A model generated the notes under the pieces. The model was not told the origin of the DNA and made no database searches. It saw only the letters and a program-made list of their open reading frames with translations. The translations under genes were made by a program, and so were the position numbers. A stretch of DNA of 64,000 nt, taken from positions 4,247 through 68,246 of the forward strand of contig JABSOJ010000012.1 in NCBI GenBank assembly GCA_013216005.1, written 5' to 3'. Origin of the DNA: Alteromonadaceae bacterium. Its GTDB lineage: Bacteria > Pseudomonadota > Gammaproteobacteria > Enterobacterales > Alteromonadaceae. Shown in pieces: positions 1 through 64,000 of this stretch (its first letter is position 1; the number at the start of each line of letters is the position of its first letter).

Positions 1-148
1 TTGATTTACCACAACCCGACGGTCCTGAAATAGATACGTATTCTCCTGCACGTATCTCCAAATTAACACCACGCAAGGCATAAGTATCCACATCCTCCAT
101 TTCAAAAACTTTTTTGACGTCCTTTAACAGAATTTTAATATCACTCAT
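1..148 (-). CDS. ABC transporter ATP-binding protein, MacB/LolD-like, N-terminal fragment that runs off the left edge
   Basis: Manual translation of the reverse complement from ATG (146..148) gives MSDIKILLKDVKKVFEMEDVDTYALRGVNLEIRAGEYVSISGPSGCGKS. The Walker A motif GPSGCGKS is present. A GAGGT Shine-Dalgarno lies about 8 nt upstream. The gene starts 53 nt downstream of the NRPS stop on the same strand. It is absent from the ORF track only because fewer than 60 aa are visible. Confidence 0.6.
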   Translation of the reverse strand, partial: MSDIKILLKDVKKVFEMEDVDTYALRGVNLEIRAGEYVSISGPSGCGKS

Positions 149-201
149 AAGTTATACCTCAATATTATCGTTTAATAGGGGGATCATTTTTCAAAAGTGT
201 T

Positions 202-3200
202 TCATTTTTTTGACAGTGAACTATCAATAAACATCGCCAAAGATTCAACAAACGAATGTTGCATCAAGGTGAAATGGTTTGCTTGTACCAAAGTCACGCT
301 CAACTGCCCCAGCAATGATTGCCAACTACTTTCATCTTGTACCATTTTACCTTCTTCTGCCCTGATCAGCTCAACCATTCCATCGTATGGCGCTGGCTGA
401 TAGTTAGCCAACATACGATCGTTGTCAGTTAACTGTGCAAAACGGCTGGTCAGTTCTTCAACTGTCATATCATTTGGTAGGACCGACTGTTCAATACCCA
501 AATCAACCACCAATTTAAGTAATTGGGCTATGGGTTGTTGCAACTGCTCCTGCGCAAACTGACCGTAATCAATCCCAAGTTCAGCTACCATGATAGCCAG
601 CAACTGACGTTCTCTTTCTGTATCAGATAACGCATTATCGTCTAAATCAGCAGGATTATAGCTGTCAATCATTAATAGCACTTTAACTTCATCACCATTA
701 CCAACCACTTGTTGAGCCATTTCCAACGCGATAACGCCGCCCATCGACCAACCAGCCAAACAATAAGCCTGGCTGTTGTCATTCGCTTTAATCTCATTCA
801 AATATAATACAGCTGTCTGTTCAATACTCACCTCTGCATTTTCAGGCATGACTATACCAATCACCGCTCCCCGATATTTCATTGCACCGACAAGTGCGCT
901 GTAACACACCACTTGACCACCAACGGGATGAACCAAATACAAGGGAGGCAAATCTGATCGCGATGGTTTAAGTGTTATCAACAAACTGTTCTGCTCATAA
1001 TTCCCGGCATTACTCCTGGTATAAGTACCTGCTATTAAACGGGCCTGCTCAATTAACTGAGCAGACTGCCGGATAGTCTGTAATTGGTATAAATTATTCA
1101 TACTCAGTTGGCATGAAAAGTGTTGGTTAACCTGTTTAAGTAAGCGACTAATGAGTAATGAGTGACCACCTAAGCTGAAAAAATTAGCGGTGACACTGAT
1201 TGTTTCAGCGTCCAGACCAAGCAACAGCGCCCAAATTTGCGTTAATTCCTGCTCAGTTACCGTACCGGGTTTATCCAAATCACCGTCATCAACCACAGCT
1301 TCGATCAGTGGCAAAGCCTTTTTATCCACTTTACCGTTAGGTGTCAACGGCCAGCATTCTACAATCACAATGCTTGAAGGCACCATGTACTGCGGTAAAA
1401 CCTGTGCTAATTGTTGTTTAATTGCAGCAGCGCCTAAGCCCTGTTCCTGCTCACTAACAACATAGGCTATCAATTGTCTGTCAGCATGCTGACCCACTTC
1501 CCTGACCATAGCCATAGCATCCGTTACCCTTTGGCAAAGTACCAACTGACGTTCAATTTCCTTGAGTTCAATACGATAACCACGTAATTTAACCTGTTCA
1601 TCAATACGTCCGACAAAAACTAAATTACCGTCTGCCAAATAACGAACCAAATCACCGCTTCGGTATAACCTATCTGAAACATCATCTCCATACGGGTTGG
1701 CAATAAATTGCGTATCAGTCAATGTTTGTTTATTCAAGTAACCGTCACTAACAGCCCGACCACCAATATAAAGCTCTCCACAAACACCTTGCGGCACAGG
1801 ATGCTGATGTTCATCCAGCACCATTAAATAAGTGTTATCGATAGCGGTTCCTATAGGAACACTTGGCATAGTTTCATGGTAACCACTAACATCAAAACTG
1901 GAAGCGATTACGGTAGTTTCAGTTGGACCATAAGTATTGAACAATTGCACCGAAGCACCAACACATTCATCCCACACTTTCAAATGGCTATCTGACATAG
2001 CTTCACCTCCCATGATGAGCAAGCGCAAGTCACTATTTTGTACCTGTGACGCCAGATCTTCGTCGGTACAGAGCAAATGCCAATAGGCTGTCGGTACTGT
2101 CACTATGGAAATATTACTACTTTGCACCAGTTGCCAAAACTCAGCCCATGCCGGCAAACCAGAACCTGATTGCAGCACTAATGTAGCACCGCTCAGCAAG
2201 GATAAACTCAGTTCTTCAACAAAAATATCAAAAGAAATTGATGAAAACTGCAATACCTTATCCGCAGGGTTCATCCGGTACTCTTGTCTTATTCCTTCCA
2301 GATAAGCCATCCAATTCTGATGGCTGATCATCACCCCTTTTGGCTGACCTGTTGTGCCGGAAGTATAAATAACATAAGCAAGGTTTGAAGAAGCAGGTTG
2401 ACAATCCAAACAAGGTTCAACGGTTGGAAAACCAGCCATTTTTTTAACTATACTCGGTTCATCCAACGCAAACACCTTAATATCGTCAGGCAAATCCAAA
2501 GCATCCGTTAATGAGCTTTGAGTCAATAAGCATTTCAAGCCGCTATCTTCCACCATGTATTTCAACCGTGCTGATGGATAAGTCGGATCTAAAGGCACGT
2601 AGGCACAGCCTGCTTTCAAAATGGCCAATACTGCAACGATCATTTCAACCGAGCGCTCAACACTTAAACCGATAAAATCTCCTGCGACACAATTATTGTC
2701 AATCAGGTAGTGTGCCAATCTGTTGGCTTGGCTGTTCAATTGAGCATAGGTCAATTGCTGATCATCAAATACTAGAGCAATATTGTCTTGCCCCTTGTTG
2801 ACCTGGCTGAGAAATTGTTGATGCACCAAAGCAACCGAGCTCCTTCGTGGCGACAAATCATTGGCTGTACGTATCCAGCGACTTGCCTCTTTTTCCCCCA
2901 TGAAAGACAAATCTTTGATCGCAGCAGTGGGGGCTTTAGCTATGCCACTGAGCAATTGTAATAAATGACGGTTAAACTGCTCAACTTTATCTTTGTCAAA
3001 CAAGGCTTTGTCATATACCCACAAAAAATCTATACCATTGTCGGAAAAGCTTGCTGAGATATCCAAATCAAACTTAGCCACAACCGTGCTGCCGTCTTGC
3101 GCGGCTTGCCCGTCACTCAATGCAGATATCGCCAGCCCCGGCAGATTTATCCTCTCTTCGTTTTGTTCTTCCAAAGACAACATAATTTGGAACAATGGCG

Positions 3201-6200
3201 TATGACCTGTACTTCGACTTACCCTACAATGCTCGACCAATTGTTCAAAAGGCACATCCTGATTGGTCTGGGCATCGAGGTTAACTTGTCGAGCGCGAAG
3301 CAGTAATTCGGTAAAATCTGAAACTTGGGTGTCAAGACGCAGCACCAAAGTATTAACGAAAAAGCCAATCAATGGGTCCAGTTCCCGTTGTAACCGATTT
3401 GCGACAGCAGTGCCAACCACAATGTCTTGGCTATTGCTGTGGTAAGACAATAATAGTGACACAGCAGCATGTAAGACCATGAAGGGTGTTGCATTATGGC
3501 TTAAGGCCAATTCATTCAGCGCATCAGCTACCTGCTTGTTGGCTCTACCTGTTATTTGTCCGCCAATGTTTGCACTGGTTTGAGGACGTTGCCGATCTAA
3601 CGTTAAACTGTGAACGGCAGGCACCCCAGCCAGTTGGTTGGTCCAATAATCCAGTTGATGTTGCAACTGACCATCATTATGTCTTTCTTGTTGCCAATGA
3701 GCATAATCGGCATATTGTACTTTTAATGGTGGTAAACTAGCTAATTTTCCATCAACGAACCCCTGATAAAGTTGACAAAATTCGCTGAGCAATACTTTCA
3801 TCGACCAACCATCTGAGGCAATGTGGTGCATGTTAAATAGCAGCACGTATTCATCACTACGTAACCGCACGGTTGTAGCCCGTAACATCAAAGATTGGCT
3901 TAAGTCGAAAATATGATCTGCTTCATGAGCAAACAAAATCTTAACTTCAGCCATTTGATCAGGTTCACTCAACGCGCTCAAATCAATCCTTGTCAGTGTA
4001 AATCGGGCATCTTCAACAATCTGTTGATATTGACCTTCATCTTCATCTTTGAATACTGTGCGTAATGGCTCATGACGCTCAACAATATACTGGAATGCTT
4101 TCTCGGCCATATCTTCATCAAAAACACCGCTGAGTTTAAGAGCCCCTGGCATATTATAAAATGCGCTGCCGTTGCTGAGTTGATCGATAAACCACAATCT
4201 GCGCTGAGCAAATGAAGAAGACAAGCGTTGACCGCTTCTTTTTATCACTGTCACAGGAGCTCTGACGACCTTTCCTTGCTGCTGTTCAATTATCAGAGCC
4301 AGTTGACCTAATTGCCCATATTCAAAAATATCACGCACTGACAACTCAACATTCAATTGAACCCGTATCACGCCAATCAAGCGCACCGACAACAAGGAAT
4401 GACCTCCAAGTACAAAGAAATTAGTCTCGCGACCTATTATCGCTACATCTACATTAAGTAACTCGGCCCATAACTCAACCAGCGCTTTTTCAGTGGTCGT
4501 TTTCGGGGCAACATAAACCGTCTGTGATAACAAACTATCAGGTTTTGGTAATCCTTTTTTGTCAATTTTACCGTTAGTGGTCAAGGGCCATTCAGTCACT
4601 GTCAGCCAAACCGAAGGCAACATATAATCTGGCAAGTTTTCACTTAACAAAAGAGCCAGCGAAGAAGGTTCTACGGTTTCATGTTCTTTTTTAAACTGCA
4701 CATACGCAACCAGCTGCTTGATACCTTCTTGCGTATCAAGTGCCAACACCAAACAACTCAACACACTTTCAAGAGCAATGATTTGCTGCTCTATTTCACC
4801 CAATTCAATCCGGTAACCCTGCACCTTAACCTGATCATCCACACGACCTATAAACGCCAGTTCACCATTGGGCTGAAATCTGGCTAAATCACCACTTTTA
4901 TACAAACGACCACTGTCACCATTATCGAACGGATTAGCAATAAACTTCTCAGCCATCAGTTCGGGTCGGTTCAGATATCCCCGACTCACTCCTGCTCCGG
5001 CTATAACCAGTTCTCCCACCGAGCCAAATGGCACCAGCTGGTTATGTTCATCAACCAAATAAATCTGTGTATTTTGTAATGGCACACCAATAGGCGTTGC
5101 CTGTTCATCCGTGGGCGTTTTCGCACCAACAATATGACGGGTACTGAAAACAGTAGTTTCTGACGGACCATAACCATTCACAATGGTCAGCTCGCTGATC
5201 TGCTGTTTAATGGTTAACAGGGTTAATGAGGCAATAGGCTCTACCCCGACCAACAAGTGTACCAGTGGCAGGTCATTACGCTGTTGCACCCGTGCCACCA
5301 AATCGTTAACAAAAAACGGTGGCACATAGGCTTGCTGAATTTTGCGTTGCGCCATCCAGTCAAATAGAGCTTTACTGTCATGACGAATTGAATCGCCGGG
5401 GATGTTGAGTGTCGCACCAAAACACAGCGCAGAAAAGATTTCATAAACCGATACGTCAAAGCAATAGCTGGTCCACCACATCGCCTGATTGTTTGACACC
5501 GAAGGGCACAAACGTTCAAAGTCACTCAGCAGATTCACAACATTTCGATGTTCAACCATTACCCCTTTGGGTTGCCCCGTAGTACCCGAAGTATAAATAA
5601 CATAAGCTAGATCAGAGGCGCTATGTTGTGCTGCCACATTCGGCTGACAAGATATATCAACTAAAATTTCGGCAATATTGTCTAATTCAATACACTGAAC
5701 TGCCAATTCGTCAAACAGCGGGCTTAACGCCGACAGCGTGACAAGGTGAGTCATTTGGCTGTCATTCACAATATAGTGTAATCGCGCCTGCGGATACTCA
5801 GGGTCCATCGGCACATAAGCTGCACCGGTCTTGAGTATCGCAAGAATACTTACCACTGTTTCTATTGAACGTGGCTGTGCAATACCGACCAAAGCACCTC
5901 GACCCACTCCCTGCGCTTGCAGGTACTGTGCTAAGCGGTTTGATTGTTGTTCCAGAGCGCCATATGTTATTTCACGGTCATCCAACGTCACCGCAACCCC
6001 ATCAGTTCTTTTTTTTGCCTGAGCGCTAAACAAACAATCCAGTAATGCATCTTGAGGATATTCAACTCTGGTATTGTTTAACGTTTTCACTAAGTATTCA
6101 GTTTCAGTCTTGGTCAGCATCGGCAATTGCGCCAGACTTATGGTCGGATTATCTGCTACAGCAACCAATACTCTATACAAATGATCATCCAACTGCTCAA

Positions 6201-9200
6201 TAGTATCAGCATTGAACAAGCCTTGATCATAAGTCCAGGTCAACTGAATGCCGTTGTCTGAAATAACCGCATCAACCGCCAGTTCAAACTTAGCTAGCAC
6301 CTGATCACTTTCCATTGCCCGTATACTCAACCCATCAAGGATCATTTCCCCTTCATTTGAAGGTTTTTTATCAGTCGTAACGTCCAGAGTAATTTGAAAC
6401 AATGGAGTATGCTGGGTACTACGAGTTACACTCAGTTGTTCAACAAGCTGTTCAAACGGAAGATCCTGATTAGCCTGGGCATCGAGGTTAATTTGTTTAA
6501 TATGATCAAGAAATCCATCAAAAGTATCACTTACCGATGTGTTGCAACGTAATACGAGTGTATTAACGAAAAAACCGATTAATGGGTCTAGTGATTTTTG
6601 CAATCTGTTCGCCACTGGTGTGCCAATAATAATATCTTTGCTGTTACTATGTCTGGACAACACCAAACTTAACACACCATGCAACACCATAAAAGGAGTG
6701 ACACCCTGCCCCAACGCAAGTGACTGTATAGCATGGGCTGTCTGACCCGTTATTTTACGGCTCACTGTCGCCCCTTGATGACCCGGCACCGCAGGTCTTG
6801 GATTATCCAGCTCCAAACTGTGAACTACTGGTAAATCATCCAGCTGTGCCGTCCAATACGACAACTGCCCTTCGAGAACTTCACCTTGTAGATAATTTTG
6901 CTGCCACTGAGCATAATCAGCATACTGCACGCTTAAGGGCGGCAAATGAAATGGTTTATTTTTAACCAATGCTTCGTAAAGTTGATAAAACTCACGCACC
7001 AACACTTGCATTGACCAGCCGTCCGAAGCAATGTGGTGTATATTGAGCAGCAACACACCATCGTCCGGAGCAAGCCTTATAAAACTTACCCTCAGCATCA
7101 AGCTGGCACTTAAATCAAAAACATGACTCGCTTCTTTACCAAACAATGTTTTAACTTGTGTCATTTGTTCAACTTCGGGTAAACCACTCAAATCAAAACG
7201 GTTCAATCTAAAGTGAACACCATCGACAATATGCTGGTACTGACCTTCATCAGCATATTTAAACACCGTACGTAAAGGCTCGTGACGATCAACAATATAC
7301 TGAAAAACCTTTTCAGCTGCCGTTTGATTAAAAGATCCCTTAACCCGCATAGCCCCTGGCATATTATAAAACGCGCTGCCGCCGCTGAGTTGGTCAATAA
7401 ACCACAATCTGCGTTGGGCAAAAGAAGAGGGTAGCCGAGGTCCTGCTCGGTCAATAGCTGCCACGGGGGCTCTGACAGCACGCCCCTGCATCTGCTCAAC
7501 CAATGATGCAAGTTGATCCAATTGTGAAAATTCGAATATATCGCGTATCGACAGTTCTACCTTTAACACATCGCGCAATTCACCTATCAGACGAACAGAC
7601 AATAAAGAATGCCCACCTAATTCAAAAAAGTTAGCATTTGCACTGATTTGATCAGCGTCGAGTTTGAGCAATTCTGCCCAAATGTTCACCAACGAGTTTT
7701 CTGTTGCAGTTTTAGGCTCAATATACTCATGTTGAGATAAATGATGCTTTACCGGCGGTAACGCTTTTTTGTCAATTTTACCATTAGCTGTCAAAGGCCA
7801 TTCTTTGAGTTCCACAAAAGCAGCTGGCACCATATAGTCAGGTAAAGCTCTAGCCAGAACCGAACGTAAATCAGTGTCACTTATTTGGCGACTGATAATG
7901 ATATAAGCCACTAATTGTCGATCACCTTCATCTAAAGGTGCCGCAACCACCAAAGCCGACTCAACTTGTGGCAGTTTTATTAACTGTTGTTCAATTTCAC
8001 CCAATTCAATGCGGAAACCGCGAATTTTAACCTGATCATCGATCCGTCCAACATACGCCAGCATGCCGTCTGGCAGGTAACGGACAAAATCGCCGGTTTT
8101 GTACATTTTTAGCCCGCTTTGATCGGCAAACGTATCAGGTAAATAACGTTCATCGGTCTGCTCAGGTAAATTTTGATAACCTCGCGAGACACCGTCGCCA
8201 CTTACATAGAGTTCACCAACTGAACCTGGCGGCACCATAACTTTCATTTCATCTAACACATAACAGCGAGTATTGGTGACAGGGGTTCCGATTGGCGGTT
8301 GTTCCGCCAAAAGACCAGTAAAAATGGCATAGGTAGAATATGTTGTATCTTCAGACGGACCATAAAGATTCATCACCCGTAAATCAGCCCCTGATTCGAA
8401 CAATCGGTTAACCGTGATTTTAGGCAAAGGTTCACCTGCCAAATTAACCACTTTGGCTGACGAAATGTCGACCTTGCTATCAAGTAAGGCCTTAATACCG
8501 GAGGGAACAGTATTGATTAATGTCGGTTTTAAATTCGGTTTGTCCAACAAAGCCAGAATATTGTCTACCAGCAATAATCGCCCACCGACACTTAAAGGAA
8601 AGAAGATCTCAAAAACTGACAAATCAAAGTTTACCGATGTACTGGCTAAAATAGATTGATATTCTTCAGGTCTATATTCTGCAGCTGCCCATTGCAACAA
8701 CGCCATGGCATTACCATGCTCGATCAGTACCCCTTTAGGTACACCGGTTGAACCCGAGGTGTAAATAACATAGGCCAAATTTTGTTGGTTAATCTTATTT
8801 AACTCGAATAAATCACCTAAATTTGTATCATAGTGCTTCAAACTGGCATTGAACTGAGAATCATCCAAAATCACCAGTTCTGCATCCTGAGCGAGCAATC
8901 CTTGCTGTAATGATTGGTGAGTCAGGATCAAGTTTAAACCAGTATCGCCAACAATATAATCAATACGTAATTCTGGGTAATTAGGATCAAGTGGCACATA
9001 TACGCCACCAACTTTGAGAATAGCCATCATCGCAACAATCATATCTTCATTACGGAGGGTACAAAAACCAACAAATTGACCGACACTCACCCCTTTTTCA
9101 ATCAGATAATGAGACAACTGATTGGCTCTTTCATTTAATTGCCGATAAGTAAGATATCTCTCTTCATTTTCAACGGCAACGGCATCAGGTGTCCGCTCAG

Positions 9201-12200
9201 CTTGCCGTTCAAAAGCATGGTGTAAACAAGGCAACCTTGGGGCTTTATTTTCAGTTTGATTAACCGTAATTTTTAAATAGTGAATATCTTTCACAGTTAA
9301 CAACGGTAACTCATACAAACAAGCATTGGGGCTTGTGATAATACCATGCAACAAAATAAGCAAACGCTCAGACAATTTAACGATTGTGTCAACATTAAAC
9401 AAATCAGTATTGTAGTTAAAACTAAAATTAATGCCCTGGTCAGTTTCATTGGCATTGAGGGTTAAATCAAATTTGGCCATTTCACCTGATTCACTATTAA
9501 GACTCAAAGGTGACAGTGTCAAATCAAACAATTGTGAAGGTGTAACTTCATTGGTGTCCATACTAAACATGATCTGAAATAACGGCGTATGACTACGGCT
9601 TCGACTAGGACGGAGAATTTCAACCAATTGTTCAAAAGGAATATCCTGATGTAACTGAGCATCAAAATTGATATCTCTGACACGAGTCAAAAAATCCACA
9701 AAAGATAACTGCGGTTCGCACTTGGTCCGCAATACCAACGTATTAACAAAGAAACCGACTAATCCTTCCAGCTCAGGACATGTCCTATTTGCCACAGGAG
9801 TGCCGATCATAATGTCGTTATTTTCGCTGTGACGGGATAAAAGTATAGCAAAGGCACTGTGCAACAACATGAACAGGCTCGCATTATGTTGTCTCGCCAA
9901 CAAGTTAAGCCTAGTTGTCGCCGTATCGTCAAGTTTAAAAGCGAAAGAAGCACCATTGAAAGTCTGTTCAATAGGTCGTGTATGATCTAAAGGCAAACTA
10001 TGAACTTGCGGTGCATTGGCTAATTGCTCAGTCCAATACCGCAACTTGCGTTCCAGTACTTCACCTTGCAGATAATCCCGTTGCCAAGCAGAATAATCTG
10101 CATATTGAACAGTCAGCGGCGGCAATTGAATGACCTTTTTGTGGATCAAAGCCTGATATAACAAGCCAAATTCTCTGACCAAAACGCCCATAGACCAGCC
10201 ATCACTTGCAATATGATGCATGGTAAACAGCAATACACCTTCTTGTTCGCCAAGCTTAATAAATGCCCCGCGCAACATCAATTCACAAGATAAATCAAAC
10301 AATGCCGATGATTCTTTAACCACTTCACGCTGAACTCTTTCTTGTTGTTCATCGTCAGATAACCCTGTCAAATCAATACTGTTGAGTTGAAATTTAACGT
10401 CTTGCAATATTTTTTGGTATTTACCCTGATGCTCAGATTCAAACACCGTTCGCAGAGGTTCATGACGTTCAATCAATAATTGAAATACTGACCCGGCAAG
10501 GGCAACATCAAATGTGCCGGCAACCTGTAAAGCTACCGGCATATTATAAAATGCACTGCCACTGTTAAGTTGGTCAATAAACCACAAACGTTGTTGAGCG
10601 AAAGAGGTCAATAGCGGTTGATCATCCCGCGTTACTTTTAATATCGACCCGCCACCTTGCTGTACTTCACCCACTTGTATCGCTTTTGCTAATGCCGATA
10701 ATACTGAAAGCTCAAAAATATCCCGAACTTGCAGTTCAACATTATGTTGTTGCCGTATTGAACCTATCAAGCGCACGGCCAACAGCGAATGACCACCCAG
10801 AGCAAAAAAGTCTGCTGTCGCACTGATTTTGTCACTGTCAAGGTTGAGTAATTCAGCCCAAATTACCGCTAGTGCCAGTTCTGTATCTCCCTCAGGCGTG
10901 ATAAATTCACCTGCCAAATCTAGCATATCAGGTGCAGGCAAAAGTTTACGGTTAATTTTTCCGTTTGCACTGAGCGGCCATTTTTCCAATATAACAAAAG
11001 CTGCCGGAACCATGTATTGTGGTAGTGTTTGTTGCAGATGTTCTCTCATTGTAATAATCAATTGCTCTGCATCTGTCCCCTTTTGGTTCGGCACGGCGTA
11101 GGCTACCAACTGAGTTTGCAGCCCTTCGTTGCGGGCCATTACTAGTGCAGATTGTACCGCTGTAACCCCTGTCAATTGATTTTCTATCTCGCCTAGTTCA
11201 ATACGGAAACCTCGGATCTTGACCTGATGATCTATTCGACCAATGTATTCAATCTGACCATCGGTCATAAAACGAACCAAATCACCTGTTTTATACAAAC
11301 GATCAGTTAGCAACCCAGACAACGGATTTGCAATAAACTTTTCCCCCGTCAATTCTGATTGATTGAGGTATCCCCTGGCTAACCCGACACCACCGATGTG
11401 TAATTCTCCCACCACGCCAAATGGCACTAATTTATTATATTTGTCCAATATAACCAGCTGGATATTTTGTATTGGTTTGCCGATAGGCACGGTATGCAGA
11501 ACAGACTCAGGTTGACATTGCCAGAAACTGACATCAATAGATGCTTCAGTTGGACCATACAAATTATGCAACAACGCATTGCAGCCACTGGCAAAAAAAG
11601 CATCCTGCAAATCTTTGGGTAAGGCCTCGCCACTACAGAAAACTTGCCTGACCGATCTGCAACTTGACCAGTCGCTACCAAGCAGCATCATATTGAGCAT
11701 TGACGGCACAAAATGCAACGTGGTAACACCTTGTTGTTGAATCAACTGTGATAAATATTGCGGTTCTTTGTGACCCTCAGGTTTTGCTATCACCATTCTT
11801 GCACCGTATAGCAAGGGCCAGATAAATTCCCATACCGACACGTCAAAACTGTAAGGTGTTTTTTGCAACACAACATCTTCAGCGGTCAATTGATATTCCC
11901 TTTGCATCCAGTCAACACGGTTTACTAAACCCTGATGAATACAAACAACCCCTTTAGGTTCTCCTGTAGAACCGGAAGTGTAGATAACATAGGCACTAGA
12001 AAGCGATGAAACCTTGTCACGATTAATATTATCTGCCGGTCTTTGTTGTAATTGAGCATCAAAGTGTTGATCGTCCTGACAATACTGTTTGATATGATTT
12101 TTCTGGCAAAATTCAGCTAAAATAGCCTGTAATGAGGTTTGAGTTAACACCACACTGGGCTTGCTCGCATTAAGCATTTTTTCAAGCCTTGCAGTCGGCA

Positions 12201-14064
12201 AATCCGGATCAAAAGGTACGTAAGCCCCACCAGCTTTGAGGGTAGCCCAAATAGCAATCACCATTTCGAATGATCGCGTCATACATAACGCCACCAAAGA
12301 CTCAGGTCCAACACCACAAGACTGTAAAAAATGAGCTAATTGATTAGCCTTGGCATTAAATTCTGCGTAGCTCAATGTCTGTGATTCATACACCAGAGCA
12401 ATATTGTCGGGCGTACGTTCAACCTGCGCCTCGAGTAATTGAAATACACATTGATCATCGGCAAAATCTATTGCCGTGTTATTTAAATCATGAAGCAAAT
12501 AACCTTTTTCAGCACTACTTAGTAACTCAAGTTGATGGATATCCTGCTGTGGTTCCTGGGCAATATTGCTCAACAAATTAACCAAATGCTGACCCATTTG
12601 TTTAATATGGTCCAAGTCAAAAATGTCGCTATTATATTCCAGTTGCAGGGCCAATCCGTCATCGGTTAATTTGGCTTCAAGAGTCAATTCAAACTTAGCC
12701 TGTACCTGCCCCGACTCCATCTGCTCGTTTTTCAAACCGGTCAGCATAACCTTATTGCCTAACTGCTCAGTATTATCCATACTGAACTGAATTTGGAATA
12801 ATGGTGAATAGGCAGTACTACGGGAAGGATTCAGTTTTTCAACCAGTAATTCGAATGGTATATCCTGATTAATCTGAGCATCCAGATTAACTTTTTTCAC
12901 ATAAGCTAAAAAATCTACAAAGGATCTCGATGTTTCACAGTTAGTACGCAGCACTAATGTATTAACAAAACAGCCAACCACATCCTCCAGTTCTTTTTGA
13001 CCACGGTTAGCTATCGGTGTACCAATCACTATATCGTGACTGTTAGCGTAACGGGACAACAATAAAGAAAACGCACTGTGCAGCAACATAAACATAGTAG
13101 ACTGTTGTGTACTCGCAATTTTCTTGAGCCGATCCGTTAAGTCTTTGTCACATTTAAAATCAAGCTGACCGCCATTGGTGGTATGGTATTTTGGTCTTGG
13201 TGAATCCAGCACAAGATTATGCACCAATGGCAAGTCATCAAGCTGATTAAGCCAATAAGCAATCTGTTTTTGTGCCCTTTTCCCATTTAATAATTCGGTT
13301 TGCCAATGGGCGTAATCGGCATAATTAACTGCCAAAGGCAATTTTTCAGGAAATTCTCCTTCACCAATAACACTATAAAAATGAATGAAATCTTTCACCA
13401 ACAATGCCCGCGACCAACCGTCAGAAGCAATATGATGGACGTTGATCATCAGCACACCTTCACTGCTTGGACCATTATCAACCAGTGCAATATAACTGGC
13501 CCTGATCATCAATCCTTCTGACAAATCGAATGCAGTAGACACATCCTTTTTCATCGTATCTCGCAATATTTGTGTTTGTTGATCAGCCTGATAACCCGTC
13601 AAATCTACCTTGTTAAGCGAAAATTCAAAGGTTTGTGCAATACACGACACCATGCCGTTGCCTTTTGAAGGATAGCTGGTTCTTAAAGGTTGATGCCGTT
13701 TAATTACTGCAATAAAGGCCTGTTCTGCCGCAACCAGATTAAATTCGCCGGTAAGTTTCATTGCACTTGGCATATTATAATGAGCACCACCGCCTTCTAT
13801 TTGACACACCAACCAGAAACGTTGTTGCGCATAAGAGGTAGGTACTTGTTCAGGATCATGACTTAACCGCTTGATCTGAATTTTCTGCTGGGTTTCGTGT
13901 CCCTGCAACCAATCGATAATCTCCGGCTTTCTTTGTTTGAGCTGTTGCAGCAGTTCAGGACCAAGTAATGAGGCCTTCCCCCTAACTTTAAGACTACCTT
14001 CGTCATCAAGTTGCAGTTTAATGCCTTTACTACTAACCAACTGCAATAACTCTATTATTTTCAT
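202..14064 (-). CDS. Non-ribosomal peptide synthetase, four modules plus terminal thioesterase (dd-C-A9-T-C-A10-T-C-A11-T-C-A12-T-TE)
   Basis: Uninterrupted 13.9-kb ORF with four repeats of three domains: C (HHIASDGWS), A (YTSG[ST]TG.PKG ... GRID.QVK.RG.RIELGEIE) and T (GGHSLL). The C-terminal TE has GWSMGG (Ser codon 745..747). The N-terminal ~55 aa look like a TubC-type docking domain. By-eye codes: A9 DVWHFSLIDK (Ser, EntF-like), A10 DLFNNALTYK (Ala), A11 DVYYVVGVFK and A12 DIETIGTVIK (both unassigned). Confidence 0.97.
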   Translation of the reverse strand: MKIIELLQLVSSKGIKLQLDDEGSLKVRGKASLLGPELLQQLKQRKPEIIDWLQGHETQQKIQIKRLSHDPEQVPTSYAQQRFWLVCQIEGGGAHYNMPSAMKLTGEFNLVAAEQAFIAVIKRHQPLRTSYPSKGNGMVSCIAQTFEFSLNKVDLTGYQADQQTQILRDTMKKDVSTAFDLSEGLMIRASYIALVDNGPSSEGVLMINVHHIASDGWSRALLVKDFIHFYSVIGEGEFPEKLPLAVNYADYAHWQTELLNGKRAQKQIAYWLNQLDDLPLVHNLVLDSPRPKYHTTNGGQLDFKCDKDLTDRLKKIASTQQSTMFMLLHSAFSLLLSRYANSHDIVIGTPIANRGQKELEDVVGCFVNTLVLRTNCETSRSFVDFLAYVKKVNLDAQINQDIPFELLVEKLNPSRSTAYSPLFQIQFSMDNTEQLGNKVMLTGLKNEQMESGQVQAKFELTLEAKLTDDGLALQLEYNSDIFDLDHIKQMGQHLVNLLSNIAQEPQQDIHQLELLSSAEKGYLLHDLNNTAIDFADDQCVFQLLEAQVERTPDNIALVYESQTLSYAEFNAKANQLAHFLQSCGVGPESLVALCMTRSFEMVIAIWATLKAGGAYVPFDPDLPTARLEKMLNASKPSVVLTQTSLQAILAEFCQKNHIKQYCQDDQHFDAQLQQRPADNINRDKVSSLSSAYVIYTSGSTGEPKGVVCIHQGLVNRVDWMQREYQLTAEDVVLQKTPYSFDVSVWEFIWPLLYGARMVIAKPEGHKEPQYLSQLIQQQGVTTLHFVPSMLNMMLLGSDWSSCRSVRQVFCSGEALPKDLQDAFFASGCNALLHNLYGPTEASIDVSFWQCQPESVLHTVPIGKPIQNIQLVILDKYNKLVPFGVVGELHIGGVGLARGYLNQSELTGEKFIANPLSGLLTDRLYKTGDLVRFMTDGQIEYIGRIDHQVKIRGFRIELGEIENQLTGVTAVQSALVMARNEGLQTQLVAYAVPNQKGTDAEQLIITMREHLQQTLPQYMVPAAFVILEKWPLSANGKINRKLLPAPDMLDLAGEFITPEGDTELALAVIWAELLNLDSDKISATADFFALGGHSLLAVRLIGSIRQQHNVELQVRDIFELSVLSALAKAIQVGEVQQGGGSILKVTRDDQPLLTSFAQQRLWFIDQLNSGSAFYNMPVALQVAGTFDVALAGSVFQLLIERHEPLRTVFESEHQGKYQKILQDVKFQLNSIDLTGLSDDEQQERVQREVVKESSALFDLSCELMLRGAFIKLGEQEGVLLFTMHHIASDGWSMGVLVREFGLLYQALIHKKVIQLPPLTVQYADYSAWQRDYLQGEVLERKLRYWTEQLANAPQVHSLPLDHTRPIEQTFNGASFAFKLDDTATTRLNLLARQHNASLFMLLHSAFAILLSRHSENNDIMIGTPVANRTCPELEGLVGFFVNTLVLRTKCEPQLSFVDFLTRVRDINFDAQLHQDIPFEQLVEILRPSRSRSHTPLFQIMFSMDTNEVTPSQLFDLTLSPLSLNSESGEMAKFDLTLNANETDQGINFSFNYNTDLFNVDTIVKLSERLLILLHGIITSPNACLYELPLLTVKDIHYLKITVNQTENKAPRLPCLHHAFERQAERTPDAVAVENEERYLTYRQLNERANQLSHYLIEKGVSVGQFVGFCTLRNEDMIVAMMAILKVGGVYVPLDPNYPELRIDYIVGDTGLNLILTHQSLQQGLLAQDAELVILDDSQFNASLKHYDTNLGDLFELNKINQQNLAYVIYTSGSTGVPKGVLIEHGNAMALLQWAAAEYRPEEYQSILASTSVNFDLSVFEIFFPLSVGGRLLLVDNILALLDKPNLKPTLINTVPSGIKALLDSKVDISSAKVVNLAGEPLPKITVNRLFESGADLRVMNLYGPSEDTTYSTYAIFTGLLAEQPPIGTPVTNTRCYVLDEMKVMVPPGSVGELYVSGDGVSRGYQNLPEQTDERYLPDTFADQSGLKMYKTGDFVRYLPDGMLAYVGRIDDQVKIRGFRIELGEIEQQLIKLPQVESALVVAAPLDEGDRQLVAYIIISRQISDTDLRSVLARALPDYMVPAAFVELKEWPLTANGKIDKKALPPVKHHLSQHEYIEPKTATENSLVNIWAELLKLDADQISANANFFELGGHSLLSVRLIGELRDVLKVELSIRDIFEFSQLDQLASLVEQMQGRAVRAPVAAIDRAGPRLPSSFAQRRLWFIDQLSGGSAFYNMPGAMRVKGSFNQTAAEKVFQYIVDRHEPLRTVFKYADEGQYQHIVDGVHFRLNRFDLSGLPEVEQMTQVKTLFGKEASHVFDLSASLMLRVSFIRLAPDDGVLLLNIHHIASDGWSMQVLVREFYQLYEALVKNKPFHLPPLSVQYADYAQWQQNYLQGEVLEGQLSYWTAQLDDLPVVHSLELDNPRPAVPGHQGATVSRKITGQTAHAIQSLALGQGVTPFMVLHGVLSLVLSRHSNSKDIIIGTPVANRLQKSLDPLIGFFVNTLVLRCNTSVSDTFDGFLDHIKQINLDAQANQDLPFEQLVEQLSVTRSTQHTPLFQITLDVTTDKKPSNEGEMILDGLSIRAMESDQVLAKFELAVDAVISDNGIQLTWTYDQGLFNADTIEQLDDHLYRVLVAVADNPTISLAQLPMLTKTETEYLVKTLNNTRVEYPQDALLDCLFSAQAKKRTDGVAVTLDDREITYGALEQQSNRLAQYLQAQGVGRGALVGIAQPRSIETVVSILAILKTGAAYVPMDPEYPQARLHYIVNDSQMTHLVTLSALSPLFDELAVQCIELDNIAEILVDISCQPNVAAQHSASDLAYVIYTSGTTGQPKGVMVEHRNVVNLLSDFERLCPSVSNNQAMWWTSYCFDVSVYEIFSALCFGATLNIPGDSIRHDSKALFDWMAQRKIQQAYVPPFFVNDLVARVQQRNDLPLVHLLVGVEPIASLTLLTIKQQISELTIVNGYGPSETTVFSTRHIVGAKTPTDEQATPIGVPLQNTQIYLVDEHNQLVPFGSVGELVIAGAGVSRGYLNRPELMAEKFIANPFDNGDSGRLYKSGDLARFQPNGELAFIGRVDDQVKVQGYRIELGEIEQQIIALESVLSCLVLALDTQEGIKQLVAYVQFKKEHETVEPSSLALLLSENLPDYMLPSVWLTVTEWPLTTNGKIDKKGLPKPDSLLSQTVYVAPKTTTEKALVELWAELLNVDVAIIGRETNFFVLGGHSLLSVRLIGVIRVQLNVELSVRDIFEYGQLGQLALIIEQQQGKVVRAPVTVIKRSGQRLSSSFAQRRLWFIDQLSNGSAFYNMPGALKLSGVFDEDMAEKAFQYIVERHEPLRTVFKDEDEGQYQQIVEDARFTLTRIDLSALSEPDQMAEVKILFAHEADHIFDLSQSLMLRATTVRLRSDEYVLLFNMHHIASDGWSMKVLLSEFCQLYQGFVDGKLASLPPLKVQYADYAHWQQERHNDGQLQHQLDYWTNQLAGVPAVHSLTLDRQRPQTSANIGGQITGRANKQVADALNELALSHNATPFMVLHAAVSLLLSYHSNSQDIVVGTAVANRLQRELDPLIGFFVNTLVLRLDTQVSDFTELLLRARQVNLDAQTNQDVPFEQLVEHCRVSRSTGHTPLFQIMLSLEEQNEERINLPGLAISALSDGQAAQDGSTVVAKFDLDISASFSDNGIDFLWVYDKALFDKDKVEQFNRHLLQLLSGIAKAPTAAIKDLSFMGEKEASRWIRTANDLSPRRSSVALVHQQFLSQVNKGQDNIALVFDDQQLTYAQLNSQANRLAHYLIDNNCVAGDFIGLSVERSVEMIVAVLAILKAGCAYVPLDPTYPSARLKYMVEDSGLKCLLTQSSLTDALDLPDDIKVFALDEPSIVKKMAGFPTVEPCLDCQPASSNLAYVIYTSGTTGQPKGVMISHQNWMAYLEGIRQEYRMNPADKVLQFSSISFDIFVEELSLSLLSGATLVLQSGSGLPAWAEFWQLVQSSNISIVTVPTAYWHLLCTDEDLASQVQNSDLRLLIMGGEAMSDSHLKVWDECVGASVQLFNTYGPTETTVIASSFDVSGYHETMPSVPIGTAIDNTYLMVLDEHQHPVPQGVCGELYIGGRAVSDGYLNKQTLTDTQFIANPYGDDVSDRLYRSGDLVRYLADGNLVFVGRIDEQVKLRGYRIELKEIERQLVLCQRVTDAMAMVREVGQHADRQLIAYVVSEQEQGLGAAAIKQQLAQVLPQYMVPSSIVIVECWPLTPNGKVDKKALPLIEAVVDDGDLDKPGTVTEQELTQIWALLLGLDAETISVTANFFSLGGHSLLISRLLKQVNQHFSCQLSMNNLYQLQTIRQSAQLIEQARLIAGTYTRSNAGNYEQNSLLITLKPSRSDLPPLYLVHPVGGQVVCYSALVGAMKYRGAVIGIVMPENAEVSIEQTAVLYLNEIKANDNSQAYCLAGWSMGGVIALEMAQQVVGNGDEVKVLLMIDSYNPADLDDNALSDTERERQLLAIMVAELGIDYGQFAQEQLQQPIAQLLKLVVDLGIEQSVLPNDMTVEELTSRFAQLTDNDRMLANYQPAPYDGMVELIRAEEGKMVQDESSWQSLLGQLSVTLVQANHFTLMQHSFVESLAMFIDSSLSKK
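205..1010 (-). other. Terminal thioesterase domain (approximate bounds)
   Basis: PLYLVHPVGGQ, GWSMGG (Ser 745..747), and a C-terminal ANHFTL His context. Confidence 0.85.
4141..4203. repeat. Intragenic DNA repeat (copy 1), from paralogous C-domain N-termini of modules 12 and 11
   Basis: 4141..4203 versus 7351..7413 shows 58 of 63 identical positions by eye. A more diverged third copy lies near 10540..10600. Confidence 0.7.
7351..7413. repeat. Intragenic DNA repeat (copy 2)
   Basis: See 4141..4203. Confidence 0.7.
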
Positions 14065-17000
14065 AGGATTTCTTCTATTTCATCGTCATCCAGTGCACTG
14101 CCAAAATCATTATCTGGACCGGACAGCGATTGGCTCAATTTATATTCATCCACCACGTTCGACAATACTTCAAGTGTCGCTGCATTCGCCACATCTGCTA
14201 CGGTTAACGTAACGTCAAAAGCTTCAGTTATTTCACTTAACATGCGCATTAACAACAAGGAATGACCACCCAATTCAAAGAAGTTAGCTGTGATACTGAC
14301 ATCTTCATTTTTCAGTTTAAGCAAATTGGTCCATACGCCAACCAGTACAGTTTGGGTTTGATTAACAGGTGCAACATACTCTCCCTGAAAACCAAAACTC
14401 TGTGGTATTGGCAAGGCTTTTTTGTTTACTTTTCCATTGGGCGTCAGTGGCCATTGCTCAATAAGTACAAAAGCTGTTGGCACCATATGATCAGGCAAGG
14501 TGTTTTTTAACTGGTTACGTAACTGTAAGGCCATTTCTGCTTCACTGTTTTTTTGGTCTTGATCCCTTTGTACCTTGATATAAGCCACAAGTTGTTGCTG
14601 ACCTGTTCCGTCGTCTCTGGCAACAACAACGGCTGAATCAATCTGCTCAACATCAATCAGCTGCTTTTCTATTTCGCCCAGTTCAATCCTGAACCCCCGA
14701 ATTTTAACTTGCTCATCTGTACGACCCAAATAATCCAGACTACCGTCACTGCGTCTGCGAACGAGATCTCCGGTCTTGTACAATCGTCCACCCGCTTCAA
14801 ACGGGTTATCGATAAAACGCTCAGCCGTCATTTCGTCAGCATTGAGATAGCCTCTGGCCAAGCCTTCACCACCAATATGAAGCTCACCAGCCATCCCTGA
14901 TAGCGTCATGGTTAGATTAGGGCTGAGAATATAAAACTGAGTATTGTCGATGGGCTTGCCTACCATCACTTCTTCGGTGATCTGTTGGCAACCTGACCAC
15001 ACGGTAGTTTCCGTCGGTCCGTACATGTTCCAGACCTCACCATAGCGTTTAACCATAGACGTCGCTAAATGTGCAGGTAAAGCTTCTCCACCACACAACG
15101 CCTTGAATTGTCGACTTGATTGGCTGCTTGATTGCGGGCTCCAGTCATTAACCGCATCCAACATGGTCCAAGTTGCTGGGGTCGCCTGCATCACACTTAT
15201 TTGATACTCATCAATATATTGACTCAACGCAAACGCGTCTCTAGCCACCTGCTCGTTGGCCAAATGCACTGTGCCACCAACCAGTAACGGCAAATATAAT
15301 TCCAGTACCGAAATATCAAAGCTCACCGGTGTAATTGCAAGGAGACTATCCTGATCGTTAAACCCCGGTGATTTAGCCATTGAAGCAAGAAAATTAATCA
15401 TTGCACCCTGTTCAATACAGACCCCTTTTGGTAAACCTGTCGAACCCGAGGTATAAATAACATAAGCAATATCATCATGGGTAGAGGGTGTTGATAATTC
15501 AACCACGTGACCAGACTGTTGATCCAGTTGTGTCATCACATCGTTGTTATCCAACATGATCACGTTATCACTGGGCAAACCAATCGCCTGCCAAGTTTGG
15601 CTGATTGAAATAACTTTTACCGCTTTTGCATGGTCTAGCATGTAACTAATCCGCTCCTGCGGATAATCAACCGAGACAGGAATATAAGTAGCCCCTACTT
15701 TTTGTACTGCCAACAAGCTAAATAGCAATTGCGGCGTTCTTTGCAAACACACCGCGACAAAATCACCCTTGTTGACCCCTTGACTCTGAAGATAATGAGC
15801 CATTTGATTGCTTCTTTGCTCCAGCTCTTGATAACTAAAGCTTTCACCCTCACAAACCAAAGCAATAGCATCGGGGGATTTGCTCGCTTGTTGTGTTAAT
15901 TGTTGATGGAAGCAGGCTTGGTCTTTCAAAAAGACCTCGGGACCACGCATGACATCGGCGCTATTGAACGAATCTGTATCAAGCAAATCGGCATCGAGCA
16001 ACGACAGATTCAAATCGGCACGGGTCATTTTGGTCAGAATATGTTGTAGATGATCGCCAATTTGCGTGATAGCCTCAGGCTTAAACTGCTCGGTCCGATA
16101 ATGGATGGTGACCAGTAAGTGGTCAGTAAAACTAGCATATAAAGTCAAGCCGTAATTGGTTTGCTCTTCACTTTCGATCAACGAAATGCTGACAGTTTCT
16201 TTCTTTTTAGGTTCAGCGCTGATTTGACCCACAGGATAATTTTCGTATATCACTAATGAATCAAACAATGAAGTACCGCTTGGGATCTTGCTTTGTTGTT
16301 GAATTTCAGTCAATGACAGGTAACCATGCTCATTACGTAACACATTTTCACCATGTAAAGCTCGGATCTGTTCAAGGACGCTGGTATCGTTATCAAATAC
16401 GATCCTCGACGGAATCGAGTTGATAAACAAGCCCACCATATCTTCCACCCCCTGTAATTCAGCAGGTCGACCAGAAATGGTTGCGCCGAAGGAGATATCT
16501 TCTTCACCAGTGTAACAATACAGCAAATAAGACCAAGCAAACTGCAACAACACATTTACTGTACAGTGATGCGTTTTGGCAAGTACGGCAAGATCGTGAC
16601 TAACACTTTTATCAAAAACCAACGGCAACTCACGAAATTGACCTGTCGGCATTGAGCTATTGATCTGCATCGGCAACGGTGTCGGCGAGGTCAATCCAGC
16701 CAGTTGGTGTTGCCAAAACGCCATAGATTTTTCTTTATCGTTTTTAAATAACCAACCGATATAATCTACATAAGGAGCAACCGCTGCAAAGTTTGGCTTA
16801 AGGCCTTCAGATAAAGCTTGATATGCCTGCATCAATTCACCGAAAATCAATGAATTACACCAACCATCCAGCAATACATGATGATAAGTCCAAACAAAAT
16901 GAAAACGGTCTTCGGCAAGGCGAATAATACTGATACGCGTCAGAGGTGCATGAGCAAAATCAAATCCTTTTTCACGATCTTTGTCTCTGAAATCTACCAG

Positions 17001-17540
17001 CGCCTGAACTTGATCTTCTTCATTGAAGTTGCTAAAATCTTCTTTAAAAACTGGTAGTTGTACTTTTTTCTTAACCAATTGATGAATAGATTCATCTCCG
17101 AAACCAACAAAACAGGTCCGGAAAACATCATGTCGCTCAACAATAAATTTCCATGCGTTGACAAAGGCTATGGTATCGAGATTACCCTTCAATTCACCAA
17201 AGGTTTGTACCGTATAAGACACGCCGTCGCCGTCAAGCAAACCATGGTACAACATTCCCGTCTGCATCGGCGTAGCAATATAGATATTCTGCAAATCGAC
17301 ATGATTCGCTTTAATACGGGTAAACATTTCAGTACTAAGGTTAGCATAAGGAAAGTCAGTTCTGGTCAGTTCATCACCATAGGTAATAAAGTGAATTAAC
17401 GCCTCTTTATTGGCTTTTAACTGTGATAGCAGCTGTGAGGTCAGATTCTTGTCAGGATCATAAACTTTTAACTTGCCATCATCCAGACCGACCGTGATAT
17501 TTTTTTTAGTTAAGTCATTTAAAATACTATAAATGTGCAT
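14061..17540 (-). CDS. Non-ribosomal peptide synthetase, single module (dd-C-A8-T), Gly-type
   Basis: The C domain has HHVLLDGWC and an N-terminal ATPMQTGMLYHGLL. It follows an E domain, so it is presumably DCL type. The A domain has VIYTSGSTGLPKG with by-eye code DILQLGMVWK (Gly). The T domain has FFELGGHSLL. The N-terminal segment is TubC-like and the C-terminal tail is acidic (DDDEIEEIL). Its stop overlaps the next start as ATGA (14061..14064). Confidence 0.95.
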   Translation of the reverse strand: MHIYSILNDLTKKNITVGLDDGKLKVYDPDKNLTSQLLSQLKANKEALIHFITYGDELTRTDFPYANLSTEMFTRIKANHVDLQNIYIATPMQTGMLYHGLLDGDGVSYTVQTFGELKGNLDTIAFVNAWKFIVERHDVFRTCFVGFGDESIHQLVKKKVQLPVFKEDFSNFNEEDQVQALVDFRDKDREKGFDFAHAPLTRISIIRLAEDRFHFVWTYHHVLLDGWCNSLIFGELMQAYQALSEGLKPNFAAVAPYVDYIGWLFKNDKEKSMAFWQHQLAGLTSPTPLPMQINSSMPTGQFRELPLVFDKSVSHDLAVLAKTHHCTVNVLLQFAWSYLLYCYTGEEDISFGATISGRPAELQGVEDMVGLFINSIPSRIVFDNDTSVLEQIRALHGENVLRNEHGYLSLTEIQQQSKIPSGTSLFDSLVIYENYPVGQISAEPKKKETVSISLIESEEQTNYGLTLYASFTDHLLVTIHYRTEQFKPEAITQIGDHLQHILTKMTRADLNLSLLDADLLDTDSFNSADVMRGPEVFLKDQACFHQQLTQQASKSPDAIALVCEGESFSYQELEQRSNQMAHYLQSQGVNKGDFVAVCLQRTPQLLFSLLAVQKVGATYIPVSVDYPQERISYMLDHAKAVKVISISQTWQAIGLPSDNVIMLDNNDVMTQLDQQSGHVVELSTPSTHDDIAYVIYTSGSTGLPKGVCIEQGAMINFLASMAKSPGFNDQDSLLAITPVSFDISVLELYLPLLVGGTVHLANEQVARDAFALSQYIDEYQISVMQATPATWTMLDAVNDWSPQSSSQSSRQFKALCGGEALPAHLATSMVKRYGEVWNMYGPTETTVWSGCQQITEEVMVGKPIDNTQFYILSPNLTMTLSGMAGELHIGGEGLARGYLNADEMTAERFIDNPFEAGGRLYKTGDLVRRRSDGSLDYLGRTDEQVKIRGFRIELGEIEKQLIDVEQIDSAVVVARDDGTGQQQLVAYIKVQRDQDQKNSEAEMALQLRNQLKNTLPDHMVPTAFVLIEQWPLTPNGKVNKKALPIPQSFGFQGEYVAPVNQTQTVLVGVWTNLLKLKNEDVSITANFFELGGHSLLLMRMLSEITEAFDVTLTVADVANAATLEVLSNVVDEYKLSQSLSGPDNDFGSALDDDEIEEIL

Positions 17541-17658
17541 ATTAGGTCCTTAAAAGATAAAACAAATACCCCACAAGGATAATTGTTGTGCATTGTTACG
17601 CTTGTTGTTCATTGAATCTTTCCGCTGAACCTATACAAGACAGCTAGCAATGAGACGA

Positions 17659-20600
17659 CTAGATCTCAATACCCTCCACTTCCTCACCGATATTGAGTAA
17701 TATCTCTTTGTTTTTCTCCAATAAGGCTTTTTTCTCAGATGTCTCGATACACTCGTCAATCACAATATTCAAGCATTGGCTAAACGTCTGCGCCAATATT
17801 TGCAGAGCATCTTTGGTGATCACTGTCGATGAACATTCGATATGCAGCATGCCTTGAACTACAACACTATTGATGATCAATGACTCATTCTCTTTATTAC
17901 CCTCAGCAGATGAACGCCCTTCCGACTCTTTAGCCTTAGTAAAACCATCTACTGCTGTACCTGATGCTGATGTAACCGATGATTGTGTACCCGAGCCGCT
18001 ATCAAATTGACCAAGGTAATTGAACAACACCACAGGAGCATTGTTATCAGCTTCCAGCGCTATAATTTCTGGATCTTGAGCGATATACCTCAATACACCA
18101 TAACCGATGCCATTCTCCGGGATCATGCGATACTGATCCTTAACTTGTTTAATCAGTTCACCAGTGTCACCGCCACCCCTTGCCGTCAGTATTAATGGAT
18201 ACATGGTGGTAAACCAACCCACGGTTTCACTCAAATCAATCAGTTCATCTATGATTTCACGACCATGACCTTCCATGTTCAACCGCAGCACATCAACATC
18301 TGCCCAACGCTTGTAAGCAAGCAGTAATCCACTGAGCAGTAGTTCATTTATACGGGTACGGTAAGCTTGATTAGCATCTCCCAGCAACAATGTCGTCTGT
18401 TGTTTGTTCAACTCACTACTGGCCTTGTTTACCCCACCATGGCTATGTTTGATATCTGCATGGTTCAATGGCGGTACATCAATGGCTAGCTGTTTAGCCC
18501 AATAAGATTGTTCAGACAATAATTTTTGAGAACCAGCATAAACTTGCAGAACTTCACCCCATTGTTGATAAGACGAGGTTTTGCTTCCCAGCACTAACTT
18601 GCCATGGACTGACAATTGCTGCCATGCTGTATCCAGATCAGAGAACACCACTCGCCACGATACACCATCAATAACCATATGATGGCAAACAATGAGCAAG
18701 CGCCCGCCATTACTACCCAAATCAAAGTAAGCGGCTCTCATGACGGGTCCATCTACCAGATGTAAACTGGCTTGCAAAGTATCACAATTAGTCGTTAGAG
18801 CATGTTGTTGTTCTTGTTCGGGTAACTCAGATAAATCAAAGTGAGCGCATTTTTGGCTCATCGACAAATCAGCAATTTCGATATAACAATATTGCTGCGT
18901 GTTATCGTCAAATCGCAAACGGAAAACATCATGGCGTGTGATCAATGCTTCAACGATAGGTATTACATGCTCCTGTTCAAAGCCAGTCGGTGCATTAAGC
19001 AATATGGTTTGATTATAATGATTAGGATCGCTCAGGGTCATCTCGAAGAAGCGTTTTTGGACCGGTATCAGTAATTGATCTCCGGTGATCGGATGCTGTG
19101 GTGCTTCTATCGCTTTATTTTTGTTAATCACAGGTATCAACCCTGCAATAGTTTGATGATTAAATAAGTCTTTAACCGAGAATATTAAACCTTCTTTTCT
19201 CGCCCTGGCCACTAACTGAGTAGACATTATCGAATCGCCGCCAAGACTAAAGAAATTATCGGTAGTGCCTACATTTTCTATGTTCAGCAATTCTTGCCAT
19301 ATCTCACTTAACTTAACTTCCATATTTGATTCAGGTGCAGCATATTCAGCCTTTACCAAATTACTTTCATCCGGTTCAGGCAATGCTTTACGGTTGACTT
19401 TACCATTGGCAGTCAACGGCATTTCATCCATCACGATAAATGCGGTCGGCACCATATACTCTGGCAATATGGTAACCAATTGATCACGCATTTCAATGAT
19501 TACATGAGCATGGCTCAGTGCTGATTCTATCAAGGTAACATAAGCAACAAGTTGCTGTTGCCCCGAGGTTCCTTTACGGACCATCACCAATGACGTTTGT
19601 ACCTTGTTCTGTTCCGCCAGTTGATTTTCTATTTCCCCCAACTCTATACGAAAACCACGTAACTTAATTTGATCATCAATTCTGCTGATGTATTCCAACT
19701 CACCATCACCAATGAGCCTAACTAAATCACCTGTTTTGTACAAACGATCCGTAGGAAGTTCGTCGAACGGATTAGCGATAAACAGCTCAGCTGTCAGTTG
19801 AGCTTTATTCAAATACCCCCGGGCTAATCCTTTACCACCGATATGTAATTCCCCAATCACACCAAAGGGCACCAACTGATTAGTCTTGTCCAACACCACC
19901 AATTGGGTATTGTTTATCGGTTTGCCGATAGGTACAGTATTCAATCGGCAATCAGCTTTACACTGCCAGTAGCTAACATCAATTGATGCTTCTGTCGGTC
20001 CGTAGAGGTTATGCAACTCAGTGGTAGTTTCATGGGCAAAAAAACTATCCTGCAATTCTTTGTGCAAAGCTTCACCACTACAAAATACCTGTTTGACCGA
20101 ATCACGCCAGTCAGGATCGCAACCGATCAACATCGTATTGAGCATCGAAGGCACAAAATGTAGTACCGTCACCCCTTCGCTTTTGATAATTCCTGACAAA
20201 TATTGAGGGTCTTTTTGACCTTGCGGTTTAGCCATAACCAACGATGCCCCCACCATAAACGGCCAGACAAATTCCCACACCGAAACATCAAAACTGTAGG
20301 GTGTTTTTTGCAATACCACGTCCTGTTCATTCATCTGGTATTTGCTCTGCATCCAATCAATACGGTTTACCAACCCCTGATGTGTACAAACTACACCTTT
20401 GGGCAGCCCTGTTGAACCTGAAGTGTAGATAACATAGGCACAACTGAGTGAACTTTGCGGTGCTCTTTTAGGATTGCTGTCGACCATTTTATCAAGTTCG
20501 GCAGTTATGCCGTCGTCATCCAGACACAGAGTTTCAACCGAATCAATTTCATTGAACAAATGTTGTAAATGCTGCTGGGTTAATGCGTACCGGGCTTTGC

Positions 20601-23600
20601 TGTCTTGTAACATAATAGCTAAACGCGCAGGAGGCAGCTCCGGATCCATCGGTATATATGCTCCGCAAGCTTTAAGTGTGCCCCAAATAGCAACCACCAT
20701 TTCAATTGAACGTTCCATACACAAAGCGACCAAACTTTCCTCGCTGATCCCCCGCTCATTTAAATAATGAGCCAATTGGTTGGCTTTGGCATTAAGCTCA
20801 CGATAGGTCAGTGAGTCGCCATTGCAAACCAATGCAATATTGTCTGGTGTCGTTTTTACTTGATTTTCAAATTGACGATAAACACAAGCATCGCTGACAA
20901 ACGCTACCTGAGTATCATTTAAATCCACCAATAAACGAGTTTTAGCTTGATCAGATAACAACGGCATATCAGCCACTTTTTGTTGTGCATTATCAGCTAC
21001 ACTGTTGAGTAAAGTGATAAAGCTATCAGCAAAGCTGGCAATAGTATTTCGGTCAAACAAGTCAGTGGCATATTCCCATACAATTTCAAGTCCATCCTGA
21101 GTTTCCGAAATATTTAAGCTGATATCAAACTTGCTCTGGTAAGTATCTTTATCCAGAGTCGCTACATCCAAACCTTTGAGTTCAAGTGAACCGACATTTT
21201 TATCTTGCAACACCAACATAATTTGCACTAAAGGATGCTGACCCAAACTACGTTGCGGATTTAGTTTTTCTACCAGTAATTCAAATGGAATATGCTGATT
21301 TTCATAGAGCTTAAAAGTATTTTCTTTGATGCCTCCAAGCAGATCGGTAAACTCTTTTTCTCCGTCAATCTGAGCTCGTAATACCAAAGTATTTACAAAA
21401 AAACCGATCAAGGGAACCGTTTCCCTTTCTGCTCTGTTGGCAATGGGCGATCCAATCACAATATCTGATTCACCACTGTAACGAGCAATAAATACCATTA
21501 AGGTCGCTTGTAACACCATAAACATGGTTGATTCGGTATCCTGACACAATTGCACCAATTGATCGGTTGTAGCGACATCAATTTTACTCATCAATTGATC
21601 GCCACGATAACTTTGTTGCAACGGTCTAGCATGATCAAGCGGCAAGTTATGCACCAAAGGTAAATCAGCCAGTGCGTCACATAATTCAGTCATTTGCTGC
21701 TCAAACAATTCTCCGCTAAGATATTCACGCTGCCATATCGAATAATCCAGATACTGAATTGGCAATGTTGGTAAGTTAGCTTCTTGCCCCGACAATCCGG
21801 CGTTGTACAACTGACTTAACTCAAGGAATAATCTGCCCATCGAGAAACCGTCAGTGCTGATATGATGCTGGGTAAACAGCAATACATGCTCGTAATCTGC
21901 CAATTTCAGCAATTGTGCACGCAACATCAAGTCATTTTCTAAATCAAAAGGAGTAGAGCCTTCTGCTTCGATATGTTGTTTAATTGCCGTCTGTTGTTCG
22001 GCTGCATTATTGTGACAATAATCAGACACCTCAAGTTTAAACTGAACATTATCAATCACTTTTTGCATTGCTGTATCGCCTTGCATAACATAAACAGTAC
22101 GCAAAACTTCATGTCTTTGGCTAATATTCTGCAATGCTTTTTCTAGTGAATCCTGATCTAATGTACCGCTGAGCTTTATTGCCCACGACTGGTTATACGC
22201 TGAAGAATTACCTTCCATGGTGTCAATGAACCATAAACGTTGCTGAGCAAAAGACAACGGCCCCTGAGTTTCGCCTTGCACCTTGATCAAACTTTCAGGC
22301 ACGGGAACCTCGCTATTGAGACGTTGGCAAAGCAATTCATAAATAGCCTGAATAGATTCGGCACCCAGTATTTCAGCCATACTCAAAGTAACACCAAATT
22401 GCTCGTTGAACTGCGCACTGATACGTATAGCCGCCAAAGAATCACCCCCAATGCTGTAAATATTCTTGCGCATGTCGATTTCTTTAAGCCCGAACATGTC
22501 CATCAATATACGATCGAACTGTTCCTCTACCGGTAAATCGGTGTCAATACTGTCTGCAGTTTCACTGAAGAAGTCGGTCTGCAAGGCAAACTGTTCCAAC
22601 TGAATCAAAATATCAAGGTTAGTAGCACAAATAGCAACCCGCTCAAACGAACTCGACAAAACAAATTCCATGATCTGCCTGCCTTCATCATCTGAGGTAC
22701 TGTTATGCACCATATCACCGACCTGTTCACTGGTTTCCAAAGCTTCGGTAACATCCACTGCCATTCCCGAATCTTTCCAGGTGTTCCAGTTAATCACCTG
22801 CACTGTCGTATCAAGGTTTTGTGCCATGATATTGGCATAGGCATCCATAAAACGATTAGCGGCACCATAGTCTGAACGGCGTTCATGTGAATCTACTACG
22901 GTCTGCAAGGAAGACATTAATAAAACAAAGTCTAACTCCACATTTAACCTTTTTAGCGATTGCTCAAGATTTAACAAGCCGACAGACTTAGACGAAATGG
23001 TTGTGTTGTAATCACTTTGATTCAGCTCTGCAATGGGTTTGTTAGCTCCCGGCACACCGGCACTGTGGATCAAACCATCAATGTTGCCGAATTCATTTTT
23101 AACCCCGGTTAACACGCTATTGATCGACTCGCCGTTATCAATATTACAAGTTACTACTTGCAGAGTTTGGCATTGCTCTGATAATTGAATTAAACGCTGA
23201 CACAATGCAGCGTCCCGACCCTGCCCCTGTGCAATAGCAAACCATTGCTCCTGCGGGTGAAACGCCCTGCGACTTGCCAATACCAACGTAATATTCTTGT
23301 AGACCGACAATTGTTCCGCCGCAGTTTGACCCATACCGCCAAGACCACCAAAAATAACATAAACACCGCCTTCTTTAATCTTTGCAGCAGCGGTATGATA
23401 ATTTTGATCCATGCTGACTTTTTCAAACACTTCGGTATATCTGAACCTATGACGTAAGGCTATCAGTTTGGCACTGACAAAAGCCCCCATTTCACTGATG
23501 ATTTGCTTACTGATATCGAAATTTGTTACTTGGTCTTCCAATTGAACGTCAATCACCACACTGTTGATATGTTTATATTCGGCACAAGCCGATTTACTTA

Positions 23601-26600
23601 ACGCCACCACCATCGACTTGACAGGGCAGACAATTTCACTGCCGATAACTTCTTGTGCTTGTGCCGTAACAATATACAAAGACAATTTGTCGTTGCTTAA
23701 ATCTTTCACTGCCTGAAGTAAATAAACCACACTATAAAAATACAATGATTTACGTAGATCAATATTGTCAGAGCCCAAAGGTTGTTCTTCAGTATCAACA
23801 CCCCAAAAATGAAATACCATGTTGATGTCGATAGCAGATTTTTTCAATTCGTTGATTAGACGCAAATAGTCAAGAGGTTTTCGATAATCAAGTGTTATGA
23901 TCTTATTGTCTTGATTGTAGTACTGATTGGTGTAAAGAACCCTGATAACGCCGATGCCTTTTGCTTCCAGTTGTTGCGCTGTTTCTTCAGCCAGACCACT
24001 GCTGTCCATTAACATAAGGCAAGTGGCACCTTCTACGACAAAACTATTGGCTGAACGATGCAATTGAGTTAACGGTGTACGATGCCATGTGGGCGCGTAG
24101 AACCAGTCTGACAACTCCACTTTACCGCCTTTGCTGATCTGTTGGGGCACAATTTCATTAAAATCACTGTCTTCAATCCAGTAACGTTTGCGCTCGAACG
24201 GATAGGTAGGCAACCCAACAAAGCGACGATTTTCCTGCGAATATATATTGCGCCAGTTAATTACTACACCCCTTTGCCATAATTTTGCTGTAGCACTGAG
24301 CTGTAATTGCGCATCTAGCAAAGATTCTTTGACAGATCCACTCGATGGTATGACATCTTCCAAACTGGTCGGTAAAATTTGGCTGACCAGCCCTGACAAG
24401 ACTTTACCGGGTCCAACTTCAAGGTAGAGTACACTATTTTGTGAAGACGAATGTTGGCCAGACGAAGAACTCGTTAAACTGTCAGCCATGGCTTTAATTC
24501 CCTCGGCAAATTTAACCTGACAACGCAACTGGGAAACCCAGTAACCGCTGTCAATAGCCTGTTCTGGAGTGATCCATTCACCGCTGACGTTAGACATAAA
24601 GCCAATCGTCGGTACTTTAAGTTCCACCGTTTCTAACGCTTGTTGATATCTGGCTAAAATTGGTTGGGTCAGAGAAGAATGGAATGCTTTTTCTCCCCTG
24701 AGCAATTTAAAGGCAATTTCACTGTCAATCAAATGCGACTGCAACTGTTCAATATTTTCCGTATGACCTGACAATACATAACTGGTATCGGCATTGCTTG
24801 CGGCAACAGACAAGTCAAACTGTTTCGCCAGTTTTTCAACCACATCATGAGACGCGCCCAGCGACAGCATTTTTCCGGGAGCAAGCGATTGCATTAGCCT
24901 TCCGCGAATGCTGACAAGCTTCACTGCATCTTCCACTTCAAATACACCAGCCATACAGGCCGCCACATATTCACCAATACTATGACCTATCATAGCCGCA
25001 GGTTTAACACCTAAACTCAACCAGTATTGTGCCAGTGAATATTCTAAACAGAACAAAGCAGGCTGAGTATAATCTGTACGGTACAACAATGAAGGTTCGT
25101 CATCTGTTGGCTGACTGAAAATTACCTGATGAAGATCTTGATCCAAATGGCAGTTAAACAAGGTCACGCATTTGTTCACTTCATCGCGAAAAAATGCGCT
25201 ACCATGATAAAGGTTTTGTAGCATGCCGACATATTGCACCCCTTGACCAGGGAACATAAAGACAACCGCAGGTGCCCGTTCTTTGTTGTCAAATCCATGC
25301 GGTTTAAACGGCGCTTTGAGTTTTTTCACTGCACTTTGTACGCTGTCACACACAAGGTAATGTTTGTATTCAAAAGACTTACGTCCACACTGCAAAGTAT
25401 GGGCAACATCAGGCAGGTTAATGCCAGAGTCCGATGCTAATCGGTCAAGCAAATTAGCCGCCATTTGCTTGAGCGCCGCTTCAGAACGTGCAGACAATAC
25501 CAACAAATGGTCATCATAGTGACTACTGTGTATTTCCATCTGCGGTGCTTCTTCCAAGACCACATGTGCATTAGTACCACCAATGCCAAACGAACTGACT
25601 GCAGCCCGTCTGGGTTCTTCTGAGTCAGGCCAGTCAGTCAACTGCTGATTGACGTAAAATGGCGATTGCTCAATGTTTAGCTCAGGGTTAGGCGAATCAT
25701 AATTGATCATCGGCGGCAACTGTTTATTTTTCAACGCCCACACAGTTTTGATAAATCCGGCCACACCAGCGGCCGCATCCAAATGACCTATATTAGCTTT
25801 TACTGCACCAAGGGCAATTTTCCCATAACCCAGCGGCTCATCAGTCAGGCTGTCATAAGCCTTACCCAGTGCCCGTAATTCAATAGGATCACCAAGAAAC
25901 GTGCCTGTACCGTGTGTTTCAATGTAACCAATACTTAGCGGAGATATTTCACCCAAGGCCATTGCCGTAGCGATAACTTTTGCTTGTCCATCCACACTTG
26001 GCGCAGTATAACCAACTTTTGAGTCAGAGCCGTCATTATTGATGGCAGAACCTCTGATCACTGCATGAATGGTATCACCATCTTTAACCGCCTGACTCAA
26101 TGGTTTGAGCAACACCATACCTGCCCCCTTACCCACACGAGTACCGCTGGAATCGGCATCAAACGGTCGACAATGACCATCTTTTGATGTAATAAACCCT
26201 TCCATGTGCAGGTAACCTGGAGAATCCTCCGCAGAAACTGAAATTCCTCCTGCAAGAGCCATACTACATTCATTAAACTGAAGGCTTAAACAGGCCTGAT
26301 GGATTGCGACCAAAGAAGTGGAACAAGCGGTATTAAGGTTGATACTCGGACCCGACAAGTTCAGTTTATAAGACAATTGAGTTGACAAAAATGAACCAGA
26401 GGAAGCTTTGCTCGCTTCCATGCCATCAATGGCATTGGCACCAGACTTGGTATTAAATATTTTGGTCATCCAACCAACATTATCACTCTTACCCACAAAT
26501 ACACCCACATGATCCAAATTTAATTCAACCGGATAACCTGAAACTTCCAGAGCTTCATAGGCACATTCAAGTAAAATACGGTGTTGAGGATCAGTGATCT

Positions 26601-29600
26601 GCGCCTCTTTCGCGTTAAAACCAAAAATCCCCGCATCAAAATCAGCCATGCCGTCGTAAGGCGCTCTGCTTTTAACGTATGAAGGGTTATCAATCATAAC
26701 CTTGGGAACACCCAGCTCAGCCAACAGCTCGTCGTTAAGAGTTTCGATTGACTCGTCACCGGCCTTTATTTGTTGCCAGAATTCTTCAACTGTATCGGTA
26801 TTACCCATACGCCCGGACACACCAATGACGGCTATAGGTTTATATCGAACATCGCTGTTGCTGCTCCTTAACCTGTGTTCTTCAACCAGCACCTGTCCGA
26901 TGTCTGAATCCTGAGACATAAATTCAACCAACTGGGCAATAGTCGGATAGTTGAACAAGTCAACAATAGAAATATCCACTCCCAGTTCACTGATAATATT
27001 TTCTCTGATCCGTACAGCCAACAGTGAATTACCACCTAAATCAAAAAAATTGTCATAAATACTGACCCGTTCAACCTTGAGGATATCCTGCCACAGCCCT
27101 GACAATTGTTCTTCCAGACCAAAACGTGGGGCGGTGTATTGCAGACGTGTTGTTTGAGCACTGCCGAGACTGTGAAGTGCCTTGCGATCAATTTTACCGT
27201 TATGGTTAAGTGGCAGTGAATCAAGAATATAAATATGCGAAGGCATCATGTAAGCAGGTAGCTCTGTTTTCAAATAATCACGGATTTTACCTTTTTGCTC
27301 ATCTTCCTCAGCTGTGTTATCAAGCAAATCCAGATAAGCCACCAGACGGTTATCGTATTCACCATGTTTTTGCAGTAATACCGCACACTGGTTAACCGCT
27401 GCATTGCCATTGATAGCCGCTTCAACATCACCTAACTCAATTCTGAAACCACGTACCTTAACCTGATTATCTACCCGACCAATAAAGTCGAGATTGCCAT
27501 CAGCTAACCAGCGCACTATATCACCGGTACGGTAAAGTCTGGAATTGCCAGGGGCATCAAAGGGGTTAGCAACAAATTTTTCCTGAGTCATCTTGGGCAA
27601 ATTCAGGTAACTTCTCGCTAAACCTTTACCGCCAACAAACAGTTCTCCTGCTGATCCTGGGGGCACCAAACGCAGTTTTTCATCGAGTACATAACATTGT
27701 ACATTCCCAATTGGACGACCGATATTAACCGTTTCACCGTCGCACTCGCTGACAGAAATACAAACAGTATTTTCAGTTGGACCATAGGCATTAAACAAAC
27801 GTCTGTTTTGTGACCATTTAGCAGCCAAATCTTCAGAAATAGCTTCACCAGCCACAACCATGGTATGTATACTGCTCATCGCCTGTGAATCTAAGCCAAC
27901 CAGCAATGCTGGTGGCAATGTTGCATGGGTGATCCCGTGTTGCTGAACATAATCCGTCAATAAAGTCGGCGATATCACAGTTTCAGCTGTAATAACGTGC
28001 AAAGCTGCGCCTTGCATTAATGTCATCACCAACTCCCATGTTGCCGCATCAAAACCAAGCGAAGCAAATTGCAATACCTGACTTGAACCGTCAACACCAA
28101 ACAATTCTTGCTGACGAGTGGCTAAATTCACCAGAGACGTATGTTCAAGCAATACACCTTTAGGTTTACCGGTTGAACCCGAGGTATAAATAACGTAAGC
28201 CAGACTGTGAGCATGAGCACCATTTTCTTCACGACCAACATTGTCAGTTGAATAGGGCTCAAGGTTAAAATCTTCGTCATCAAGACAAATAACCTGACCA
28301 GCACTTTCTGGTAAAACATCCACCAACGCATTTTGAGTCAAAATAAGTTTGGCACCACTGTCATCAATAATATGTACCTTGCGTGCCAACGGGTATATCG
28401 GATCAAGTGGCACATACGCCCCGCCCGCTTTCATTATAGCCAATACAGCAATAATCATTTGTACCGAACGTTCAAAATGTACAACCACCAATGATTGAGT
28501 GGTGACACCTTGTGTCATCAGAAATTTGGCCAATTGATTAGCCTGATTATTCAGTTCACGATAGCTGAGCTGAGTATCTTCAAACAACACCGCAACATTA
28601 TCCGGAGTTTGTGTAACCTGAACCTCAAACAATTCAGGCACAGTTATTTGGTCATCAAGATCACACTGGGTATTATTAAACTCGATGACTAACTTTTGCT
28701 CTTCATTTGACGTTAACAAAGGCAATTGACTGACTTGTTTAACGTTACTGTCAACAAAACCTGACAACACAACCGTTAAATGAGTCATAACCTGCTCAGC
28801 CATCTCTGCATCAAAAACACTATCAAGATAGTTCAGGGCAAAGGTTAGCTCTTTAGCCGGAGCGACCAGTAAACTCAATTCAAAATGGGCCTGTGCATCA
28901 GCATCAAATTTAACAATTTCAATCTGAGTAGAATCATCATGTTCCCCCAAATCCGGTGCGCTATCGATTGGAAAGTTTTCAAATACCATTGCAATATTAA
29001 ACATTGGCGAACTGGCCGAAATCTGACTGCACTGCTGAATATCAACCAATGGTAAATAACTAAATTTGTCTCGTTTTACTTGCTGAGCATGCAGATTCTG
29101 AAGGAATTCTCTTAATGGCAAATCATGATCAAAGCTGATACAAGCTGGCAATGTTTTGATAAACAAACCAACCATTTGGTCGGCACCTTTTACGCCGATA
29201 TCCCGACCTGACAAGGTTTCACCAAAGACCACATGCTGCTCTCCGCTGTATCTATGCAGCAAATACCCCCAAGCTCCTTGTATCAATGTGTTGAGAGTGA
29301 TTTGGTAATTATTCGCAATTTTTTGTAGATCACTGGTCAGCTGCTCACTGATCGCCAGTTTGAATTCCTGAATATGACCTATCGTTGGTGCGTTAACCGG
29401 AGCCGGTACAGTCAACCGGGTTGGTCTTTCCAGCTTACCTAACTCATCCTGCCAAAATGTTTTAGCTTCAGGCACAGGCTGTTCAAGCGTCCATTGAATA
29501 TAATCACGGTATGGTGGCAACGCAGCAAAAACAGGATTTTGTGATTTGGTAAAACTTTGGTAAGCAGAAAAAACTTCACCAAACAATATCGGCTGTGACC

Positions 29601-32600
29601 AACCGTCCATCAAGGTATGGTGATGAGTCCATAAAAAGCGGAAGTCTTTATCGGTGAGTCTGAAAATAGCAAACCGCATCAAACCGGGTTTAGCAAAATC
29701 AAAACCTTTGTGTTTGTCATCATAACGGTAAGCTTCAAATTCTTCATGGGCACTTTGTTCAGATTTTTCACGCCAATCTAATTCCACCCAATCTAAATCA
29801 ATATCATCAACAACCAATTGCAGCGGTAACTCACGCTGCATACCGACAAAGGCGGTTCTCAAAATACTGTGACGTAAACTGGCATAGTGCCATGCCCGTC
29901 TGAACGCAGACAGGTCAAGCTCTCCACGTAAGTCGAGAAAGGTTTGGTTTACGTAAGCATCTTTTTGGTCATTGAGCAAATTATGGAAAATTAAACCCGA
30001 CTGCATACTTGAGGTCGGGTATACATCTTCAAGCAGTGGATAATCGTTCTGTAAGTCAACCAATTCACTATTTTGCAATTGAGCCAACGGGAAGTCTGCC
30101 GGTGTATAAGCACCAGTCTGTGGAGCCATACAATGTTTAATAATATCTTCAAGTGCAGTTTGAACCGCTTCACCAAGCTGTTCTATCTGGCTCTGATCAA
30201 ATTGATGACGGTTGTAATTGAAAGTAATATTAAGTTCACCACCGGTTACCATCGAGTTAATGTCCAGCACATGACTACGTTTACGCTGTTGGTTGATGTC
30301 TTGCCCGGTTGATTCGGTAGAACCCTGAAACAACGCATCTTCACCCACCTGTTGGTCAAATTGCCCTAGGTAATTGAAAACTATATCACCGGGATGATCC
30401 TGCTGAGCTTCAATAATATCCTGATCCTGACTCAGGTAGGTCAAAATGCCGTAACCTATGCCATTTTTAGGGATTTTCCTGACACTTTCTTTGATATTGC
30501 AGATCACGTCACAGATCTGCTCATCCAGCGTTAACGTACTATCTGTGTCCATGTTTGCGCTAATGTCTAACAGCAAGGGATATACGCAGGTAAACCAACC
30601 CATGGTTTGTGACAAATTAATACCTTCAATTATTTCTTCCCGACCATGACCTTCCATCGTCAACCGTAACTCGGTCTGTCCGTTCCAACGGTTTAACGCC
30701 AGCATTAGCCCACTCAGCAAAAGTTCATTAATTTGTGTTCGGTAGGCTTCGTGACACTTACCCAATAAATGAGTCGTCAATGATGCATTCAATTTTGTAT
30801 GTACATCTGACGACTGCGCATAACTATTGTCTTGTATTTGCGCTAATGATGCCGACATGGTCTGTACATCAGCGCTCAGTTGCGACATCCAGTAGGATTT
30901 TTCTGATAATAACGCTTCACTTTGACTGTATTCCTGTAATTCTCTGCCCCATGCTTGATAGGCACTGGTTTTACTCGGCAACTTAACTGCTTTTCCGGCT
31001 TTGAAGAGGTTAAATGCACTGGTTAAATCTTCAAACAGAATACGCCAACTAACACCATCAACAACCAAATGGTGAATAACAAACATCAAACGACACTGTT
31101 CTGCTTGCGATGATTTAAGATAAACGGCTTTGATCAACGGACCATTTTCAATATCAAAACCACTTTTAATGCGCTCGCCAATAACCTCTAAATTCTCTTC
31201 ATAGCTTTTACCGTTATGTTCTGGGATGTCGATTTGAGAAACGCTGTCATTTATCTGATGATCAGAAACATCCTGATAATGTGATTGCCATTGACCTTCA
31301 ATTTTGGCATAACGCAGCCTCAGTACATCATGACGGCGATACATTTGTGGCAACACAGCACGTAAAAATTCCAGCGTAAATCCTTCAGGCACGGTCAAAA
31401 TAGCTGACTGGTGGAAATGATTCAGCTCACCGTCATCACTATGCAAAAATGAATCCTGAATGGGCAATAACAGCTGCTGACCATTACTGGCCTGTTGTGA
31501 AAAGTCATTCTGTTTGGCACTAGCACACAGGGCTAGTTTTTGAATTGTCTGAGATTTAAAAATGTCACGGGTATTAATTTCAATTCTCTGTCTGTTAGCC
31601 TTTGAAACCACTTGAATAGACAAAATAGAATCACCACCCGAAGCAAAAAAGTTATCACTGATACCCACTTGTTTAATACGTAAAACATCTTGCCAAATTT
31701 CACATAATGCAGTCTCAATATTATTAGTCGGTGCAACGTATTTATCTTTGAACTGATTATCATAATCAGGAACTGGCAAAGCCTTCCTGTCAATCTTGCC
31801 GTTTGGTGTCAATGGCATTTCATCAAGTAACGAGAAAATTGTTGGCACCATGTAATCCGGCAATTTAGCTTGCAGATAGTCCCTAACCAATTCAATGGCG
31901 TCATCCTCAACAGCCGCCTCTTCTGTCAATACCAGATAAGCCACCAAACGTTTGTCACCTGGCTCATCTTCACGAACCAATACCGCACTGTCTTTCACAT
32001 GATCACTTGATTGCAGTATCACCGACAGCTCATCTAATTCGATGCGGAATCCCCTGACCTTAACCTGATTGTCTACCCGACCAACAAATTCAATATTGCC
32101 ATCGTTGAGCAAACGTACTGTATCCCCTGACTTGTAGAGAATTTTGGCATTACTGTCTTCATAGGGATTAACAATAAACTTTTCAGCAGTTAGATCTGAA
32201 CGGTTAAGGTAACCCAGTGCCACACCAGCACCACCAATATGTAATTCACCCACACTGCCGACAGGCACCAATTCGAGTTTTTTGTCCAGCACATAACAAA
32301 CATGATTTGACAAAGGTTTTCCGATGGGAGCAGAGGCAAAGGTTTCAAAGGTTTCACGATCAAATCGGTAAGAGGTGGCATAGGTGGTACATTCCGTCGG
32401 ACCATAAACGTGGATCAGATTTTTCGGCGGACTTCCCATCAATACAGTTTCAATAGCTTTCAAGGAATGTGCTTCACCGCCAAACAATAGTTTGTTCAAC
32501 GTTGAGAAAGCATCAGGTTGATCTTCTGCCACCCGATTAAACAAAGCCGTAGTCACAAACAAAACGGAAATCTGGTGGTTTACAATTTGTGCCTTGAGTT

Positions 32601-34854
32601 GAGTTGGCGACAACAAGGTTTCTTTGTCGACCCCGGTCAACAAAGCACCATTGAGTAATGCCCCCCAAAATTCATAGGTAGCAGCATCAAAAGAGGCATT
32701 CGAAGCCTGAGCAACCACATCCTGATGAGTTATGGTTAATTCAATATTATCTTCAATTAAGCTGATAACATTCGCATGAGTAACCTGTACCCCTTTCGGA
32801 TTACCCGTTGATCCTGAAGTATAAATAATATAGGCCATCTGTTCACTGGACGCTGAAAACCCGACATCAGACAAGTTGTCCGTTGAACATTCGGATAATA
32901 CTTGCCAATCAACCTCAGTCTGCCCTTCACAATCAAGACAAATTACATGTTGATTGGTAATAGGCAGTTTATCGAGGTAATCACTTTGGCTGATCAATAC
33001 TTTAACGTTGGCATCGTCAAACATGTAGGTCAAACGTTCTTGTGGGTATTCAGGATCTAAGGGTAAATAAGCACCACCAACTTTTAAAATAGCAATCATG
33101 CCAACCAACGTCAGCACAGAACGGTCTAGGCAAATCCCAATCAATTCACCGGATTTAACACCCTGGGCGCGCATATGGTTGGCAACCTGATTCGCCTTGT
33201 TATTCAATTCACCGTAACTAATGTTCTGTTCACCATATTGAGCGGCAGTTTTATCACCGTATTGTGCAGCCTTGACCTCAAAGAGTTCATGGATATAAGC
33301 GTTATCATTATAAACCTGCTCTGTACTGTTCCACTCATAAAGGAACAAACGGCGTTCATTTTTGGATAAAAAGGTCCTGCGGTTATGGGGTTCATCCAAA
33401 TGATGAACCATGTCTTCTATCAAGCGCACATAATAATCAAGGTAAGACACGAACTGACGTTTGGATACTTTATCTAGATTTACTTCACCGAGAAAATCAA
33501 TTTTGTATTTGTCACCCGCATCAAGACAAAAAACGGCAGATAAATCAAAATTTGTTTTTGAAAGATCAACGTTATTAATCTTTTCGACATTTTTCTCTTT
33601 GATCTTGTCTGTCATGGTATGAAAATGCAAAAAACCAAGATGGGTGTGAAACACCGGCTGACTGCCATATTTTTTCTGGATCACGCCAAAAGGAAAACGA
33701 CGAAAAGGAACCAGTTCCATTTCTGCCGCATGGGAAGCTTTAACAAGATCACGCCAGCTACCGTCACTCAAATTCATATTAACGGGCAGAGTATTAAGAA
33801 ACAAACCTCGCATTTGCGTACTGTTTTCAGTTTCTAGCCGACCATTAAAAGCCAAGCCTGTAGTAACATTATTTTGGCCAGTAACCAAGCTGAGAAATTT
33901 AAAATGTACTGCCAAAAACAACCCTTTGAGCGGCACACCTGTACGCTCTACTACTTCATGCAGGCTTTTGACCAGCTCACGGGGCAAGCTGAAAGGTTCT
34001 TTGTGCGTATAAATATCTACTTCCTGCTCAGCGATTTCACGACCAAGAAGTGGTAATTCGGTTTGAACACATTCTGTTAAACGACGGTCCCAAAAATCAT
34101 GGGCCTCTTGCGACTTAAGGATAATAAGCTCTTCATTGATAAAGTCACAATATTTACTTTCGGGTTCAATCAGTGGATACACTTCACCTCTGAGCAAATA
34201 AAAATAGATGTCAAAAATATCAATGATGGTGAGATGAGTACTCCAACCATCGGAGATTGAATGCGGTTCAGTAAAGGACAAACTGATAATATTGTCTTCA
34301 AGCTGATGAATATAAAAACGCATCAACGGAGCTTTCGATATATCAAATAAGTCGTTGTTTTCTATCTGCACATAATCTTTGATGACCTGCTCTTTATCTT
34401 CATCAGACAGGGCACGTAAGTCTTCATATCCCATAGGTAATCGGGCAGATTTATGGACCAATTGCAACGGCATTGAATAATTAACCAAATCAAAGGATGT
34501 TCTTAAATTATCATGCTGACGAACAATTTTATCGATACTCTGCTGGAATATTTTTGATTGAAAATCCCCTTTAACCCGGCAACGAAAAGTGGTTAAGTTA
34601 TGATAATCAGCAGGGCTGTCACCATCATTTCCCAAATCCATGTGATGCAACATACCCATCTGCAATATACTGATGGGATACGCGTCCTCAACGTCTGGAG
34701 GCAATAAGTTCTTATCTTCGGCACTTATCAAAGTATAGGGCTTTACGCTGGGCTGCTTGGTTGACGCCTCGGCTAATTTTTTTTTCTTTAGTAAAGCCAG
34801 AAGTTTCTTTTTATTTTCCGACAGTGCATCGATTTTATTATTCAATTGAGACAT
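17659..34854 (-). CDS. Hybrid NRPS-PKS-NRPS megasynthase (C-A5-T-E-C-A6-T-KS-AT-KR-ACP-C-A7-T-E)
   Basis: A 17.2-kb intact ORF. Motifs, in order:
- C with PHSISDGWS.
- A5, code DAYFLGVTYK (Val/Ile-like).
- T GGDSILS, then E HHLVVDGVSW, then C HHHTLMDGWS.
- A6, code DAWTVAAVCK (Phe-like), then T GGNSLL.
- KS NTACSTSLVAIHQA (Cys codon 26323..26325), ETHGTGT, NIGHLDAAAG.
- AT GHSIGE (Ser codon 24979..24981) plus KAFHS, which is malonyl-type.
- KR GGLGGMGQ ... YGAAN, with no DH or ER.
- ACP GGDSLAA (Ser codon 22438..22440), then C HHISTDGFS.
- A7, code DVWHFSLIDK (Ser), then T GGDSIMS and E HHMVIDGVSW. Confidence 0.97.
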   Translation of the reverse strand: MSQLNNKIDALSENKKKLLALLKKKKLAEASTKQPSVKPYTLISAEDKNLLPPDVEDAYPISILQMGMLHHMDLGNDGDSPADYHNLTTFRCRVKGDFQSKIFQQSIDKIVRQHDNLRTSFDLVNYSMPLQLVHKSARLPMGYEDLRALSDEDKEQVIKDYVQIENNDLFDISKAPLMRFYIHQLEDNIISLSFTEPHSISDGWSTHLTIIDIFDIYFYLLRGEVYPLIEPESKYCDFINEELIILKSQEAHDFWDRRLTECVQTELPLLGREIAEQEVDIYTHKEPFSLPRELVKSLHEVVERTGVPLKGLFLAVHFKFLSLVTGQNNVTTGLAFNGRLETENSTQMRGLFLNTLPVNMNLSDGSWRDLVKASHAAEMELVPFRRFPFGVIQKKYGSQPVFHTHLGFLHFHTMTDKIKEKNVEKINNVDLSKTNFDLSAVFCLDAGDKYKIDFLGEVNLDKVSKRQFVSYLDYYVRLIEDMVHHLDEPHNRRTFLSKNERRLFLYEWNSTEQVYNDNAYIHELFEVKAAQYGDKTAAQYGEQNISYGELNNKANQVANHMRAQGVKSGELIGICLDRSVLTLVGMIAILKVGGAYLPLDPEYPQERLTYMFDDANVKVLISQSDYLDKLPITNQHVICLDCEGQTEVDWQVLSECSTDNLSDVGFSASSEQMAYIIYTSGSTGNPKGVQVTHANVISLIEDNIELTITHQDVVAQASNASFDAATYEFWGALLNGALLTGVDKETLLSPTQLKAQIVNHQISVLFVTTALFNRVAEDQPDAFSTLNKLLFGGEAHSLKAIETVLMGSPPKNLIHVYGPTECTTYATSYRFDRETFETFASAPIGKPLSNHVCYVLDKKLELVPVGSVGELHIGGAGVALGYLNRSDLTAEKFIVNPYEDSNAKILYKSGDTVRLLNDGNIEFVGRVDNQVKVRGFRIELDELSVILQSSDHVKDSAVLVREDEPGDKRLVAYLVLTEEAAVEDDAIELVRDYLQAKLPDYMVPTIFSLLDEMPLTPNGKIDRKALPVPDYDNQFKDKYVAPTNNIETALCEIWQDVLRIKQVGISDNFFASGGDSILSIQVVSKANRQRIEINTRDIFKSQTIQKLALCASAKQNDFSQQASNGQQLLLPIQDSFLHSDDGELNHFHQSAILTVPEGFTLEFLRAVLPQMYRRHDVLRLRYAKIEGQWQSHYQDVSDHQINDSVSQIDIPEHNGKSYEENLEVIGERIKSGFDIENGPLIKAVYLKSSQAEQCRLMFVIHHLVVDGVSWRILFEDLTSAFNLFKAGKAVKLPSKTSAYQAWGRELQEYSQSEALLSEKSYWMSQLSADVQTMSASLAQIQDNSYAQSSDVHTKLNASLTTHLLGKCHEAYRTQINELLLSGLMLALNRWNGQTELRLTMEGHGREEIIEGINLSQTMGWFTCVYPLLLDISANMDTDSTLTLDEQICDVICNIKESVRKIPKNGIGYGILTYLSQDQDIIEAQQDHPGDIVFNYLGQFDQQVGEDALFQGSTESTGQDINQQRKRSHVLDINSMVTGGELNITFNYNRHQFDQSQIEQLGEAVQTALEDIIKHCMAPQTGAYTPADFPLAQLQNSELVDLQNDYPLLEDVYPTSSMQSGLIFHNLLNDQKDAYVNQTFLDLRGELDLSAFRRAWHYASLRHSILRTAFVGMQRELPLQLVVDDIDLDWVELDWREKSEQSAHEEFEAYRYDDKHKGFDFAKPGLMRFAIFRLTDKDFRFLWTHHHTLMDGWSQPILFGEVFSAYQSFTKSQNPVFAALPPYRDYIQWTLEQPVPEAKTFWQDELGKLERPTRLTVPAPVNAPTIGHIQEFKLAISEQLTSDLQKIANNYQITLNTLIQGAWGYLLHRYSGEQHVVFGETLSGRDIGVKGADQMVGLFIKTLPACISFDHDLPLREFLQNLHAQQVKRDKFSYLPLVDIQQCSQISASSPMFNIAMVFENFPIDSAPDLGEHDDSTQIEIVKFDADAQAHFELSLLVAPAKELTFALNYLDSVFDAEMAEQVMTHLTVVLSGFVDSNVKQVSQLPLLTSNEEQKLVIEFNNTQCDLDDQITVPELFEVQVTQTPDNVAVLFEDTQLSYRELNNQANQLAKFLMTQGVTTQSLVVVHFERSVQMIIAVLAIMKAGGAYVPLDPIYPLARKVHIIDDSGAKLILTQNALVDVLPESAGQVICLDDEDFNLEPYSTDNVGREENGAHAHSLAYVIYTSGSTGKPKGVLLEHTSLVNLATRQQELFGVDGSSQVLQFASLGFDAATWELVMTLMQGAALHVITAETVISPTLLTDYVQQHGITHATLPPALLVGLDSQAMSSIHTMVVAGEAISEDLAAKWSQNRRLFNAYGPTENTVCISVSECDGETVNIGRPIGNVQCYVLDEKLRLVPPGSAGELFVGGKGLARSYLNLPKMTQEKFVANPFDAPGNSRLYRTGDIVRWLADGNLDFIGRVDNQVKVRGFRIELGDVEAAINGNAAVNQCAVLLQKHGEYDNRLVAYLDLLDNTAEEDEQKGKIRDYLKTELPAYMMPSHIYILDSLPLNHNGKIDRKALHSLGSAQTTRLQYTAPRFGLEEQLSGLWQDILKVERVSIYDNFFDLGGNSLLAVRIRENIISELGVDISIVDLFNYPTIAQLVEFMSQDSDIGQVLVEEHRLRSSNSDVRYKPIAVIGVSGRMGNTDTVEEFWQQIKAGDESIETLNDELLAELGVPKVMIDNPSYVKSRAPYDGMADFDAGIFGFNAKEAQITDPQHRILLECAYEALEVSGYPVELNLDHVGVFVGKSDNVGWMTKIFNTKSGANAIDGMEASKASSGSFLSTQLSYKLNLSGPSINLNTACSTSLVAIHQACLSLQFNECSMALAGGISVSAEDSPGYLHMEGFITSKDGHCRPFDADSSGTRVGKGAGMVLLKPLSQAVKDGDTIHAVIRGSAINNDGSDSKVGYTAPSVDGQAKVIATAMALGEISPLSIGYIETHGTGTFLGDPIELRALGKAYDSLTDEPLGYGKIALGAVKANIGHLDAAAGVAGFIKTVWALKNKQLPPMINYDSPNPELNIEQSPFYVNQQLTDWPDSEEPRRAAVSSFGIGGTNAHVVLEEAPQMEIHSSHYDDHLLVLSARSEAALKQMAANLLDRLASDSGINLPDVAHTLQCGRKSFEYKHYLVCDSVQSAVKKLKAPFKPHGFDNKERAPAVVFMFPGQGVQYVGMLQNLYHGSAFFRDEVNKCVTLFNCHLDQDLHQVIFSQPTDDEPSLLYRTDYTQPALFCLEYSLAQYWLSLGVKPAAMIGHSIGEYVAACMAGVFEVEDAVKLVSIRGRLMQSLAPGKMLSLGASHDVVEKLAKQFDLSVAASNADTSYVLSGHTENIEQLQSHLIDSEIAFKLLRGEKAFHSSLTQPILARYQQALETVELKVPTIGFMSNVSGEWITPEQAIDSGYWVSQLRCQVKFAEGIKAMADSLTSSSSGQHSSSQNSVLYLEVGPGKVLSGLVSQILPTSLEDVIPSSGSVKESLLDAQLQLSATAKLWQRGVVINWRNIYSQENRRFVGLPTYPFERKRYWIEDSDFNEIVPQQISKGGKVELSDWFYAPTWHRTPLTQLHRSANSFVVEGATCLMLMDSSGLAEETAQQLEAKGIGVIRVLYTNQYYNQDNKIITLDYRKPLDYLRLINELKKSAIDINMVFHFWGVDTEEQPLGSDNIDLRKSLYFYSVVYLLQAVKDLSNDKLSLYIVTAQAQEVIGSEIVCPVKSMVVALSKSACAEYKHINSVVIDVQLEDQVTNFDISKQIISEMGAFVSAKLIALRHRFRYTEVFEKVSMDQNYHTAAAKIKEGGVYVIFGGLGGMGQTAAEQLSVYKNITLVLASRRAFHPQEQWFAIAQGQGRDAALCQRLIQLSEQCQTLQVVTCNIDNGESINSVLTGVKNEFGNIDGLIHSAGVPGANKPIAELNQSDYNTTISSKSVGLLNLEQSLKRLNVELDFVLLMSSLQTVVDSHERRSDYGAANRFMDAYANIMAQNLDTTVQVINWNTWKDSGMAVDVTEALETSEQVGDMVHNSTSDDEGRQIMEFVLSSSFERVAICATNLDILIQLEQFALQTDFFSETADSIDTDLPVEEQFDRILMDMFGLKEIDMRKNIYSIGGDSLAAIRISAQFNEQFGVTLSMAEILGAESIQAIYELLCQRLNSEVPVPESLIKVQGETQGPLSFAQQRLWFIDTMEGNSSAYNQSWAIKLSGTLDQDSLEKALQNISQRHEVLRTVYVMQGDTAMQKVIDNVQFKLEVSDYCHNNAAEQQTAIKQHIEAEGSTPFDLENDLMLRAQLLKLADYEHVLLFTQHHISTDGFSMGRLFLELSQLYNAGLSGQEANLPTLPIQYLDYSIWQREYLSGELFEQQMTELCDALADLPLVHNLPLDHARPLQQSYRGDQLMSKIDVATTDQLVQLCQDTESTMFMVLQATLMVFIARYSGESDIVIGSPIANRAERETVPLIGFFVNTLVLRAQIDGEKEFTDLLGGIKENTFKLYENQHIPFELLVEKLNPQRSLGQHPLVQIMLVLQDKNVGSLELKGLDVATLDKDTYQSKFDISLNISETQDGLEIVWEYATDLFDRNTIASFADSFITLLNSVADNAQQKVADMPLLSDQAKTRLLVDLNDTQVAFVSDACVYRQFENQVKTTPDNIALVCNGDSLTYRELNAKANQLAHYLNERGISEESLVALCMERSIEMVVAIWGTLKACGAYIPMDPELPPARLAIMLQDSKARYALTQQHLQHLFNEIDSVETLCLDDDGITAELDKMVDSNPKRAPQSSLSCAYVIYTSGSTGLPKGVVCTHQGLVNRIDWMQSKYQMNEQDVVLQKTPYSFDVSVWEFVWPFMVGASLVMAKPQGQKDPQYLSGIIKSEGVTVLHFVPSMLNTMLIGCDPDWRDSVKQVFCSGEALHKELQDSFFAHETTTELHNLYGPTEASIDVSYWQCKADCRLNTVPIGKPINNTQLVVLDKTNQLVPFGVIGELHIGGKGLARGYLNKAQLTAELFIANPFDELPTDRLYKTGDLVRLIGDGELEYISRIDDQIKLRGFRIELGEIENQLAEQNKVQTSLVMVRKGTSGQQQLVAYVTLIESALSHAHVIIEMRDQLVTILPEYMVPTAFIVMDEMPLTANGKVNRKALPEPDESNLVKAEYAAPESNMEVKLSEIWQELLNIENVGTTDNFFSLGGDSIMSTQLVARARKEGLIFSVKDLFNHQTIAGLIPVINKNKAIEAPQHPITGDQLLIPVQKRFFEMTLSDPNHYNQTILLNAPTGFEQEHVIPIVEALITRHDVFRLRFDDNTQQYCYIEIADLSMSQKCAHFDLSELPEQEQQHALTTNCDTLQASLHLVDGPVMRAAYFDLGSNGGRLLIVCHHMVIDGVSWRVVFSDLDTAWQQLSVHGKLVLGSKTSSYQQWGEVLQVYAGSQKLLSEQSYWAKQLAIDVPPLNHADIKHSHGGVNKASSELNKQQTTLLLGDANQAYRTRINELLLSGLLLAYKRWADVDVLRLNMEGHGREIIDELIDLSETVGWFTTMYPLILTARGGGDTGELIKQVKDQYRMIPENGIGYGVLRYIAQDPEIIALEADNNAPVVLFNYLGQFDSGSGTQSSVTSASGTAVDGFTKAKESEGRSSAEGNKENESLIINSVVVQGMLHIECSSTVITKDALQILAQTFSQCLNIVIDECIETSEKKALLEKNKEILLNIGEEVEGIEI
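22325..26850 (-). other. Embedded PKS module KS-AT-KR-ACP (approximate bounds)
   Basis: KS starts at KPIAVIGVSGRMGN (~26845). The active-site codons are KS Cys 26323..26325, AT Ser 24979..24981 and ACP Ser 22438..22440. KR carries the YGAAN Tyr at about 22840..22872. Confidence 0.85.
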
Positions 34855-37800
34855 TACGCATCCTCTCCATCATCGGCAGCCAAAAGACTGGCCACTTCTT
34901 CTTCACTCAATCCATCCAATTCAGCCAGTAATTCGGCAGTCATTTCGTCATCTTCTTCCTGCTTAAGTTGAACAATATTGTTAATTTCAACCACCAATGT
35001 TGCAATGGTTGGAGATTTGAATAGATCCTGCATGGTAAATTCTATGCCTAGGGTCTGTGCCTGAGCCACTACCTGCACACCACGAATTGAATCACCGCCC
35101 AATGAAAAAAAGTTGTCATTAATCCCAACTTTATCTACTTTGAGACAATCTTCAAATACCTTGCACAAAGTCGTTTCTATTTCATTGTTTGGTGCAACAT
35201 ATTCTTCTTCCTGACGATAATTATTAGCATTGTCTGCAATCAGTTTTTTGACATCGACTTTACCGTTGGTCGTCAATGGAAATTGGTCAACGTCGATAAA
35301 ACGGTCAGGGATCATATAATCAGGTAAATAATTTCCCAACACAGCACGAACTACTTCAATATCCTTGTCACCATGAGTTACCACGAAAGCCACCAGCGTA
35401 TTTTCATTAAAGTGATTAAGTTCTGTCGTCACTAGAACAGAATCAACACTCTCGTGAGCATTGATGGTACGCTCAATCTCATCAAGCTCAATACGGAAAC
35501 CATTGACCTTTACTTGTCGATCATTTCGACCAATAAATTCAAACTGCAATTGAGCACTATTGTTAAGCCGTACCAAATCACCTGTTTTATAAAGTAAACC
35601 GCCCTGCGTCGGATTAGCGGTATTTGCAACAAACCTTTCTTCGGTCAGATCATCACGACCAAAATAACCTTTCGCCAGACAGTCTCCACCGATAAACAAT
35701 TCACCAATCACTCCGGGAGGAAGTAGACACCCATCAAGATCAAGCACATACATCGCAGTGTTGGCGATAGGTAAACCAATTGAGGCATTACCCCTGTCTT
35801 TTGAAGTAATGAGTGCCACACAACAACCAACAGTCGCTTCGGTTGGACCATATTCGTTGTACACTCGTAAATCAGGCAAGAATTCAAAACACGTTTCTAG
35901 ATCTTTACAATTAAGAGATTCACCACCCAAGACCAACGTATCTATGCGAACCTGCTGGAACTGGTTGGTTTCAAACCAACTGTTCAGCATTTTCAAGTGT
36001 GATGGTGTCAATTTCAACAGGGTCGTTTTTTGATTGTCTACCAACGCCTGACGAAGGTTATCGATATTGTCATCATCAGCCAAACAAGCTTCGCCGCCCA
36101 CCAGTAACGGGAGATACAGCGAGGTGACGGTTAAATCGAAACCAATTGACGTATGAACAATACTATTACAGCCCGATGGAGTATCGTTCGGTAATCTACT
36201 TCGTGAAAAGAGATAGTTTTGACTTGCCCATTGCAGGTAATTTGCCAATCCCAAATGTTTAACCAAAACCCCTTTAGGCTTACCCGTTGAACCCGAGGTA
36301 TAAAGAATGTAAGCAATCGCTGACAAGTCAATTTTCCTGTTCAGGTTTTTATCATCAAATTCAGCCAGTTGTTCCTTAAGTTCCTGCGGGTACACTTGTA
36401 TATAATCCACAGCTTGTTGCGGCAAGTTCTGACTCAATTCGGTGTTGCAAACCACACCGGTAGTACCTGTCAGGATAAACTTCAAACGCTCACCACTCGT
36501 CGCAGGATCGATAGCACAATAAGCAGCACCAGTTTTCATCACTGCCAGTAAACAAACCACCAACTGATAAGAGCGCGGTAAATAAACGGCCATTACTTTA
36601 TCAGGCCCAATCTGCTGTTCAGCCAGATAATTAGCTAACTGGTTAGCATCAGTATTTAACGCTTGATAGCTGTACGTTTGCCCTTCAAATTTTATGGCTG
36701 TTGTATCAGGGCACTGTTGCACCTGTTGCTCAAACATTTGATGAAAGCATTCAGTCCCCCGATATCCTTCGACCTGGTTAACGGTTTCATATAACACAGC
36801 CCTATTTGCCTCAGATAACAAATTAACAACATTAATCGCCTTGTCACTTTTTCCCTGTTCAAGGCTGGTCAGCAACATATCCCCTAAATTCGATACTTCC
36901 GCAGCACTGAACAAGTTAGCATCATAATCAATGACCATAGATTGTGATGAACCGATTTTGGTACATATCAAGGTCAACCCTTCGTGATGAATAGGCACCT
37001 GTTGCTCTGTAACCGTAAAAGTAGCACCTTTTGCCTGTCGTGCCGCGGGATATTTTATAAACTCAAAGCCATAACGGTTATCTACCCGCAAGTCGGCAGG
37101 GGTAAAGGCCTGATATGTTTTTCCATCTTGATTTGCCTGAATAATTTGTTGGGTTAAAGCTGTAACAGGCATATTTTCAGATACCGTTAGCGGAAGTGGT
37201 ACTGTTTGTGAGTAAGCCCCGATACCGGTATCGAATTCATCACTCAAGCGACCGTCAAACAAACTATTGATGATAAACTGATCGTGAGGTTCGCAACGAT
37301 ATAAAACCAATGCCCAATAAGTCAATAACTGTTGTTCGTCATAACACCCCTGAGCCAGAGAAAAAGCATGACGACCACGGGACATATCGACACCTGTTGA
37401 CAATTCCTTGGGCTCCGTTACCTGCCATTTTTCGCCAAAATCTTGCCAGTATTCACTGCCACTGGGTTCTTCTTCGATGACCGCTTCCTGCCACTGAGCA
37501 TAATCAACGTATTGAACATCATCATGTTTACCTGAGCCATTAGCACCTGGTTCTTTAGAAACAGAGTCTGCCTCGTAATGATCGACAAACTGCATGAACA
37601 AATTGCTCAAACTGGTGTGATCAGCAAATATCGATGGAACCGATAAAAACAACTGATAATGATCCTGCTCGAATTTTACCACCAGAGCTGACACACGGGG
37701 CTGCTGTTGAAGTTTGATCAATGCAGATTCAATACTGTCTGTCTGATTGTCCGTCACCTCAATTTCTTGCCAGCCCAATTGCCGATCGCTTATCTGCTGC

Positions 37801-38015
37801 TGTGGATACTTAAGGGTGTCCACTTGTTCTATCACCGAGCACAAGGCTTCATGTCGATCAAGCACTTGCTCTAATGCGGTCTTTAACAAACTACTGTTTA
37901 AAGTGCCACTAACGGTTACCGACAATGTCGACCACAATGGTTGGCCAACAATCTTTTGATGCTTCCATACTTTACGTTGTTGAGAAGACAGTAAAAAACT
38001 CGGATTATCGTTCAT
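34854..38015 (-). CDS. Non-ribosomal peptide synthetase, single module with a non-catalytic C-like N-terminal domain (C*-A4-T), Asp/Asn-type
   Basis: The N-terminal ~415 aa are condensation-fold-like. The HHxxxDG position reads PSIFADH (37617..37637), so both His residues are absent. The A domain has ILYTSGSTGKPKG and FDLTVTS (36121..36149). Its by-eye code DLTKVGEVGK sits between Asp DLTKVGHIGK and Asn DATKVGEVGK. The T domain has FFSLGGDSIRG. The C-terminal helix is acidic (LLAELDGLSEEEVASLL). There is a 1-nt TAATG overlap with the downstream gene. Confidence 0.93.
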   Translation of the reverse strand: MNDNPSFLLSSQQRKVWKHQKIVGQPLWSTLSVTVSGTLNSSLLKTALEQVLDRHEALCSVIEQVDTLKYPQQQISDRQLGWQEIEVTDNQTDSIESALIKLQQQPRVSALVVKFEQDHYQLFLSVPSIFADHTSLSNLFMQFVDHYEADSVSKEPGANGSGKHDDVQYVDYAQWQEAVIEEEPSGSEYWQDFGEKWQVTEPKELSTGVDMSRGRHAFSLAQGCYDEQQLLTYWALVLYRCEPHDQFIINSLFDGRLSDEFDTGIGAYSQTVPLPLTVSENMPVTALTQQIIQANQDGKTYQAFTPADLRVDNRYGFEFIKYPAARQAKGATFTVTEQQVPIHHEGLTLICTKIGSSQSMVIDYDANLFSAAEVSNLGDMLLTSLEQGKSDKAINVVNLLSEANRAVLYETVNQVEGYRGTECFHQMFEQQVQQCPDTTAIKFEGQTYSYQALNTDANQLANYLAEQQIGPDKVMAVYLPRSYQLVVCLLAVMKTGAAYCAIDPATSGERLKFILTGTTGVVCNTELSQNLPQQAVDYIQVYPQELKEQLAEFDDKNLNRKIDLSAIAYILYTSGSTGKPKGVLVKHLGLANYLQWASQNYLFSRSRLPNDTPSGCNSIVHTSIGFDLTVTSLYLPLLVGGEACLADDDNIDNLRQALVDNQKTTLLKLTPSHLKMLNSWFETNQFQQVRIDTLVLGGESLNCKDLETCFEFLPDLRVYNEYGPTEATVGCCVALITSKDRGNASIGLPIANTAMYVLDLDGCLLPPGVIGELFIGGDCLAKGYFGRDDLTEERFVANTANPTQGGLLYKTGDLVRLNNSAQLQFEFIGRNDRQVKVNGFRIELDEIERTINAHESVDSVLVTTELNHFNENTLVAFVVTHGDKDIEVVRAVLGNYLPDYMIPDRFIDVDQFPLTTNGKVDVKKLIADNANNYRQEEEYVAPNNEIETTLCKVFEDCLKVDKVGINDNFFSLGGDSIRGVQVVAQAQTLGIEFTMQDLFKSPTIATLVVEINNIVQLKQEEDDEMTAELLAELDGLSEEEVASLLAADDGEDA

Positions 38016-38026
38016 TGTTATTCCCG

Positions 38027-41000
38027 TTATTTATCAAAATTGACAATATCGCCAATAGAAACCAACAGTTTTCGATCACCTTTATAAGCATTTCTGCCGT
38101 GGGCCATCAACAGATTATCGACCAATAACACATCACCTACCTGCCATACAAAACTGCTTTCAAGTTGTTCATAACAAGCCAGAATGCGTGACATCATTTC
38201 ATCGGCTATCTTTTCTCCGTTGCCGAAGTAGCAATTACGCGGATAATCCGCTTCCACATGCAGTTGTTTAATTGATTTTTTCGTCTCACTGTCAAGACAG
38301 GAGAAGTGCCAATGTTGTGACTGAGTTATCCAACACCATTGGTCACTATTGGGATCTTTCATTACCGCAGGCCTTTTGGCATAAGTAGTTAAACGGTTAT
38401 TGTCCTTCCACTCAAACGTCAGGTCGCTGTCTGCACAAGCCTGTTCAACCTTTTGCTTGTCATCCGTGCCAAAAATCGTTTTCCAACCAAGACCAAACAC
38501 ATCATCTTCCGCATAATTTCTGACATACATCACCCCAAGTTCGGTGAACTTTTCAACAATATCCTTATCCAGTGTCTGAAACATCAAACGCGAGTCAACT
38601 ATCGGTGTTTCTCCGCCTTCTGATGCAGCCACCTGACAATTGAACATGATGCGACTAGGCCAACTTTGGTTAAAAGTATTTTCGTTGTGCCACAACAACT
38701 GCTGATCTTTTGAATATTTAACAGGTGTTTGCACAATACCGTTGTCAGTCACCCCTTGATGTTCAGTGTTCTCCTGATATATTTCATTAAAAGTATGTTC
38801 AGTAAGGCGTTCAAATGCGTCCACCGAATCAATACTGAAACCACGGAACAAGCATGCCCCATGAGTTGTCAATAAAGGTTCCCAATGGGCTTTATTACTC
38901 GCCAGCCACTTGTCAAGTTCAACGGTATCGCCCGACGGACCAAATTGCACTGGACCGCTGGTTACCGCGGGCAAAACTGTTTTAACAACAGGTTGCTCTT
39001 TACTTTGCGTTCGGCGTTGGGAACCTCTTTTAAACGATCCCAGTTGTTTTTGCATCAATTTACCTTGTTCAGCCTCACGACGTCGCTGTTCATCAGCGCC
39101 AACACGTTCGGTTAGTTGAGCTAAAGTCATATTTGGATCAAGCAACATCAGGGTGAGCACTGCATCAAAGCGTTGTGACAACAGTTCGATAGTTTTAGCT
39201 TTGAACAAAGCACTGTTGTATACAAAATTACCTTTGACGACATTTTCATATTCAACCAGCCCCAAAGTCAGATCCAAACGTGAGGCAGCAGTTTCCAGCC
39301 CGGTAAACTCCATTTTCATGTTATTCAGTGAATAAGTTTCATCGGGAATACTTTCCAGAAAGAATTTAGTCTGGAATAAGGGGGTACTGTCATTGCGGCG
39401 CGGTACATTCAATTGGCTGACCAGTTGATCGAATGGTATTTCCTGATGTGAAAATGCGGCAATTGTGCGCTTACGAGTTGTAGCCAACATGTCGTTAACC
39501 GAAATACCCAAATCAATTGAAGTACGCAAAACAAGTTGATTGACGAAAAAGCCTATCAGATTTTCAATTTCCTGATGATCGCGATTCGCAACGTCTGTGC
39601 CTATAACCAGATCATGTTTGCCTGTACTCATATGCAAAGCAATATTGAAAGCTGATTGCAATGTCATAAACAAAGTAACACCTGATAACTGACCCAATTT
39701 GCGTAATTGAGTGGTCAAATCTGCCGAAATAGTAACGTCAATACTGGCACCCTTACCACCAATAGCTTCTTCGCGAGGGTGGTCTATCAGATAATCTGAG
39801 GTATCAGGAGCGTCAGCCAATTCACTTTGCCAGAATGACAAATGTTCTTCAAATACAGCTGTTTGTTGATTTTGCCAAATAGCGTAATCAATATACTGTA
39901 TTTGGGGTGTTTTCAACGGGCTTTCAGTGCCATTAGTGTAGCAATCATACAGAGTACTCATTTCTTCTATAATGATCCGCATGGACCAACCGTCAACGCA
40001 AATATGATGATAATTAAGGATCATAATCACTGCATCGTCTGCAATTATGGCAAACTCTGCTTGCCATATCGGTCCTGTAGTTAATTTGAACGAATGTTGC
40101 TCTTGTTCAACAACCAATGCTTTGAGGCGTGTTTGCTGGGATTGTTGATCTAATCCGGTCAAATCATGAACTTCATACTGTCTCTCAAAATGACGGTTAA
40201 CTATCTGCACAGCCTTACCATTAATATATTGGAACGAAGTTCGCAAAGATTCATGCCGATTCTCTATCTCGTTAAGCGCTTTGTTCAAATAATCAGTATT
40301 AATGTCTCCGGTCAGCTTAACGGTAGAAACATTGTTGTAAACGCTGGTCCCAGGGTTCATCTGATCAGCAAGCCATAAACGTTGCTGAGCAAAAGACAGT
40401 GCCGCATTATCAGTATTGGCTGCCTTGGGTATTGAAATTTGCTCATCACCATGGAATTGTTGTGTATTAATAAGCACTGCCATATCAGCCAAAGTTGCAT
40501 ACTCAAACAACAGCTGTAATTGGAAATGAACCTTGAAGTGTGTCTTGATACGACTATGCAGACTCACCAGATTAAGAGAGTGACCACCCAACTCGAAGAA
40601 GTTGTCATTTTTACCGATAGTGCCCACATTTAAAACAAGCAACCACAATTGCTGCAATTCACATTCAGTTTCAGTCTCAGGTGCAACAAATTGTACCGTG
40701 CTGCTACCACCTAATGTCAATAGGGCTAAAGCTTTACGGTCAAGTTTACCATTTGGCGTATAAAGCAATTTATCAATAAGTGATACCACACCAGGTACCA
40801 TGTAAACAGGCAATTTTTGCCTTAATGCCAGCATCAGTTGATCTATGTCTTGTTCAGCCTCAGCTTCATAATAGGCGACCAGTTGAGCCTCATCTCCTGT
40901 TGAGCTGATCACTGCTGCCGCAGCTTCAATACCGTCTATCGATAACAAGGCAGTTTCAATCTCACCTAACTCAATTCTGAAACCTCGAAGTTTAACTTGT

Positions 41001-44000
41001 GAATCAACCCGACCAAGACATTCAATTTCAATATGACCACGGTTACTGATCCAACGACCCATGTCGCCCGTGTTAAACACCAAACCGTTATCAGTTTGAA
41101 CAAAACTTTCAGCCGTTAATTCAGGTTTGTTGATGTAACCCTGTGTCACACCAGCGCCCCCGATATGAATCAAGCCCGGCACACCAATAGGGCATGGTTG
41201 CCCTGTACTGTTAAGGATTGCAACCTGAGTATTGGCTATTGGCGTACCTATACTTAAAGAGGCTGTATAATCAAGCTTTTTCACCGTAGACCAGATAGTG
41301 GTTTCGGTAGGACCATACATGTTCCAGACATCACTGCCGGTACGTTTGAATTGTTCTTTGAGGTTTAGCGACAGCGCTTCACCACCACACAAAATACGAA
41401 TGCCCTGTTCATTGTGCCAGTCCATCCTGAACAATGCCGACCAGGCACTTGGGGTCATTTGCATCACTGCAGGTTTAACCGATTCGATGGTTTCTTTGAG
41501 CACTTGCATGTCAGCCAATTGGGTCGCAGATGCAATAACACAAGTACCACCATTAATGAGCGGAAGAAATAACTCAAGTGCTGCAATGTCAAAACTGTAA
41601 GTTGTTACGGCTAACAGGGTGTCGCCAGAAGCAAAACCTGGGTTATCAGTCATCGACTGCATAAAGTTAACAACATTGGCATGGCTAACTTTAACCCCTT
41701 TGGGCTGACCAGTACTACCTGAAGTATAAATAGCGTAAGCCAAACCGTCAGCGCGGCTATGACAAACAGAAGCGTCAACAAACTTTGCTGTTTGTTCTAT
41801 GTAAACGATTTTGACATCACTGTTAAGTTGCCCATCCAGATTTGACGTTAAACTTGAACTGGTTACCAGCATTGGCATTGCACTGTCCTGAATAATATAC
41901 TGTATTCTGCAGACCGGATATTGTGGGTCCAGCGGAATATATGCCCCGCCTGCTTTCATGATACCCAATAATCCAACCAGCATTGACACACTACGGTCAA
42001 TGTAAATACCGACAAATTGACCGTTTTGCAAACCACCTTCGCGCAAATACGCCGCCAGTTGATGACTGCGTTGCTCCAACTCAACATAGGTAAGCTGTTC
42101 TTGCTCACAACTTACTGCCACTTGATCCGGCGTACGCTGAGCCTGAGCAGAAAAAAGCTGATCAAGGGTAACAGCTAAATCAACCTGAGCAAGATCTTGC
42201 TGGATATTGCCTTGCTGGATTTGAGCAATCATGGCCTGTTCAGTTTCAGTAGTAAAATTAATCGTTTGAACCGATTCGTTGAATTCGCCACTAAACAGTT
42301 CAACAATATTGAGCAGTTGTTCTCCCATAAAATCAATAGATTCACGACGATAAAGATCAGAACTGTATTCAATGTGAATATCAACACCGCCGTCAGGTGT
42401 ATTGACAAAATCAAAAGATAAATCGAATTTCGAGATCGAATACAAAGGATCTAGTATGTGTGCTTTACAGCCGGCCAATTCAAGATTGGTATCCAAATCA
42501 ATATAATTAACAAGTACTTGAAATAACGGATTACGACTTTGATCACGTTCAGGATTAACCGCTTCTACCAATTTTTCAAACGGCAGGTTTTGATGATCCT
42601 GAGCACTGATCATGGTGTTATGTACCATATCGAACAATTCAGATTTGCTTGCGGTAGCACTCTGGTCAGCCAGCTTCAATACCACTGTATTGACAAAGAA
42701 ACCAACCGTTTGCTCAATCAGATGATTATCACGATTAGCTACCGGAATACCAAGGCAGAAATTTGATTGGTCAGCATAATGTTGTAATAGAGTATGTACC
42801 GACGCAATAAAGATCGTGAACACTGTCACTTTATTTTGTTCACATATCTTCTTCAGACGGTTTATTTGTTCAGGATTTATGGGGAATAACACCCGTTCTC
42901 CCCTGCCACTAAGCCTTTTAGGACGTGGCATGTCGGTCGGCATTTCCAGATTATCGAACCCACCTAATTGATTGCGCCAAAACTGAACTTCTTTGTCCAG
43001 ATACTTATCATCCATATAACGGCGCTGCCAAATGGCGTAATCGGGATACTGAATCGCTGGTAAAGTCATCATTGCGTCTTTGCCTTCACGATACAAAACA
43101 TAGCTCCCGGAAATATCCTGCAGCAAAATATTAATTGACCACCCGTCAGAAATAATGTGGTGCATACATACACCTAAAACATGACTGTCTTCACCAAATT
43201 TAAGTAATATCACACGCATCAATGGCGCACTGGCAAGATTAAAAGGTCTGTGGATCCAATTTTCAACAACCGGTCTGAACGTGTCAACATTAGCGATATT
43301 ACAACCGGCACTAACATCCACTTTTTCAATATAGATATGATCAACATCACTGACGATTTGCTCTGCACCATCGCCATTTTTAACAAATTGGGTTCGCAAT
43401 GATTCGTGACGTTTAATCACAAAGTTTAACGACTGTTGCAAGGCCTGCTCATTCAACGGCCCTTCAATACGAACTAAACCCGGCATGTGGTATTTATCGC
43501 TCTCACCTAACGCGGCAAGGAACCATATTCTTTCCTGGCCATAAGACAATGGGATCTGCTGTTCACGCGACTGTGCTGCTAACTGCGGCAACAAATTATT
43601 ACTTTGTTGCTGGCGATCTTCAATCATCGTAGCCAAATTAGCCAAATCCTCCGAATCGTATATTTCACGAATCGACATGGCCACTTCAAAGGTTTCCTTG
43701 ATATGGGAGATCATTTTCATGGCAATCAGCGAATGACCGCCCAGACCAAAGAAATTATCATGACGCCCAATTTTGTCCACTGCAAAAAGATTAAACCAAA
43801 GTTCAGCTAAACGAGTTTCTATTTCCCCCTCAGGCGCTACATAAGTATTTTTTTCTACCGTATTATAATGTTCAATATTATGACTTAGATATTTTCGGTC
43901 CACTTTGCCGCTTGGGGTTAATGGAAATTCATCAATCTTGATCAATTCTGAGGGGTGCATATATTCAGGTAATTTATCCGTCAACTGCTGTTGCAATTGT

Positions 44001-46744
44001 TCAACAACATCCTGATCTGCGCTGACAGTATAAAAACCGACCAGTGATTTATTCTCACTCTCGCTGTCTTTAACAATAACGACGGCTTCGACTACGTCAC
44101 CATGATGATTCAATACCTGCTCAACTTCACCCAGTTCAACACGATAACCGCGAATTTTCAATTGTGAATCACTGCGACCAATAAAGTGGATATCACCATT
44201 TTCGTCGAAATACGCCATATCGCCAGTACGGTAAATTCTTGCATTAATGCCATCATTGAATGGATCAGGCAAAAACTTAGCTTTAGTATCTTCATCACGA
44301 TTATGATAACCAGAAGCCAGACTGTCACCACCAAGACACAATTCTCCAACACAGCCTACCGGAACTGGTTGTAGCTTACTGTCCAGAATATAAGACTGAC
44401 GGTTGACCATTGACTTGCCAATAGGAATATCCTGCACTGAAACAGGCAGTGGAGTTTGAACATAGTGCATAGTCGCAGTAACTACCGCTTCTGTCGGACC
44501 ATAGGCATTGATAAGACTAACGTGTTCAAGACCTATTTGATGCCAGTCGTCTACCAGTTCTTTTAACATCCGATCACCACCACTGATAGTCAAACGTAAT
44601 TGGTCGACTTTACCCAATGGTGAATTTTCTGTCCATTCTTTAACCACCAGATTCCAATATGCGGTCGGGAAATTGATCACGGTCAGTTTCAGTTCATCAA
44701 TCTTGTCAGCTATTTCCAACGGGCTCCAGACATCTTCATCACGGATCACCACGGTGGCACCATTACACAGAGGCACGTAGATTTGTTCAATAGAGGGATC
44801 AAAGTTAGCAGGGGCAAACAAAAGTACCCTATCATCAGGCGTTGAGTTATATCTGAGACTGATACCCTTGATATGATTAATCAATGAAGATTGTGGGATC
44901 AAGGTGCCCTTAGGAAGCCCTGTTGAACCGGAAGTATAAATTAAATAAGCCGTAGACGATGTATCGACCTGACAGTCAAGGTTTGTTACCTCTGATGCGT
45001 TATTATCCGGTTGAACCATAGGTATTACTTGCACACTGTCATCGTTGATTGTCGGTAACAATTCAGGCAAGCAAAGTACGATTTTTGATGCCGAATCCTT
45101 TAACATGTAATCAATACGATCTTGAGGGTAAGAAGGGTCAAGAGGCACATAAACACCTCCAGCTTTGGAGATTGCTAACATGGCGGCAATCAAGCCAAAT
45201 GAACGTTGCGCAAAGACTGCCACGAAAATTTCCGTGCCACAGCCTTTTTCTGTTAATTGGTGAGCTAAGGCATTTGACCAACAATTCAAATCTTTATAAC
45301 TGATCGCCTTGCCTTTAAATTCCAACGCATTTTTATCCTGATTCCCAGCCACATGCGCTTCAAACATTTGGTGGATAGCCTGATGCTTAGTTTCATACTC
45401 AATTGTCTGCGGATTGAAGTCATTGAGAATTCTACTCCTTTGTTTTTCCGGTAATAGCTGCAGATCATTAATTTCAGAATTTGGCGTTTCAAGTGCACTG
45501 CTCATAAGTTGTTGATATTGCTGCTGTACGGCTGCAACCGTTTCAGCGGACAATGTATCGCTGTTAAATTTAAACGCTAAATGAATAGCATCGTTATCTC
45601 CATCAAACAAACAATCGAGTTTAAGAGCAAAACAATCCAGTTCGACAAAGCAGGCAGCAACTGAAAAATCAATACTCGCAACAGATTGACGGCTAAAACC
45701 ACTTTGCGCAGCAAAGCTATAATTAAAAAACTCGCCTTCAGGCTGCAATCTGCTCCAATGTTGTGGCCAGCTGAAACATTCCAGCCAGTCAGCACCATTG
45801 ATCTTTTTACGGGCATTCTGTTTAACCAGCTCAATGAAGCTTACATCCTCTTCAAAATTTCCGTCAATGGGTAAATAACGGTTAATCACTCCAAGGGTTT
45901 CCATTAATTGCTCGTCGTTACGTCCGTCAAAAGCCATGCCTATGACAGGTTTGGTGTTACCTGATAAACGCGAAATCAACACCAGCCAAAGACTGAATAA
46001 TACGTCATCTACATTTACCTTATGCAGATTTGCAAAGGCACTCAATTGGGTTACTTCAATAGCAGATAATTCAGTGGTCATCGTTTTAATAGATGAAGTA
46101 TCAAACGTAGTTGACAACGAAATTTGTCCAGACAATTTAACCTTGATGTCGCCTGCGGCACAACGGTGTTTCCAGTAGTTGATACCTTCAATAGCATCTT
46201 CAGATTCAATCAGTTCGGTAACCCAGGCAGAAACATCAATGTATTGAAGCGGCTCCTCAATATCACAGCCCTTGCCACTGCTAACCAGTTCGCTGTATTC
46301 CATACACAACTCGTCGTTCAAACGTTTCAATCCCATGTTATCGGCAAACAACGGGTGCATAGTCAAAACCAAGGTAGAAATGTTACCCTGCTGTTCAAAC
46401 AATATTGCTGATATCAAATTGTCATGACTTCGTTCTTTTGCATCATCTCTTAACTGTTGAAGTACTTCATTGAGCACAGCACCTGAAAATTCACCGTCAT
46501 AAATCTTTTGCTGCCAAACTAATTCAGACTCATAAACTGCCTGAACTGGCAAAATCATACCAGGCAGAGTGTCAAAGCGCGTACGCAATATCTCGTGACG
46601 TTCGATGATATTAATCAACGCTTTTTGCAATAACTCAGTATCCGGTGATCCTTCCAGTCTAATCGCCAATTGGGCTGCACTGGATAAAGCTCCCTGTGAA
46701 AAGAAGTGTTTTTGATATGGGGATAATAGGAACCCGTTTGACAT
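38027..46744 (-). CDS. Non-ribosomal peptide synthetase with C-terminal Fe(II)/2OG oxygenase domain (C*-A2-T-C-A3-T-C-TauD/CAS-like)
   Basis: In the N-terminal C-like domain the motif reads HPLFADN (inside 46334..46360), so the catalytic second His is replaced by Pro. A2 has LIYTSGSTGLPKG, code DPENIGAVTK (unassigned). Then T GGHSLIAM and C HHIISDGWS. A3 has code DILQLGMIWK (Gly). Then T GGHSLNL and C HHICVDGWS. A basic linker follows, then a TauD/clavaminate-synthase-like domain (LFRGF, WHNENT, GETP, DNLLMAHGRNAY). I place the start at ATG 46744 because AGGTGA lies 7 nt upstream. The ORF track's longer form starts at TTG 46780. Confidence 0.94.
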   Translation of the reverse strand: MSNGFLLSPYQKHFFSQGALSSAAQLAIRLEGSPDTELLQKALINIIERHEILRTRFDTLPGMILPVQAVYESELVWQQKIYDGEFSGAVLNEVLQQLRDDAKERSHDNLISAILFEQQGNISTLVLTMHPLFADNMGLKRLNDELCMEYSELVSSGKGCDIEEPLQYIDVSAWVTELIESEDAIEGINYWKHRCAAGDIKVKLSGQISLSTTFDTSSIKTMTTELSAIEVTQLSAFANLHKVNVDDVLFSLWLVLISRLSGNTKPVIGMAFDGRNDEQLMETLGVINRYLPIDGNFEEDVSFIELVKQNARKKINGADWLECFSWPQHWSRLQPEGEFFNYSFAAQSGFSRQSVASIDFSVAACFVELDCFALKLDCLFDGDNDAIHLAFKFNSDTLSAETVAAVQQQYQQLMSSALETPNSEINDLQLLPEKQRSRILNDFNPQTIEYETKHQAIHQMFEAHVAGNQDKNALEFKGKAISYKDLNCWSNALAHQLTEKGCGTEIFVAVFAQRSFGLIAAMLAISKAGGVYVPLDPSYPQDRIDYMLKDSASKIVLCLPELLPTINDDSVQVIPMVQPDNNASEVTNLDCQVDTSSTAYLIYTSGSTGLPKGTLIPQSSLINHIKGISLRYNSTPDDRVLLFAPANFDPSIEQIYVPLCNGATVVIRDEDVWSPLEIADKIDELKLTVINFPTAYWNLVVKEWTENSPLGKVDQLRLTISGGDRMLKELVDDWHQIGLEHVSLINAYGPTEAVVTATMHYVQTPLPVSVQDIPIGKSMVNRQSYILDSKLQPVPVGCVGELCLGGDSLASGYHNRDEDTKAKFLPDPFNDGINARIYRTGDMAYFDENGDIHFIGRSDSQLKIRGYRVELGEVEQVLNHHGDVVEAVVIVKDSESENKSLVGFYTVSADQDVVEQLQQQLTDKLPEYMHPSELIKIDEFPLTPSGKVDRKYLSHNIEHYNTVEKNTYVAPEGEIETRLAELWFNLFAVDKIGRHDNFFGLGGHSLIAMKMISHIKETFEVAMSIREIYDSEDLANLATMIEDRQQQSNNLLPQLAAQSREQQIPLSYGQERIWFLAALGESDKYHMPGLVRIEGPLNEQALQQSLNFVIKRHESLRTQFVKNGDGAEQIVSDVDHIYIEKVDVSAGCNIANVDTFRPVVENWIHRPFNLASAPLMRVILLKFGEDSHVLGVCMHHIISDGWSINILLQDISGSYVLYREGKDAMMTLPAIQYPDYAIWQRRYMDDKYLDKEVQFWRNQLGGFDNLEMPTDMPRPKRLSGRGERVLFPINPEQINRLKKICEQNKVTVFTIFIASVHTLLQHYADQSNFCLGIPVANRDNHLIEQTVGFFVNTVVLKLADQSATASKSELFDMVHNTMISAQDHQNLPFEKLVEAVNPERDQSRNPLFQVLVNYIDLDTNLELAGCKAHILDPLYSISKFDLSFDFVNTPDGGVDIHIEYSSDLYRRESIDFMGEQLLNIVELFSGEFNESVQTINFTTETEQAMIAQIQQGNIQQDLAQVDLAVTLDQLFSAQAQRTPDQVAVSCEQEQLTYVELEQRSHQLAAYLREGGLQNGQFVGIYIDRSVSMLVGLLGIMKAGGAYIPLDPQYPVCRIQYIIQDSAMPMLVTSSSLTSNLDGQLNSDVKIVYIEQTAKFVDASVCHSRADGLAYAIYTSGSTGQPKGVKVSHANVVNFMQSMTDNPGFASGDTLLAVTTYSFDIAALELFLPLINGGTCVIASATQLADMQVLKETIESVKPAVMQMTPSAWSALFRMDWHNEQGIRILCGGEALSLNLKEQFKRTGSDVWNMYGPTETTIWSTVKKLDYTASLSIGTPIANTQVAILNSTGQPCPIGVPGLIHIGGAGVTQGYINKPELTAESFVQTDNGLVFNTGDMGRWISNRGHIEIECLGRVDSQVKLRGFRIELGEIETALLSIDGIEAAAAVISSTGDEAQLVAYYEAEAEQDIDQLMLALRQKLPVYMVPGVVSLIDKLLYTPNGKLDRKALALLTLGGSSTVQFVAPETETECELQQLWLLVLNVGTIGKNDNFFELGGHSLNLVSLHSRIKTHFKVHFQLQLLFEYATLADMAVLINTQQFHGDEQISIPKAANTDNAALSFAQQRLWLADQMNPGTSVYNNVSTVKLTGDINTDYLNKALNEIENRHESLRTSFQYINGKAVQIVNRHFERQYEVHDLTGLDQQSQQTRLKALVVEQEQHSFKLTTGPIWQAEFAIIADDAVIMILNYHHICVDGWSMRIIIEEMSTLYDCYTNGTESPLKTPQIQYIDYAIWQNQQTAVFEEHLSFWQSELADAPDTSDYLIDHPREEAIGGKGASIDVTISADLTTQLRKLGQLSGVTLFMTLQSAFNIALHMSTGKHDLVIGTDVANRDHQEIENLIGFFVNQLVLRTSIDLGISVNDMLATTRKRTIAAFSHQEIPFDQLVSQLNVPRRNDSTPLFQTKFFLESIPDETYSLNNMKMEFTGLETAASRLDLTLGLVEYENVVKGNFVYNSALFKAKTIELLSQRFDAVLTLMLLDPNMTLAQLTERVGADEQRRREAEQGKLMQKQLGSFKRGSQRRTQSKEQPVVKTVLPAVTSGPVQFGPSGDTVELDKWLASNKAHWEPLLTTHGACLFRGFSIDSVDAFERLTEHTFNEIYQENTEHQGVTDNGIVQTPVKYSKDQQLLWHNENTFNQSWPSRIMFNCQVAASEGGETPIVDSRLMFQTLDKDIVEKFTELGVMYVRNYAEDDVFGLGWKTIFGTDDKQKVEQACADSDLTFEWKDNNRLTTYAKRPAVMKDPNSDQWCWITQSQHWHFSCLDSETKKSIKQLHVEADYPRNCYFGNGEKIADEMMSRILACYEQLESSFVWQVGDVLLVDNLLMAHGRNAYKGDRKLLVSIGDIVNFDK
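38030..38935 (-). other. Fe(II)/2OG oxygenase domain fused directly behind a C domain (approximate bounds)
   Basis: It begins near GPSGDTVELDKWLASNKAHW (38881..38940) and ends at the stop codon 38027..38029. The HxE ... HGR motifs are present. Confidence 0.85.
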
Positions 46745-46780
46745 AATATAGTCACCTGCAAATAAACGTTTAAAAAACAA

Positions 46781-47833
46781 TTAAAATTGTGGACGATCCC
46801 AGGCATCAGCCATGGCAACCCGCACTTTTCTCGGACCAGTGAAAGCCTGTCTGCCATGAACTGATAACACGTTGTCAATCAACATCAGATCGCCCTTCTG
46901 CCAAGTAAACATCTCTTTTTCAGCTAGGTAGGCATCACGCAAGTGGTTAGCAATATCATCCGGTATGCGAGTACCGTCCCCATAGTAAGTATCAAACGGC
47001 AAACCTTCTTCACCCACTTCATTAAGCATGCCTTCCAGTACGTGCTTGGGTAAATTAGCCTGATGCCAGAACGCTATGTGGTTAAACCAGCATTCCTCAT
47101 TGGTTTCTGGATGGAACACAGTAGATGAACGTTTTTGAGTGGTAAACAAACCACCATCTTTTTTCCACTTGAAATCAATCTGGTTTTTTTGACAATAGGC
47201 TTCAACCTCTTTCTCGTTGCGACCTGCAAAAGCATCCTTCCAGTCATAAGCGAGATACTTGCCATAGTTACGGTTAAGACTCCAACCTAACTTGCGAAAT
47301 TTGTCCAGTACATCGGGATCGATTTGATTCATGATCCTTTTACTACAACCTACCGGTGTTTCGCCATCGGTGATAGCCTCGGCTTCACAGAAAAACCACA
47401 CCTTCAGGGCAAAAGTGATTGAAGCGGTATTTTCATTGTGCAGAGCAATGGTTTCATCGTCAGGATATAAGGTTGAGGTAAATACATTACTGGCAATCGT
47501 TTTACGTGGTGAAGAACGTTCAACATATTCAATCAGGCTATAACTAGAATCTTTTACATAATCAATAAATTCAGCATCGCCATAAAGGTCAAAACCGCGA
47601 AACAAAATTACCCCTTTATTAAGCAATTCTTTGTCAATATATTCTTGATTGTGGCGTGTCCACTCTTTGAGGCTGATACCTTCTGCTTTTGGTTGAATCA
47701 ACAAACCAAAATAATCATTACCGAACAGTTCGCTGCTCTCAACCAAATCAGCGCTGGATACTGAAGAGGCGCTACGGGCCCCTCTACGTCGTTTAATCGA
47801 GGGTTTGCTGCTACCAGTGTTTCTGTTTAACAT
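46781..47833 (-). CDS. Stand-alone Fe(II)/2-oxoglutarate-dependent oxygenase, TauD/SyrP/CAS-like (putative amino-acyl beta-hydroxylase)
   Basis: A 350-aa ORF with LFRGF, the LHNENT (HxE) facial-triad motif, GETP, and the distal DNVLSVHGRQAF His/Arg. It is homologous to the domain fused at 38030..38935. AAGGAA lies about 7 nt upstream of the ATG. It sits between an NRPS ending in a C domain and an NRPS starting with a C-like domain. Confidence 0.9.
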   Translation of the reverse strand: MLNRNTGSSKPSIKRRRGARSASSVSSADLVESSELFGNDYFGLLIQPKAEGISLKEWTRHNQEYIDKELLNKGVILFRGFDLYGDAEFIDYVKDSSYSLIEYVERSSPRKTIASNVFTSTLYPDDETIALHNENTASITFALKVWFFCEAEAITDGETPVGCSKRIMNQIDPDVLDKFRKLGWSLNRNYGKYLAYDWKDAFAGRNEKEVEAYCQKNQIDFKWKKDGGLFTTQKRSSTVFHPETNEECWFNHIAFWHQANLPKHVLEGMLNEVGEEGLPFDTYYGDGTRIPDDIANHLRDAYLAEKEMFTWQKGDLMLIDNVLSVHGRQAFTGPRKVRVAMADAWDRPQF

Positions 47834-47859
47834 AGCTAATTCCTTAAAAGGTAAATAGG

Positions 47860-50800
47860 TTAATTAGGGTTTTGGGTAGTGCTTCTTTTACGGATAATTC
47901 TGGGTTTCTTTTTCGCCGAACGTAACTTTCGCTTACGCTCGTGCAACAAATCAAAAAGGTCTGCGAGTAATTTGTCAGGATGGTCACAGATAAATTCAGC
48001 GACAAAATGAATATCACCAAGCAAGTAATTGATATCGCTTTGACTAAACCGCTCTGTGTCATAGCAGGCATACATCTGGATCACATCACGGGGGATCACT
48101 ATTAAGGTCAACGCCATCGGGCTTTCACCATGATGGTTAATATCTTCCAGTGCTAATACGCCACTTTCTGTAGTGTAGCTTTCTTCCACCGGATAGTTAT
48201 TAATGTTCAGCAACACATCAAACAAGTTACCAGCGTTGGTGTCGACCAATTTGTTAATTTCGCCCAAAGGCAAAAAGACATGATCTGATTTATCCTGATT
48301 GACGGTTTTAATAGCATTGATCAAGGTCAGCATATCCTGCTGCATATTTAAACGGGTTCGTGACGGAACCGTGCGAATAAACAACCCGGGCACATTGTCA
48401 ATATTATCAATTTCACCCGGTCTGCCTGAAAAGGTTTCACCATAAATAACATCAAGTTGGTCGCTATAATGCGCAAGAACAATAGAATAAACACAATGAA
48501 TCACATGACTCAACGTTAGCTGGTGCTGCGCCGTAAAACGGGTTATTTTGACAGACTCTGCTTCTGAGAAATCAAGCGAATAATTATGTTTGAAGTTACC
48601 TCCGTCCCCTTCTATACTTTCTTTTTTATCAATATTGAGAACTGTTACGGTATTAAATCCAGACAAGTATTCGCGCCAATATTGACGGCTTCGATCAGCA
48701 TCAGCGGTTTTATCATTCAACCAGCTTAAATATTCTCTGTAATTAGCTGTCGGCTTCATCAGTGGTTCTTTGCCGTCGCTCAATGCTTTATAAGTTGCCA
48801 GCAAATCCCGTAAAACAATCGCCATAGACCAGCCATCAATAATGCCGTGATGAAAATTCCACACAAACTGCGTCAATTGATCCTGCATAAAATACAAATG
48901 CAACTGCATCAACGGCACTTCACTCAAAGTAAAACCTTGTTCTCTTTGATTTTTAAGCTGTTTATCACGTTCAAGTGTGGCTTGATCCAACGAAAAATCC
49001 CGTAAGTCATGTATTTGCCACGGCAGGATCACATCTTTAAAAATAACAAACTTGGGTGAATCTAACCCTTGCCCGGCAAAACCGGCCCGCAGTATAAAAT
49101 GATGACGAATAATACGCTGCCATGCTTGTTGCCATAGTTTAGGATCAAAACTTCCTTTGAGATCGCAAGTAATTTGTTCGAAATACAAGGTATTAGTATC
49201 GGCATACATTCCGTGAAAGAATATTTCTTCCTGAGTACTGGTAACGTTGAAAATATCAATGATCCTGTGTGGTGATTTTTTGGAAAAATCAGCAACAAAT
49301 GCAGTAAGTTTTTCTTGTTCTACAGTGATCAACGGAAAGTCTGATGGTGTATATTCAAAGTGATCACATTGACTACACAACAAAATAAGGTCACGTAAAT
49401 GGTTAAGATATTGTAAAAGAAGCCCTTGCATTGTCTCTTTATTATAACTGAGGGTGTCATATCCCCATTCAACATGCAGTTGCCCCGAACGTATCATGGT
49501 ATTGATTTCAAACGCGTGTGTCCGTTTATCTGAACCACTTCGACTGCCTTTTGGCACAGCTTCCATCTGCTGGTAAATAGTGCCTTCATCAAAAGACTGA
49601 TCCAATTGGCCAAGATAATTAAACAACACTTGTGCCCCCTTGGCAGATTTTAGTGTTTGCGCCTGCTTAGACTGACTCAAGTACCGCAACACACCATAAT
49701 TGAAACCTTTGCCCGGCACAAATTTACGTTTTTCTTTAATATTTTTAAGGGTATTACCCAAGTTACCATCAGGATCTGCTGACAACGCCAAGGGGTAAAT
49801 AGCGGTGAACCAACCGAGCGTATGGGATAAATCAATATCTTCAAACACAGCTTCACGACCATGACCTTCAACATCGATTAGTAACTCGTTGCGACCGTTA
49901 AATTCAAACAATGTTAATACCAATGCGGCTAATAACATGTCATTGATGTCAGTATTGAACATTTGTGAGCTGTCTTTAAGTAAACTTGTCGTTTCGTCGC
50001 TACTTAAAGATACTGTGAGCACTTCACTATTCATTTCCAAGAGGTCAGTGCCTTCACTCCCCTGACCTATAGGCAAACAACCATAATCCTTATTGTGAAC
50101 TGCTTGCCAGTACGGCAATTCTTCCTGTACGATGTCGCTGTCTGCGTAAGACGATAATTTGTCGGACCATTGCATAAATGACGATGTTTTAGCTGATAAC
50201 ACGACAGTTTCACCGTTTAATAGCTCCTGATAAGCAGTGTTTAAATCATCAAGGAAAATCCGCCATGAAATACCGTCGGTGATCAAATGATGCATACTCA
50301 AAAACAGTTTTTTCGATTGAGATTCTGACCACTCAAAACATGCGCTCCCTACCAACGGTCCTTTTGCCAAGTCAAAGCTTCCATGCAAACGGGTCATAAT
50401 ATCGTTGATAAACGCCTGCTGCTCGGTCGCAGGTTTATCACCCATTTGATAATGTTCCAATTTTGGTGTTTCAAACAAGCCTGAAAATACCTGTTGTCCG
50501 TCAATAAAACGAGTTTTAAAAATATGATGATAATTAACAACAACTTCAAACGCCTGTTGCAATACATTGGCTTGCACGTCAGCCGCAATACGGAGCATCA
50601 CTGACTGATCCCAGTGGTGAGGCTGGCTGAAATCTTTTTCAAAGAACCAACGCTGTACAGGAGTCAGGGCAAATGCATTATCGAATTCATCCTGTTCGGT
50701 AATCTGACTGGTCACATGTCCGACATTGGCGGCCAACTGTGAAATGGTCGGATATTTGAACACATCGCTGGTCGAAAATTTCACCCCTTGCTTTTTCAGG

Positions 50801-53800
50801 CGTTCAGTCATTTGAATGGCCAAAATAGAGTCGCCACCCAAAGCAAAGAAATTATCGTTAATTCCAATCAAATCATTTTCAATCAACAGCAATGAAGACC
50901 ACACGGCACTTATCGCCTTTTCAGTCAGGTTGTGCGCTTGTTCATACTCACAGGCTAAATCTTCTCGGCTGAACTGAGGCGCTGGCAAGGCTTTTTTGTC
51001 CAGTTTGCCGTTTACCGTCAACGGCATCGCATCAAGCGTCATAAAATGGGTTGGGATCATGTATTCAGGCAGTGATCGGGCAACAAAATTTCGCAATTGC
51101 TCAACCGACACTTTTTTGCCAATAACTTTTTCGACGATAACATAAGCAACTAATTGTTTTTGTTCATTGTCATTTTGATGACACAAAACCACCGCATCAC
51201 GAATATCCTCATGATCCAACAATACCGCTTCAATTTCTTCTAGCTCAATTCTGAAACCACGGATCTTGACTTGATTATCCATTCGGTCATGATAATTAAC
51301 TTGCCCGTCAAAGCGTAATGAAACCATATCACCAGATTTATACAGCCTCTGTGTTAATTCACCATCAAATGTATGTTCAAAAAAACGTTCTTCGGTTAAT
51401 TCCGGATGATTCAAATAACCTCTGGCCAAGCCTGCACCACCTAACATCATTTCGCCATGAACACCCATAGGTTGTAACTGCATTTGGCTATTGCAAACAT
51501 AAATAGCCATGTCATCCAACGGCAAGCCAATCACACTGCTGTCAGTATTAGTATCCTCTTCATTTATTTGATAAAAAGTCGTATATACGGTGGTTTCTGT
51601 CGGACCATACATGTTGAGCAATTCGGTATGGTCGGTCATACCTGCTTCAAACCATGGTTTGATCTTTCTACAATCAAGTTTTTCACCGGCTAACACAACA
51701 TATCGTAAATGCGAGTGCAGTGCAGCGAAGTTGCATAATGAAATAAAGGGATAAAATGCTGAAGGAGTTTGTGCCATTACGGTGACTTGCTGTTGTTGTA
51801 CTAAGTTAACAAAAGCTTCGCTGTCTTTCGCTGTGTCACCCGATACCACCACAAGTTTACCTCCATGAAACAGAGGACCCCACATTTCAAAAACCGACAC
51901 ATCAAAAGCATAAGAATGAAACAGAGTCCAGACATCCTCTGAGCGAAACTGATAATGACCTTTAACTGCTTCAAATAAACGAATAACATTATGATGTTCA
52001 ACCATAACCCCTTTGGGTTTGCCGGTTGAACCTGAGGTATAAATCACATAAGCCAAAGAAAATGGTGTGATACCACTGTCGTTTGCTTCAATATTTGATG
52101 AACTGTTAGTCGCCAACAACTTCTGACTTTGGGCATCATCAAGTACAATAGTGTCAACACCTTTAACATCTGCCGTCAATGAACATAAATCAGCATGGGT
52201 AAGGATCAATACAGCACCAGCATCTTTAATAACATGCTCAATCCGTTCCTTAGGATGCCCAGAATCCAGAGGGATATACGCGGCTCCGGCTTTTAACACC
52301 GCCAGTATAGCCACCAAAGTGTCCGTCGAACGATGCAAGCACAATGCTACTCTTGATTCTGTTTTGATCCCTTGGTTCATCAGTTGACAAGCCAAACGAT
52401 TGGCTTGTTCATTGAGTTGTTGATAAGTTAATTGCTTACCGTCAGGCACCATCACTGCCACATTATCAGGATAAGCAACCACTTGCGCCTCGAATTTAGA
52501 GACAATAGTCAAACCTTCACCATCATGGTTTGTACGACAAGCCAACTTCGCCATGATCTGTTGCTGCTCACCTTTAGGTATCATTGGATACAGGTCGAGT
52601 GGGGTATCACTTTGTTTCGCTACTCCCGACACAATATAAGTAAAATGGCGCAGCATTTGATTAGCATTATCGCTAGTAAATAAACTGGTGTTGTAAATCC
52701 AGGTCAAATCAACTTTGTCAGCCGATTCTGTCACTTCCAAAGTAACATCAAATTGAGAGGTGGTTTGTGGTAAGCCAAGTGATTTCGCCGCTACCGATCG
52801 ACCTAGTACAATCGCATCATCACTATCGTTGAGCAATGCACCCATAGACTTGTTGTCCGCCAGCCCCGCATTTTGATAAACAAATGCAACCTGAAACACC
52901 GGTGAATAACTGGCATGACGAGATGTCTGAGTAGCGACCAGATCAAACGGATAATTCTGGTGAGCCAGCGCCGCCAGTGAGGTGTTTTTGACTTGTTGAA
53001 TCAACTCGGCAAAACTCGCTTCTGAATCAAAGAAAGTACGCAACGCTACCGTATTAACAAAATAACCAACCAAGGGTGACAACTCACTGCTCGGTCTGCC
53101 CAATGTTGGTGTTCCTACAATAATATCGTTCTGACCACTGTAACGGTAAAGCAATAAATTAAAACAACCCAACAACAGTTGATTTAAGGTCACTCCATGT
53201 TGCTGTGCCGTGGTCTTTAACTCGGCAAGCATGTTAGCCCCGAGTGTGACCGAAGTAACATCTCCGGTATAAGTTTGACTTTGCGGTCTGGGAAAGTCAG
53301 CTGGTAACGTTAACAACGGCAACTCACCGGCTAACTGTTGAGACCAATAAGTTTGTGATGCTACCCACGCGTCTTGCGCTAGCTGCTCCCCTTGCCAATA
53401 AGCAAAATCTGCATAAGACAAACTCAACGGGACTAACCCGTCAAACCCCTTGCCATCGTAAATATCGCCAAATTCATTAAGCAGGCACACCAGTGAATGA
53501 AAATCTATGGTGATATGATGGAAGGTCATCACAACAAAATAATCACCGTCTCTGATCACCAGTTCTATTCGAAACACAGGGCCATTGGTCAAATTAAACG
53601 GCACCGCAGATTTTTTAGCCAACAATGCACGCACACCTTCGTCATCAACCCCGTCAGCTTGCGATTGACTGAAAAACGATCCTGCCTCCGCATTGATGTG
53701 TTGCATCACAGTACCATCCACCAACCGATAACTGGTGCGTAATACACTATGGCGTTGTGCCAACATCTGCCACGCTTCTTCAAAACGACTAATATCCAAC

Positions 53801-56019
53801 GGTGCATCAAATTTCATCGCCTTAGCTATATGATAAGCACTGCTGTCAGGGGTCATCTTGTGTATGGACCACATAGAGGTCTGACCACGAGATGCCGGAT
53901 AATCTTGTCGTGACGACTCCGTGATCACCGTCATCTTGTTGCTTTGACGACTTGAAGTAAACTTTTCATACACCAGTATAAACACATCGGCAATACTGTC
54001 CTGACCAAATAATTCATGCACTGGCAAACTAATCGACAGCGCATTCTCCAACCGGTACTGGAACTGCACCGCCTTGAGTGAATCCATACCCTGAGACAAA
54101 ATCGAACTTTTCAGGTCAATATTGTCATTAGCGCACTGCAACATCGTCGCCAATTCTTCGAGTAAAAAAGTGTTTAGCTGTACTTTCCGCTCAGCTGTCG
54201 GCAACTGCAATAATGCCGCTGTATCTATCTCTTGTACCGCGCCGTCTTGCCTGTCTACGTGACTGAATATCTGTTCGTGAAAACCAACCAGAGTCTCTTC
54301 AATAAAGCTCAATCGGGTTAACTGACGTTTAACCTTACCGCTGGAAGTCTTGAGTAATTTACCGATACGCACCAAAATAATAGCGTAAACCTCTAACCCA
54401 AACTCCAACGAAATTTTTTGCCTGATCAATGACACGATATTTTCTTGATCCGCCTTAACCGACTTGGTTGCCCTGACCTCTTGCACTAACACAAGTTTTT
54501 CATCACTATTCACATCAACCGAAAAAGCCGCCGCCGAGCCAATTGGATAATCCGGCAACACCTCTTCTATCGCAAATTCGATATCCTGCGGGTAATAATT
54601 GCTGCCGCGGATAATAATCACATCTTTGATCCGTCCGCCGATATATAATTCGTTTTGATAAATAAACCCGAGATCACCCGTCCTGAGATAGTGAATATCG
54701 TCACCGGGTAAACGAGCCTGATATGTTTCGACTGTCGCTTGCTCTGCTCCCCAGTAACCTAACGCTACACTGGGTCCTGTGATCCAAATTTCACCCATTT
54801 TATTGTCCGGCACAACCGCCAAAGTGTAAGGGTCGACAATAGTTACTTCATGTTCAGTATGCAACTGACCACATCCAACCAGCTGATTTAACTGCTGATT
54901 TTTAACAGCTTCGCCAGTCACTTCAAGCACTTGATATTGGCTTAATGCTTCTGCACTAAAATCTGTGATCACCACTTTTTTAGTTTTATCGCCACCAGTC
55001 AAAAAAACTGTGACTTCGGCCATACCGTAACTGGGATAAAACGCATTATCAGCAAAACCGGCCTTACTAAATTTGGCTTCGAAATCTTTCAGTGTTTTAA
55101 CCCGAATAGGCTCACCGGCATTAAACGCCACTTTCCAGTGAGACAAATCCAATGTGAGAACGTCTTCATCTTTGATCACCTTGACACAATGATCATAAGA
55201 AAAATTAGGTCCACCACAAATAGTGCCCCGATAGGCTTCGATTGTCCTGAACCAACCCAATGGATCACGAATAAAGTCAGGAGGCATCATGATCACCGAT
55301 TTAGCACCGATATAAACTGGTAACAGCATGGTGTTAACCAAACCCAAATCGTGAAATAAAGGTAACCAGTTAACAAAAACATCCTGATCGCTACAATCAG
55401 TTGCGACAATCAAAGAATCGAGATTAGCCACCACGTTTTGGTGAGAAATAATAGCTCCTTTGGGGATCCCGGTCGAACCAGAAGTATATTGCAAATAAGA
55501 TAACGGTTGGCTTGGTGTAATATCACTAATTTCAGTCAAGGGTGTTTCTATGAGTTGTTCAAAGGTCAACAATTCACCGCTAAAATTAAATTCACTGCCA
55601 TCAAAATACGCTCTGGTAGTATCAATGTCTTGAGATAGACAAATAGCTGCTGTGGCCTGACAATTATTGACGACAGCATCAGTTCGGGAATGTTTATCTT
55701 TTAGTCTCGCAGGATATAGCGGCACAGCTACACGATCGGCAAACAAACAACCAAAAAATCCGGCAATGTAACCTAACCCGTTCGGCAACAACAATGCCAC
55801 TCTGTCACCACGATCACCGATACTATTCAATCCGGCAGCTACTTGTCTGGACTTTTGTTCAAGTTCAGCAAAAGTCAATTCTACCTTGGTTTGACCATTG
55901 TCTTGAATAAACACAAACGCAATACCATCCGGATTTTGTTGCGAACGATAAAGCAGCTGATCAATAATAGTGTTGTTTTCAGAACTTCTACTAATCGAGC
56001 TTAAATTATTGGCATTCAT
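47860..56019 (-). CDS. Lipo-initiation NRPS (FAAL-T-C-A1-T-E-C)
   Basis: The N-terminal ~590 aa form a fatty acyl-AMP ligase (YLQYTSGSTGIPKG, GDLGF, GRIKDVIIIRGSNYYPQDIE). Then a carrier domain (GMDSLKAV) and a C domain with HHITIDFHS. A1 has VIYTSGSTGKPKG, code DVFAVAMVYK (unassigned). Then T GGDSILAIQM, E HHLITDGISWRIF, and a final C with HHGIIDGWS. The protein ends in a basic tail (KKKPRIIRKRS) with no A-T after that C domain. Confidence 0.95.
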   Translation of the reverse strand: MNANNLSSISRSSENNTIIDQLLYRSQQNPDGIAFVFIQDNGQTKVELTFAELEQKSRQVAAGLNSIGDRGDRVALLLPNGLGYIAGFFGCLFADRVAVPLYPARLKDKHSRTDAVVNNCQATAAICLSQDIDTTRAYFDGSEFNFSGELLTFEQLIETPLTEISDITPSQPLSYLQYTSGSTGIPKGAIISHQNVVANLDSLIVATDCSDQDVFVNWLPLFHDLGLVNTMLLPVYIGAKSVIMMPPDFIRDPLGWFRTIEAYRGTICGGPNFSYDHCVKVIKDEDVLTLDLSHWKVAFNAGEPIRVKTLKDFEAKFSKAGFADNAFYPSYGMAEVTVFLTGGDKTKKVVITDFSAEALSQYQVLEVTGEAVKNQQLNQLVGCGQLHTEHEVTIVDPYTLAVVPDNKMGEIWITGPSVALGYWGAEQATVETYQARLPGDDIHYLRTGDLGFIYQNELYIGGRIKDVIIIRGSNYYPQDIEFAIEEVLPDYPIGSAAAFSVDVNSDEKLVLVQEVRATKSVKADQENIVSLIRQKISLEFGLEVYAIILVRIGKLLKTSSGKVKRQLTRLSFIEETLVGFHEQIFSHVDRQDGAVQEIDTAALLQLPTAERKVQLNTFLLEELATMLQCANDNIDLKSSILSQGMDSLKAVQFQYRLENALSISLPVHELFGQDSIADVFILVYEKFTSSRQSNKMTVITESSRQDYPASRGQTSMWSIHKMTPDSSAYHIAKAMKFDAPLDISRFEEAWQMLAQRHSVLRTSYRLVDGTVMQHINAEAGSFFSQSQADGVDDEGVRALLAKKSAVPFNLTNGPVFRIELVIRDGDYFVVMTFHHITIDFHSLVCLLNEFGDIYDGKGFDGLVPLSLSYADFAYWQGEQLAQDAWVASQTYWSQQLAGELPLLTLPADFPRPQSQTYTGDVTSVTLGANMLAELKTTAQQHGVTLNQLLLGCFNLLLYRYSGQNDIIVGTPTLGRPSSELSPLVGYFVNTVALRTFFDSEASFAELIQQVKNTSLAALAHQNYPFDLVATQTSRHASYSPVFQVAFVYQNAGLADNKSMGALLNDSDDAIVLGRSVAAKSLGLPQTTSQFDVTLEVTESADKVDLTWIYNTSLFTSDNANQMLRHFTYIVSGVAKQSDTPLDLYPMIPKGEQQQIMAKLACRTNHDGEGLTIVSKFEAQVVAYPDNVAVMVPDGKQLTYQQLNEQANRLACQLMNQGIKTESRVALCLHRSTDTLVAILAVLKAGAAYIPLDSGHPKERIEHVIKDAGAVLILTHADLCSLTADVKGVDTIVLDDAQSQKLLATNSSSNIEANDSGITPFSLAYVIYTSGSTGKPKGVMVEHHNVIRLFEAVKGHYQFRSEDVWTLFHSYAFDVSVFEMWGPLFHGGKLVVVSGDTAKDSEAFVNLVQQQQVTVMAQTPSAFYPFISLCNFAALHSHLRYVVLAGEKLDCRKIKPWFEAGMTDHTELLNMYGPTETTVYTTFYQINEEDTNTDSSVIGLPLDDMAIYVCNSQMQLQPMGVHGEMMLGGAGLARGYLNHPELTEERFFEHTFDGELTQRLYKSGDMVSLRFDGQVNYHDRMDNQVKIRGFRIELEEIEAVLLDHEDIRDAVVLCHQNDNEQKQLVAYVIVEKVIGKKVSVEQLRNFVARSLPEYMIPTHFMTLDAMPLTVNGKLDKKALPAPQFSREDLACEYEQAHNLTEKAISAVWSSLLLIENDLIGINDNFFALGGDSILAIQMTERLKKQGVKFSTSDVFKYPTISQLAANVGHVTSQITEQDEFDNAFALTPVQRWFFEKDFSQPHHWDQSVMLRIAADVQANVLQQAFEVVVNYHHIFKTRFIDGQQVFSGLFETPKLEHYQMGDKPATEQQAFINDIMTRLHGSFDLAKGPLVGSACFEWSESQSKKLFLSMHHLITDGISWRIFLDDLNTAYQELLNGETVVLSAKTSSFMQWSDKLSSYADSDIVQEELPYWQAVHNKDYGCLPIGQGSEGTDLLEMNSEVLTVSLSSDETTSLLKDSSQMFNTDINDMLLAALVLTLFEFNGRNELLIDVEGHGREAVFEDIDLSHTLGWFTAIYPLALSADPDGNLGNTLKNIKEKRKFVPGKGFNYGVLRYLSQSKQAQTLKSAKGAQVLFNYLGQLDQSFDEGTIYQQMEAVPKGSRSGSDKRTHAFEINTMIRSGQLHVEWGYDTLSYNKETMQGLLLQYLNHLRDLILLCSQCDHFEYTPSDFPLITVEQEKLTAFVADFSKKSPHRIIDIFNVTSTQEEIFFHGMYADTNTLYFEQITCDLKGSFDPKLWQQAWQRIIRHHFILRAGFAGQGLDSPKFVIFKDVILPWQIHDLRDFSLDQATLERDKQLKNQREQGFTLSEVPLMQLHLYFMQDQLTQFVWNFHHGIIDGWSMAIVLRDLLATYKALSDGKEPLMKPTANYREYLSWLNDKTADADRSRQYWREYLSGFNTVTVLNIDKKESIEGDGGNFKHNYSLDFSEAESVKITRFTAQHQLTLSHVIHCVYSIVLAHYSDQLDVIYGETFSGRPGEIDNIDNVPGLFIRTVPSRTRLNMQQDMLTLINAIKTVNQDKSDHVFLPLGEINKLVDTNAGNLFDVLLNINNYPVEESYTTESGVLALEDINHHGESPMALTLIVIPRDVIQMYACYDTERFSQSDINYLLGDIHFVAEFICDHPDKLLADLFDLLHERKRKLRSAKKKPRIIRKRSTTQNPN
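54250..56019 (-). other. FAAL (fatty acyl-AMP ligase) loading domain of the initiation NRPS (approximate bounds)
   Basis: The motifs listed for CDS 47860..56019. The carrier Ser motif GMDSL lies at about 54068..54100. Confidence 0.8.
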
Positions 56020-56081
56020 TGATAAATCCTAAGAACTAAGTTCACGAATATTCAGGAACTTATGTCTAGTCAATTACATTA

Positions 56082-57413
56082 TTATTTAACGCTTTTTTGA
56101 AAACTATAAACTGAACCCAAATCCATAATTTGAGTCAATTCATCCAAGGCAGTCCAAGATTCTCTGGCCAACAAGGGATCTTGCAAATCGACCGGAGCTA
56201 GTTTGTCTCTAAAATGTTTTTCAACCCAACTGGTCAGCCGTTTATATAACGATTCAGATAACAATGTGCTGGGATTTACTCCCGTTAACGCATTTTCATC
56301 CATCACCATCCTAAACCTCAAACAAGCAGGTCCTCCGCCATTAGCCATGCTTTGATTTAGGTCAACAAACAACAGTTGGTTAATAGGATTGTCTCGGCTA
56401 ACCACTTCCTGAAGGTAATGATAAACATTGTCGTTTTCACGACACTCAACGGGTAAAATCAACGTCATTGAACCGTCAGGTAATGAAATCAATTGAGAAT
56501 TAAACACATAGGTACTGAGCGCTTCACCGAGAGTGACCTCACTTTCAAGTGCTTTGATCAGATGAAAAGGAGTGTCCTGACCCATCATTTGGTGAATCTG
56601 GTCTAATACCGCGTCACTATTTATGAATGCTTTTTCATGATAAAACATTACATTACGGTTATTCACAGAGATCACATCATTATGAAAAACCCCCTCTTCT
56701 ATCGCTTCAGGGTTTTGTTCAATAAACAGGGTTTTGTTGGCATCTAACAGGTGTAATCTGGAAATTGACTTGGAAGCAGCCAACGTTTGTCGCGCTATGC
56801 TCTTGGTTTCGCGACCCCGGCGTCCGTAAACAAAAACCTCTATGGCTTTTTCATGGTATTGCTGACATATGCGCAAATGGTTGGCGGCACCTTCATCCCC
56901 CAAAAAGGCTACCGCTGGTAGGGCTTTATGATGGACGAAATAATGCGGATCACGAAAAATCAACTTAAGAAATTCGCCACTGGCATTGGTTTCTAAAGAA
57001 CGATGGAACTGGCTGGAAAGATTGGCCGGTGTCACATGAATTTTTCCGTCAGCAGTATCAGAGGCCGGAGAAATAGTAGCTGAATTTGCCGTCCACATGG
57101 CTGATGAAGAATAACATGACCTAAAAACTCTCGGGCTTTCAACAGATGCTTTTGCAATCAAGACTTCGTCTGTGCCACTAAATCCCAGATCACGTAGCGT
57201 ATTCAGGTCAGGTCTTTCCTGAGGCGGAAAAACCCCTTGAACTAAACCCAAATCATGCATGAGTTTCATTTTTTTTAATCCTTGCAATGCAGCCAATTTG
57301 GGATTAGAAATACTATTTTTGTTGGAGTAAGAGGCAACGTTACCGCTACCCAACCCCGAATAGTTATAGCTTGGACCAACCAATCCATCAAAATTAACTT
57401 CTGTCATCCGCAT
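56082..57413 (-). CDS. astB: N-succinylarginine dihydrolase family protein (AstB-like guanidino-group hydrolase)
   Basis: The 443-aa product aligns end to end with my recollection of E. coli AstB: EVNFDGLVG, GDEGAANH, GVFHNDVI, SMANGGGPACLR (catalytic Cys context) and LGSVY near the C-terminus. It is co-oriented with the FAAL-NRPS start, 62 nt upstream of it. Confidence 0.9.
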   Translation of the reverse strand: MRMTEVNFDGLVGPSYNYSGLGSGNVASYSNKNSISNPKLAALQGLKKMKLMHDLGLVQGVFPPQERPDLNTLRDLGFSGTDEVLIAKASVESPRVFRSCYSSSAMWTANSATISPASDTADGKIHVTPANLSSQFHRSLETNASGEFLKLIFRDPHYFVHHKALPAVAFLGDEGAANHLRICQQYHEKAIEVFVYGRRGRETKSIARQTLAASKSISRLHLLDANKTLFIEQNPEAIEEGVFHNDVISVNNRNVMFYHEKAFINSDAVLDQIHQMMGQDTPFHLIKALESEVTLGEALSTYVFNSQLISLPDGSMTLILPVECRENDNVYHYLQEVVSRDNPINQLLFVDLNQSMANGGGPACLRFRMVMDENALTGVNPSTLLSESLYKRLTSWVEKHFRDKLAPVDLQDPLLARESWTALDELTQIMDLGSVYSFQKSVK

Positions 57414-57444
57414 AACATTTAGTTCCTACCGTTACTTACCACAG

Positions 57445-57507
57445 TGTTAGCAAAAACCTATTGGCACTACAACAAATTTCATTTTATTCTTCACAGTTTT
57501 GCTAACA
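57445..57507. promoter_or_regulatory. 11-bp inverted repeat pair TGTTAGCAAAA (57445..57455) / TTTTGCTAACA (57497..57507) in the divergent intergenic region
   Basis: Read directly. The arms are perfect reverse complements separated by 41 bp, and both are preceded by CACAG. They lie 32-94 bp upstream of the astB-like start. No function has been demonstrated. Confidence 0.25.
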
Positions 57508-57585
57508 GTACCAATCCTTTACCTAACTTAGCCTATCAACCTACACTTCAATAAAACAAAGGTATCCAGAGTTTATGATGTTGAA

Positions 57586-57600
57586 TATTCCAATGGAATA
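57586..57600. promoter_or_regulatory. Perfect 7-1-7 palindrome TATTCCA-A-TGGAATA, a candidate operator
   Basis: Read directly. It lies 136 bp upstream of the acylase GTG and 173 bp upstream of the astB-like ATG. Confidence 0.25.
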
Positions 57601-57735
57601 ATAGTCCAAATTCGTGACAATTCTATTTTTTATAATAAAAAAAACCTTTTGTGCTAATTCCAACTTTTCTGGCGAATCTCAGGATCGCTGCTAAACTTCT
57701 GGACCAGCAATCAAGAGCTTTAGAGAGAATTTATC

Positions 57736-60216
57736 GTGTTTAAAACATCCCCCTTTATGAAGCGAACATTGATATTTATAGGTATCCCCATACTTGTTTC
57801 AATAGCCGTAGCCATCAAATATGTATATGGCAGTTTGAAAGTTGAGTCCGTCTATGTGGTCAAAAAAGGTCTGCAAGGTTTAGACAAAATCGTGCAAGTT
57901 ACTCGTGATGACAAGGGAGCCTTGTTCATCAAAGGTGAAACGGATAAAGATGTTTATTTTGCTTTAGGTTTTGCCCATGCTCAGGATCGAATGTGGCAGC
58001 TTGAATTACAACGCAGAATAGCCAAAGGTACTCTAAGTGAAATTTTCGGTCGCGAATCACTCAATAGGGATATTTGGATGCGTACCCTAGGGCTGGCTGA
58101 AGCGGCTAAATCAGCTTGGACGGCGATTAGCCCACAAACTAAATCTGCCTTGACCGCCTATACCAATGGGATTAACGCCTGGCTTGAATCCAACCCTGCG
58201 TTGTCACCTGAATTTATGCTGCTTGAAAACAAACCGGAACCTTGGACCGAACTGGATTCACTCTCATGGATGAAAGTATTCTCATTAAACCTCGCCGCCA
58301 ACATGTGGAACGAACTAGCCAATATGGCCGCTGGTCAATCGCTAACCCAAGAACAAGCTGCCGATATTCTCAAAACATACCCTGAAACAGGTCCCGTAAC
58401 TATACCCAATACTACAGCCAACCAGCTACCGCAACCAGATAAAAATAAACGTTTAGAAAAGGCACAACATATTGTTGCCCAACTGTTTAAAATTAAGCAA
58501 TCGATGGAAAAAGAACTGGCTATCGGCGGCAAATATGTTGGTAGTAATGCTTGGGTGGTTTCCGGTAAACTGACTGACAATGGTCAGCCAATTCTGGCTA
58601 ACGACCCTCATATGGGCATCCAAATCCCGGCCCTTTTTTATTTTGCTTCACTCAAGGGGGATAAACTCGATGTATCAGGCATGACGCTAGTCGGATTACC
58701 TGTGGTGATATTTGGTCGCAATAAAGACATAACTTGGGGCGGCACCAATATGTTTGCCGATACTCAAGACTTGTATTTTGAACAAACCAATGGCGAAAAT
58801 GCTGCCGAATATCGCGTTGGTGACCAATGGGAAAAGTTCGACACCCACAAAGAGATTATCCATGTTAAAGCACCCTTTCCCCAGTTTTTACGACCCAAAC
58901 TAAAACCTGTCGAGATTCAAGTACGTAAAACCCATAACGGTCCTGTTGTTTCAGACGCAAGTGGAATGTTCGACCAACCCATCTCACTAAAATGGACGGC
59001 ATTGGAAGATAACGATACAACACTTGAAGGTTTTTACCGACTTGGTTATGCAACCGACTGGAATAGCTTTAAAGCAGCCATGAAATACCATGTGGCGCCT
59101 GCATTAAACATGCTTTATGCCGACACAAATAACAACATCGGATTTTTGGGGATTGGTAAGATACCGGTGCGAAGTCTGGGTGAAGGTCAATTCCCTACTG
59201 TTGCCTGGAATGGTCTAAACAAGTGGACAGGTTACATTCCTTTTGATCAATGGCCATACAGTTATAATCCGGATCAGGGATATCTGGTATCGGCAAACAA
59301 CAAAAATGTTAATTCCGACTACCCCTATTTCATTTCACATGACTGGGCTCCATCGACACGAGCCGAGCGTATTGAGCAGCTATTAACCGCACCAGATGCA
59401 GTATTGAATATTGAATATATGAAAAAAATACAAGCCGATACCTTTGATATCAGTGCCACCAAACTGCATAAAACACTATCCGCATACAAACCACAAGATG
59501 AACGTCAAACCGAGGCGATTAATTTGATAAAGGTCTGGAATTTGGATATGGCCATTGACCAATCTGCAGCAAGCATATTTTACGTATGGACAAGACACCT
59601 TCGCACCCACCTGTTTTCAGATGAATTAACAAGTTCCTGGAACCAAAAATCGCAAGTAATTATTTTCGATAATTTTATTGCCGAGGTCTCTTATGATCAA
59701 ATCAACAAAGTCTTGACCGACACAACTCCTAACTGGTGTGACGATGTTAATACTGACATAACAGAGAGCTGCGAAACGGTCTTGTCGAACTCATTGAACG
59801 ACGCACTTAATGAATTGGATCGGTTTGGAGGGTCAGATATGGACGACTGGCAATGGGGTGGGCTACATATAGCAGTATACCGCCACACCCCTTTTAGCGG
59901 TCAGAACCTACTTGACAAGATGTTCGAACGACGAATCGCTAATGGAGGATCACCTAACACCGTCAATTCCGCCAGTGCCTACTACAACAAAACAGAAGGC
60001 TATGAACAGGGATCAGGCGCCACGTTCAGACAAATTGTACAGATGAACAAGAAAAAAACGCGACACTTATATATGAATTCCACAGGTCAGTCTGGACATT
60101 TTCTGAGCCCTTATTATGACAATATGATAGAGCCTTTTCAAAATGTCCATTATTTTGAAGCTGGCGAATTGAAGCCCGGTACAACCACCGACACCTATAA
60201 ACTTAAACCGGAATAA
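57736..60216 (+). CDS. Penicillin-amidase-family Ntn hydrolase (QuiP/PvdQ/aculeacin-acylase-like N-acyl amidase), membrane-anchored or secreted
   Basis: The 826-aa product has an N-terminal hydrophobic helix (RTLIFIGIPILVSIAVAI). It carries YFALGFAHAQDRMWQLELQRR, typical of the family. The autoproteolytic junction G|SNAWVVSG places the nucleophile at Ser270 (58543..58545), followed by ANDPHMG. The start is GTG with a purine-rich AGAGAGA upstream. Confidence 0.9.
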   Translation: MFKTSPFMKRTLIFIGIPILVSIAVAIKYVYGSLKVESVYVVKKGLQGLDKIVQVTRDDKGALFIKGETDKDVYFALGFAHAQDRMWQLELQRRIAKGTLSEIFGRESLNRDIWMRTLGLAEAAKSAWTAISPQTKSALTAYTNGINAWLESNPALSPEFMLLENKPEPWTELDSLSWMKVFSLNLAANMWNELANMAAGQSLTQEQAADILKTYPETGPVTIPNTTANQLPQPDKNKRLEKAQHIVAQLFKIKQSMEKELAIGGKYVGSNAWVVSGKLTDNGQPILANDPHMGIQIPALFYFASLKGDKLDVSGMTLVGLPVVIFGRNKDITWGGTNMFADTQDLYFEQTNGENAAEYRVGDQWEKFDTHKEIIHVKAPFPQFLRPKLKPVEIQVRKTHNGPVVSDASGMFDQPISLKWTALEDNDTTLEGFYRLGYATDWNSFKAAMKYHVAPALNMLYADTNNNIGFLGIGKIPVRSLGEGQFPTVAWNGLNKWTGYIPFDQWPYSYNPDQGYLVSANNKNVNSDYPYFISHDWAPSTRAERIEQLLTAPDAVLNIEYMKKIQADTFDISATKLHKTLSAYKPQDERQTEAINLIKVWNLDMAIDQSAASIFYVWTRHLRTHLFSDELTSSWNQKSQVIIFDNFIAEVSYDQINKVLTDTTPNWCDDVNTDITESCETVLSNSLNDALNELDRFGGSDMDDWQWGGLHIAVYRHTPFSGQNLLDKMFERRIANGGSPNTVNSASAYYNKTEGYEQGSGATFRQIVQMNKKKTRHLYMNSTGQSGHFLSPYYDNMIEPFQNVHYFEAGELKPGTTTDTYKLKPE

Positions 60217-60235
60217 TGTAAGGGACCTAAACAAC

Positions 60236-61930
60236 ATGAAATTATTTGGTACATTTACTGAATTTGCACCCAACAAAGTGTTTTTGTCCATTACCATAGG
60301 AGCCATGGCTGGTATTTGTTATGCCATGTTAATTCCAATAGTGATCAGCAGTTTACCTACAGAGGTTGGTGCACTGGTCAATGCAACCAGTGACACTGAA
60401 AGTTTTCTGTTTTTTGATGTTAGTCGCTATAAATTTGCCTCGGTGTTTTTTATCTGCTGCCTGGGGATTTTAACAACCCAAACATTATCACAAATCCTGC
60501 TGGTACAAGTTGGTATGGACGTTACCACTGATCTGCGAGTACGTATTTACAAGCGTATCAGCAAGGCACCAATAGCAGATTTGGAAAGACTTGGCTCTGC
60601 CAAATTGATGGCCACCATTACCACAGATGTTAACCGGGTGGTCATGGGAGCAAAAACCCTGCCTGACCTGCTAATATCAGGGGTAAGTTTGATGGGAATA
60701 TTGAGTTATTTGCTGTATTTAAATGTTGAAGTGTTTTTTTATGCGATTGGTGCAATTCTGTTCGGTTCAATCACATACATGATCCCCATGTACATCGGTA
60801 GTTTGTACTTTAGACGTGGCAGAGACAGTATCGACAAACTGCACGAGGCAATAAGAGGGCTGATTCATGGAACCAAAGAGCTGAAACTCAACAAGGCTAA
60901 ACGTACTGCCTATTTTGAAGACCATTTATTAAAACATGAATATTCGGTTTTGAGCAATGAAAAACGGGGGAGTATCATAGTAACCACCGCGATTAACTAC
61001 GGTGATTTAATCAGCTTTTTCGTTATCGGTTTTGTTGCGTTTATATTTATAAGCTACAACAGCATGGCCAACGACAAGTTGGCCGCTGTGATCATGGCAC
61101 TGTTATACTTATCTACACCTGTTGCTAAAATACTCAATGCGTTACCACAAATATCCGTGGCCAATATTTCCTTAGCAGCAATCAATAATATTTTTAACAG
61201 TTTACCGGAAGAAAAAGCCAATGAAGAATTAATTGAGCAAAAAAACTGGCAAACATTAAGTCTCCGAGGCATTGAATACCACTACGAAGATGCCAACAGT
61301 ACTTTTAACCTTGGTCCTCTGGATTTTGATATTCACAAAGGTGAAGTTACCTTTATCATTGGCGGCAATGGTTCTGGCAAATCAACACTCAGTAAAATTA
61401 TTTCTTTGTATTACCAACCAACTCATGGCGATATCTATTTCGGTCCCAACCGCGTGACGGACGAATCGCTCAACAGTTGCCGGGAATATATTTCAGCCAT
61501 ATTTACCGATTATTATCTATTTAACAGCATATTGGGTGAGTTTAGCGAAGAAGACCAGATACAACTGGACAAATTTATGAAAGAGCTGGCTCTAGACACC
61601 AAAGTAACCGTTAAAGACGGTGAATTCTCAACAATATCCTTATCAGATGGTCAAAAGAAACGTTTGGCGTTACTGGTATCATACATTGAAAACAGGGACA
61701 TGTATTTGTTTGACGAATGGGCCGCGGATCAAGATCCAATGTTTAAAGAGACCTTCTATCATCAAATTTTGCCCAAACTTAAAGCTCAGGGCAAAGCGGT
61801 ACTTGTTATAAGCCACGATGACCGTTATTTTGATATTGCAGATCGGGTTATCACCCTTGAAGAAGGTAAAATCAAATCGATTATGAACAACAAAGGCGAA
61901 CACCTAACAATACTGGAAAATGTGGTATAG
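60236..61930 (+). CDS. ABC exporter, fused TMD-NBD, cyclic-peptide transporter type (SyrD/PvdE/YojI-like)
   Basis: The 564-aa product has hydrophobic N-terminal TM segments. Walker A is GGNGSGKST, the signature is LSDGQKKRLAL, and Walker B has the family-typical LFDEWAADQDP. It starts 19 nt after the acylase stop. Confidence 0.9.
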   Translation: MKLFGTFTEFAPNKVFLSITIGAMAGICYAMLIPIVISSLPTEVGALVNATSDTESFLFFDVSRYKFASVFFICCLGILTTQTLSQILLVQVGMDVTTDLRVRIYKRISKAPIADLERLGSAKLMATITTDVNRVVMGAKTLPDLLISGVSLMGILSYLLYLNVEVFFYAIGAILFGSITYMIPMYIGSLYFRRGRDSIDKLHEAIRGLIHGTKELKLNKAKRTAYFEDHLLKHEYSVLSNEKRGSIIVTTAINYGDLISFFVIGFVAFIFISYNSMANDKLAAVIMALLYLSTPVAKILNALPQISVANISLAAINNIFNSLPEEKANEELIEQKNWQTLSLRGIEYHYEDANSTFNLGPLDFDIHKGEVTFIIGGNGSGKSTLSKIISLYYQPTHGDIYFGPNRVTDESLNSCREYISAIFTDYYLFNSILGEFSEEDQIQLDKFMKELALDTKVTVKDGEFSTISLSDGQKKRLALLVSYIENRDMYLFDEWAADQDPMFKETFYHQILPKLKAQGKAVLVISHDDRYFDIADRVITLEEGKIKSIMNNKGEHLTILENVV

Positions 61931-61949
61931 CAAACGAGGGGTTTAAATT

Positions 61950-63197
61950 TTGGACGTTAAAAGAAACAAATCATCGAAAAACACACCGAAGTGGCAAAAA
62001 GCACTCATTATCGCTGCCGTATGTCTGGGCGTGTTAAGTTACTGGAAAATGAGTAACAATGAGAGCACGTCGTTACGAATGAATGATATATTGTTAAGCA
62101 AAGTGAGAAAAGGTGATCTGGCTGTTGAAGTCACAGGTTACGGAAGTTTACAGTCCAAAGTTCAACAATTGATCACAACCCAGACACCTGCAACCATCGA
62201 AAAGATCATTTTAAAACCTGGTGCAGTGGTTACCCCTGATAAAGTGATCATGATCTTGAATAACCCGGAACTAAATCAAGAAGTAGAAAAGACCCGCCTT
62301 GAGCTTGCACAAGTCAAGGCCAACCTGAGAAAACTCAGGAGTAACCAAAAACGTGAGTTACTAAATGAAAAAGAAAACTTTCAGGAAATCCGTTCGCAAT
62401 ACGAAGGAGCCAAACTAACATTGAATGCAGAATTGCAAATGTCTAAGTTTGGTATCACATCTGCAATTAAAGTAAAAAAAGCACAACTGTTAGAAAAACA
62501 ATTGTCTCAACGGATCAATATCCTTAAAGAAAAATCCGTTCAGTTGGATATAATCCATCAAGAAGATGCCAATATAGAATTGGAAGCCATTAAACTCAAA
62601 CAAATTGAGTTAGACAATATAAGTGCCCGGCTGGATCGGTTAATCGTTAAGGCAAGAATTGAAGGTGTGTTACAAAGCCTTTCTGTTGAATTAGGTCAAA
62701 GTGTTATCCGCGGACAAACTCTGGCGATGGTAGGCAGTACCAAAGAACTGATCGCCATGATCAAAGTATCTCAGGGGCAAGCACAAAAAATACAACCCGG
62801 TCAAAAAGCAATTATTGATACCCGTACCAGTAAAATTGAAGGTATAGTTGCCAGAGTCGACCCTACGGTTGTGAACAACACGGTAAATGTTGAGATTAAC
62901 CTACCGAAAAATCTGAGTGCAGATGCCCGACCACAACTAAATGTAGACGGCACTATTGTGATCCAGAGTCTCAAAAATATCTATTACATAGAAAAACCGA
63001 CCAATGCAGCCGAAGGGCGTAACAGCAGCTTGTTTAAACTCAACGACTCACTGGACGGTGCAGAAGCGGTAGCCGTTAAGTTTGGTGTTATATCTGGTCG
63101 CTATATTCAGTTAGTTTCACCGTCAAGCGAAAATGATACATATATAATTTCAGATACCAGCGCTATTTTGACCAATAGCGTTGATATTTCTCAGTAA
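61950..63197 (+). CDS. Efflux periplasmic adaptor (HlyD/MacA-type membrane fusion protein)
   Basis: The 415-aa product has one N-terminal TM segment (ALIIAAVCLGVLSYW), a long coiled-coil segment (residues ~110-240), then beta-barrel-like repeats. The start is TTG with GAGGGG 8 nt upstream. Confidence 0.85.
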   Translation: MDVKRNKSSKNTPKWQKALIIAAVCLGVLSYWKMSNNESTSLRMNDILLSKVRKGDLAVEVTGYGSLQSKVQQLITTQTPATIEKIILKPGAVVTPDKVIMILNNPELNQEVEKTRLELAQVKANLRKLRSNQKRELLNEKENFQEIRSQYEGAKLTLNAELQMSKFGITSAIKVKKAQLLEKQLSQRINILKEKSVQLDIIHQEDANIELEAIKLKQIELDNISARLDRLIVKARIEGVLQSLSVELGQSVIRGQTLAMVGSTKELIAMIKVSQGQAQKIQPGQKAIIDTRTSKIEGIVARVDPTVVNNTVNVEINLPKNLSADARPQLNVDGTIVIQSLKNIYYIEKPTNAAEGRNSSLFKLNDSLDGAEAVAVKFGVISGRYIQLVSPSSENDTYIISDTSAILTNSVDISQ

Positions 63198-63219
63198 TTA
63201 AAGACACAGACTAATTAAT

Positions 63220-63966
63220 ATGAACAAATGGTTTATCATCCCAAAACCAAATAGAAACGCCGAATTAAGATTATTCTGTTTTCCCTATGCGGGCGGTAGT
63301 TCTACAACTTATTTACCTTGGGTAAATGATTTACCTGATAATGTAGAACTCATTATTGTTCAACCGCCAGGACGAAATAACAGAATGTTTGAACCAATGC
63401 ATTCGAATATGACTGACTTAGTTAACGAATTAATACCTATTATTCCAAGACTACTAAATAAACCTTATATTTTTTTCGGTCATAGTTTAGGCAGTAGAAT
63501 AGCATTCGAACTATTGACTCAGTTACAAATGCTTAACCATCCACTACCACAGCATTTTATTGCCTCAGGTAGCAGGGGAGCACAAGTTCCATCTACCAAA
63601 AAACCAACTCATCATCTACCCCATGATGAATTTATTGCCGAACTTCAAGATTTGAATGGCACACCGCAAGCTGTTTTAGAAAATCAAGAATTGACGGAAT
63701 TATTTCTTCCTTTACTCAGAGCTGATTTCAAAATATCCGAAACATACTGTTATTCAGGAAAAATGATTTTGGACTGTAAAATATCTGTATTAAGTGGGGA
63801 AGATGATATTGACATTACTTTAGCTAACCTACAAAGCTGGGGGGATTTATTTACCGAAGAGGTCGAAATACATTATTTGTCTGGAGGTCACTTTTTTATA
63901 GAAAGTCATCGCGAAAATGTTCTAGAAATAGTAAATAGTATTATTGCTAAATATTGGAGAGCATAA
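63220..63966 (+). CDS. Type II (editing) thioesterase
   Basis: The 248-aa product has the LRLFCFPYAGGS N-terminus, the GHSLGS nucleophile elbow and a C-terminal GGHFF. All three are hallmarks of GrsT/PvdG-type TEII. Confidence 0.9.
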   Translation: MNKWFIIPKPNRNAELRLFCFPYAGGSSTTYLPWVNDLPDNVELIIVQPPGRNNRMFEPMHSNMTDLVNELIPIIPRLLNKPYIFFGHSLGSRIAFELLTQLQMLNHPLPQHFIASGSRGAQVPSTKKPTHHLPHDEFIAELQDLNGTPQAVLENQELTELFLPLLRADFKISETYCYSGKMILDCKISVLSGEDDIDITLANLQSWGDLFTEEVEIHYLSGGHFFIESHRENVLEIVNSIIAKYWRA

Positions 63967-64000
63967 AAAAGTTGGGGCAAATTAATAAAATTATGCTGCC

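Follow-up and report, generated by a model that had tools for sequence, protein, structure and literature searches.

A FAAL-primed hybrid NRPS/PKS gene cluster with a divergent acylase and export operon in an uncultured marine gammaproteobacterium

Background

The locus described here raises the question of what a 56-kb assembly line, primed by a domain of the fatty acyl-AMP ligase (FAAL) type and flanked by a divergent acylase and export operon, would make, and whether the acylase takes part in making it. An initial annotation of the stretch of DNA analysed (64 kb, hereafter the window) had described it as an orphan megasynthase of seven co-directional genes and about 18,500 aa, with a FAAL start, 12 A domains, one PKS module and a TE.

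Results and discussion

Integrity and architecture of the cluster

The ORF scan gave seven co-directional minus-strand ORFs spanning 202-56019 and totalling 18,549 aa (Table 1), as had been claimed, with gaps from g1 to g7 of, in order, 26, 0, 11, -1, 118, and -4 nt. All long ORFs of the window run without interruption. Pfam searches together with in-window profile mapping agreed with the architecture proposed earlier. They gave 13 AMP-binding domains (one FAAL and 12 A), 17 domains of the condensation superfamily, 14 carrier domains, a single KS-AT-KR-ACP module, and a TE at the end of the line. Of two TauD domains, one is free-standing (g2) and the other forms the C-terminus of g3. The KS, AT, KR, and T domains, the TE, and the type II thioesterase (TEII) all have their catalytic motifs. 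No gene for an MbtH protein, a PPTase, a regulator, or a receptor was found within the 64-kb window. The same contig is present in two independent assemblies, ENA ERZ23488275 scaffold_80 (68,374 bp) and Logan SRR7648341_1662 (68,130 bp), and since the contig was obtained independently twice a chimera made by one assembler is excluded. The composition of the window is uniform. The 56-kb assembly-line cluster of this uncultured marine gammaproteobacterium is real and intact.

Table 1 Features of the window with positions, strand and basis of assignment
Feature	Position	Strand	Description	Basis
ABC ATPase	1..150	-	N-terminal 49 codons, Walker A GPSGCGKS; cut by window edge	sequence reading
g7	202..14064	-	4620 aa; docking domain, four C-A-T modules, TE	
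g7 TE	217-945	-	motif GWSMG	
g7 A9, A10			DVWHFSLIDK, Ser; DLFNNALTYK, Ala	codes
g7 A11, A12			DVYYLGGVFK, small aliphatic-like; DIETIGTVIK, Lys/Arg-like	codes
g6	14061..17540	-	1159 aa; TubC_N-type docking domain, C8 (DCL-type), A8, T8	
g6 A8			DILQLGMVWK, Gly	codes
g5	17659..34854	-	5731 aa	Pfam, domain map, codes
g5 module 5		-	C5 (PHSISDG), A5 (DAYFLGVTYK, Val/Ile), T5, E5	
g5 module 6		-	C6 (DCL-type), A6 (DAWTVAAVCK, Phe), T6	
g5 KS	25699-26841	-		
g5 AT	24478-25263	-		
g5 KR	22771-23367	-		
g5 ACP	22342-22512	-		
g5 module 7		-	C7, A7 (DVWHFSLIDK, Ser), T7, E7, C-terminal docking tail	
g5 E7	17755-19068	-		
g4	34854..38015	-	1053 aa	Pfam, domain map
g4 interface domain	36792-37994	-	dead C-like, motif PSIFADH	His-motif check
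g4 A4	35259-36734	-	DLTKVGEVGK, Asn-type; then T4	domain map, codes
g3	38027..46780	-	2917 aa	Pfam, domain map
g3 interface domain	45473-46726	-	dead C-like, motif HPLFADN	His-motif check
g3 A2	43904-45364	-	DPENIGAVTK; then T2, C3	domain map, codes
g3 A3	40745-42154	-	DILQLGMIWK, Gly; then T3	domain map, codes
g3 C4	39125-40402	-		domain map
g3 fused TauD	38054-38935	-		domain map
g2	46781..47833	-	350 aa; free-standing TauD/TfdA Fe(II)/2-oxoglutarate dioxygenase	Pfam TauD 2.5e-29
g1	47860..56019	-	2719 aa	Pfam, domain map
g1 FAAL	54280-55950	-		Pfam, domain map
g1 ACP	53983-54153	-		Pfam, domain map
g1 starter C	52600-53898	-		Pfam, domain map
g1 A1	51004-52494	-	DVFAVAMVYK; then T1	domain map, codes
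g1 E1	49378-50658	-		domain map
g1 C-terminal C	47968-49245	-	DCL-type, for module 2	domain map, His motifs
astB	56082..57413	-	443 aa; N-succinylarginine dihydrolase	Pfam AstB 1.3e-187
Acylase	57736..60216	+	826 aa; Ntn-hydrolase, penicillin-acylase/D-succinylase branch	Pfam Penicil_amidase 1.3e-205
ABC exporter	60236..61930	+	cyclic-peptide export, fused permease and ATPase, SyrD/PvdE/YojI family	TIGR01194
Adaptor	61950..63197	+	HlyD-family periplasmic adaptor, MacA-like membrane fusion protein	Pfam HlyD_3, HlyD_D23
TEII	63220..63966	+	248 aa; type II thioesterase, motif GHSLG	Pfam Thioesterase 1.3e-41

Substrate codes and the predicted peptide

Stachelhaus codes were read with GrsA as reference, which returned the control code DAWTIAAICK. 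They agree with the residues assigned earlier, namely, Gly3, Asx4 (Asn-type, with Glu at position 322 of A4), Val/Ile5, Phe6 extended by C2 (malonyl AT, active KR), Ser7, Gly8, Ser9, and Ala10, and like the initial annotation they leave X1, X2, X11, and X12 without assignment. The A1 code is of a degenerate Thr-type, while those of A2 and A12 look Lys/Arg-like, a weak assignment to basic residues; the codes of A1, A2, A11, and A12 had no match among the retrieved codes and a literature search for these strings gave none. The three E domains, which follow modules 1, 5, and 7 in keeping with the three D-residues proposed, cluster together (29-37% identity, HHxxxDGxSW), and the C domain after each belongs to a separate DCL-like cluster. 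In g5, the KS carries NTACSTS, HGTGT, and NIGH, the AT carries GHSIG and KAFH and is of the malonyl type, and the KR carries GGLGGMG and YGAAN without an LDD motif. The FAAL-like N-terminus of g1 matches PRK05850 (E 8e-115) and the PvdL-type PRK05691 (E 1e-133), both under the curated cut-offs. Domain calls by HMM, which had been named as the check on the earlier peptide string, reproduce it together with the codes, and the predicted product is acyl-D-X1-X2-Gly-Asn-D-Val/Ile-(4-amino-3-hydroxy-5-phenylpentanoate)-D-Ser-Gly-Ser-Ala-X11-X12.

TauD hydroxylases and interface domains

Both TauDs keep the HxE...H/R motifs, with the metal and 2OG motifs HNE...HGR visible in g2. The fused TauD of g3 shares just 28% identity with g2 and 44% with the fused TauDs in the soil loci L023 and L028. 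The C-like domains that precede A2 and A4, which the initial annotation had overlooked along with the embedded astB, are without HHxxxDG, and the same loss is found in all P. piscicida, Cellvibrio, JGI, and soil counterparts; g4 gave only weak matches to solved C domains. Motif loss and position suggest that these are catalytically dead interface (I) domains. An I-A(DLTKIGEVCK)-T layout after C-TauD is also present in L015, L023, and L028. The C-TauD / C-like-A-T layout agrees with published lipid siderophore lines such as that of potashchelin, FAAL-ACP-C-TauD-C-A(Asp)-PCP (PMC7100376). Two oxygenases serving residues 2 and 4 had been proposed, and two TauDs are there; hydroxylation as such, and the pairing in which g2 would be the beta-hydroxylase for the A2-loaded residue, we infer from these features.

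astB and the divergent operon

The eighth co-directional gene is not a megasynthase but a canonical astB. Separated from g1 by 62 nt on its upstream side, it stands where the NRPS operon meets the divergent one, and no terminator-like site was found in the 62-nt gap. It scores 606 bits with TIGR03241 (cut-off 538), aligns over its full length with E. coli AstB 1YNF, and retains the active-site stretches GVFHNDVI and NGGGPACLR. This neighbourhood recurs in locus L002 and in P. piscicida.

The accessory genes listed earlier (Ntn acylase, ABC exporter, MacA-like protein, TEII) were all found in the divergent operon. The acylase has a hydrophobic signal or anchor at its N-terminus and a predicted beta-chain nucleophile, Ser270, at G-S|NAW. 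It had been listed among pyoverdine-like and cyclic-lipopeptide-like elements, but it was rejected as a PvdQ orthologue because with the PvdQ model it reaches 61.7 bits where 950 bits are the cut-off, and because it is much closer to the D-succinylase 7EBY (E 3.6e-66, best PDB match) than to PvdQ (E 1.5e-7). The enzyme 7EBY acts on N-succinyl-D-amino acids and not on long acyl chains. The exporter gene, 19 nt from the acylase gene, gave 375 bits with TIGR01194 (cut-off 286). The adaptor has an N-terminal transmembrane segment and its NCBIfam adaptor matches are all under the cut-offs. At the other end of the window, the ABC ATPase fragment, which starts 51 nt downstream of g7, is probably a MacB/LolD-type partner; pairs of MacB ATPase and permease are present in the related loci L095, L096, L028, and L012.

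Relatives of the cluster

The orphan status claimed for the cluster is only partly right. Three genomes of cultured Pseudoalteromonas piscicida carry a collinear head, astB-g1(FAAL-NRPS)-TauD-g3(NRPS, C-TauD)-g4(NRPS), in which the free TauD is 73% identical to g2, the g1 and g3 counterparts share about 42% identity from end to end, and A2 has an unchanged code, DPENIGAVTK. The g2 homologues P0194 (P. piscicida) and P0193 share 73-74% identity with it, and each lies between a g1-like and a g3-like gene, as g2 does. Looser relatives are found in Cellvibrio mixtus (A2 code DPENIGAITK) and in metagenomes. The mixed accessory set is no special feature of this cluster, since its core recurs: the acylase and cyclic-peptide ABC exporter pair is found in many NRPS clusters, often with TauD, MacB, and TEII. 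It lies within NRPS clusters in 20 of 80 retrieved loci, mostly those of the closest relatives, and also on plasmid pAMDE1, and in relatives the exporter gene is always directly downstream of the acylase gene.

Proposed mechanism and alternative explanations

We consider it likely, from the sequence features above, that this is a functional FAAL-primed hybrid NRPS/PKS line with TauD hydroxylation at residues 2 and 4, export, and maturation by the periplasmic Ntn acylase. A fatty acid would be adenylated by FAAL and passed to the first ACP. The starter C would couple it to residue 1, the substrate of E1 for epimerisation, and the chain would grow on 11 more NRPS modules and a single PKS module, KS-AT(malonyl)-KR-ACP. 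Residues 2 and 4 would be beta-hydroxylated while carrier-bound by g2 and the g3-fused TauD, which the dead interface domain ahead of A would present in a split-module layout, C(-TauD) / I-A-T. The TE would free the chain by macrolactonisation or hydrolysis, the SyrD/PvdE-family exporter and the MacAB-like pump would carry the lipopeptide out of the cytoplasm, and the periplasm-facing acylase would then remove or edit the N-acyl chain on the D-configured residue 1. Delipidation of FAAL-primed peptides by acylases encoded in the cluster is experimentally established for PvdQ, PdnM, and CcsQ (PMC13592322; bioRxiv 10.64898/2026.07.24.740629). What the acylase acts on, how the chain is released, and what the product does for the organism are what we infer here, and the acylase could equally act in self-protection, recycling, or quorum quenching.

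The last point bears on a tentative alternative, that the acyl chain stays on and the peptide acts on the membrane or envelope as a cationic lipo(depsi)peptide antibiotic or surfactant, with the acylase serving in resistance, turnover, or quorum quenching instead of maturation. Three D-residues, the two Lys/Arg-like codes (A2 and A12), a beta-hydroxy residue near the N-terminus that could be the nucleophile for lactonisation, and the presence of a TE, a SyrD-type exporter, and MacAB-like parts would fit this, and relatives with two TauDs and a CmlA-type enzyme resemble clusters for multi-hydroxylated lipodepsipeptide antibiotics. However, the basic-residue assignment is weak, and the acylase gene is tightly coupled to the exporter gene (19-nt gap) and keeps this position wherever the pair occurs, as would be expected of a required step more than of an optional one.

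Rather doubtful is an amphiphilic siderophore, an iron-chelating lipopeptide with a maturation like that of pyoverdine, cyanochelin C, or pandorachelin, in which the acylated product would be exported and delipidated in the periplasm and beta-hydroxy residues would help to bind Fe(III). The FAAL start with its PvdL-like match, the TauD and interface-type domains, the cyclic-peptide ABC exporter, and the cluster-encoded acylase are all hallmarks of clusters for acylated beta-hydroxy-Asp siderophores. In addition, P. piscicida, which has the homologous cluster head, is the reported producer of pseudoalteropeptide A, an iron-chelating lipopeptide (Ueoka 2021, cited in PMC10458718), although a link between this compound and the cluster family would be putative. 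On the other hand, none of the A domains carries a code for Asp or His, A4 being Asn-type and A2 reading DPENIGAVTK, and the 64-kb window lacks pathways for catechol, hydroxamate, or other chelators as well as a TonB-dependent receptor. Clusters for TauD lipopeptide antibiotics, e.g. turnercyclamycin, are known false positives of metallophore rules (PMC12971057), and in related loci from soil and Microbulbifer the stretches seen contain a CmlA-type hydroxylase and MacB but no receptor.

It is quite improbable, and pure analogy, that the product is a prodrug-type protease inhibitor in which the statine-like unit would inhibit aspartic- or metallo-proteases and an N-acyl-D-amino acid cap would be a pro-moiety cut on export by a D-specific acylase. 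The in-line A(Phe)-T-KS-AT-KR-ACP would indeed yield 4-amino-3-hydroxy-5-phenylpentanoate, module 1 has an E domain, and 7EBY is enantioselective for N-acyl-D-amino acids, but the known N-acyl-D-Asn prodrug systems use ClbP-type peptidases and not Ntn acylases. An assembly artefact or a decaying cluster without a product can be dismissed almost entirely: the DNA is of metagenome origin, the last gene on the ENA scaffold is called as a 2971-aa fragment, and exact look-ups of g7 and AstB were unsuccessful, but the same contig of about 68 kb came from both assemblies, the composition is uniform, the seven ORFs are uninterrupted in the window with every catalytic motif checked intact, and the gene order is common to cultured relatives.

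Conclusions

With a relative present in P. piscicida, a culturable species, the cluster does not stand alone as an orphan. The product class to be expected from it would be a fatty-acylated, twice-hydroxylated 12-residue peptide.

Organization of the assembly line

By ORF scan, the window is nearly filled by eight co-directional ORFs on the minus strand and four on the plus strand. Seven of the minus-strand genes, g1 to g7, make up the assembly line; they are spaced -4 to 118 nt apart and sum to 18,549 aa, and the G+C content is even across the window (0.40-0.45). The initial annotation had described seven co-directional megasynthase genes with 12 adenylation (A) domains, a fatty-acid-AMP ligase (FAAL), one PKS module, and three E domains, and this was borne out by the ORF scan, by Pfam, and by profiles made from the window's own domains. 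The assembly line is intact, and it also has two condensation-like domains (C*) that were absent from the earlier list. A scan of the whole window with Rfam and a scan of the window for the MbtH motif each gave zero matches, and no gene for a phosphopantetheinyl transferase, a regulator, or a TonB-dependent receptor is encoded in the 64-kb window.

Genes of the assembly line and the adjacent astB gene, in window coordinates
Gene	Position	Strand	Domains or product	Assigned by
g1	47860-56019	-	FAAL-ACP-C-A1-T-E-C	Pfam and in-window profiles
g2	46781-47833	-	TauD	Pfam
g3	38027-46780	-	C*-A2-T-C-A3-T-C-TauD	Pfam and in-window profiles
g4	34854-38015	-	C*-A4-T	Pfam and in-window profiles
g5	17659-34854	-	C-A5-T-E-C-A6-T-KS-AT-KR-ACP-C-A7-T-E	Pfam and profiles
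g6	14061-17540	-	dock-C-A8-T	Pfam and in-window profiles
g7	202-14064	-	dock-(C-A-T)x4-TE	Pfam and in-window profiles
astB	56082-57413	-	N-succinylarginine dihydrolase	TIGR03241

Residues 1-600 of g1 match fatty-acid-AMP ligase models (PRK05850, 8e-115; FadD32, 2e-111), both below the curated cut-offs, and are followed by an ACP at residues 623-679 and a starter C domain at 708-1140 with the motif HHITIDF. All 12 A domains are followed by a T domain with the GG(H/D/N)S motif, and every carrier serine is intact. The PKS module has a KS with NTACSTS, HGTGT, and NIGH, an AT of the malonyl type with GHSIG and KAFH, a KR with GGLGGMG and YGAAN, and an ACP with GGDS, while the motifs of the TE (GWSMG) and of the type II thioesterase, TEII (GHSLG), are intact. 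With this starter, these complete modules, and a motif-competent PKS module, the cluster qualifies as a FAAL-primed hybrid NRPS/PKS lipopeptide system.

All 17 C-superfamily domains of the window were aligned. The three E domains have HHxxxDGxSW and are 29-37% identical to one another, and three C domains, each directly after an E domain, cluster together, which is the DCL-type pattern. The others sort as one starter C, an LCL-like group, one divergent domain (C5), and the two C* domains, in which the active-site motifs are destroyed (HPLFADN and PSIFADH). C5, in g5 at 33493-34677, has PHSISDG in place of HHxxxDG and is the most divergent elongation C domain of the cluster, being at most 23% identical to any other. 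No E domain is present in module 4, yet C5 shows a weak grouping with the DCL-type domains, and it is predicted to accept the hydroxy-Asn donor.

Adenylation codes and the predicted peptide

Stachelhaus codes were read by alignment to GrsA-PheA, which returned the control code DAWTIAAICK. Substrates are named after published Stachelhaus codes.

Codes of the 12 A domains and their predicted substrates
A domain	Code	Predicted substrate
A1	DVFAVAMVYK	
A2	DPENIGAVTK	
A3	DILQLGMIWK	Gly
A4	DLTKVGEVGK	Asn-type (Glu322)
A5	DAYFLGVTYK	Val/Ile
A6	DAWTVAAVCK	Phe
A7	DVWHFSLIDK	Ser
A8	DILQLGMVWK	Gly
A9	DVWHFSLIDK	Ser
A10	DLFNNALTYK	Ala
A11	DVYYLGGVFK	
A12	DIETIGTVIK	

A literature search on the four codes without an assigned substrate (A1, A2, A11, and A12) found no match. 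The D-x-E-x-I-G-x-V-x-K pattern of Lys-type pockets is present in both A2 and A12, and so our low-confidence guess is that they load a basic residue. At the A1 position the relatives have Thr-type codes, namely, DFWSVGMVHK in the metagenome contig L002, DVWSVGMVHK in P. piscicida, and DFWNIGMVHK in Cellvibrio, and thus A1 of the window looks like a Thr pocket minus its polar contacts. The peptide string of the initial annotation was reproduced by the codes, with its Asx sharpened to Asn because A4 is Asn-type, and the predicted product reads acyl-D-X1-(OH)X2-Gly-(OH)Asn-D-Val/Ile-[Phe+C2, beta-OH]-D-Ser-Gly-Ser-Ala-X11-X12.

TauD hydroxylases and interface domains

The g2 TauD and the TauD fused to the end of g3 are only 28% identical, and both keep the HxE...H/R motifs. 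Each TauD stands between a C domain and a protein that starts with a dead C-like domain followed by A-T: the first layout is g1 (...C) / g2 TauD / g3 (C*-A2-T...) and the second is g3 (...C-TauD) / g4 (C*-A4-T). The potashchelin line is FAAL-ACP-C-TauD-C-A(Asp)-PCP, and the published layout of potashchelin-type lipid siderophores is the same as the C-TauD / C*-A4-T layout of the window (PMC7100376). In the counterparts of C* from P. piscicida, the JGI contig L093, Cellvibrio, and two soil loci, HHxxxDG is likewise lost, with only the Asp retained, and therefore we read the C* domains as interface-type (I) domains. Among relatives these domains evolve fast, with 19-28% identity. The window has a stand-alone TauD, a fused TauD, and two dead C-like domains, which may correspond to the hydroxylases and interface domains of beta-hydroxy-Asp/His NRP metallophore clusters. 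The Asp- or His-specific A domain expected of such clusters is absent from the TauD-served modules, A4 being Asn-type (Glu322) and A2 having DPENIGAVTK. The apparent novelty is that, in place of Asp modules, one Asn-type module and one unassigned module would be served by interface-type domains.

Relatives of the cluster

Homologues of the g2 TauD are 73% identical in P. piscicida and 74% identical in a JGI metagenome. Three P. piscicida genomes (CP031759.1 at ~4.06-4.09 Mb, CP021646.1, and JBBLYV010000006.1) were compared within 10 kb to either side of TauD, a stretch that reaches the start of the g4-like gene. All three have the order of the window: astB, a g1-like gene (FAAL-ACP-C-A-T-E-C), a free TauD, a g3-like gene (I-A-T-C-A-T-C-TauD), and a g4-like gene (I-A-...). 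Over the full length, the g1 and g3 proteins are 42% identical to those of the window. P. piscicida has the same A2 code, DPENIGAVTK, and a Gly-type A3, and the interface domains are dead there as in the window. On the other hand, A1 of P. piscicida is Thr-type (DVWSVGMVHK as against DVFAVAMVYK) and its AstB is only 51% identical. Since the NRPS proteins are only about 42% identical, the two peptides need not be the same. By its collinear g1-TauD-g3 head, its A2 code of the form DPENIGA(V/I)TK, and its dead interface domain, the cluster belongs to the P. piscicida-type family. Cellvibrio mixtus, whose A2 code is DPENIGAITK, and a second JGI contig share the FAAL-NRPS and TauD head, and L002 carries an acylase, astB, and a g1-like gene (62% identity). 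At the end of the L002 scaffold (positions 1-200) the N-terminal peptide of the acylase is found on both strands, an inverted duplication that is probably an assembly artefact, and an N-gap interrupts the A1 domain of L002.

The term orphan, which the initial annotation had used for this cluster, is too strong because a collinear head is present in cultured P. piscicida, with looser relatives in Cellvibrio mixtus and in metagenomes; the window holds a diverged member of a family that is found in cultured bacteria. A homology search with g4 had suggested that there are no relatives: besides its own 100% entry nothing above 36% identity was found, the full-length matches were 23-32% identical, and a scan of the genome collection with g4 gave only a spurious Prevotellaceae match. 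The later TauD search showed this to be a false negative. In the word-prefiltered search the g4 query missed the P. piscicida homologue entirely, whereas the short TauD query found it at once. The explanation is that the interface domain evolves fast and that the word prefilter was saturated by generic NRPS motifs, and for these reasons megasynthase queries are unreliable for finding related clusters.

The contig was also found, through matches to g6 and the ABC gene, in the ENA assembly ERZ23488275 (label BOEU19-1_SAMN09765683) and in the run SRR7648341. Marine metagenome surveys draw on this run, which probably belongs to the Station ALOHA sinking-particle series. SRR7648341 is one of the runs that a study on marine diatom-diazotroph symbioses names in its statement on data availability (PMC8831587). 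In the ENA version (L006, scaffold_80) only a 2971-aa fragment is called for the last NRPS gene, and in the Logan version (L005) and in the window this gene is an intact 4620-aa ORF. Exact look-ups of g7 and AstB of the window had no match, and thus the window is slightly different from both public versions.

The acylase, the exporter, and astB

Pfam Penicil_amidase covers residues 53-808 of the acylase, which has a hydrophobic N-terminus, and the beta chains of PDB structures begin to align at residue 270, the Ser in G-S-N-A-W that is the predicted nucleophile. The protein is assigned, from these matches, to the Ntn-hydrolase S45 (penicillin acylase) family. Against the PvdQ model NF051460 it scored 61.7 bits, the cut-off being 950, and PvdQ structures matched with an E value of 1.5e-7, while the closest solved structure, matched over the full length with E 3.6e-66, is the Cupriavidus D-succinylase (7EBY/7EA4). 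This enzyme acts on N-succinyl-D-amino acids (PMC11241749). The kinship fits, without proving, cleavage of the acyl group from the predicted D-configured residue 1. The exporter scored 375.2 bits against the TIGR01194 model of PvdE/SyrD-family cyclic peptide ABC exporters (cut-off 286.2), the adaptor belongs to the HlyD family without a closer assignment, and Pfam clearly identifies the TEII. Of the accessory set in the initial annotation, the Ntn acylase and the exporter are present, and the acylase is not PvdQ-like in sequence. The initial interpretation was largely right on anatomy, but "orphan" went too far and the acylase was described with too little precision. At positions 1-150, on the minus strand and 51 nt downstream of g7, is the start of an ABC ATPase gene (MSDIKILLKDVKKVF..GPSGCGKS), and the source contig extends ~4.3 kb past window position 1.

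The likeness to pyoverdine, with its PvdL start, PvdE export, and periplasmic deacylation by PvdQ, is partial. The acyl-AMP ligase of the window is most similar to the PvdL-type model PRK05691 (below the curated cut-off), and the window likewise has a TIGR01194-family exporter and a predicted secreted Ntn acylase. However, this acylase fails the PvdQ equivalog model and falls in the penicillin-acylase/D-succinylase branch instead, and the window has no Glu-Tyr-Dab chromophore modules, no PvdP, and no PvdO.

A metagenome scan with the acylase as query returned 80 loci. In 20 of these loci, most of which belong to the closest relatives (mostly 42-49% identity), the acylase has an NRPS gene and the same exporter beside it. 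The exporter is usually directly downstream of the acylase, and a CmlA-type hydroxylase, a MacB permease, TEII, and TauD genes are frequent companions. The C-TauD / I-A(Asn-like)-T arrangement of the window is repeated in two of these loci, L023 and L028. The acylase-exporter pair was also found in Microbulbifer epialgicus and on the Alteromonas mediterranea plasmid pAMDE1. In these two and in the soil loci L010-L028 the penicillin-acylase-family gene, whose product is 41-49% identical to that of the window, is likewise immediately upstream of a TIGR01194-type exporter, often with TauD, TEII, MacB, and a membrane fusion protein in the vicinity. They differ from the window in their NRPS content and in that the pair lies between NRPS genes and runs in the same direction as these, whereas in the window it forms a divergent operon. 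The plasmid pAMDE1 of strain DE1 is a conjugative 303-kb plasmid, and in its NRPS cluster (L097, 153629-195866) a cyclic-peptide ABC exporter comes after the penicillin-acylase-family gene (41.5% identical), with TauD, a cupin, MbtH, and a thioesterase. Since the pair recurs in other NRPS loci, the mixture of pyoverdine-like and cyclic-lipopeptide-like elements noted in the initial annotation has a recurring cassette at its core and is not peculiar to this cluster. Such a widespread cassette suggests that making an acylated peptide, exporting it, and deacylating it may be common beyond pyoverdine.

The astB gene lies 62 nt upstream of g1 with the acylase operon on its other flank. Its product is a canonical N-succinylarginine dihydrolase that scored 606 bits against TIGR03241 (cut-off 538) and aligns over its full length to 1YNF with the Cys and His active-site stretches kept, which is an equivalog-level match to AstB of the AST pathway. 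The other ast genes are absent from the window, no terminator-like site was found between astB and g1, and a promoter and terminator scan around astB gave nothing above shuffled expectation. The astB neighborhood is repeated in L002 (933-2384, AstB 74% identical) and in P. piscicida (51%; 453-1784 in locus L090). In L093 a transposase takes its slot, and in Cellvibrio mixtus (L094, 350-1705) and in locus L095 a secreted Amidohydro_1 protein does so. The best named AstB relatives are from Alteromonadales and Oceanospirillales (~55% identity). Because AstB of the window is about 55% identical to that of other Alteromonadales and no nearer to the P. piscicida copy, and because astB is solitary in Rheinheimera, beside topA, the likelier explanation is that astB is a trapped housekeeping neighbor, and a role in tailoring a guanidino residue is less likely.

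Possible roles of the product

The cluster logic and a report on P. piscicida suggest a siderophore. The acylated beta-hydroxyaspartate lipopeptide siderophore clusters of cupriachelin, taiwachelin, potashchelin, pandorachelin, and the cyanochelins have, like the window, a FAAL-ACP-C start, a free TauD and a TauD fused after C, a C-like domain before the A domain of the hydroxylated residue, and a TE, and several of them encode an acylase that delipidates the product, as the window also encodes an acylase. A passage in PMC10458718 cites P. piscicida SWA4_PA4 as the producer of an iron-chelating lipopeptide, pseudoalteropeptide A, which is a possible candidate for the product of the P. piscicida cluster. 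Against a siderophore, the hydroxylated modules of the window have Asn-type and Lys/Arg-like codes and not Asp or His codes, the window lacks a hydroxamate/diazeniumdiolate pathway or any other for a chelator, and none of its 12 ORFs of 150 aa or more codes for a TonB-dependent receptor or for siderophore uptake. In addition, the line is longer, with 12 residues, and has an extra PKS module. Alternatively, the product may be an antibiotic or surfactant of the cationic lipo(depsi)peptide kind, a reading in keeping with its D-residues, with the residues that may be basic, and with the several hydroxylases encoded by relatives. A statine-type protease-inhibitor prodrug is a minor possibility. Statine-type units are the gamma-amino-beta-hydroxy acids of pepstatin/ahpatinin, thalassospiramides, and didemnins. 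Their lines have an amino-acid module and then KS-AT(malonyl)-KR-ACP within an NRPS protein as in the window, but the context differs, the window coding for an N-acylated 12-mer in a gammaproteobacterium. Two other candidates were dropped: turnercyclamycin, because no Teredinibacter protein was among the closest TauD or g4 matches, and the bromoalterochromides as the family product, because these are short depsipeptides from a different, characterized P. piscicida cluster.

We consider it likely that the proposed mechanism of assembly and maturation holds, and we leave the biological role divided among the readings above. A broader reading, which we regard as improbable, is that TauD and interface-domain hydroxylation extends beyond Asp and His and is joined to D-specific N-deacylation and remodeling by AstB. 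The hydroxylated residues may be one Asn and one strictly conserved, unassigned Lys/Arg-like residue, with the code DPENIGA(V/I)TK; the D-succinylase-type Ntn acylase may carry out the D-specific deacylation; and AstB may remodel a guanidino or amide group, with the secreted amidohydrolase taking its slot in Cellvibrio-type relatives. If this were true, it would be a maturation route so far undescribed for lipopeptides.

The window holds a complete and intact blueprint for an undescribed lipopeptide, predicted to be ~1.4-1.7 kDa, from an uncultured marine bacterium. Since the head is conserved in culturable P. piscicida and Cellvibrio mixtus, the family can be tested in the laboratory without the uncultured producer. 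These relatives allow tests of the chemistry of the conserved, TauD-served residue 2, of what dead interface domains do at residues other than Asp, and of the function of the acylase, and the main value of the finding lies in making the family accessible through culturable bacteria.

Follow-up and report, generated by a model that had tools for sequence, protein, structure and literature searches.

The locus and the question it raises

Why should one NRPS line place an Fe(II)/2-oxoglutarate oxygenase between an intact C domain and a dead C-like domain at two of its protein boundaries, once as a stand-alone enzyme and once as a fused domain, and is this arrangement new? The window, by which we mean the whole 64,000-nucleotide stretch of DNA analysed, belongs to an Alteromonadaceae bacterium. 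We consider it probable, at roughly 0.8, that it holds two cases of the known interface-domain system, in which a carrier-bound amino acid is β-hydroxylated, within an uncharacterised 12-module lipopeptide NRPS/PKS line of a metagenomic Pseudoalteromonas relative.

The domain search located N1, Ox1, N2 and N3 on the minus strand, where the original prediction had placed them (Table 1). The predicted order of C, oxygenase, dead C-like domain (C*) and A-T, present twice, was confirmed with Pfam PF00668 and PF02668, and the E-values put the matches beyond chance similarity. Both copies break the protein inside a module, also as predicted, and the remaining three protein junctions of the line are of the T/C, E/C and T/C types.

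Table 1. Features of the two oxygenase-containing modules, with positions in the window
Feature	Position	Strand	Residues (aa)	Description
N1	47860-56019	-		NRPS ending in a full C domain
N1 C-terminal C domain	47863..49257	-	2255-2719	PF00668, 252 bits
Ox1	46781..47833	-	350 in total	Stand-alone Fe(II)/2-oxoglutarate oxygenase; PF02668 (TauD), E 2.5e-29
N2	38027-46780	-	2917 in total	Dead C-like, A-T-C-A-T-C-TauD
N2 N-terminal dead C-like domain	45371..46780	-	1-470	PF00668, 123 bits
A2-T2 of N2	43631..45364	-	A 473-959; T 990-1050	T motif LGGHSL
N2 third C domain	39113..40417	-	2122-2556	PF00668, 315 bits
Fused TauD oxygenase at N2 C-terminus	38048..38947	-	2612-2911	PF02668, E 7e-36
N3	34854-38015	-	1053 in total	C-like, A, T
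N3 N-terminal dead C-like domain	36741..38015	-	1-425	PF00668, 85 bits
A4-T4 of N3	34974..36734	-	A 428-919; T 949-1014	T motif LGGDSI

Two copies of one system

In copy 1, the C domain that ends N1 is intact (HHGIIDGWS at aa 2390). It is DCL-like, follows an E domain and joins the post-E C domains in the neighbor-joining (NJ) tree; it would catalyse the bond to residue 2. Ox1 retains the iron ligands H132, E134 and H326 together with the conserved Arg residues, and is 73% identical to a P. piscicida protein. The N-terminal C* of N2 reads MHPLFADN in place of HHxxxDG, so that the second, catalytic His is exchanged for Pro. The gene caller starts N2 12 aa further downstream, at about 46744. The A2-T2 module, with specificity code DPENIGAVTK, is the one that Ox1 would serve.

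In copy 2, the third C domain of N2 is likewise intact (HHICVDGWS at aa 2258) and LCL-like, and would be responsible for attaching residue 4. It is connected through some 55 aa of linker to the fused TauD domain, in which the iron ligands (HxE...H) and conserved Arg residues are preserved. This oxygenase lies at the C-terminus of its NRPS and the next subunit, N3, opens with C*, which is the IβH-Asp-type layout. The N3 C* motif is VPSIFADH, with neither His present. A4 carries the Asn-type code DLTKVGEVGK, and A4-T4 is the module that the fused oxygenase presumably serves.

The oxygenases group with aminoacyl-carrier hydroxylases, as had been predicted, and do so in different clades. Ox1 falls in group A together with CcsK (support 99/100), and there within a core clade whose partner A domains have DPEN-type codes (100/100), while the clade that contains the fused N2 domain (100/100) has partner A domains with Asn-type codes. 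The two oxygenases share 28% identity and the two C* domains about 19-21%. Such low values in both components indicate two separate lineages of one system, and a recent tandem duplication was rejected as the origin on these identities and the separate clades. As for the product, flavipulchrin of P. flavipulchra was dismissed, being made by another, heptapeptide cluster. No siderophore marker was seen within the window.

The C-like domains

The two C* domains are catalytically dead and interface-like, judged from their motifs and their relatives, in line with the original prediction. Both directly precede an A domain, follow an intact C domain and adjoin a TauD-type hydroxylase. In the NJ tree they group with CcsI, CcsL and the other post-TauD domains, apart from all catalytic subtypes. 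This interface-like clade, whose members always follow a TauD, was recovered as monophyletic in 30 bootstraps out of 40 (75%), which is moderate support and comes from a simple NJ tree. Median BLAST scores agree with this placement: for the N2 domain, post-TauD domains give 138 bits and catalytic C domains 60; for that of N3 the values are 99 and 44 bits, and this domain also aligns with its counterpart in CcsI. The connection to the named interface family was drawn from the cyanochelin proteins, position and motif as proxies. NCBIfam holds no specific model matching either oxygenase or either C*. Sequence searches of the PDB returned ordinary C domains as the nearest chains to C*, with no interface-type structure, and only two uncharacterised TauD-like proteins for the oxygenases; the docking role of C* is therefore a proposal.

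Could the C* domains be roleless recombination leftovers at module boundaries, the oxygenases reaching the carrier-bound residue unaided, in the way proposed for stand-alone enzymes directed to T domains? Their PF00668 scores are weak (85 and 123 bits), and no other domain of the line diverges as fast: against the P. piscicida orthologue they reach 25-28% identity, the remaining NRPS domains 33-56% and the oxygenases 52-73% (highest in Ox1). Despite this divergence they have been kept at full length, covering PF00668 profile positions 9-455 (N2) and 6-455 (N3) of 456, and they form one clade.

The genome survey bears on the same point. Among 83 related TauD domains from 80 species-representative genomes, a C-like domain lies downstream in 80 of the 80 cases where the sequence continued, and the pairs span four phyla (Proteobacteria, Acidobacteriota, Cyanobacteria and Chloroflexota). 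Both His residues are missing from 74 of these 80 domains, most of which carry the conserved replacement motif P[AS]LCAD, while 69 of 72 upstream C domains retain HH...D. So consistent a retention of C* disfavours the leftovers reading, which we regard as unlikely.

The survey also defines which part of the arrangement is fixed. Of the 83 TauD domains, 43 form a fusion with the C domain preceding them and another 29 come directly after one; in none of 80 cases are TauD and the C-like domain behind it encoded in the same ORF. The interface-like domain is thus in every case the start of a separate polypeptide, and the one variable element is how the oxygenase is connected to the C domain before it. 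These fusion counts are taken from the genome survey, since a search for homologues of the fused TauD domain missed N2 and turned up few long proteins. A TauD alignment (n = 15) was too diverse to serve as a locus-search seed. In a scan of metagenomes, the Ox1 clade yielded only eight loci, all distant. The Ox1-clade loci in P. piscicida, Cellvibrio, the metagenomes L011 and L012 and the assembly L103 each consist of an intact C domain, then TauD, then a dead C-A-T. One match, on an Eleftheria terrae plasmid, was considered as the clovibactin cluster and rejected, the cluster being siderophore-like instead.

Proposed mechanism

In the interface-domain reading, each A domain would charge the T domain of its own protein with an amino acid. 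The N-terminal C* would then dock the Fe(II)/2-oxoglutarate oxygenase, supplied as the separate protein Ox1 in copy 1 and tethered to the upstream C domain in copy 2, and the tethered residue would be hydroxylated; the docking, the on-carrier timing and the β-regiochemistry are steps that we infer. The peptide bond would subsequently be formed in trans by the intact C domain ending the preceding protein. As the interface domain opens a new polypeptide in both copies, the contact between oxygenase and interface domain probably doubles as the subunit junction. The rule found in the 80 genomes supports treating this contact as a junction when such lines are annotated or engineered.

Hydroxylases of free amino acids, such as AsnO and VioC, are known in the same superfamily, so the amino acid might instead be hydroxylated before activation, with the A domains loading the hydroxylated monomer and C* unrelated to the hydroxylation. 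The unusual A2 code could suit a pre-modified substrate, but the A4 code is an ordinary Asn-type one. One of the two oxygenases is, moreover, covalently part of the synthetase, a UniRef label calls one homologue SyrP-like, and the tight linkage to a partner domain specific for carrier modules would be hard to explain if the enzyme acted on free substrates. Hydroxylation on the carrier has been reported for both cupriachelin and hypeptin (including PMC8949500). We hold this alternative to be rather improbable, slightly more so than the leftovers reading.

That a C-fused oxygenase beside an interface-like domain, in split and fused copies, is an undescribed NRPS architecture, as the original prediction held, is very improbable: a 2022 review does limit TauD domains to a few siderophore synthetases, always beside Asp-selective A domains (PMC8949500), but the architecture is published for potashchelin (PMC7100376), cyanochelins B and C have been described (including PMC12628792), domain analysis of the cyanochelin B cluster finds both layouts there, more than half of the surveyed TauD domains are C-fused, and L103 and L012 also hold split and fused copies within one cluster. 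The review statement suggests that the general literature under-describes the layout. In genomes, split and fused layouts are both common, and the C-oxygenase fusion also occurs in characterised pathways; the original prediction had itself named such an outcome as refuting the claim. The novelty claim lost its support because the classification had been given in reverse. Stand-alone enzymes had been described as the partners of interface domains and the others as fused to T domains; in papers citing the 2019 classification, the stand-alone enzymes are named TβH(Asp) (PMC10391617, PMC11574851), and a further paper contrasts self-standing hydroxylases with 'NRPS-fused' ones, which precede the hydroxylated module (PMC12628792).

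The architecture is thus the standard published layout for carrier-bound hydroxylation, and the window is an ordinary new example of it. It changes nothing in what is known of the textbook layout of interface-dependent β-hydroxylases, and current antiSMASH would flag it, version 8 having profiles for hydroxylases of this type and for interface domains. The direction of the nomenclature, as first given, is corrected.

Substrate codes

What the window adds concerns the substrates. The fused-TauD clade has 73 partner A domains, and 65 of them share the E322 code, which we take from established specificity codes to denote Asn. A4 has Glu at position 322, where CcsI and CcsL, modules linked to Asp by experiment, have the code DLTKIGHVGK instead; this comparison speaks against Asp selection by A4, the hallmark of the IβH-Asp type, and residue 4 is probably Asn, to judge from the code. 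The Asn-coded clade is large, and fused and separate oxygenase forms interleave within it.

Ox1 does not fit the TβH-Asp type, its partner module opening with C* and having a code, DPENIGAVTK, that is not Asp-type. A stand-alone enzyme with an interface-like domain is the architecture of the IβH-His type, and the code appears unlike His codes; residue 2 is possibly cationic. A trio of Ox1, interface domain and the A code DPEN[IV]GA[IV]TK is conserved in Pseudoalteromonas, Cellvibrio and metagenomes, and partners in the wider Ox1 clade have Gln-, Glu- and Asp-type codes.

The codes found among the partners, Asn-, Gln- and Glu-type as well as DPENIGAVTK, point to a substrate range wider than Asp and His. 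This matters for predicting the structures made by many orphan lipopeptide clusters, the 12-residue Pseudoalteromonas product among them. Tentatively, and with more doubt than confidence, we suggest that the interface mechanism may be a general β-hydroxylation device for diverse carrier-bound residues, among them Asn and a residue outside Asp, Asn, His and Glx that may be cationic. If so, the residue of the trio would be a building block new to this enzyme class.

Comparison with known systems

The closest characterised relative is the cyanochelin B cluster (Leptolyngbya sp. NIES-3755 plasmid 2, AP017310.1), which holds both layouts of the window side by side. CcsFGH (2933 aa; C-A-T-C-A-T-C-TauD) matches N2 in the types and order of its domains, and CcsI (1048 aa) is a C*-A-T protein like N3, to which it aligns end to end at 32% identity, with the motif LPALCAD. 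The second half of the cluster corresponds to copy 1: CcsJ has an intact C domain at its end, the TauD enzyme CcsK stands alone and CcsL is C*-A-T-E (LPSLCAD). Cyanochelin B and the window each pair a fused oxygenase with a stand-alone one, the two coming from separate deep lineages.

The likeness does not extend to every detail. Between the window oxygenases and their Ccs counterparts, identity is only 31-38%. The fused N2 domain and the TauD domain of CcsFGH (35% identity) share one side of the tree, yet the latter lies outside the Asn-coded clade (100/100). The first C-type domain of CcsFGH retains HHIVAD, whereas its N2 counterpart is dead. The partner A codes are Asp codes (DLTKIGHVGK) in cyanochelin B and Asn-type and DPENIGAVTK here. 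Finally, cyanochelin B is a siderophore, and the window shows no mark of one.

In the scheme of Reitz et al. 2019, which distinguishes IβH(Asp), IβH(His) and TβH(Asp) hydroxylases, the interface domain is reportedly a C-superfamily member without catalytic activity, whose proposed role is to bring the hydroxylase and the residue on the carrier into position. The family is said to have been set up for Asp and His, in siderophores, with a stand-alone hydroxylase beside an interface domain reportedly confined to the His type. The window shares with the scheme the presence of fused and stand-alone types in one cluster; it departs in its partner A codes, neither Asp- nor His-type, and in having the stand-alone Ox1 beside an interface-like domain.

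Potashchelin (PtcA, PtcB, PtcC) resembles copy 2, with FAAL-ACP-C-TauD on one protein and C-A(Asp)-PCP on the one that follows; its TauD domain is termed 'fused with the C-domain', and the same cluster has a stand-alone hydroxylase (PMC7100376). The same paper cites the cupriachelin and taiwachelin synthetases alongside it. All three, compared here by published description, are Asp-specific siderophore lines, unlike the window.

A more distant parallel comes from glycopeptide antibiotic synthetases, whose X domain, a degenerate C-type domain without remaining catalytic function, recruits tailoring oxygenases to the carrier-bound peptide (PMC8949500). The proposed working principle is the same, but the X domain recruits cytochrome P450s, is located C-terminally in the last module and not at the N-terminus of a subunit, and belongs to a separate lineage, so that the resemblance is one of analogy and not of membership.

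Domain organization of the assembly line

The twofold arrangement of C domain, oxygenase and C-like domain is real but ordinary, a known type within an uncharacterised Pseudoalteromonas lipopeptide cluster. All of the large genes in the window lie on the minus strand (202 to 57413), and Pfam scans, motif searches and internal phmmer comparisons join them into a single assembly line of six NRPS proteins, N1 to N6, with a stand-alone oxygenase, Ox1. The arrangement is split across three proteins at N1/Ox1/N2 and fused at N2/N3; in both copies, the downstream protein opens with a C-like domain, C*. The original prediction gave the same domain order, coordinates and motifs for both copies; the scans bear these out, and its observation is therefore correct.

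The C domains preceding the oxygenases are intact in N1 (HHGIIDGWS, 252 bits against PF00668) and N2 (HHICVDGWS, 315 bits). Both C* domains cover PF00668 from end to end, weakly (123 bits in N2 and 85 bits in N3), and carry HPLFADN (N2) or PSIFADH (N3) where HHxxxDG is expected; the catalytic His is thus gone from both, as had been proposed. Both oxygenases are confirmed as TauD family members, with the HxE...H iron ligands and conserved Arg residues present. The remaining three subunit junctions are T/C, E/C and T/C.

A KS-AT-KR(-ACP) polyketide module sits within N4 between NRPS modules 6 and 7, which makes the product a hybrid lipopeptide containing a reduced C2 unit. The last C domain of N1 is followed by a strongly basic C-terminal tail, RKRKLRSAKKKPRIIRKRSTTQNPN, possibly a docking element for either Ox1 or N2.

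Table. Proteins and features of the cluster, in window coordinates
Feature	Position	Strand	Composition
N1	47860-56019	-	FAAL-ACP-C(starter)-A-T-E-C
N1 basic tail	47863-47940		C-terminal
Ox1	46781-47833	-	stand-alone TauD-family protein
N2	38027-46780	-	C*-A-T-C-A-T-C-TauD
N3	34854-38015	-	C*-A-T
N3 T domain	34974-35171		GGDSI form
N4		-	C-A-T-E-C-A-T-KS-AT-KR-ACP-C-A-T-E
N4 first C domain	33268-34584		aa 91-529
N4 polyketide module	22492-27000	-	KS-AT-KR(-ACP)
N5		-	C-A-T
N6		-	(C-A-T)x4-TE
astB	56082-57413	-	succinylarginine dihydrolase
Accessory genes	57736-63966	+	PvdQ-like penicillin amidase, ABC exporter, HlyD-family protein, type II thioesterase

Relationships of the C* domains

In BLAST comparisons, the two C* domains score medians of 138 and 99 bits against C-like domains that follow TauD, versus 60 and 44 bits against the catalytic C domains upstream of it; for the true C domains of the window, the preference is reversed. 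A neighbor-joining tree of 62 domains of the C superfamily unites the 26 interface-like ones in a single clade next to the LCL domains (30 of 40 bootstraps). The clade includes both C* domains, their P. piscicida orthologues, and CcsI and CcsL of the cyanochelin B synthetase. With CcsI, CcsL and post-TauD domains as proxy references, the C* domains group away from the catalytic subtypes. Judged by these proxies (BLAST classes and tree position), they probably belong to the interface family. A sequence search for a solved structure of an interface-like domain returned none.

Metagenome contigs (SRR7648341 and related samples) are the only sources of the exact Ox1 protein. Among isolates, Pseudoalteromonas piscicida is nearest and carries a syntenic cluster of identical domain order beside astB. 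Ox1 is the most conserved part (73% identity), followed by the fused TauD (52-55%) and the FAAL, A, T, E and catalytic C domains (33-56%), with the two C* domains at 28% and 25%. The latter are the fastest-evolving domains of the line, yet they are still full-length, and it is less likely that they are relics.

Frame breaks interrupt both P. piscicida copies of the cluster (CP031759.1 and CP021646.1): in one strain N1 and the fused TauD are split, in the other the first C*. Sequencing error or cluster decay could account for them. astB lies directly upstream of the cluster in the window and in P. piscicida. A set comparable to the plus-strand amidase, ABC and thioesterase genes accompanies an Ox1 homologue in Microbulbifer. 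The recently activated flavipulchrin cluster of P. flavipulchra was rejected as a match, being a different line that makes a heptapeptide.

Distribution of the layout

One genome per species was scanned with the clade of the fused TauD, and the resulting loci were annotated with purpose-built HMMs. The 80 loci come from Pseudoalteromonas, Rheinheimera, Dyella, many Acidobacteriota, Nostocales and Chloroflexota. The C-TauD fusion is common: 43 of 83 TauD domains share an ORF with the upstream C domain, and 29 more come just after one. The next domain is C-like in all 80 cases with downstream sequence, and an A domain comes after it in 73, those in which the sequence reaches far enough. HH...D is kept in 69 of 72 upstream C domains, and both His are absent from 74 of the 80 downstream C-like domains (consensus P[AS]LCAD). 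The Cys of this consensus is missing from the interface-like domains of Pseudoalteromonas. In none of the 80 cases do TauD and the following C-like domain share an ORF; the latter always begins a new polypeptide. The intramodular break is thus normal in this system, and only the join between oxygenase and upstream C varies.

Loci with Ox1 homologues likewise have an intact C, TauD and a dead C-A-T in Cellvibrio mixtus, two metagenome contigs (L011 and L012) and GCA_041156785 (L103). Split and fused copies are combined again in L012 and L103.

Oxygenase lineages and partner residues

Ox1 and the fused TauD of N2 are 28% identical, and the deepest split of a neighbor-joining tree separates them. 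The group that holds Ox1 (99/100) also contains CcsK and enzymes paired with A domains of Gln-type (DAWQFGLIDK) or Glu-type (DAKDLGVVDK) code. The core clade of Ox1 (100/100) comprises P. piscicida, Cellvibrio, L103 and L105, and the partner codes across it are all DPEN[IV]GA[IV]TK or DPESSGSITK. DPENIGAVTK resembles DAEDIGAITK and DMENLGLINK, codes of the Arg and Orn type, though as an assignment this is weak. The clade of the fused TauD (100/100) interleaves separate and fused forms; the TauD of CcsFGH lies outside it, but on the same side of the tree. Partner codes in this clade are DLTK[VI]GEVG or DATK[VI]GEVG in 65 of 73 cases and differ at position 322 from DLTKIGHVGK, the Asp code found in CcsI and CcsL. 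Glu at 322 presumably denotes Asn, according to established specificity codes.

At L011, L012 and L096, Ox1 relatives precede interface-like domains with varied A codes: Gln-type (DAWQFGLIDK/EK), Glu-type with a fused TauD (DAKDLGVVDK) and DAKNMGLANK. L012 also has interface-like domains ahead of Asp-type A domains. These loci suggest that one hydroxylation device serves several residues within a cluster.

The first C domain of N4, which follows the putative β-OH-Asn module, has PHSISDG in place of HHxxxDG and bears an N-terminal LQMGMLHHMDLGNDGD stretch. It lies outside the LCL clade and adjoins DCL-like domains, though N3 has no E domain. The GGDSI form of the N3 T domain is shared with two of the T domains of the line that precede E domains. 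The N4 domain may be a dual E/C domain that yields D-configured hydroxy-Asn. D-β-OH-Asn has been reported, unexplained, in flavipulchrin.

Proposed mechanism

The observed domain order, dead and intact motifs and clade membership are the starting point for a three-step scheme. The T domain would be loaded by its A domain; the N-terminal C* would then hold the oxygenase against the loaded carrier of the same subunit for hydroxylation of the β-carbon; and the intact C of the preceding subunit would make the peptide bond in trans. Timing on the carrier, docking and regiochemistry are inferences drawn from the strict genomic linkage and from what is published on the family. Action of the oxygenases on free amino acids is less likely.

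Comparison with published systems

The original prediction regarded a C-fused oxygenase beside an interface-like domain as undescribed. Novelty of the architecture is the less likely view: C fusion followed by a subunit opening with an extra C-type domain is a published arrangement. The scheme of Reitz et al. (2019), which defined interface domains, had been given as T-fused enzymes versus stand-alone enzymes with an interface domain. As relayed in the citing papers, from the Butler laboratory and others, that version is inverted, because stand-alone enzymes are named TβH(Asp) (PMC10391617, PMC11574851) and the NRPS-fused hydroxylases stand ahead of the module that is hydroxylated. The cyanochelin B paper sets "NRPS-fused" against "self-standing" hydroxylases in its account of the scheme (PMC12628792). 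In the cyanochelin C preprint, one ORF is said to carry a "C-domain and TauD" that works with the following ORF, and the "β-OH-Asp-specific interface domain" serves as a marker for mining; antiSMASH 8 includes profiles for both hydroxylases and interface domains. A 2022 review places TauD domains only beside Asp-selective A domains of siderophore lines (PMC8949500), so the usual statement of the scope is widened by the Asn, Glx and unassigned partners seen here. This wider range enlarges substrate scope with the mechanism unchanged, and the remaining interest lies there, chiefly in the conserved pairing of Ox1 with DPENIGAVTK.

The closest parallel is the cyanochelin B cluster of Leptolyngbya sp. 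NIES-3755, taken from plasmid AP017310.1. CcsFGH (2933 aa) has the domain order C-A-T-C-A-T-C-TauD and nearly the length of N2, but its first C domain retains HHIVAD, unlike the dead C* of N2. CcsI (1048 aa; C*-A-T), "preceded by an NRPS-fused β-hydroxylase (CcsFGH)" (PMC12628792), aligns with N3 end to end at 32% identity, with LPALCAD opposite VPSIFAD. CcsJ ends in an intact C (HHLILD) and is followed by CcsK, a stand-alone TauD of 354 aa, and by CcsL, in which a dead C-like domain (LPSLCAD) precedes A-T-E. Split and fused copies thus already coexist in a pathway whose product is solved.

Follow-up and report, generated by a model that had tools for sequence, protein, structure and literature searches.

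A cluster-linked S45 Ntn acylase and exporter beside the lipo-initiating megasynthetase of an Alteromonadaceae NRPS-PKS cluster: candidates for deacylation after export

Dedicated or cluster-linked deacylation of lipo-initiated NRPS products by Ntn hydrolases has already been published for PvdQ, Tem25, GdnD, PdnM and CcsQ, and the precedents for this logic are described in PMC6206403, PMC10587159, PMC13592322 and bioRxiv 10.64898/2026.07.24.740629. In the pyoverdine system, PvdL carries an N-terminal acyl-AMP-ligase domain and a carrier in cis, followed by C-A-T. An N-terminal fatty acid is likewise removed from lipo-initiated NRPS peptides by Tem25 (telomycin), GdnD, BntA/MhtA (marinobactins) and aculeacin A acylase; Tem25 is encoded within its own cluster, whereas GdnD, BntA and MhtA are encoded outside theirs, and all of these enzymes fall in the PvdQ/AAC "lipopeptide acylase" group (PMC13592322). 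GdnD hydrolyses lauroyl-D-Met-D-Asn-... peptides, so that cleavage at an acyl-D-residue has a precedent (PMC10587159) and its description as a new combination in an earlier note on this DNA was overstated. Two recently described enzymes, CcsQ (cyanochelin C) and PdnM (pandorachelin), are cluster-encoded and lie outside the PvdQ clade. CcsQ occurs in cyanobacterial clusters that combine a FAAL with beta-OH-Asp machinery, the product of which was found non-acylated (bioRxiv 10.64898/2026.07.24.740629), and PdnM is essential for delipidation (PMC13592322). In colibactin and xenocoumacin biosynthesis, an acyl-D-residue likewise begins the chain, which is processed in the periplasm once exported, but ClbP and XcnG belong to an unrelated family (S12) and cut after D-Asn rather than at the acyl group.

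The window analysed here, a 64-kb stretch of an Alteromonadaceae contig, contains 12 open reading frames of at least 150 aa. The region of interest is the initiation end of an approximately 62-kb hybrid NRPS-PKS lipopeptide cluster together with an export and maturation cassette, and the view to the right is limited by the contig, which stops 100 bp 3' of the thioesterase gene. The rest of the assembly line, NRPS2 to NRPS6 (202 to 46780, minus strand), was delineated from the ORF list, Pfam scans of pieces, the domain map, A-domain codes and clustering of C and E domains. It comprises 11 more A domains, one KS-AT-KR-ACP module, a fused TauD domain, a terminal TE, two degenerate C-like domains and two further E domains. 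A stand-alone TauD-family dioxygenase (46781 to 47833, minus strand; PF02668, 103.5 bits) is encoded between NRPS1 and NRPS2. The predicted product contains 12 amino acids and one ketide unit. It differs from pyoverdine in being a 12-residue NRPS-PKS peptide and in the epimerization of its first residue. The 64 kb contain neither a TonB receptor gene nor any chromophore-maturation or hydroxamate genes.

NRPS1 (2719 aa, 47860 to 56019, minus strand, as are all its domains) was resolved by scanning the complete protein and fragments of it with Pfam and NCBIfam, and by a domain map drawn with HMMs built from the window's own domains, into FAAL-ACP-C-A-T-E-C. The FAAL-T-C-A-T-E order proposed in the earlier note was borne out by these scans, except that the seventh domain, a C domain following E, had been left unlisted. 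Like PvdL, NRPS1 opens with an acyl-AMP ligase and a carrier in cis, and it is collinear with the NRPS/PKS model NF004282, which we take to be built around PvdL, at positions 9-566, 665-1116 and 1132-1633. The FAAL-type domain (aa 16-580, 54280 to 55974) aligned with the first of these segments at 446 bits, had fatty-acid--AMP ligases as its top NCBIfam matches (PRK05850, 384 bits; FadD32, 373; PRK09192, 366) and matched PF23024 at 29.8 (cut-off 27). It is followed by the acyl carrier (aa 613-694, 53938 to 54183; PF00550, PF23297), in which the serine motif GMDSL was read directly from the sequence.

The first C domain (aa 704-1155, 52555 to 53910; best stretch of PF00668) is located where a starter C had been claimed, but it groups with elongation-type C domains, apart from the clade of N-terminal starter C domains in related loci. 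Its active-site motif, HHITIDF, has F where G is usual, a feature conserved as HHIAMDF in the corresponding protein of a second organism (locus L087). The A domain (aa 1176-1672, 51004 to 52494; TIGR01733, 444 versus 317 bits) gave the 10-residue code DVFAVAMVYK when aligned to GrsA-PheA, to which no substrate could be assigned. A peptidyl carrier (aa 1702-1764, 50728 to 50916; best stretch of PF00550) precedes the E domain (aa 1776-2243, 49291 to 50694; TIGR01720, 123.9 bits, cut-off 74.2), which groups with the window's two other E domains and within which lies position 50200, previously given as the start of a feature spanning 50200-60216. The final C domain, identified by clustering (aa 2249-2703, 47911 to 49275), groups with the window's other two post-E C domains (NRPS4 aa 1598-2068 and NRPS5 aa 71-552) and is predicted to be of the type accepting a D-configured donor. 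The domain content shows that NRPS1 is equipped to load a fatty acid from the FAAL onto the in-cis ACP, join it to residue 1 and epimerize that residue; the chain is therefore expected to start as N-acyl-D-Xaa, and the earlier expectation of a fatty acyl-D-residue was upheld.

Upstream of NRPS1 by 62 bp, between it and the acylase gene, is an AstB-like guanidino-group hydrolase gene (443 aa, 56082 to 57413, minus strand; TIGR03241, 606 versus 538 bits), which is the head of the NRPS operon. The encoded protein is a divergent, long-branch sequence that keeps the catalytic triad in alignment with E. coli AstB (1YNF), and the synteny of its gene is kept in L087 and L088. The acylase had been described as divergent from the NRPS line, which is correct as to strand, but this AstB-like gene intervenes. 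According to the ORF map and the sequence, the astB-NRPS and acylase-exporter operons diverge from an intergenic region of 322 bp (57414 to 57735).

The acylase precursor (57736 to 60216, plus strand; PF01804 penicillin amidase, 685.8 bits) comprises 826 aa from a GTG at 57736; the database gene call starts at the ATG at 57757, but the N-terminus VFKTSPF obtained from the GTG fits the homologue consensus MFKSYP. Hydropathy analysis predicted a signal anchor at aa 12-30 from the GTG (57769 to 57825, plus strand), preceded by K and R, with a Kyte-Doolittle value of 2.40 across 19 residues. No other part of the protein has such a segment; most homologues share it, and the AF2 model (mean pLDDT 72) shows it as a helix. 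By alignment, Ser270 (codon 58543 to 58545, plus strand) in ...YVG/SNAW... corresponds to residue 1 of the beta chains in solved penicillin and cephalosporin acylases and is the predicted N-terminal nucleophile, exposed by autoproteolysis between G and SN. The G-S-N, D, H (beta23) and N residues are invariant or almost so among 18 homologues. Two cysteines, 661 and 672 in ATG numbering, are also invariant and would fit an extracytoplasmic disulfide. The earlier identification of a penicillin-amidase-family Ntn hydrolase with an N-terminal helix and an intact processing site agrees with these data.

Its description as a "lipopeptide-type" acylase does not. The nearest solved relative is the D-succinylase of Cupriavidus sp. 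P4-10-C (PDB 7EBY/7EA4), followed by penicillin G and cephalosporin acylases. 7EBY aligned over the full length (E=3.6e-66) and was retrieved in the fold search (TM 0.73/0.78), whereas PvdQ chains gave E=1.5e-7 and the PvdQ equivalog model 61.7 bits against a cut-off of 950. Membership of the PvdQ/aculeacin/polymyxin-acylase lineage was ruled out by this score and by the far better match to D-succinylase. The window enzyme is thus not a PvdQ orthologue, has an uncleaved-looking membrane anchor instead of a signal peptide, and groups with D-succinylase, PGA and cephalosporin acylases instead of with Tem25, GdnD, BntA/MhtA and AAC. CcsQ, which groups with glutaryl-7-ACA/cephalosporin acylases and is cyanobacteria-specific, and PdnM, which has a HemS-like domain and occurs only in Pandoraea, are set apart from it by their descriptions, and for neither has a TIGR01194 exporter been described as a partner. 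D-succinylase shares the approximately 820-aa architecture (aligned from residue 37 to 789) but is only about 25% identical, acts on N-succinyl-D-amino acids with selectivity for D-configured amine parts, and has no reported NRPS link. Its beta24 Arg is Met or Leu, hence hydrophobic, in the window enzyme and the whole family of approximately 800-aa proteins.

Immediately after the acylase, as had been claimed, comes an inner-membrane ABC exporter with permease and ATPase fused, a member of the cyclic-peptide (SyrD/PvdE/YojI) subfamily (60236 to 61930, plus strand; TIGR01194, 375.2 versus 286.2 bits). An HlyD-type membrane-fusion (periplasmic adaptor) protein (61950 to 63197, plus strand; PF13437, PF16576, weak TIGR01730) and a type II thioesterase (63220 to 63966, plus strand; PF00975, 143.8 bits) follow, the latter with homologues in four related loci (L002, L005, L083 and L084). 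The exporter family and the Ntn S45 acylase, predicted to face the periplasm, extend the likeness to pyoverdine.

We considered whether the acylase might be a general AHL or N-acyl-amino-acid acylase (type-B AHL acylase/D-succinylase-like), used for quorum quenching or scavenging and unconnected to the NRPS product. AHL hydrolysis has been reported for PGA-type enzymes and the S45 acylase HacB (PMC5474475), the nearest solved structure is a D-succinylase, and the wider family is widespread. In a genome scan, an NRPS adjoined the acylase at only 1/74 loci with at most 38% identity to the window enzyme, and 11 of the 74 had an acyl-CoA-ligase-like neighbour, suggesting fatty-acid salvage. However, an NRPS adjoined the acylase at all six loci with at least 40% identity (Fisher p=2.3e-8), and all 12 full contexts sampled for acylases in this 40-50% clade were NRPS clusters, with an ABC exporter 44-54% identical directly 3' of the acylase in 12/12 and an NRPS gene starting with a C domain visible in 9/12. 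The replacement of the D-succinylase beta24 Arg by Met or Leu, the 322-bp control region that the acylase operon shares with the NRPS operon, and L087, a locus of 8 kb, also argue against a general role; L087 retains the acylase/astB/NRPS1 junction in its divergent layout, with FAAL-NRPS1 at 62% identity. We therefore regard a general acylase as very unlikely.

At the six genome loci (40-46% identity), the acylase is followed by the ABC gene (44-53% identity) beside the C-first NRPS gene, which comes after the ABC gene in 5/6 and lies divergently upstream in the sixth (L006). Six further contexts looked up among 45-50% homologues (Paraneptunicella, Pyrinomonadaceae and four MAGs) all had the acylase-ABC pair inside an NRPS cluster. 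TauD was usual in these, and a MacB-type pump was present in five of the six, at least three of which had an adaptor gene too, resembling PvdRT-OpmQ of pyoverdine. TauD genes of 34-38% identity accompany the acylase in L082-L086, L089 and L090. Identity clustering set the acylase clade apart from the rest of the family, and the N-terminal C domains of its clusters formed one coherent group across phyla. Co-location of acylase, exporter and NRPS is far beyond chance, and from this clade-wide linkage we conclude that the acylase is dedicated to the cluster.

Deacylation of the cluster's own product is the most economical reading of this linkage. We suggest, with somewhat better than even confidence, that an exported acylated precursor is deacylated in the periplasm by the acylase, following the PvdL/PvdE/PvdQ logic with a different acylase lineage. 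The ABC transporter would flip or export the acylated peptide to the periplasmic face; the acylase, anchored in the inner membrane on its periplasmic side and processed by the cut between G and S270, would hydrolyse the fatty acyl-N bond to give a free-amine peptide; and an adaptor-dependent pump would then take this peptide out. Judged by gene context, the peptide probably loses its fatty tail once it has been exported, through an enzyme from a so far uncharacterised branch of the family. The maturation logic of the earlier note therefore stands as regards the acylating initiation module, the exporter and an outward-facing acylase of an NRPS-tied clade, but not as regards the PvdQ/aculeacin/polymyxin-acylase lineage. 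Three considerations run counter to the proposal: the nearest solved enzyme uses small N-succinyl-D-amino acids, not lipopeptides; the acylase would have to tolerate differing N-termini, since the first C domain lies outside the starter-C clade of the relatives and residue 1 differs between the window and L087; and the ABC and membrane-fusion pair could in principle cross both membranes, skipping the periplasmic step.

The same gene context would fit a lipopeptide that is itself the active end product, with the acylase serving self-protection or remodelling by deacylating only a fraction of the molecules, or those that re-enter. This resembles the proposal for GdnD, the discussion for Tem25 and the switch in function demonstrated for PdnM: the glidonin producer is inhibited by the acylated forms but not by the deacylated ones (PMC10587159), PdnM adjusts the balance between lipidated and delipidated product (PMC13592322), and marinobactin deacylation is optional. 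GdnD, however, is encoded 1 Mb from its own cluster, whereas here the acylase-exporter pair is strictly co-inherited in Gammaproteobacteria and Acidobacteria and, whenever the initiating NRPS gene is visible, lies next to it, which looks like a core biosynthetic step and not an accessory one. We consider this alternative rather unlikely and retain periplasmic deacylation of the exported precursor as the preferred reading.

The acylase could also cut a bond other than the fatty acyl-N bond, either removing an acyl-D-Xaa1 prodrug motif in the manner of ClbP/XcnG or exchanging the acyl group as a transacylase. The chain opens with an acyl-D-residue, a feature shared with ClbP-type motifs; D-succinylase demonstrates that enzymes of this branch can distinguish amine parts of D configuration; and S45 enzymes such as penicillin G acylase are capable of acyl transfer. 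To our knowledge, however, every characterised S45 enzyme holds the acyl group in its pocket and cuts the adjacent acyl-N bond, and literature searches gave no precedent for a different cut. The colibactin-type N-acyl-D-Asn motif raised in the earlier note does not occur here: the code of the first A domain reads DVFAVAMVYK, the residue at position 1 is other than Asn, and the window's 12 ORFs of at least 150 aa include no S12 peptidase. Moreover, three same-clade relatives (L003-L005) have Cs-A-T followed directly by C, with neither an E domain nor the extra N-terminal His motif, so that the acylase clade is not consistently accompanied by a D-residue at position 1. Cleavage at another bond is accordingly judged most improbable.

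The window is almost wholly occupied by a single biosynthetic gene cluster, the ORF map placing eight minus-strand genes between 57413 and 202 and four plus-strand genes between 57736 and 63966, with a G+C content of about 42% throughout. The first NRPS gene, NRPS1 (47860-56019, minus strand), encodes a protein of 2719 aa whose domains were assigned with Pfam and NCBIfam models, using the whole protein as well as pieces of it. It opens with a FAAL-type adenylating domain (aa 16-580), for which the best matches were fatty-acid--AMP ligase families, followed by a carrier domain with a GMDSL motif (aa 613-694), a C domain (aa 704-1155, PF00668), an A domain (aa 1176-1672; TIGR01733, 444 bits), a T domain (aa 1702-1764, PF00550), an E domain (aa 1776-2243; TIGR01720, 123.9 bits against a cut-off of 74.2) and a further C domain (aa 2249-2703, PF00668). 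The earlier note had read this gene as FAAL-T-C-A-T-E; all six domains were found, and the final C domain has to be added as a seventh. Its start of the feature at 50200 lies within the E domain.

The adenylating domain, in-cis carrier and C domain of NRPS1 form the FAAL-ACP-C layout of lipo-initiation. The top six NCBIfam matches of the FAAL domain were an NRPS/PKS model (NF004282, 446 bits) and then five FAAL families (331-384 bits), all scoring below whole-protein cut-offs that were written for stand-alone enzymes. The domain also matched PF23024 (29.8 against a cut-off of 27), with PF00550 next along the protein. The first C domain (52555-53910, minus strand), the acceptor of the acyl-ACP, carries HHITIDF in place of HHxxxDG. 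The Phe of this motif is kept (HHIAMDF, aa 841) in the NRPS1 homologue of L087, a metagenome contig bearing a related acylase locus, and the first C domain of NRPS4 reads PHSISDG.

There are three E domains in the window, and when all C-like domains of the window were compared with one another, the C domain that follows each of them fell into one distinct group. The three E domains and their matching C domains, of a type that accepts D-configured donors, indicate that the chain starts as N-acyl-D-Xaa. The N-acyl-D start proposed from the sequence was thus upheld, both by the TIGR01720 score of the NRPS1 E domain and by the clustering of its downstream C domain with those behind the other two E domains.

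The whole line comprises 12 A domains and one ketide unit, with a TE domain at the end of NRPS6. NRPS2 and NRPS3 open with degenerate C-like domains without HHxxxDG (45428-46744 and 36792-38012, both minus strand), and each of these is preceded by a TauD dioxygenase, which is stand-alone in the first case (46781-47833, minus strand) and fused to the NRPS2 C terminus in the second (38063-38947, minus strand). This layout resembles the interface-domain/beta-hydroxylase pairs described for beta-OH-Asp, and the two pairs imply two beta-hydroxylated residues. Within NRPS4, a KS-AT-KR-ACP module (22330-26841, minus strand) follows a Phe-type A-T pair (code DAWTVAAVCK); it makes the cluster an NRPS-PKS hybrid and predicts a statine-like beta-hydroxy-gamma-amino unit. 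A siderophore reading was not adopted despite the two TauD/interface-like pairs, because no receptor, hydroxamate or catechol genes were found within the 64 kb.

The acylase gene (57736-60216, plus strand) encodes a member of the penicillin amidase family (PF01804, 685.8 bits against a cut-off of 21.3, spanning residues 53-808). The divergent Ntn hydrolase with a G/SN autoprocessing site described in the earlier note was confirmed by this score and by Ser270, counted from the GTG start, which lies in YVG/SNAW and corresponds to residue 1 of the solved beta chains. The active site is that of an S45 enzyme, with a Ser nucleophile at G/S-N, the beta-His/Gln23 and the oxyanion Asn. Among 18 homologues, G262, N264, D283, H285 and N514 (ATG numbering) were invariant and S263 was conserved in at least 90%; two Cys residues were also invariant. 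The stretch ahead of Ser270 was poorly conserved in the homologue alignment and had low pLDDT in the AlphaFold2 model. One hydrophobic helix with basic residues ahead of it was found at the N terminus, in agreement with the predicted membrane or signal helix. The variable stretch, the helix and the two Cys residues would be indirect signs of a predicted extracytoplasmic enzyme that matures by autoproteolysis into alpha and beta chains. The public gene call starts at ATG 57757. An alternative GTG at 57736 has a purine-rich stretch upstream and is supported by the match of VFKTSPF to the homologue consensus MFKSYP; on these sequence features, GTG 57736 is the likelier start.

Directly downstream is the ABC exporter gene (60236-61930, plus strand), whose product has its permease and ATPase fused and scored 375.2 bits against the 286.2-bit cut-off of TIGR01194 (cyclic peptide export ABC; SyrD/PvdE/YojI), as expected for the SyrD/PvdE-type exporter first suspected here. 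It fell short of the YojI equivalog NF007813 (385 versus 604) and is assigned at the level of the TIGR01194 subfamily. Genes for an HlyD-type adaptor (61950-63197) and a type II thioesterase (63220-63966) follow.

The question of whether the acylase belongs to the cluster is decisive and is answered by comparative genomics, which shows it to be a cluster gene. Its nearest homologues are only about 50% identical. A genome scan with one genome per species yielded 80 loci, six of them at 40-46% identity (a Rhodanobacteraceae MAG, Kangiella, Colwellia, Rheinheimera and two Pseudoalteromonas). At all six, the acylase is followed directly by an ABC exporter 44-53% identical to that of the window and lies beside a C-domain-first NRPS gene, whereas among the 74 loci with no more than 38% identity a single one adjoins an NRPS (Fisher's exact test, p=2.3e-8). 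Six more contexts from homologues at 45-50% identity (Paraneptunicella aestuarii, a Pyrinomonadaceae acidobacterium and four MAGs) all showed the acylase with a 48-54% identical ABC within an NRPS cluster, usually together with TauD and CmlA-like hydroxylases and, in five of the six, a MacB-type pump. Average-linkage clustering on identity set this clade (acylases at least 40% identical to that of the window) apart from the remaining family, and the N-terminal C domains of the related clusters formed one coherent group across phyla. The 8-kb contig L087, from another metagenome, carries the acylase N terminus (51% identical), a divergent astB (75%) and then a FAAL-NRPS1 (62%).

The view that the acylase is of the lipopeptide (PvdQ/aculeacin) type was not borne out by the PvdQ model score, the sequence E-values or the order of the fold search. 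The PvdQ equivalog NF051460 gave 61.7 bits against a cut-off of 950, its match being confined to residues 251-473. By sequence the acylase ranked closest to D-succinylase (3.6e-66), followed by PGA (1.8e-38), GL-7-ACA acylase (1e-33) and PvdQ (1.5e-7), PvdQ being the member of the PvdQ-type group that was compared. The closest solved relative was D-succinylase 7EBY (E=4e-66, residues 37-789 aligned), with an identity of about 25% over the full-length alignment. A fold search with the AlphaFold2 model (pLDDT 72, pTM 0.79) agreed with this order, giving 7EBY with TM-scores of 0.73/0.78 and PvdQ not before rank 45. Position beta24 is Arg in D-succinylase, where it would recognise succinate, Met in the window acylase and Leu in 146 of the 154 family members scored; Met or Leu there fits a hydrophobic acyl group. 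As a marker of the cluster-linked clade, beta24 was rejected, Leu/Met occurring throughout the family of about 800 aa and Arg in D-succinylase only.

Dedicated Ntn deacylases are well established for NRPS products with lipo-initiation. In the pyoverdine system, acylating initiation and export by a PvdE/SyrD-family transporter are combined with deacylation by the Ntn enzyme PvdQ (PMC6206403), and the Tem25 gene lies inside the telomycin cluster. GdnD cleaves lauroyl-D-Met-D-Asn-Pro-Val-D-Phe, an earlier case of scission at an acyl-D bond (PMC10587159). PdnM is a further dedicated deacylase (PMC13592322), and CcsQ is the acylase of FAAL-containing cyanobacterial clusters (bioRxiv 10.64898/2026.07.24.740629). 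According to the papers on GdnD, PdnM and CcsQ (PMC10587159, PMC13592322, bioRxiv 10.64898/2026.07.24.740629), the known lipopeptide acylases form the PvdQ/AAC group, with PGA, cephalosporin acylases and type-B AHL acylases in a separate group. The window acylase sides with this second group and not with the PvdQ/AAC enzymes. A literature search found no description of this acylase clade, of its pairing with the exporter or of a characterised cluster with a clade member. The papers on Alteromonas stellipolaris and P. flavipulchra deal with acylases other than this one.

An association of a D-configured residue 1 with the acylase clade was tested and rejected. In three related loci, L003-L005, no E domain follows module 1, and no C domain of any locus carries the additional HH....GD motif that dual E/C domains have at the N terminus. 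A conserved first residue was likewise rejected, as first A-domain codes vary among relatives: an Ala-like code, DLF(T/N)NAL-TK, occurs in five or six and others differ, and the codes of the window and L087 are also unlike each other. Since a D-residue does not regularly accompany the clade and residue 1 differs in L087, the acyl-D start is a peculiarity of this cluster and not a defining feature. The N-acyl-D-Asn prodrug system of ClbP/XcnG does not apply: the first code, DVFAVAMVYK, is neither Asn-like nor Arg-like, and all 12 window ORFs of at least 150 aa were assigned, with no membrane S12 or other peptidase among them.

The best explanation is deacylation of an exported peptide. The domain content, family memberships and clade-specific gene linkage were observed directly, and by analogy the combination of an acylating initiation module, a PvdE/SyrD-family exporter and a putatively outward-facing Ntn acylase would reproduce the logic of pyoverdine (PMC6206403). 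In this scheme, the N-acyl peptide would be exported, the anchored and autoprocessed acylase would remove the acyl group on the outer side of the inner membrane, and an adaptor-dependent pump would then expel the peptide; topology, substrate and order of events are what we infer. What the earlier note observed is mostly correct, and its overall reading is plausible and backed by gene linkage, though less novel than it claimed, PvdQ, Tem25, GdnD, PdnM and CcsQ having preceded it. With such dedicated deacylases published and the logic shared with pyoverdine and telomycin, no new principle is involved.

A broader proposal, which we put forward tentatively and regard as doubtful, is that the acylase clade and the TIGR01194 exporter form an unrecognised NRPS-dedicated export-and-delipidation cassette in Gammaproteobacteria, Acidobacteria and other phyla; that the acylases are a third, PGA/D-succinylase-like lineage of lipopeptide deacylases; that many Cs-/FAAL-initiated clusters have cryptic lipid tails; that the substrate here is acyl-D; and that the divergent AstB paralogue heading the operon acts on a substrate new to AstB, either an N-acyl-arginine intermediate or, for ornithine supply, free arginine. 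Should the inferred deacylation of the exported peptide prove right, many lipo-initiated NRPS clusters would have a mispredicted N terminus, their mature product being the free peptide. The clusters affected would be those of marine Gammaproteobacteria, Acidobacteria and soil MAGs, several of them seemingly for beta-hydroxylated peptides of the cell-wall-antibiotic type. Cryptic lipidation could then be recognised in genomes simply by the acylase-exporter pair, and an S45 acylase lineage would have been recruited independently to lipopeptide maturation, a field in which new types were reported in 2023-2026.

The AstB-like gene (56082-57413, minus strand) opens the NRPS operon and is the divergent partner of the acylase, across a 322-bp spacer. 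In the arrangement first described as an acylase divergent from the NRPS line, this gene intervenes, NRPS1 lying 62 bp further on. A scan of the 322-bp region found promoter and terminator sites no more numerous than in shuffled sequence. The same gene arrangement is present in the metagenome contigs L087 (933-2384) and L088 (311-1762). The protein scored 606.3 bits against the 538.3-bit cut-off of the AstB equivalog TIGR03241, and E174, H244 and C364 align to the Cys-His-Glu triad of E. coli AstB; the triad is intact. No other ast genes lie within the 64 kb to provide the context of an AST pathway. Identity to 118 AstBs is about 54%, compared with a median of 72% among themselves, and is not at orthologue level. 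The protein is changed at 16 of 165 near-invariant columns, and 11 of the 16 changes are common to the syntenic relative P0122 (L52M, T180L, G190A, P203 deletion, P206I/L, E212A, G251N, L367F, E375A, Y401F and S22G/A). It might act on an N-acyl-arginine intermediate or convert arginine to ornithine as a supply.

Some further observations were made among the related loci. In L067 (77-7788), a Chloroflexota homologue 32% identical to the window acylase lies directly after an NRPS (A-C-A), which could mean that this member was recruited to an NRPS cluster independently. An acyl-CoA-ligase-like (AMP-binding) gene is a neighbour in 11 of the 74 more distant loci (L016, L017, L025, L027, L031, L032, L033, L041, L052, L054 and L064; acylases 32-36% identical and unlinked to clusters), suggesting fatty-acid salvage after deacylation in a "housekeeping" part of the family. 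Finally, an aspartyl-tRNA-synthetase-like gene (tRNA-synt_2 and GAD domains) lies at the edge of the related acylase/exporter/NRPS cluster of L086 (19916-21739); it may be no more than a neighbour, or else a copy for self-resistance that points to the target.

What the first reader, a model, noticed from the sequence alone, without database searches (positions are those of the whole stretch)
56020..57413. An AstB (succinylarginine dihydrolase) homologue heads the megasynthase operon, away from any other AST-pathway gene
The ORF keeps the AstB catalytic context (GGGPACLR Cys, GVFHNDVI His, GDEGAANH). It is co-oriented with the FAAL-NRPS and 62 nt upstream of it. I see only a weak 6-bp AT-rich stem (AAGTTC...GAACTT) with no U-tract in the gap, so read-through is likely. 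No astA, astC, astD or astE is present in 64 kb.

AstB converts an N-acylated arginine guanidino group to an amine: N2-succinyl-Arg becomes N2-succinyl-Orn plus CO2 and 2 NH3. Next to a pathway that makes an N-acylated peptide, with two A domains whose codes carry an acidic residue at position 239 (A2, A12) and so may take cationic substrates, it could be a tailoring or precursor-supply enzyme for Arg-to-Orn conversion on an acylated intermediate.

The N-terminal substrate-region motif also differs from my recollection of E. coli AstB: GPSYNYSGLGSGNVAS here, GLTHHYAGLSFGNEAS in E. coli.
Basis: inference. Interest (0 to 1): 0.62.

Follow-up and report, generated by a model that had tools for sequence, protein, structure and literature searches.

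The report
NRPS-linked clade of AstB arginine dihydrolases
A second, divergent copy of the arginine-breakdown enzyme AstB sits as the first gene of a giant lipopeptide synthetase operon, and it belongs to a small clade whose four known members all lie beside such synthetases, so it probably supplies or edits an ornithine/arginine-type building block rather than doing housekeeping.

Summary
ORF 56082..57413 (-) is a full-length AstB-family protein (443 aa) with an intact Cys-His-Glu triad. It lies 62 nt upstream of the FAAL-NRPS with no terminator, and no other ast gene is in the window.

It is not the housekeeping copy. The same assembly has astC-astA-astD' on another contig. It also has a separate astB (55% identical, frameshifted) that groups with Thalassotalea-type astB.

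The window copy belongs to a clade of four AstBs (SH-aLRT 99 among 167 family members), and all four lie beside NRPS genes. Three sit directly upstream of collinear FAAL-ACP-C-A-T-E-C synthetases (100, 62 and 42% identity). None of 13 other astB loci has NRPS genes in its fetched flanks.

The clade shows no remodelled active site. It has no diagnostic residue and keeps the family-wide conserved columns.

The first module is not Arg-type in any of the three clusters, which argues against an N-fatty-acyl-Arg starter. Two unrelated AstB-linked clusters share a diamino-acid-type A-domain code, DIE[T/S]IGTVIK.

Best reading (about 0.45): a cluster-dedicated guanidino dihydrolase that provides an ornithine-type unit from N2-acylated arginine. 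The substrate is untested.

The parts
56082..57413 (-). astB* : 443-aa AstB-family guanidino dihydrolase. Catalytic Glu174, His244 and Cys364 are present. It is the first gene of the minus-strand NRPS operon.
   Evidence: clade placement
56020..56081 (-). 62-nt spacer between astB* and the FAAL-NRPS. It has a weak 6-7 bp AT-rich hairpin, no U-tract and no terminator-like site. AGGA lies 8 nt before the NRPS ATG.
47860..56019 (-). Initiation megasynthase FAAL-ACP-C-A1-T-E-C (2719 aa). It is collinear with the synthetases downstream of astB* in L004 (62% identity) and L047 (42% identity).
57414..57735 (.). 322-bp divergent intergenic region between astB* and the Ntn acylase gene, presumed to hold the promoters of both operons. 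No Rfam family matches it.
57736..60216 (+). Penicillin-amidase-family (PvdQ-like) Ntn acylase, divergent from astB*. The same divergent arrangement is seen in L004.
1303..2238 (-). A12 adenylation core (A4-A10) of the last NRPS module, code DIETIGTVIK (diamino-acid type). A near-identical code, DIESIGTVIK, occurs in the unrelated AstB-linked NRPS of L022.
43877..44809 (-). A2 adenylation core, code DPENIGAVTK (Asp235 and Glu239, so a possible cationic substrate). An earlier unchecked note says this module is served by the stand-alone TauD-type oxygenase.

Best explanation
astB* encodes an active guanidino-group dihydrolase of the AstB type. It was recruited long ago into a family of FAAL-primed NRPS lipopeptide clusters and is expressed with the synthetase as the first gene of the operon.

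Its likely job is to strip the amidino group from an N2-acylated arginine: guanidino to ureido to amine, releasing CO2 and 2 NH3. The most economical substrate is the cell's own N2-succinyl-arginine. This would deliver an ornithine-type skeleton for the cluster's diamino-acid-selecting adenylation domain or domains (A12 DIETIGTVIK, possibly A2 DPENIGAVTK).

**Shown**
- Family membership and the intact catalytic apparatus.
- It is a second copy.
- The clade exists and is linked to NRPS genes.
- The spacer has no terminator.

**Inferred**
- The substrate.
- That A12 takes ornithine.
- Whether a desuccinylase acts, or whether the enzyme instead works on a pathway intermediate.
For: 1. **It is an extra copy.** The assembly also carries astC-astA-astD' on C500, a separate astB on C603 that is only 55% identical, and an AstE-type gene on C106.
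2. **The NRPS linkage is conserved.**
   - P0003 (74-75% aa identity) lies in L004 between the same divergent acylase and a collinear FAAL-NRPS (62% identity over 1643 aa).
   - The L047 AstB (51% identity) lies 147 nt upstream of a FAAL-NRPS that is collinear over 2714 aa (42% identity).
   - P0015 lies next to a different NRPS in L022.
3. **The four form one clade**, with SH-aLRT 99 among 167 family members. Searches of 5.8 billion clustered proteins found no further close member.
4. **The linkage is not a general property of astB.** None of 13 other astB loci has NRPS genes in its fetched flanks.
5. **Purifying selection.** Between the window and L004 copies dN is 0.19 while synonymous sites are saturated. 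AstB* (74%) is better conserved than the neighbouring NRPS (62%).
6. **The enzyme looks active.** The catalytic triad and all family-wide conserved columns are kept. All four proteins pass the astB equivalog cut-off, and the fold matches 1YNH at TM 0.95.
7. **A shared A-domain type.** Two architecturally different AstB-linked clusters share an A domain with code DIE[T/S]IGTVIK. The two domains are each other's best match: 46% identity against a 32-40% background.
8. **The code fits a diamino acid.** PMC10522769 shows that Asp1 and Glu3 of the code bind the side-chain amine of diamino acids. Position 2 sets chain length (Phe for DAP/DAB, Met for Orn, Ala for Lys). That paper also reports DIESIGTVTK in one fungal homologue and says most fungal sequences fall in the ornithine-activating branch.
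9. **Operon position.** There is no terminator in the 62-nt gap, and astB* is the first gene after the divergent control region.
Against: - No experiment or transcript data bear on this.
- The clade has no diagnostic residue, so nothing in the sequence points to a pathway-specific substrate.
- The cluster encodes no desuccinylase that would free ornithine from N2-succinyl-ornithine.
- The A12 substrate is predicted only by analogy. Lys, Arg or Dab are not excluded.
- A near-identical code (DIESIGTVVK) sits on another NRPS contig (C566) with no astB on that 16.5-kb contig.
- In L022 the AstB lies in a different transcription unit (response regulator, histidine kinase, astB) that converges on the NRPS.
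- Contig C44 carries only cluster genes. Its membership of this MAG rests on binning: 42% GC against 37%, and a tetranucleotide outlier together with the other NRPS contigs.
Confidence: 0.45

Rival explanations
1. Post-assembly or on-line tailoring. AstB* converts an arginine residue to ornithine or citrulline. The substrate could be a released peptide with a C-terminal N2-acyl-Arg and a free carboxylate, or another small acylated intermediate. This would do by pentein-fold chemistry what peptide arginases do in RiPPs.
For: - A12 is the last module before the TE, so a hydrolytically released product would end in an N2-acylated residue with a free carboxylate. That is formally analogous to N2-succinyl-Arg.
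- The AstB* clade is mildly enriched for small or polar residues in and near the substrate loop: Ser19, a small residue at position 23 where others have Phe/Pro/Leu/Tyr, and Ser/Cys111.
- The linkage with NRPS genes is conserved.
Against: - AstB closes a lid over a small buried ligand (abstract of Tocilj et al. 2005, from my own knowledge). A 12-residue lipopeptide is an unlikely fit.
- The active site is not remodelled.
- In L022 the DIES-type module is not terminal.
- The A12 code, with Glu239 and Thr322, fits a primary-amine side chain better than a guanidinium by the PosA rules.
- A1 is not Arg-type.
Confidence: 0.15
2. Ordinary AstB carried along with the cluster. Either it is a hitch-hiking passenger, or it replaces the decaying housekeeping astB. 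In both cases it does normal arginine catabolism (nitrogen scavenging) and has no chemical role in the peptide.
For: - The sequence is fully canonical and passes the astB equivalog threshold.
- The assembly's housekeeping astB carries a 1-nt frameshift. The same-genus genome G001 has an ~890-bp internal deletion in its astB while astA is intact.
- Earlier notes of this scan suggest that orphan astB genes away from ast operons are common.
Against: - Passengers are not expected to stay directly upstream of the same synthetase while that synthetase diverges to 42% identity, nor to form a clade in which 4 of 4 members are NRPS-adjacent against 0 of 13 elsewhere.
- G001 lost astB and has no AstB*. 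So the genus tolerates the loss, and replacement is not required.
- The frameshift may be an assembly error, which could not be checked.
Confidence: 0.25
3. Self-protection. AstB* is a resistant duplicate of the product's target, or it detoxifies a guanidino-bearing product inside the producer.
For: It meets three usual criteria for resistance genes found by target-directed mining: duplication, location in the cluster, and a phylogeny that disagrees with the host's own copy.
Against: - AstB is a non-essential catabolic enzyme, so it is a poor antibiotic target (established knowledge of the AST pathway).
- The cluster already has exporters: an ABC transporter, an HlyD adaptor and MacB-type genes.
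- The predicted statine-type Phe-PKS unit points to protease inhibition, not to a pentein enzyme as target.
Confidence: 0.05

Closest known systems
N-succinylarginine dihydrolase AstB of the AST pathway (E. coli astCADBE; PDB 1YNF/1YNH/1YNI)
   Same: - Same family (PF04996, TIGR03241) and same fold (TM 0.95, 48% identity).
- Same Cys-His-Glu triad and the same family-conserved residues.
   Different: - It is a second copy in the assembly and is phylogenetically separate from the host's own astB.
- It is encoded at the head of an NRPS operon with no other ast gene nearby.
- It belongs to a four-member clade found only beside NRPS genes.
Peptide arginases of RiPP pathways (OspR type; PMC10028609, PMC12703449)
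   Same: They also make ornithine from arginine for a peptide natural product and are encoded in the biosynthetic cluster.
   Different: - They have an arginase fold, depend on metal, release urea, and act on ribosomal peptides (per those papers' abstracts).
- Here the enzyme has a pentein/GME fold with a Cys nucleophile, would release CO2 and 2 NH3, sits in an NRPS context, and probably acts on a small substrate.
Cyanobacterial arginine dihydrolases ArgZ/AgrE (PDB 6LRH)
   Same: GME-superfamily enzymes that take a guanidino group all the way to the amine (Arg to Orn). They are the next-best structural match.
   Different: - Only 13-14% identity and TM 0.5.
- They act on free L-arginine in primary nitrogen metabolism and are not cluster-linked.
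Amidinohydrolases that remove the arginine-derived guanidino group late in marginolactone-type polyketide biosynthesis (from my own knowledge, not checked here)
   Same: A cluster-encoded enzyme that unmasks an amine from a guanidino group in a natural-product pathway.
   Different: - Agmatinase/arginase fold, polyketide starter-unit logic, urea released.
- No sequence relationship was tested here.

Membership tests
AstB / N-succinylarginine dihydrolase (PF04996, TIGR03241) | Full-length match to the family models above the curated cut-offs | tested here: met
   - PF04996: 624 bits against a cut-off of 27.
- TIGR03241: 606 bits against a cut-off of 538.
- The other three clade members score 562-624 bits.
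AstB / N-succinylarginine dihydrolase (PF04996, TIGR03241) | Cys-His-Glu catalytic triad (E. coli Cys365, His248, Glu174) | tested here: met
   Cys364, His244 and Glu174 are present and aligned with E. coli AstB. They are invariant or nearly so in 151 diverse members.
AstB / N-succinylarginine dihydrolase (PF04996, TIGR03241) | Five-fold pseudo-symmetric alpha/beta propeller (pentein) fold | tested here: met
   The AlphaFold model (pLDDT 85.7) matches 1YNH_B at TM 0.95, rmsd 1.7 A.
AstB / N-succinylarginine dihydrolase (PF04996, TIGR03241) | Substrate-contact residues (E. coli loop 19-28, Asn110, His137-Arg138, Arg212, Asp250, Asn359). This list is recalled from UniProt/HAMAP annotation, not read here. 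| tested here: inconclusive
   - Asn110, His137, Arg138, Arg208, Asp246 and Asn358 are all kept. The loop keeps Gly20, Leu21, Gly24, Asn25, Ala27 and Ser28.
- The contact list itself could not be verified.
AstB / N-succinylarginine dihydrolase (PF04996, TIGR03241) | Encoded with the other AST-pathway genes (astCADBE or aruCFGDBE context) | tested here: not met
   - No astA, astC, astD or astE lies in the 64-kb window or on the 68.9-kb contig.
- Context is not a strict family criterion. The host's own astB also stands apart from astCAD.
AstB / N-succinylarginine dihydrolase (PF04996, TIGR03241) | Hydrolysis of N2-succinyl-L-arginine to N2-succinyl-L-ornithine, CO2 and 2 NH3 | not testable with these tools
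   This needs an enzyme assay.
Cluster-dedicated NRPS accessory enzyme (precursor supply or tailoring) | Gene linkage with the synthetase conserved across diverged clusters | tested here: met
   - Three collinear FAAL-NRPS loci (100, 62 and 42% identity) each have astB* directly upstream, with gaps of 62, 163 and 147 nt.
- A fourth clade member lies beside another NRPS.
- 0 of 13 other astB loci show this.
Cluster-dedicated NRPS accessory enzyme (precursor supply or tailoring) | Co-transcription with the synthetase | tested here: inconclusive
   Same strand, 62-nt gap, no terminator-like site.
Cluster-dedicated NRPS accessory enzyme (precursor supply or tailoring) | The product contains the residue the enzyme makes or modifies (Orn, Cit or Arg) | not testable with these tools
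   There are only predictions from codes: A12 DIETIGTVIK and A2 DPENIGAVTK carry the Asp1/Glu3 pair of diamino-acid A domains. The product is unknown.
Self-resistance copy of an antibiotic target | Duplicated, cluster-located and phylogenetically foreign copy of an essential housekeeping enzyme | tested here: not met
   Duplication, co-location and foreign phylogeny are met. But AstB is not essential, and the same-genus genome G001 has lost it.

The most novel reading that the evidence does not exclude
The four NRPS-adjacent AstBs define a previously unrecognised class of NRPS accessory enzyme. It would be a pentein-fold dihydrolase using guanidino-to-amine chemistry on an N-acylated arginine-type pathway intermediate, for example as an amidino protecting-group strategy or to install Orn/Cit. 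That would be the NRPS counterpart of the RiPP peptide arginases, with the DIE[T/S]IGTVIK adenylation domain as its partner module.
Probability: 0.2. Interest if true: 0.75.

Novelty: new variant of a known kind. Interest (0 to 1): 0.55.

Why it matters
AstB is known only as a step of arginine catabolism. Full-text searches found no paper linking it to non-ribosomal peptide clusters.

A clade found only beside NRPS genes would add a new accessory function to genome-mining rules. It would also suggest how marine gammaproteobacteria feed or edit ornithine/arginine-type residues in lipopeptides. The test is simple: enzyme assays, A-domain assays, and a 42-Da mass shift on deletion.

It is also a caution for annotation. 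All four proteins pass the astB equivalog threshold and would be auto-named as housekeeping enzymes.

Tried and rejected
- **Neofunctionalisation inferred from divergence.** Against about 120 close (mostly Alteromonadales) AstBs, the window protein looked changed at many invariant sites: S22, K135, T180, E212, D239 and others. With E. coli, distant phyla and 145 representatives at 50% clustering, nearly all of these fall within normal family variation. The number of deviations (12-13) equals that of E. coli AstB (13). No clade-diagnostic residue exists. I dropped the claim of a remodelled pocket.
- **Mapping changes onto ligand contacts.** Model coordinates are not exposed to the Python box. 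The AstB structure paper, the AgrE paper and the pentein review are not held.
- **More orthologous clusters through the acylase.** In 300 family genomes the acylase-ABC pairs are 43-51% identical but lie in unrelated contexts. Six fetched neighbourhoods had no astB and no collinear FAAL-NRPS.
- **Species-genome scan for close AstB relatives.** Only distant astBs at 49% identity or less were found.
- **Literature look-up of the A-domain codes.** No hits.
- **Conserved hairpin in the spacer.** The window and L004 have a stem in the same position with compensatory changes, but neither fold beats shuffles (z -1.6 and +0.6). Two sequences cannot show covariation.
- **Riboswitch or other known RNA in 55900..57850.** None found.
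- **Alternative Arg-to-Orn routes in the genome.** No ADI-family gene was found. There is one arginase-family gene of unknown specificity. This is uninformative.
Full report
**1. What is there**

It matches Pfam AstB end to end at 624 bits. It also passes NCBI's astB equivalog model, 606 bits against a cut-off of 538.

An AlphaFold model (pLDDT 85.7) superposes on 1YNH/1YNI at TM 0.95.

The stop codon is followed by exactly 62 nt before the ATG of the 2719-aa FAAL-ACP-C-A-T-E-C synthetase. The spacer contains the weak AAGTTC/GAACTT hairpin. It has no U-tract and no terminator-like hit, and its fold is not better than shuffles. An AGGA lies 8 nt before the NRPS start.

Upstream lies a 322-bp divergent region, then a PvdQ-like Ntn acylase, a cyclic-peptide ABC exporter, an HlyD adaptor and a type II thioesterase. 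The rest of the window is six NRPS/PKS proteins and a TauD-type oxygenase. They carry 12 A domains, and a KS-AT-KR-ACP module follows a Phe-type module. No other ast gene is in the window or on the contig.

**2. It is a second, foreign copy**

The assembly is a MAG of 801 contigs with 37.2% GC. Contig C500 carries astC-astA and the first 42 codons of astD. Contig C106 carries an AstE-type gene. Contig C603 carries another astB.

The C603 copy is 55% identical to the window protein. Its closest relative is a Thalassotalea AstB at 75%, inside the ordinary gammaproteobacterial group. It has a one-base deletion in a T run that splits the frame.

In the one same-genus genome (G001) the orthologous astB has lost about 890 bp internally, while astA is intact. 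That genome has no copy of the window type.

**3. The linkage to NRPS genes is conserved**

A search of 5.8 billion clustered proteins gave one close relative, P0003 at 74-75% identity. Everything else was at 56% or less.

- **L004 and L005 (P0003).** P0003 occurs on two metagenome contigs. On L004 it lies between the start of a divergent acylase (51% identical to the window's) and a FAAL-ACP-C-A-T synthetase. That synthetase is collinear with the window's and 62% identical over 1643 aa. Between the two astB genes, synonymous sites are saturated while dN is 0.19.
- **L047.** Searching with the first 1200 residues of the window's synthetase gave only one protein above 37% identity: P0428 at 42-43%, collinear over 2714 aa. 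Its contig L047 has a 443-aa AstB 147 nt upstream on the same strand. A CadC-like regulator precedes that AstB.
- **L022 (P0015).** A fourth divergent AstB lies on L022 next to a different NRPS. Its neighbours are a sigma-54 response regulator, a histidine kinase, an S41 peptidase and a MacAB-type pump.

In a tree of 167 family members, 145 of them representatives at 50% clustering from 1.84 billion proteins, these four form one clade with SH-aLRT 99. None of the 13 other astB loci I had fetched has NRPS genes in its fetched flanks.

That scenario is excluded.

**4. What the sequence does not show**

Against the close Alteromonadales-type AstBs the window protein seemed altered at many invariant positions. 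That was a sampling artefact. It deviates at 12 of the 143 highly conserved columns. E. coli AstB deviates at 13, and AstBs of other phyla at 9-22.

Across 151 diverse members the window protein departs from columns conserved at 90% or more at only three sites: H16Y, L367F and Y401F. P0003 departs at two and P0015 at none.

With all four clade members there is no diagnostic residue. There are only mild enrichments for Ser19, a small residue at position 23 and Ser/Cys111.

So the enzyme is most simply read as a working AstB-type dihydrolase with a canonical or near-canonical small substrate.

**5. Which residue might it serve?**

*First module.* The first A domain reads DVFAVAMVYK in the window. 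It is Thr-like (D[FV]WSVGMVH) in L004 and L047. The fatty-acylated first residue is therefore not arginine, which removes the N-fatty-acyl-Arg starter idea.

*Diamino-acid-type modules.* Two modules carry the Asp235/Glu239 pair: A2 (DPENIGAVTK) and A12 (DIETIGTVIK). The NRPS beside P0015 is otherwise different, but it has an A domain with code DIESIGTVIK. That domain and A12 are each other's best match, at 46% identity against a 32-40% background.

*What the code suggests.* The PosA study (PMC10522769) shows structurally that code positions 1 (Asp) and 3 (Glu) hold the two amines of diamino acids. It shows that position 2 tunes chain length: Phe for DAP/DAB, Met for Orn, Ala for Lys. It also notes DIESIGTVTK in one fungal homologue and says most fungal sequences fall in the ornithine-activating branch. 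By that rule a bulky Ile at position 2 suggests ornithine rather than lysine. This is analogy, not proof.

*Other cationic-type modules in the assembly.* There are further codes of this type: DIESIGTVVK on C566, DMEDSGTVDK on C133 and DMENSGAVNK on C788.

**6. Most likely mechanism**

astB* is co-expressed with the synthetase. It removes the amidino group from an N2-acylated arginine, most economically the N2-succinyl-arginine made by the host's AstA. This would yield an ornithine skeleton for the diamino-acid module or modules.

Several gaps remain:
- The cluster encodes no desuccinylase.
- The A12 substrate is unproven.
- There are no transcript data.
- In L022 the AstB is in a neighbouring, convergent unit.

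I put this reading at about 0.45. The rivals are:
- Tailoring of an Arg residue on a released or small acylated intermediate: 0.15.
- An ordinary AstB that is a passenger, or that replaces the decaying housekeeping copy: 0.25.
- Self-protection: 0.05.

**7. Caveats on provenance**

Contig C44 holds only cluster genes and a transposase remnant. It is a compositional outlier, with 42% GC and a tetranucleotide correlation of 0.88 against a median of 0.99. The MAG's other NRPS contigs are outliers too, and they share identical Gly, Ser and Ala-type codes with it.

The statement "second copy in the same genome" therefore rests on binning. The clade-level argument does not depend on it.

**8. Novelty**

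The enzyme family is known. A clade of it tied to NRPS clusters has not been described in the literature I could search. The nearest functional analogues use an unrelated fold: the RiPP peptide arginases and, from my own knowledge, polyketide amidinohydrolases. I rate it a new variant of a known kind and of moderate interest. A simple experimental test is available.

Noticed in passing
G000 contig C603 (L002 92..1434) and G001:C145 (L046 about 5310..5776): The housekeeping astB is damaged in both genomes of this genus. The window's assembly has a 1-nt deletion in a T run. G001 has an internal deletion of about 890 bp (90% nt identity on both sides). astA is intact in both genomes.
   Followed up: partly
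window 56030..56060 (-) and L004 2503..2530 (+): A small hairpin lies at the same place 6-10 nt upstream of the NRPS ribosome-binding site in both loci, with apparently compensatory changes (AAGTTC/GAACTT versus AAGCAC/GTGCCTT). Neither fold is better than shuffles, and two sequences cannot show covariation.
   Followed up: partly
G000 contigs C566, C133, C788 (outside the window): Other NRPS contigs of the same MAG carry further cationic-type A-domain codes: DIESIGTVVK, DMEDSGTVDK and DMENSGAVNK. They also carry Gly, Ser and Ala-type codes identical to those of the window. This suggests several related lipopeptide or siderophore clusters with a high demand for ornithine-type units.
   Followed up: partly
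L022 (JGI 3300045300 contig) 1..18829: A different AstB-linked cluster. It has a MacB permease, ATPase and adaptor; a sigma-54 response regulator, a histidine kinase and astB on one strand; and a converging S41-family peptidase and NRPS. The NRPS codes are DIESIGTVIK, then DLFNNALTYK, then DALVVGLIYK, followed by a TE.
   Followed up: partly
L047 3..2141: In the third collinear locus, astB and the FAAL-NRPS are preceded on the same strand by a 712-aa protein. It has an OmpR/CadC-type winged-helix domain and TolB-like PD40 repeats, so it is a possible membrane-bound pathway regulator. The window and L004 have the divergent acylase at this position instead.
   Followed up: no
G000 contig C44 1..4246 and 68247..68896 (flanks of the window): The left flank holds a MacB-type ATPase and an 811-aa permease, plus a 274-aa ORF that I take, by eye only (no family search run), to be kinase-like. 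The right end holds a fragment I take, also by eye, to be a transposase remnant. The contig has no housekeeping gene to anchor it in the chromosome.
   Followed up: partly
window 17659..34854 (-), protein residues about 2640..4140: A KS-AT-KR-ACP module sits inside the 5731-aa NRPS directly after the Phe-type A6 module.
   Followed up: partly
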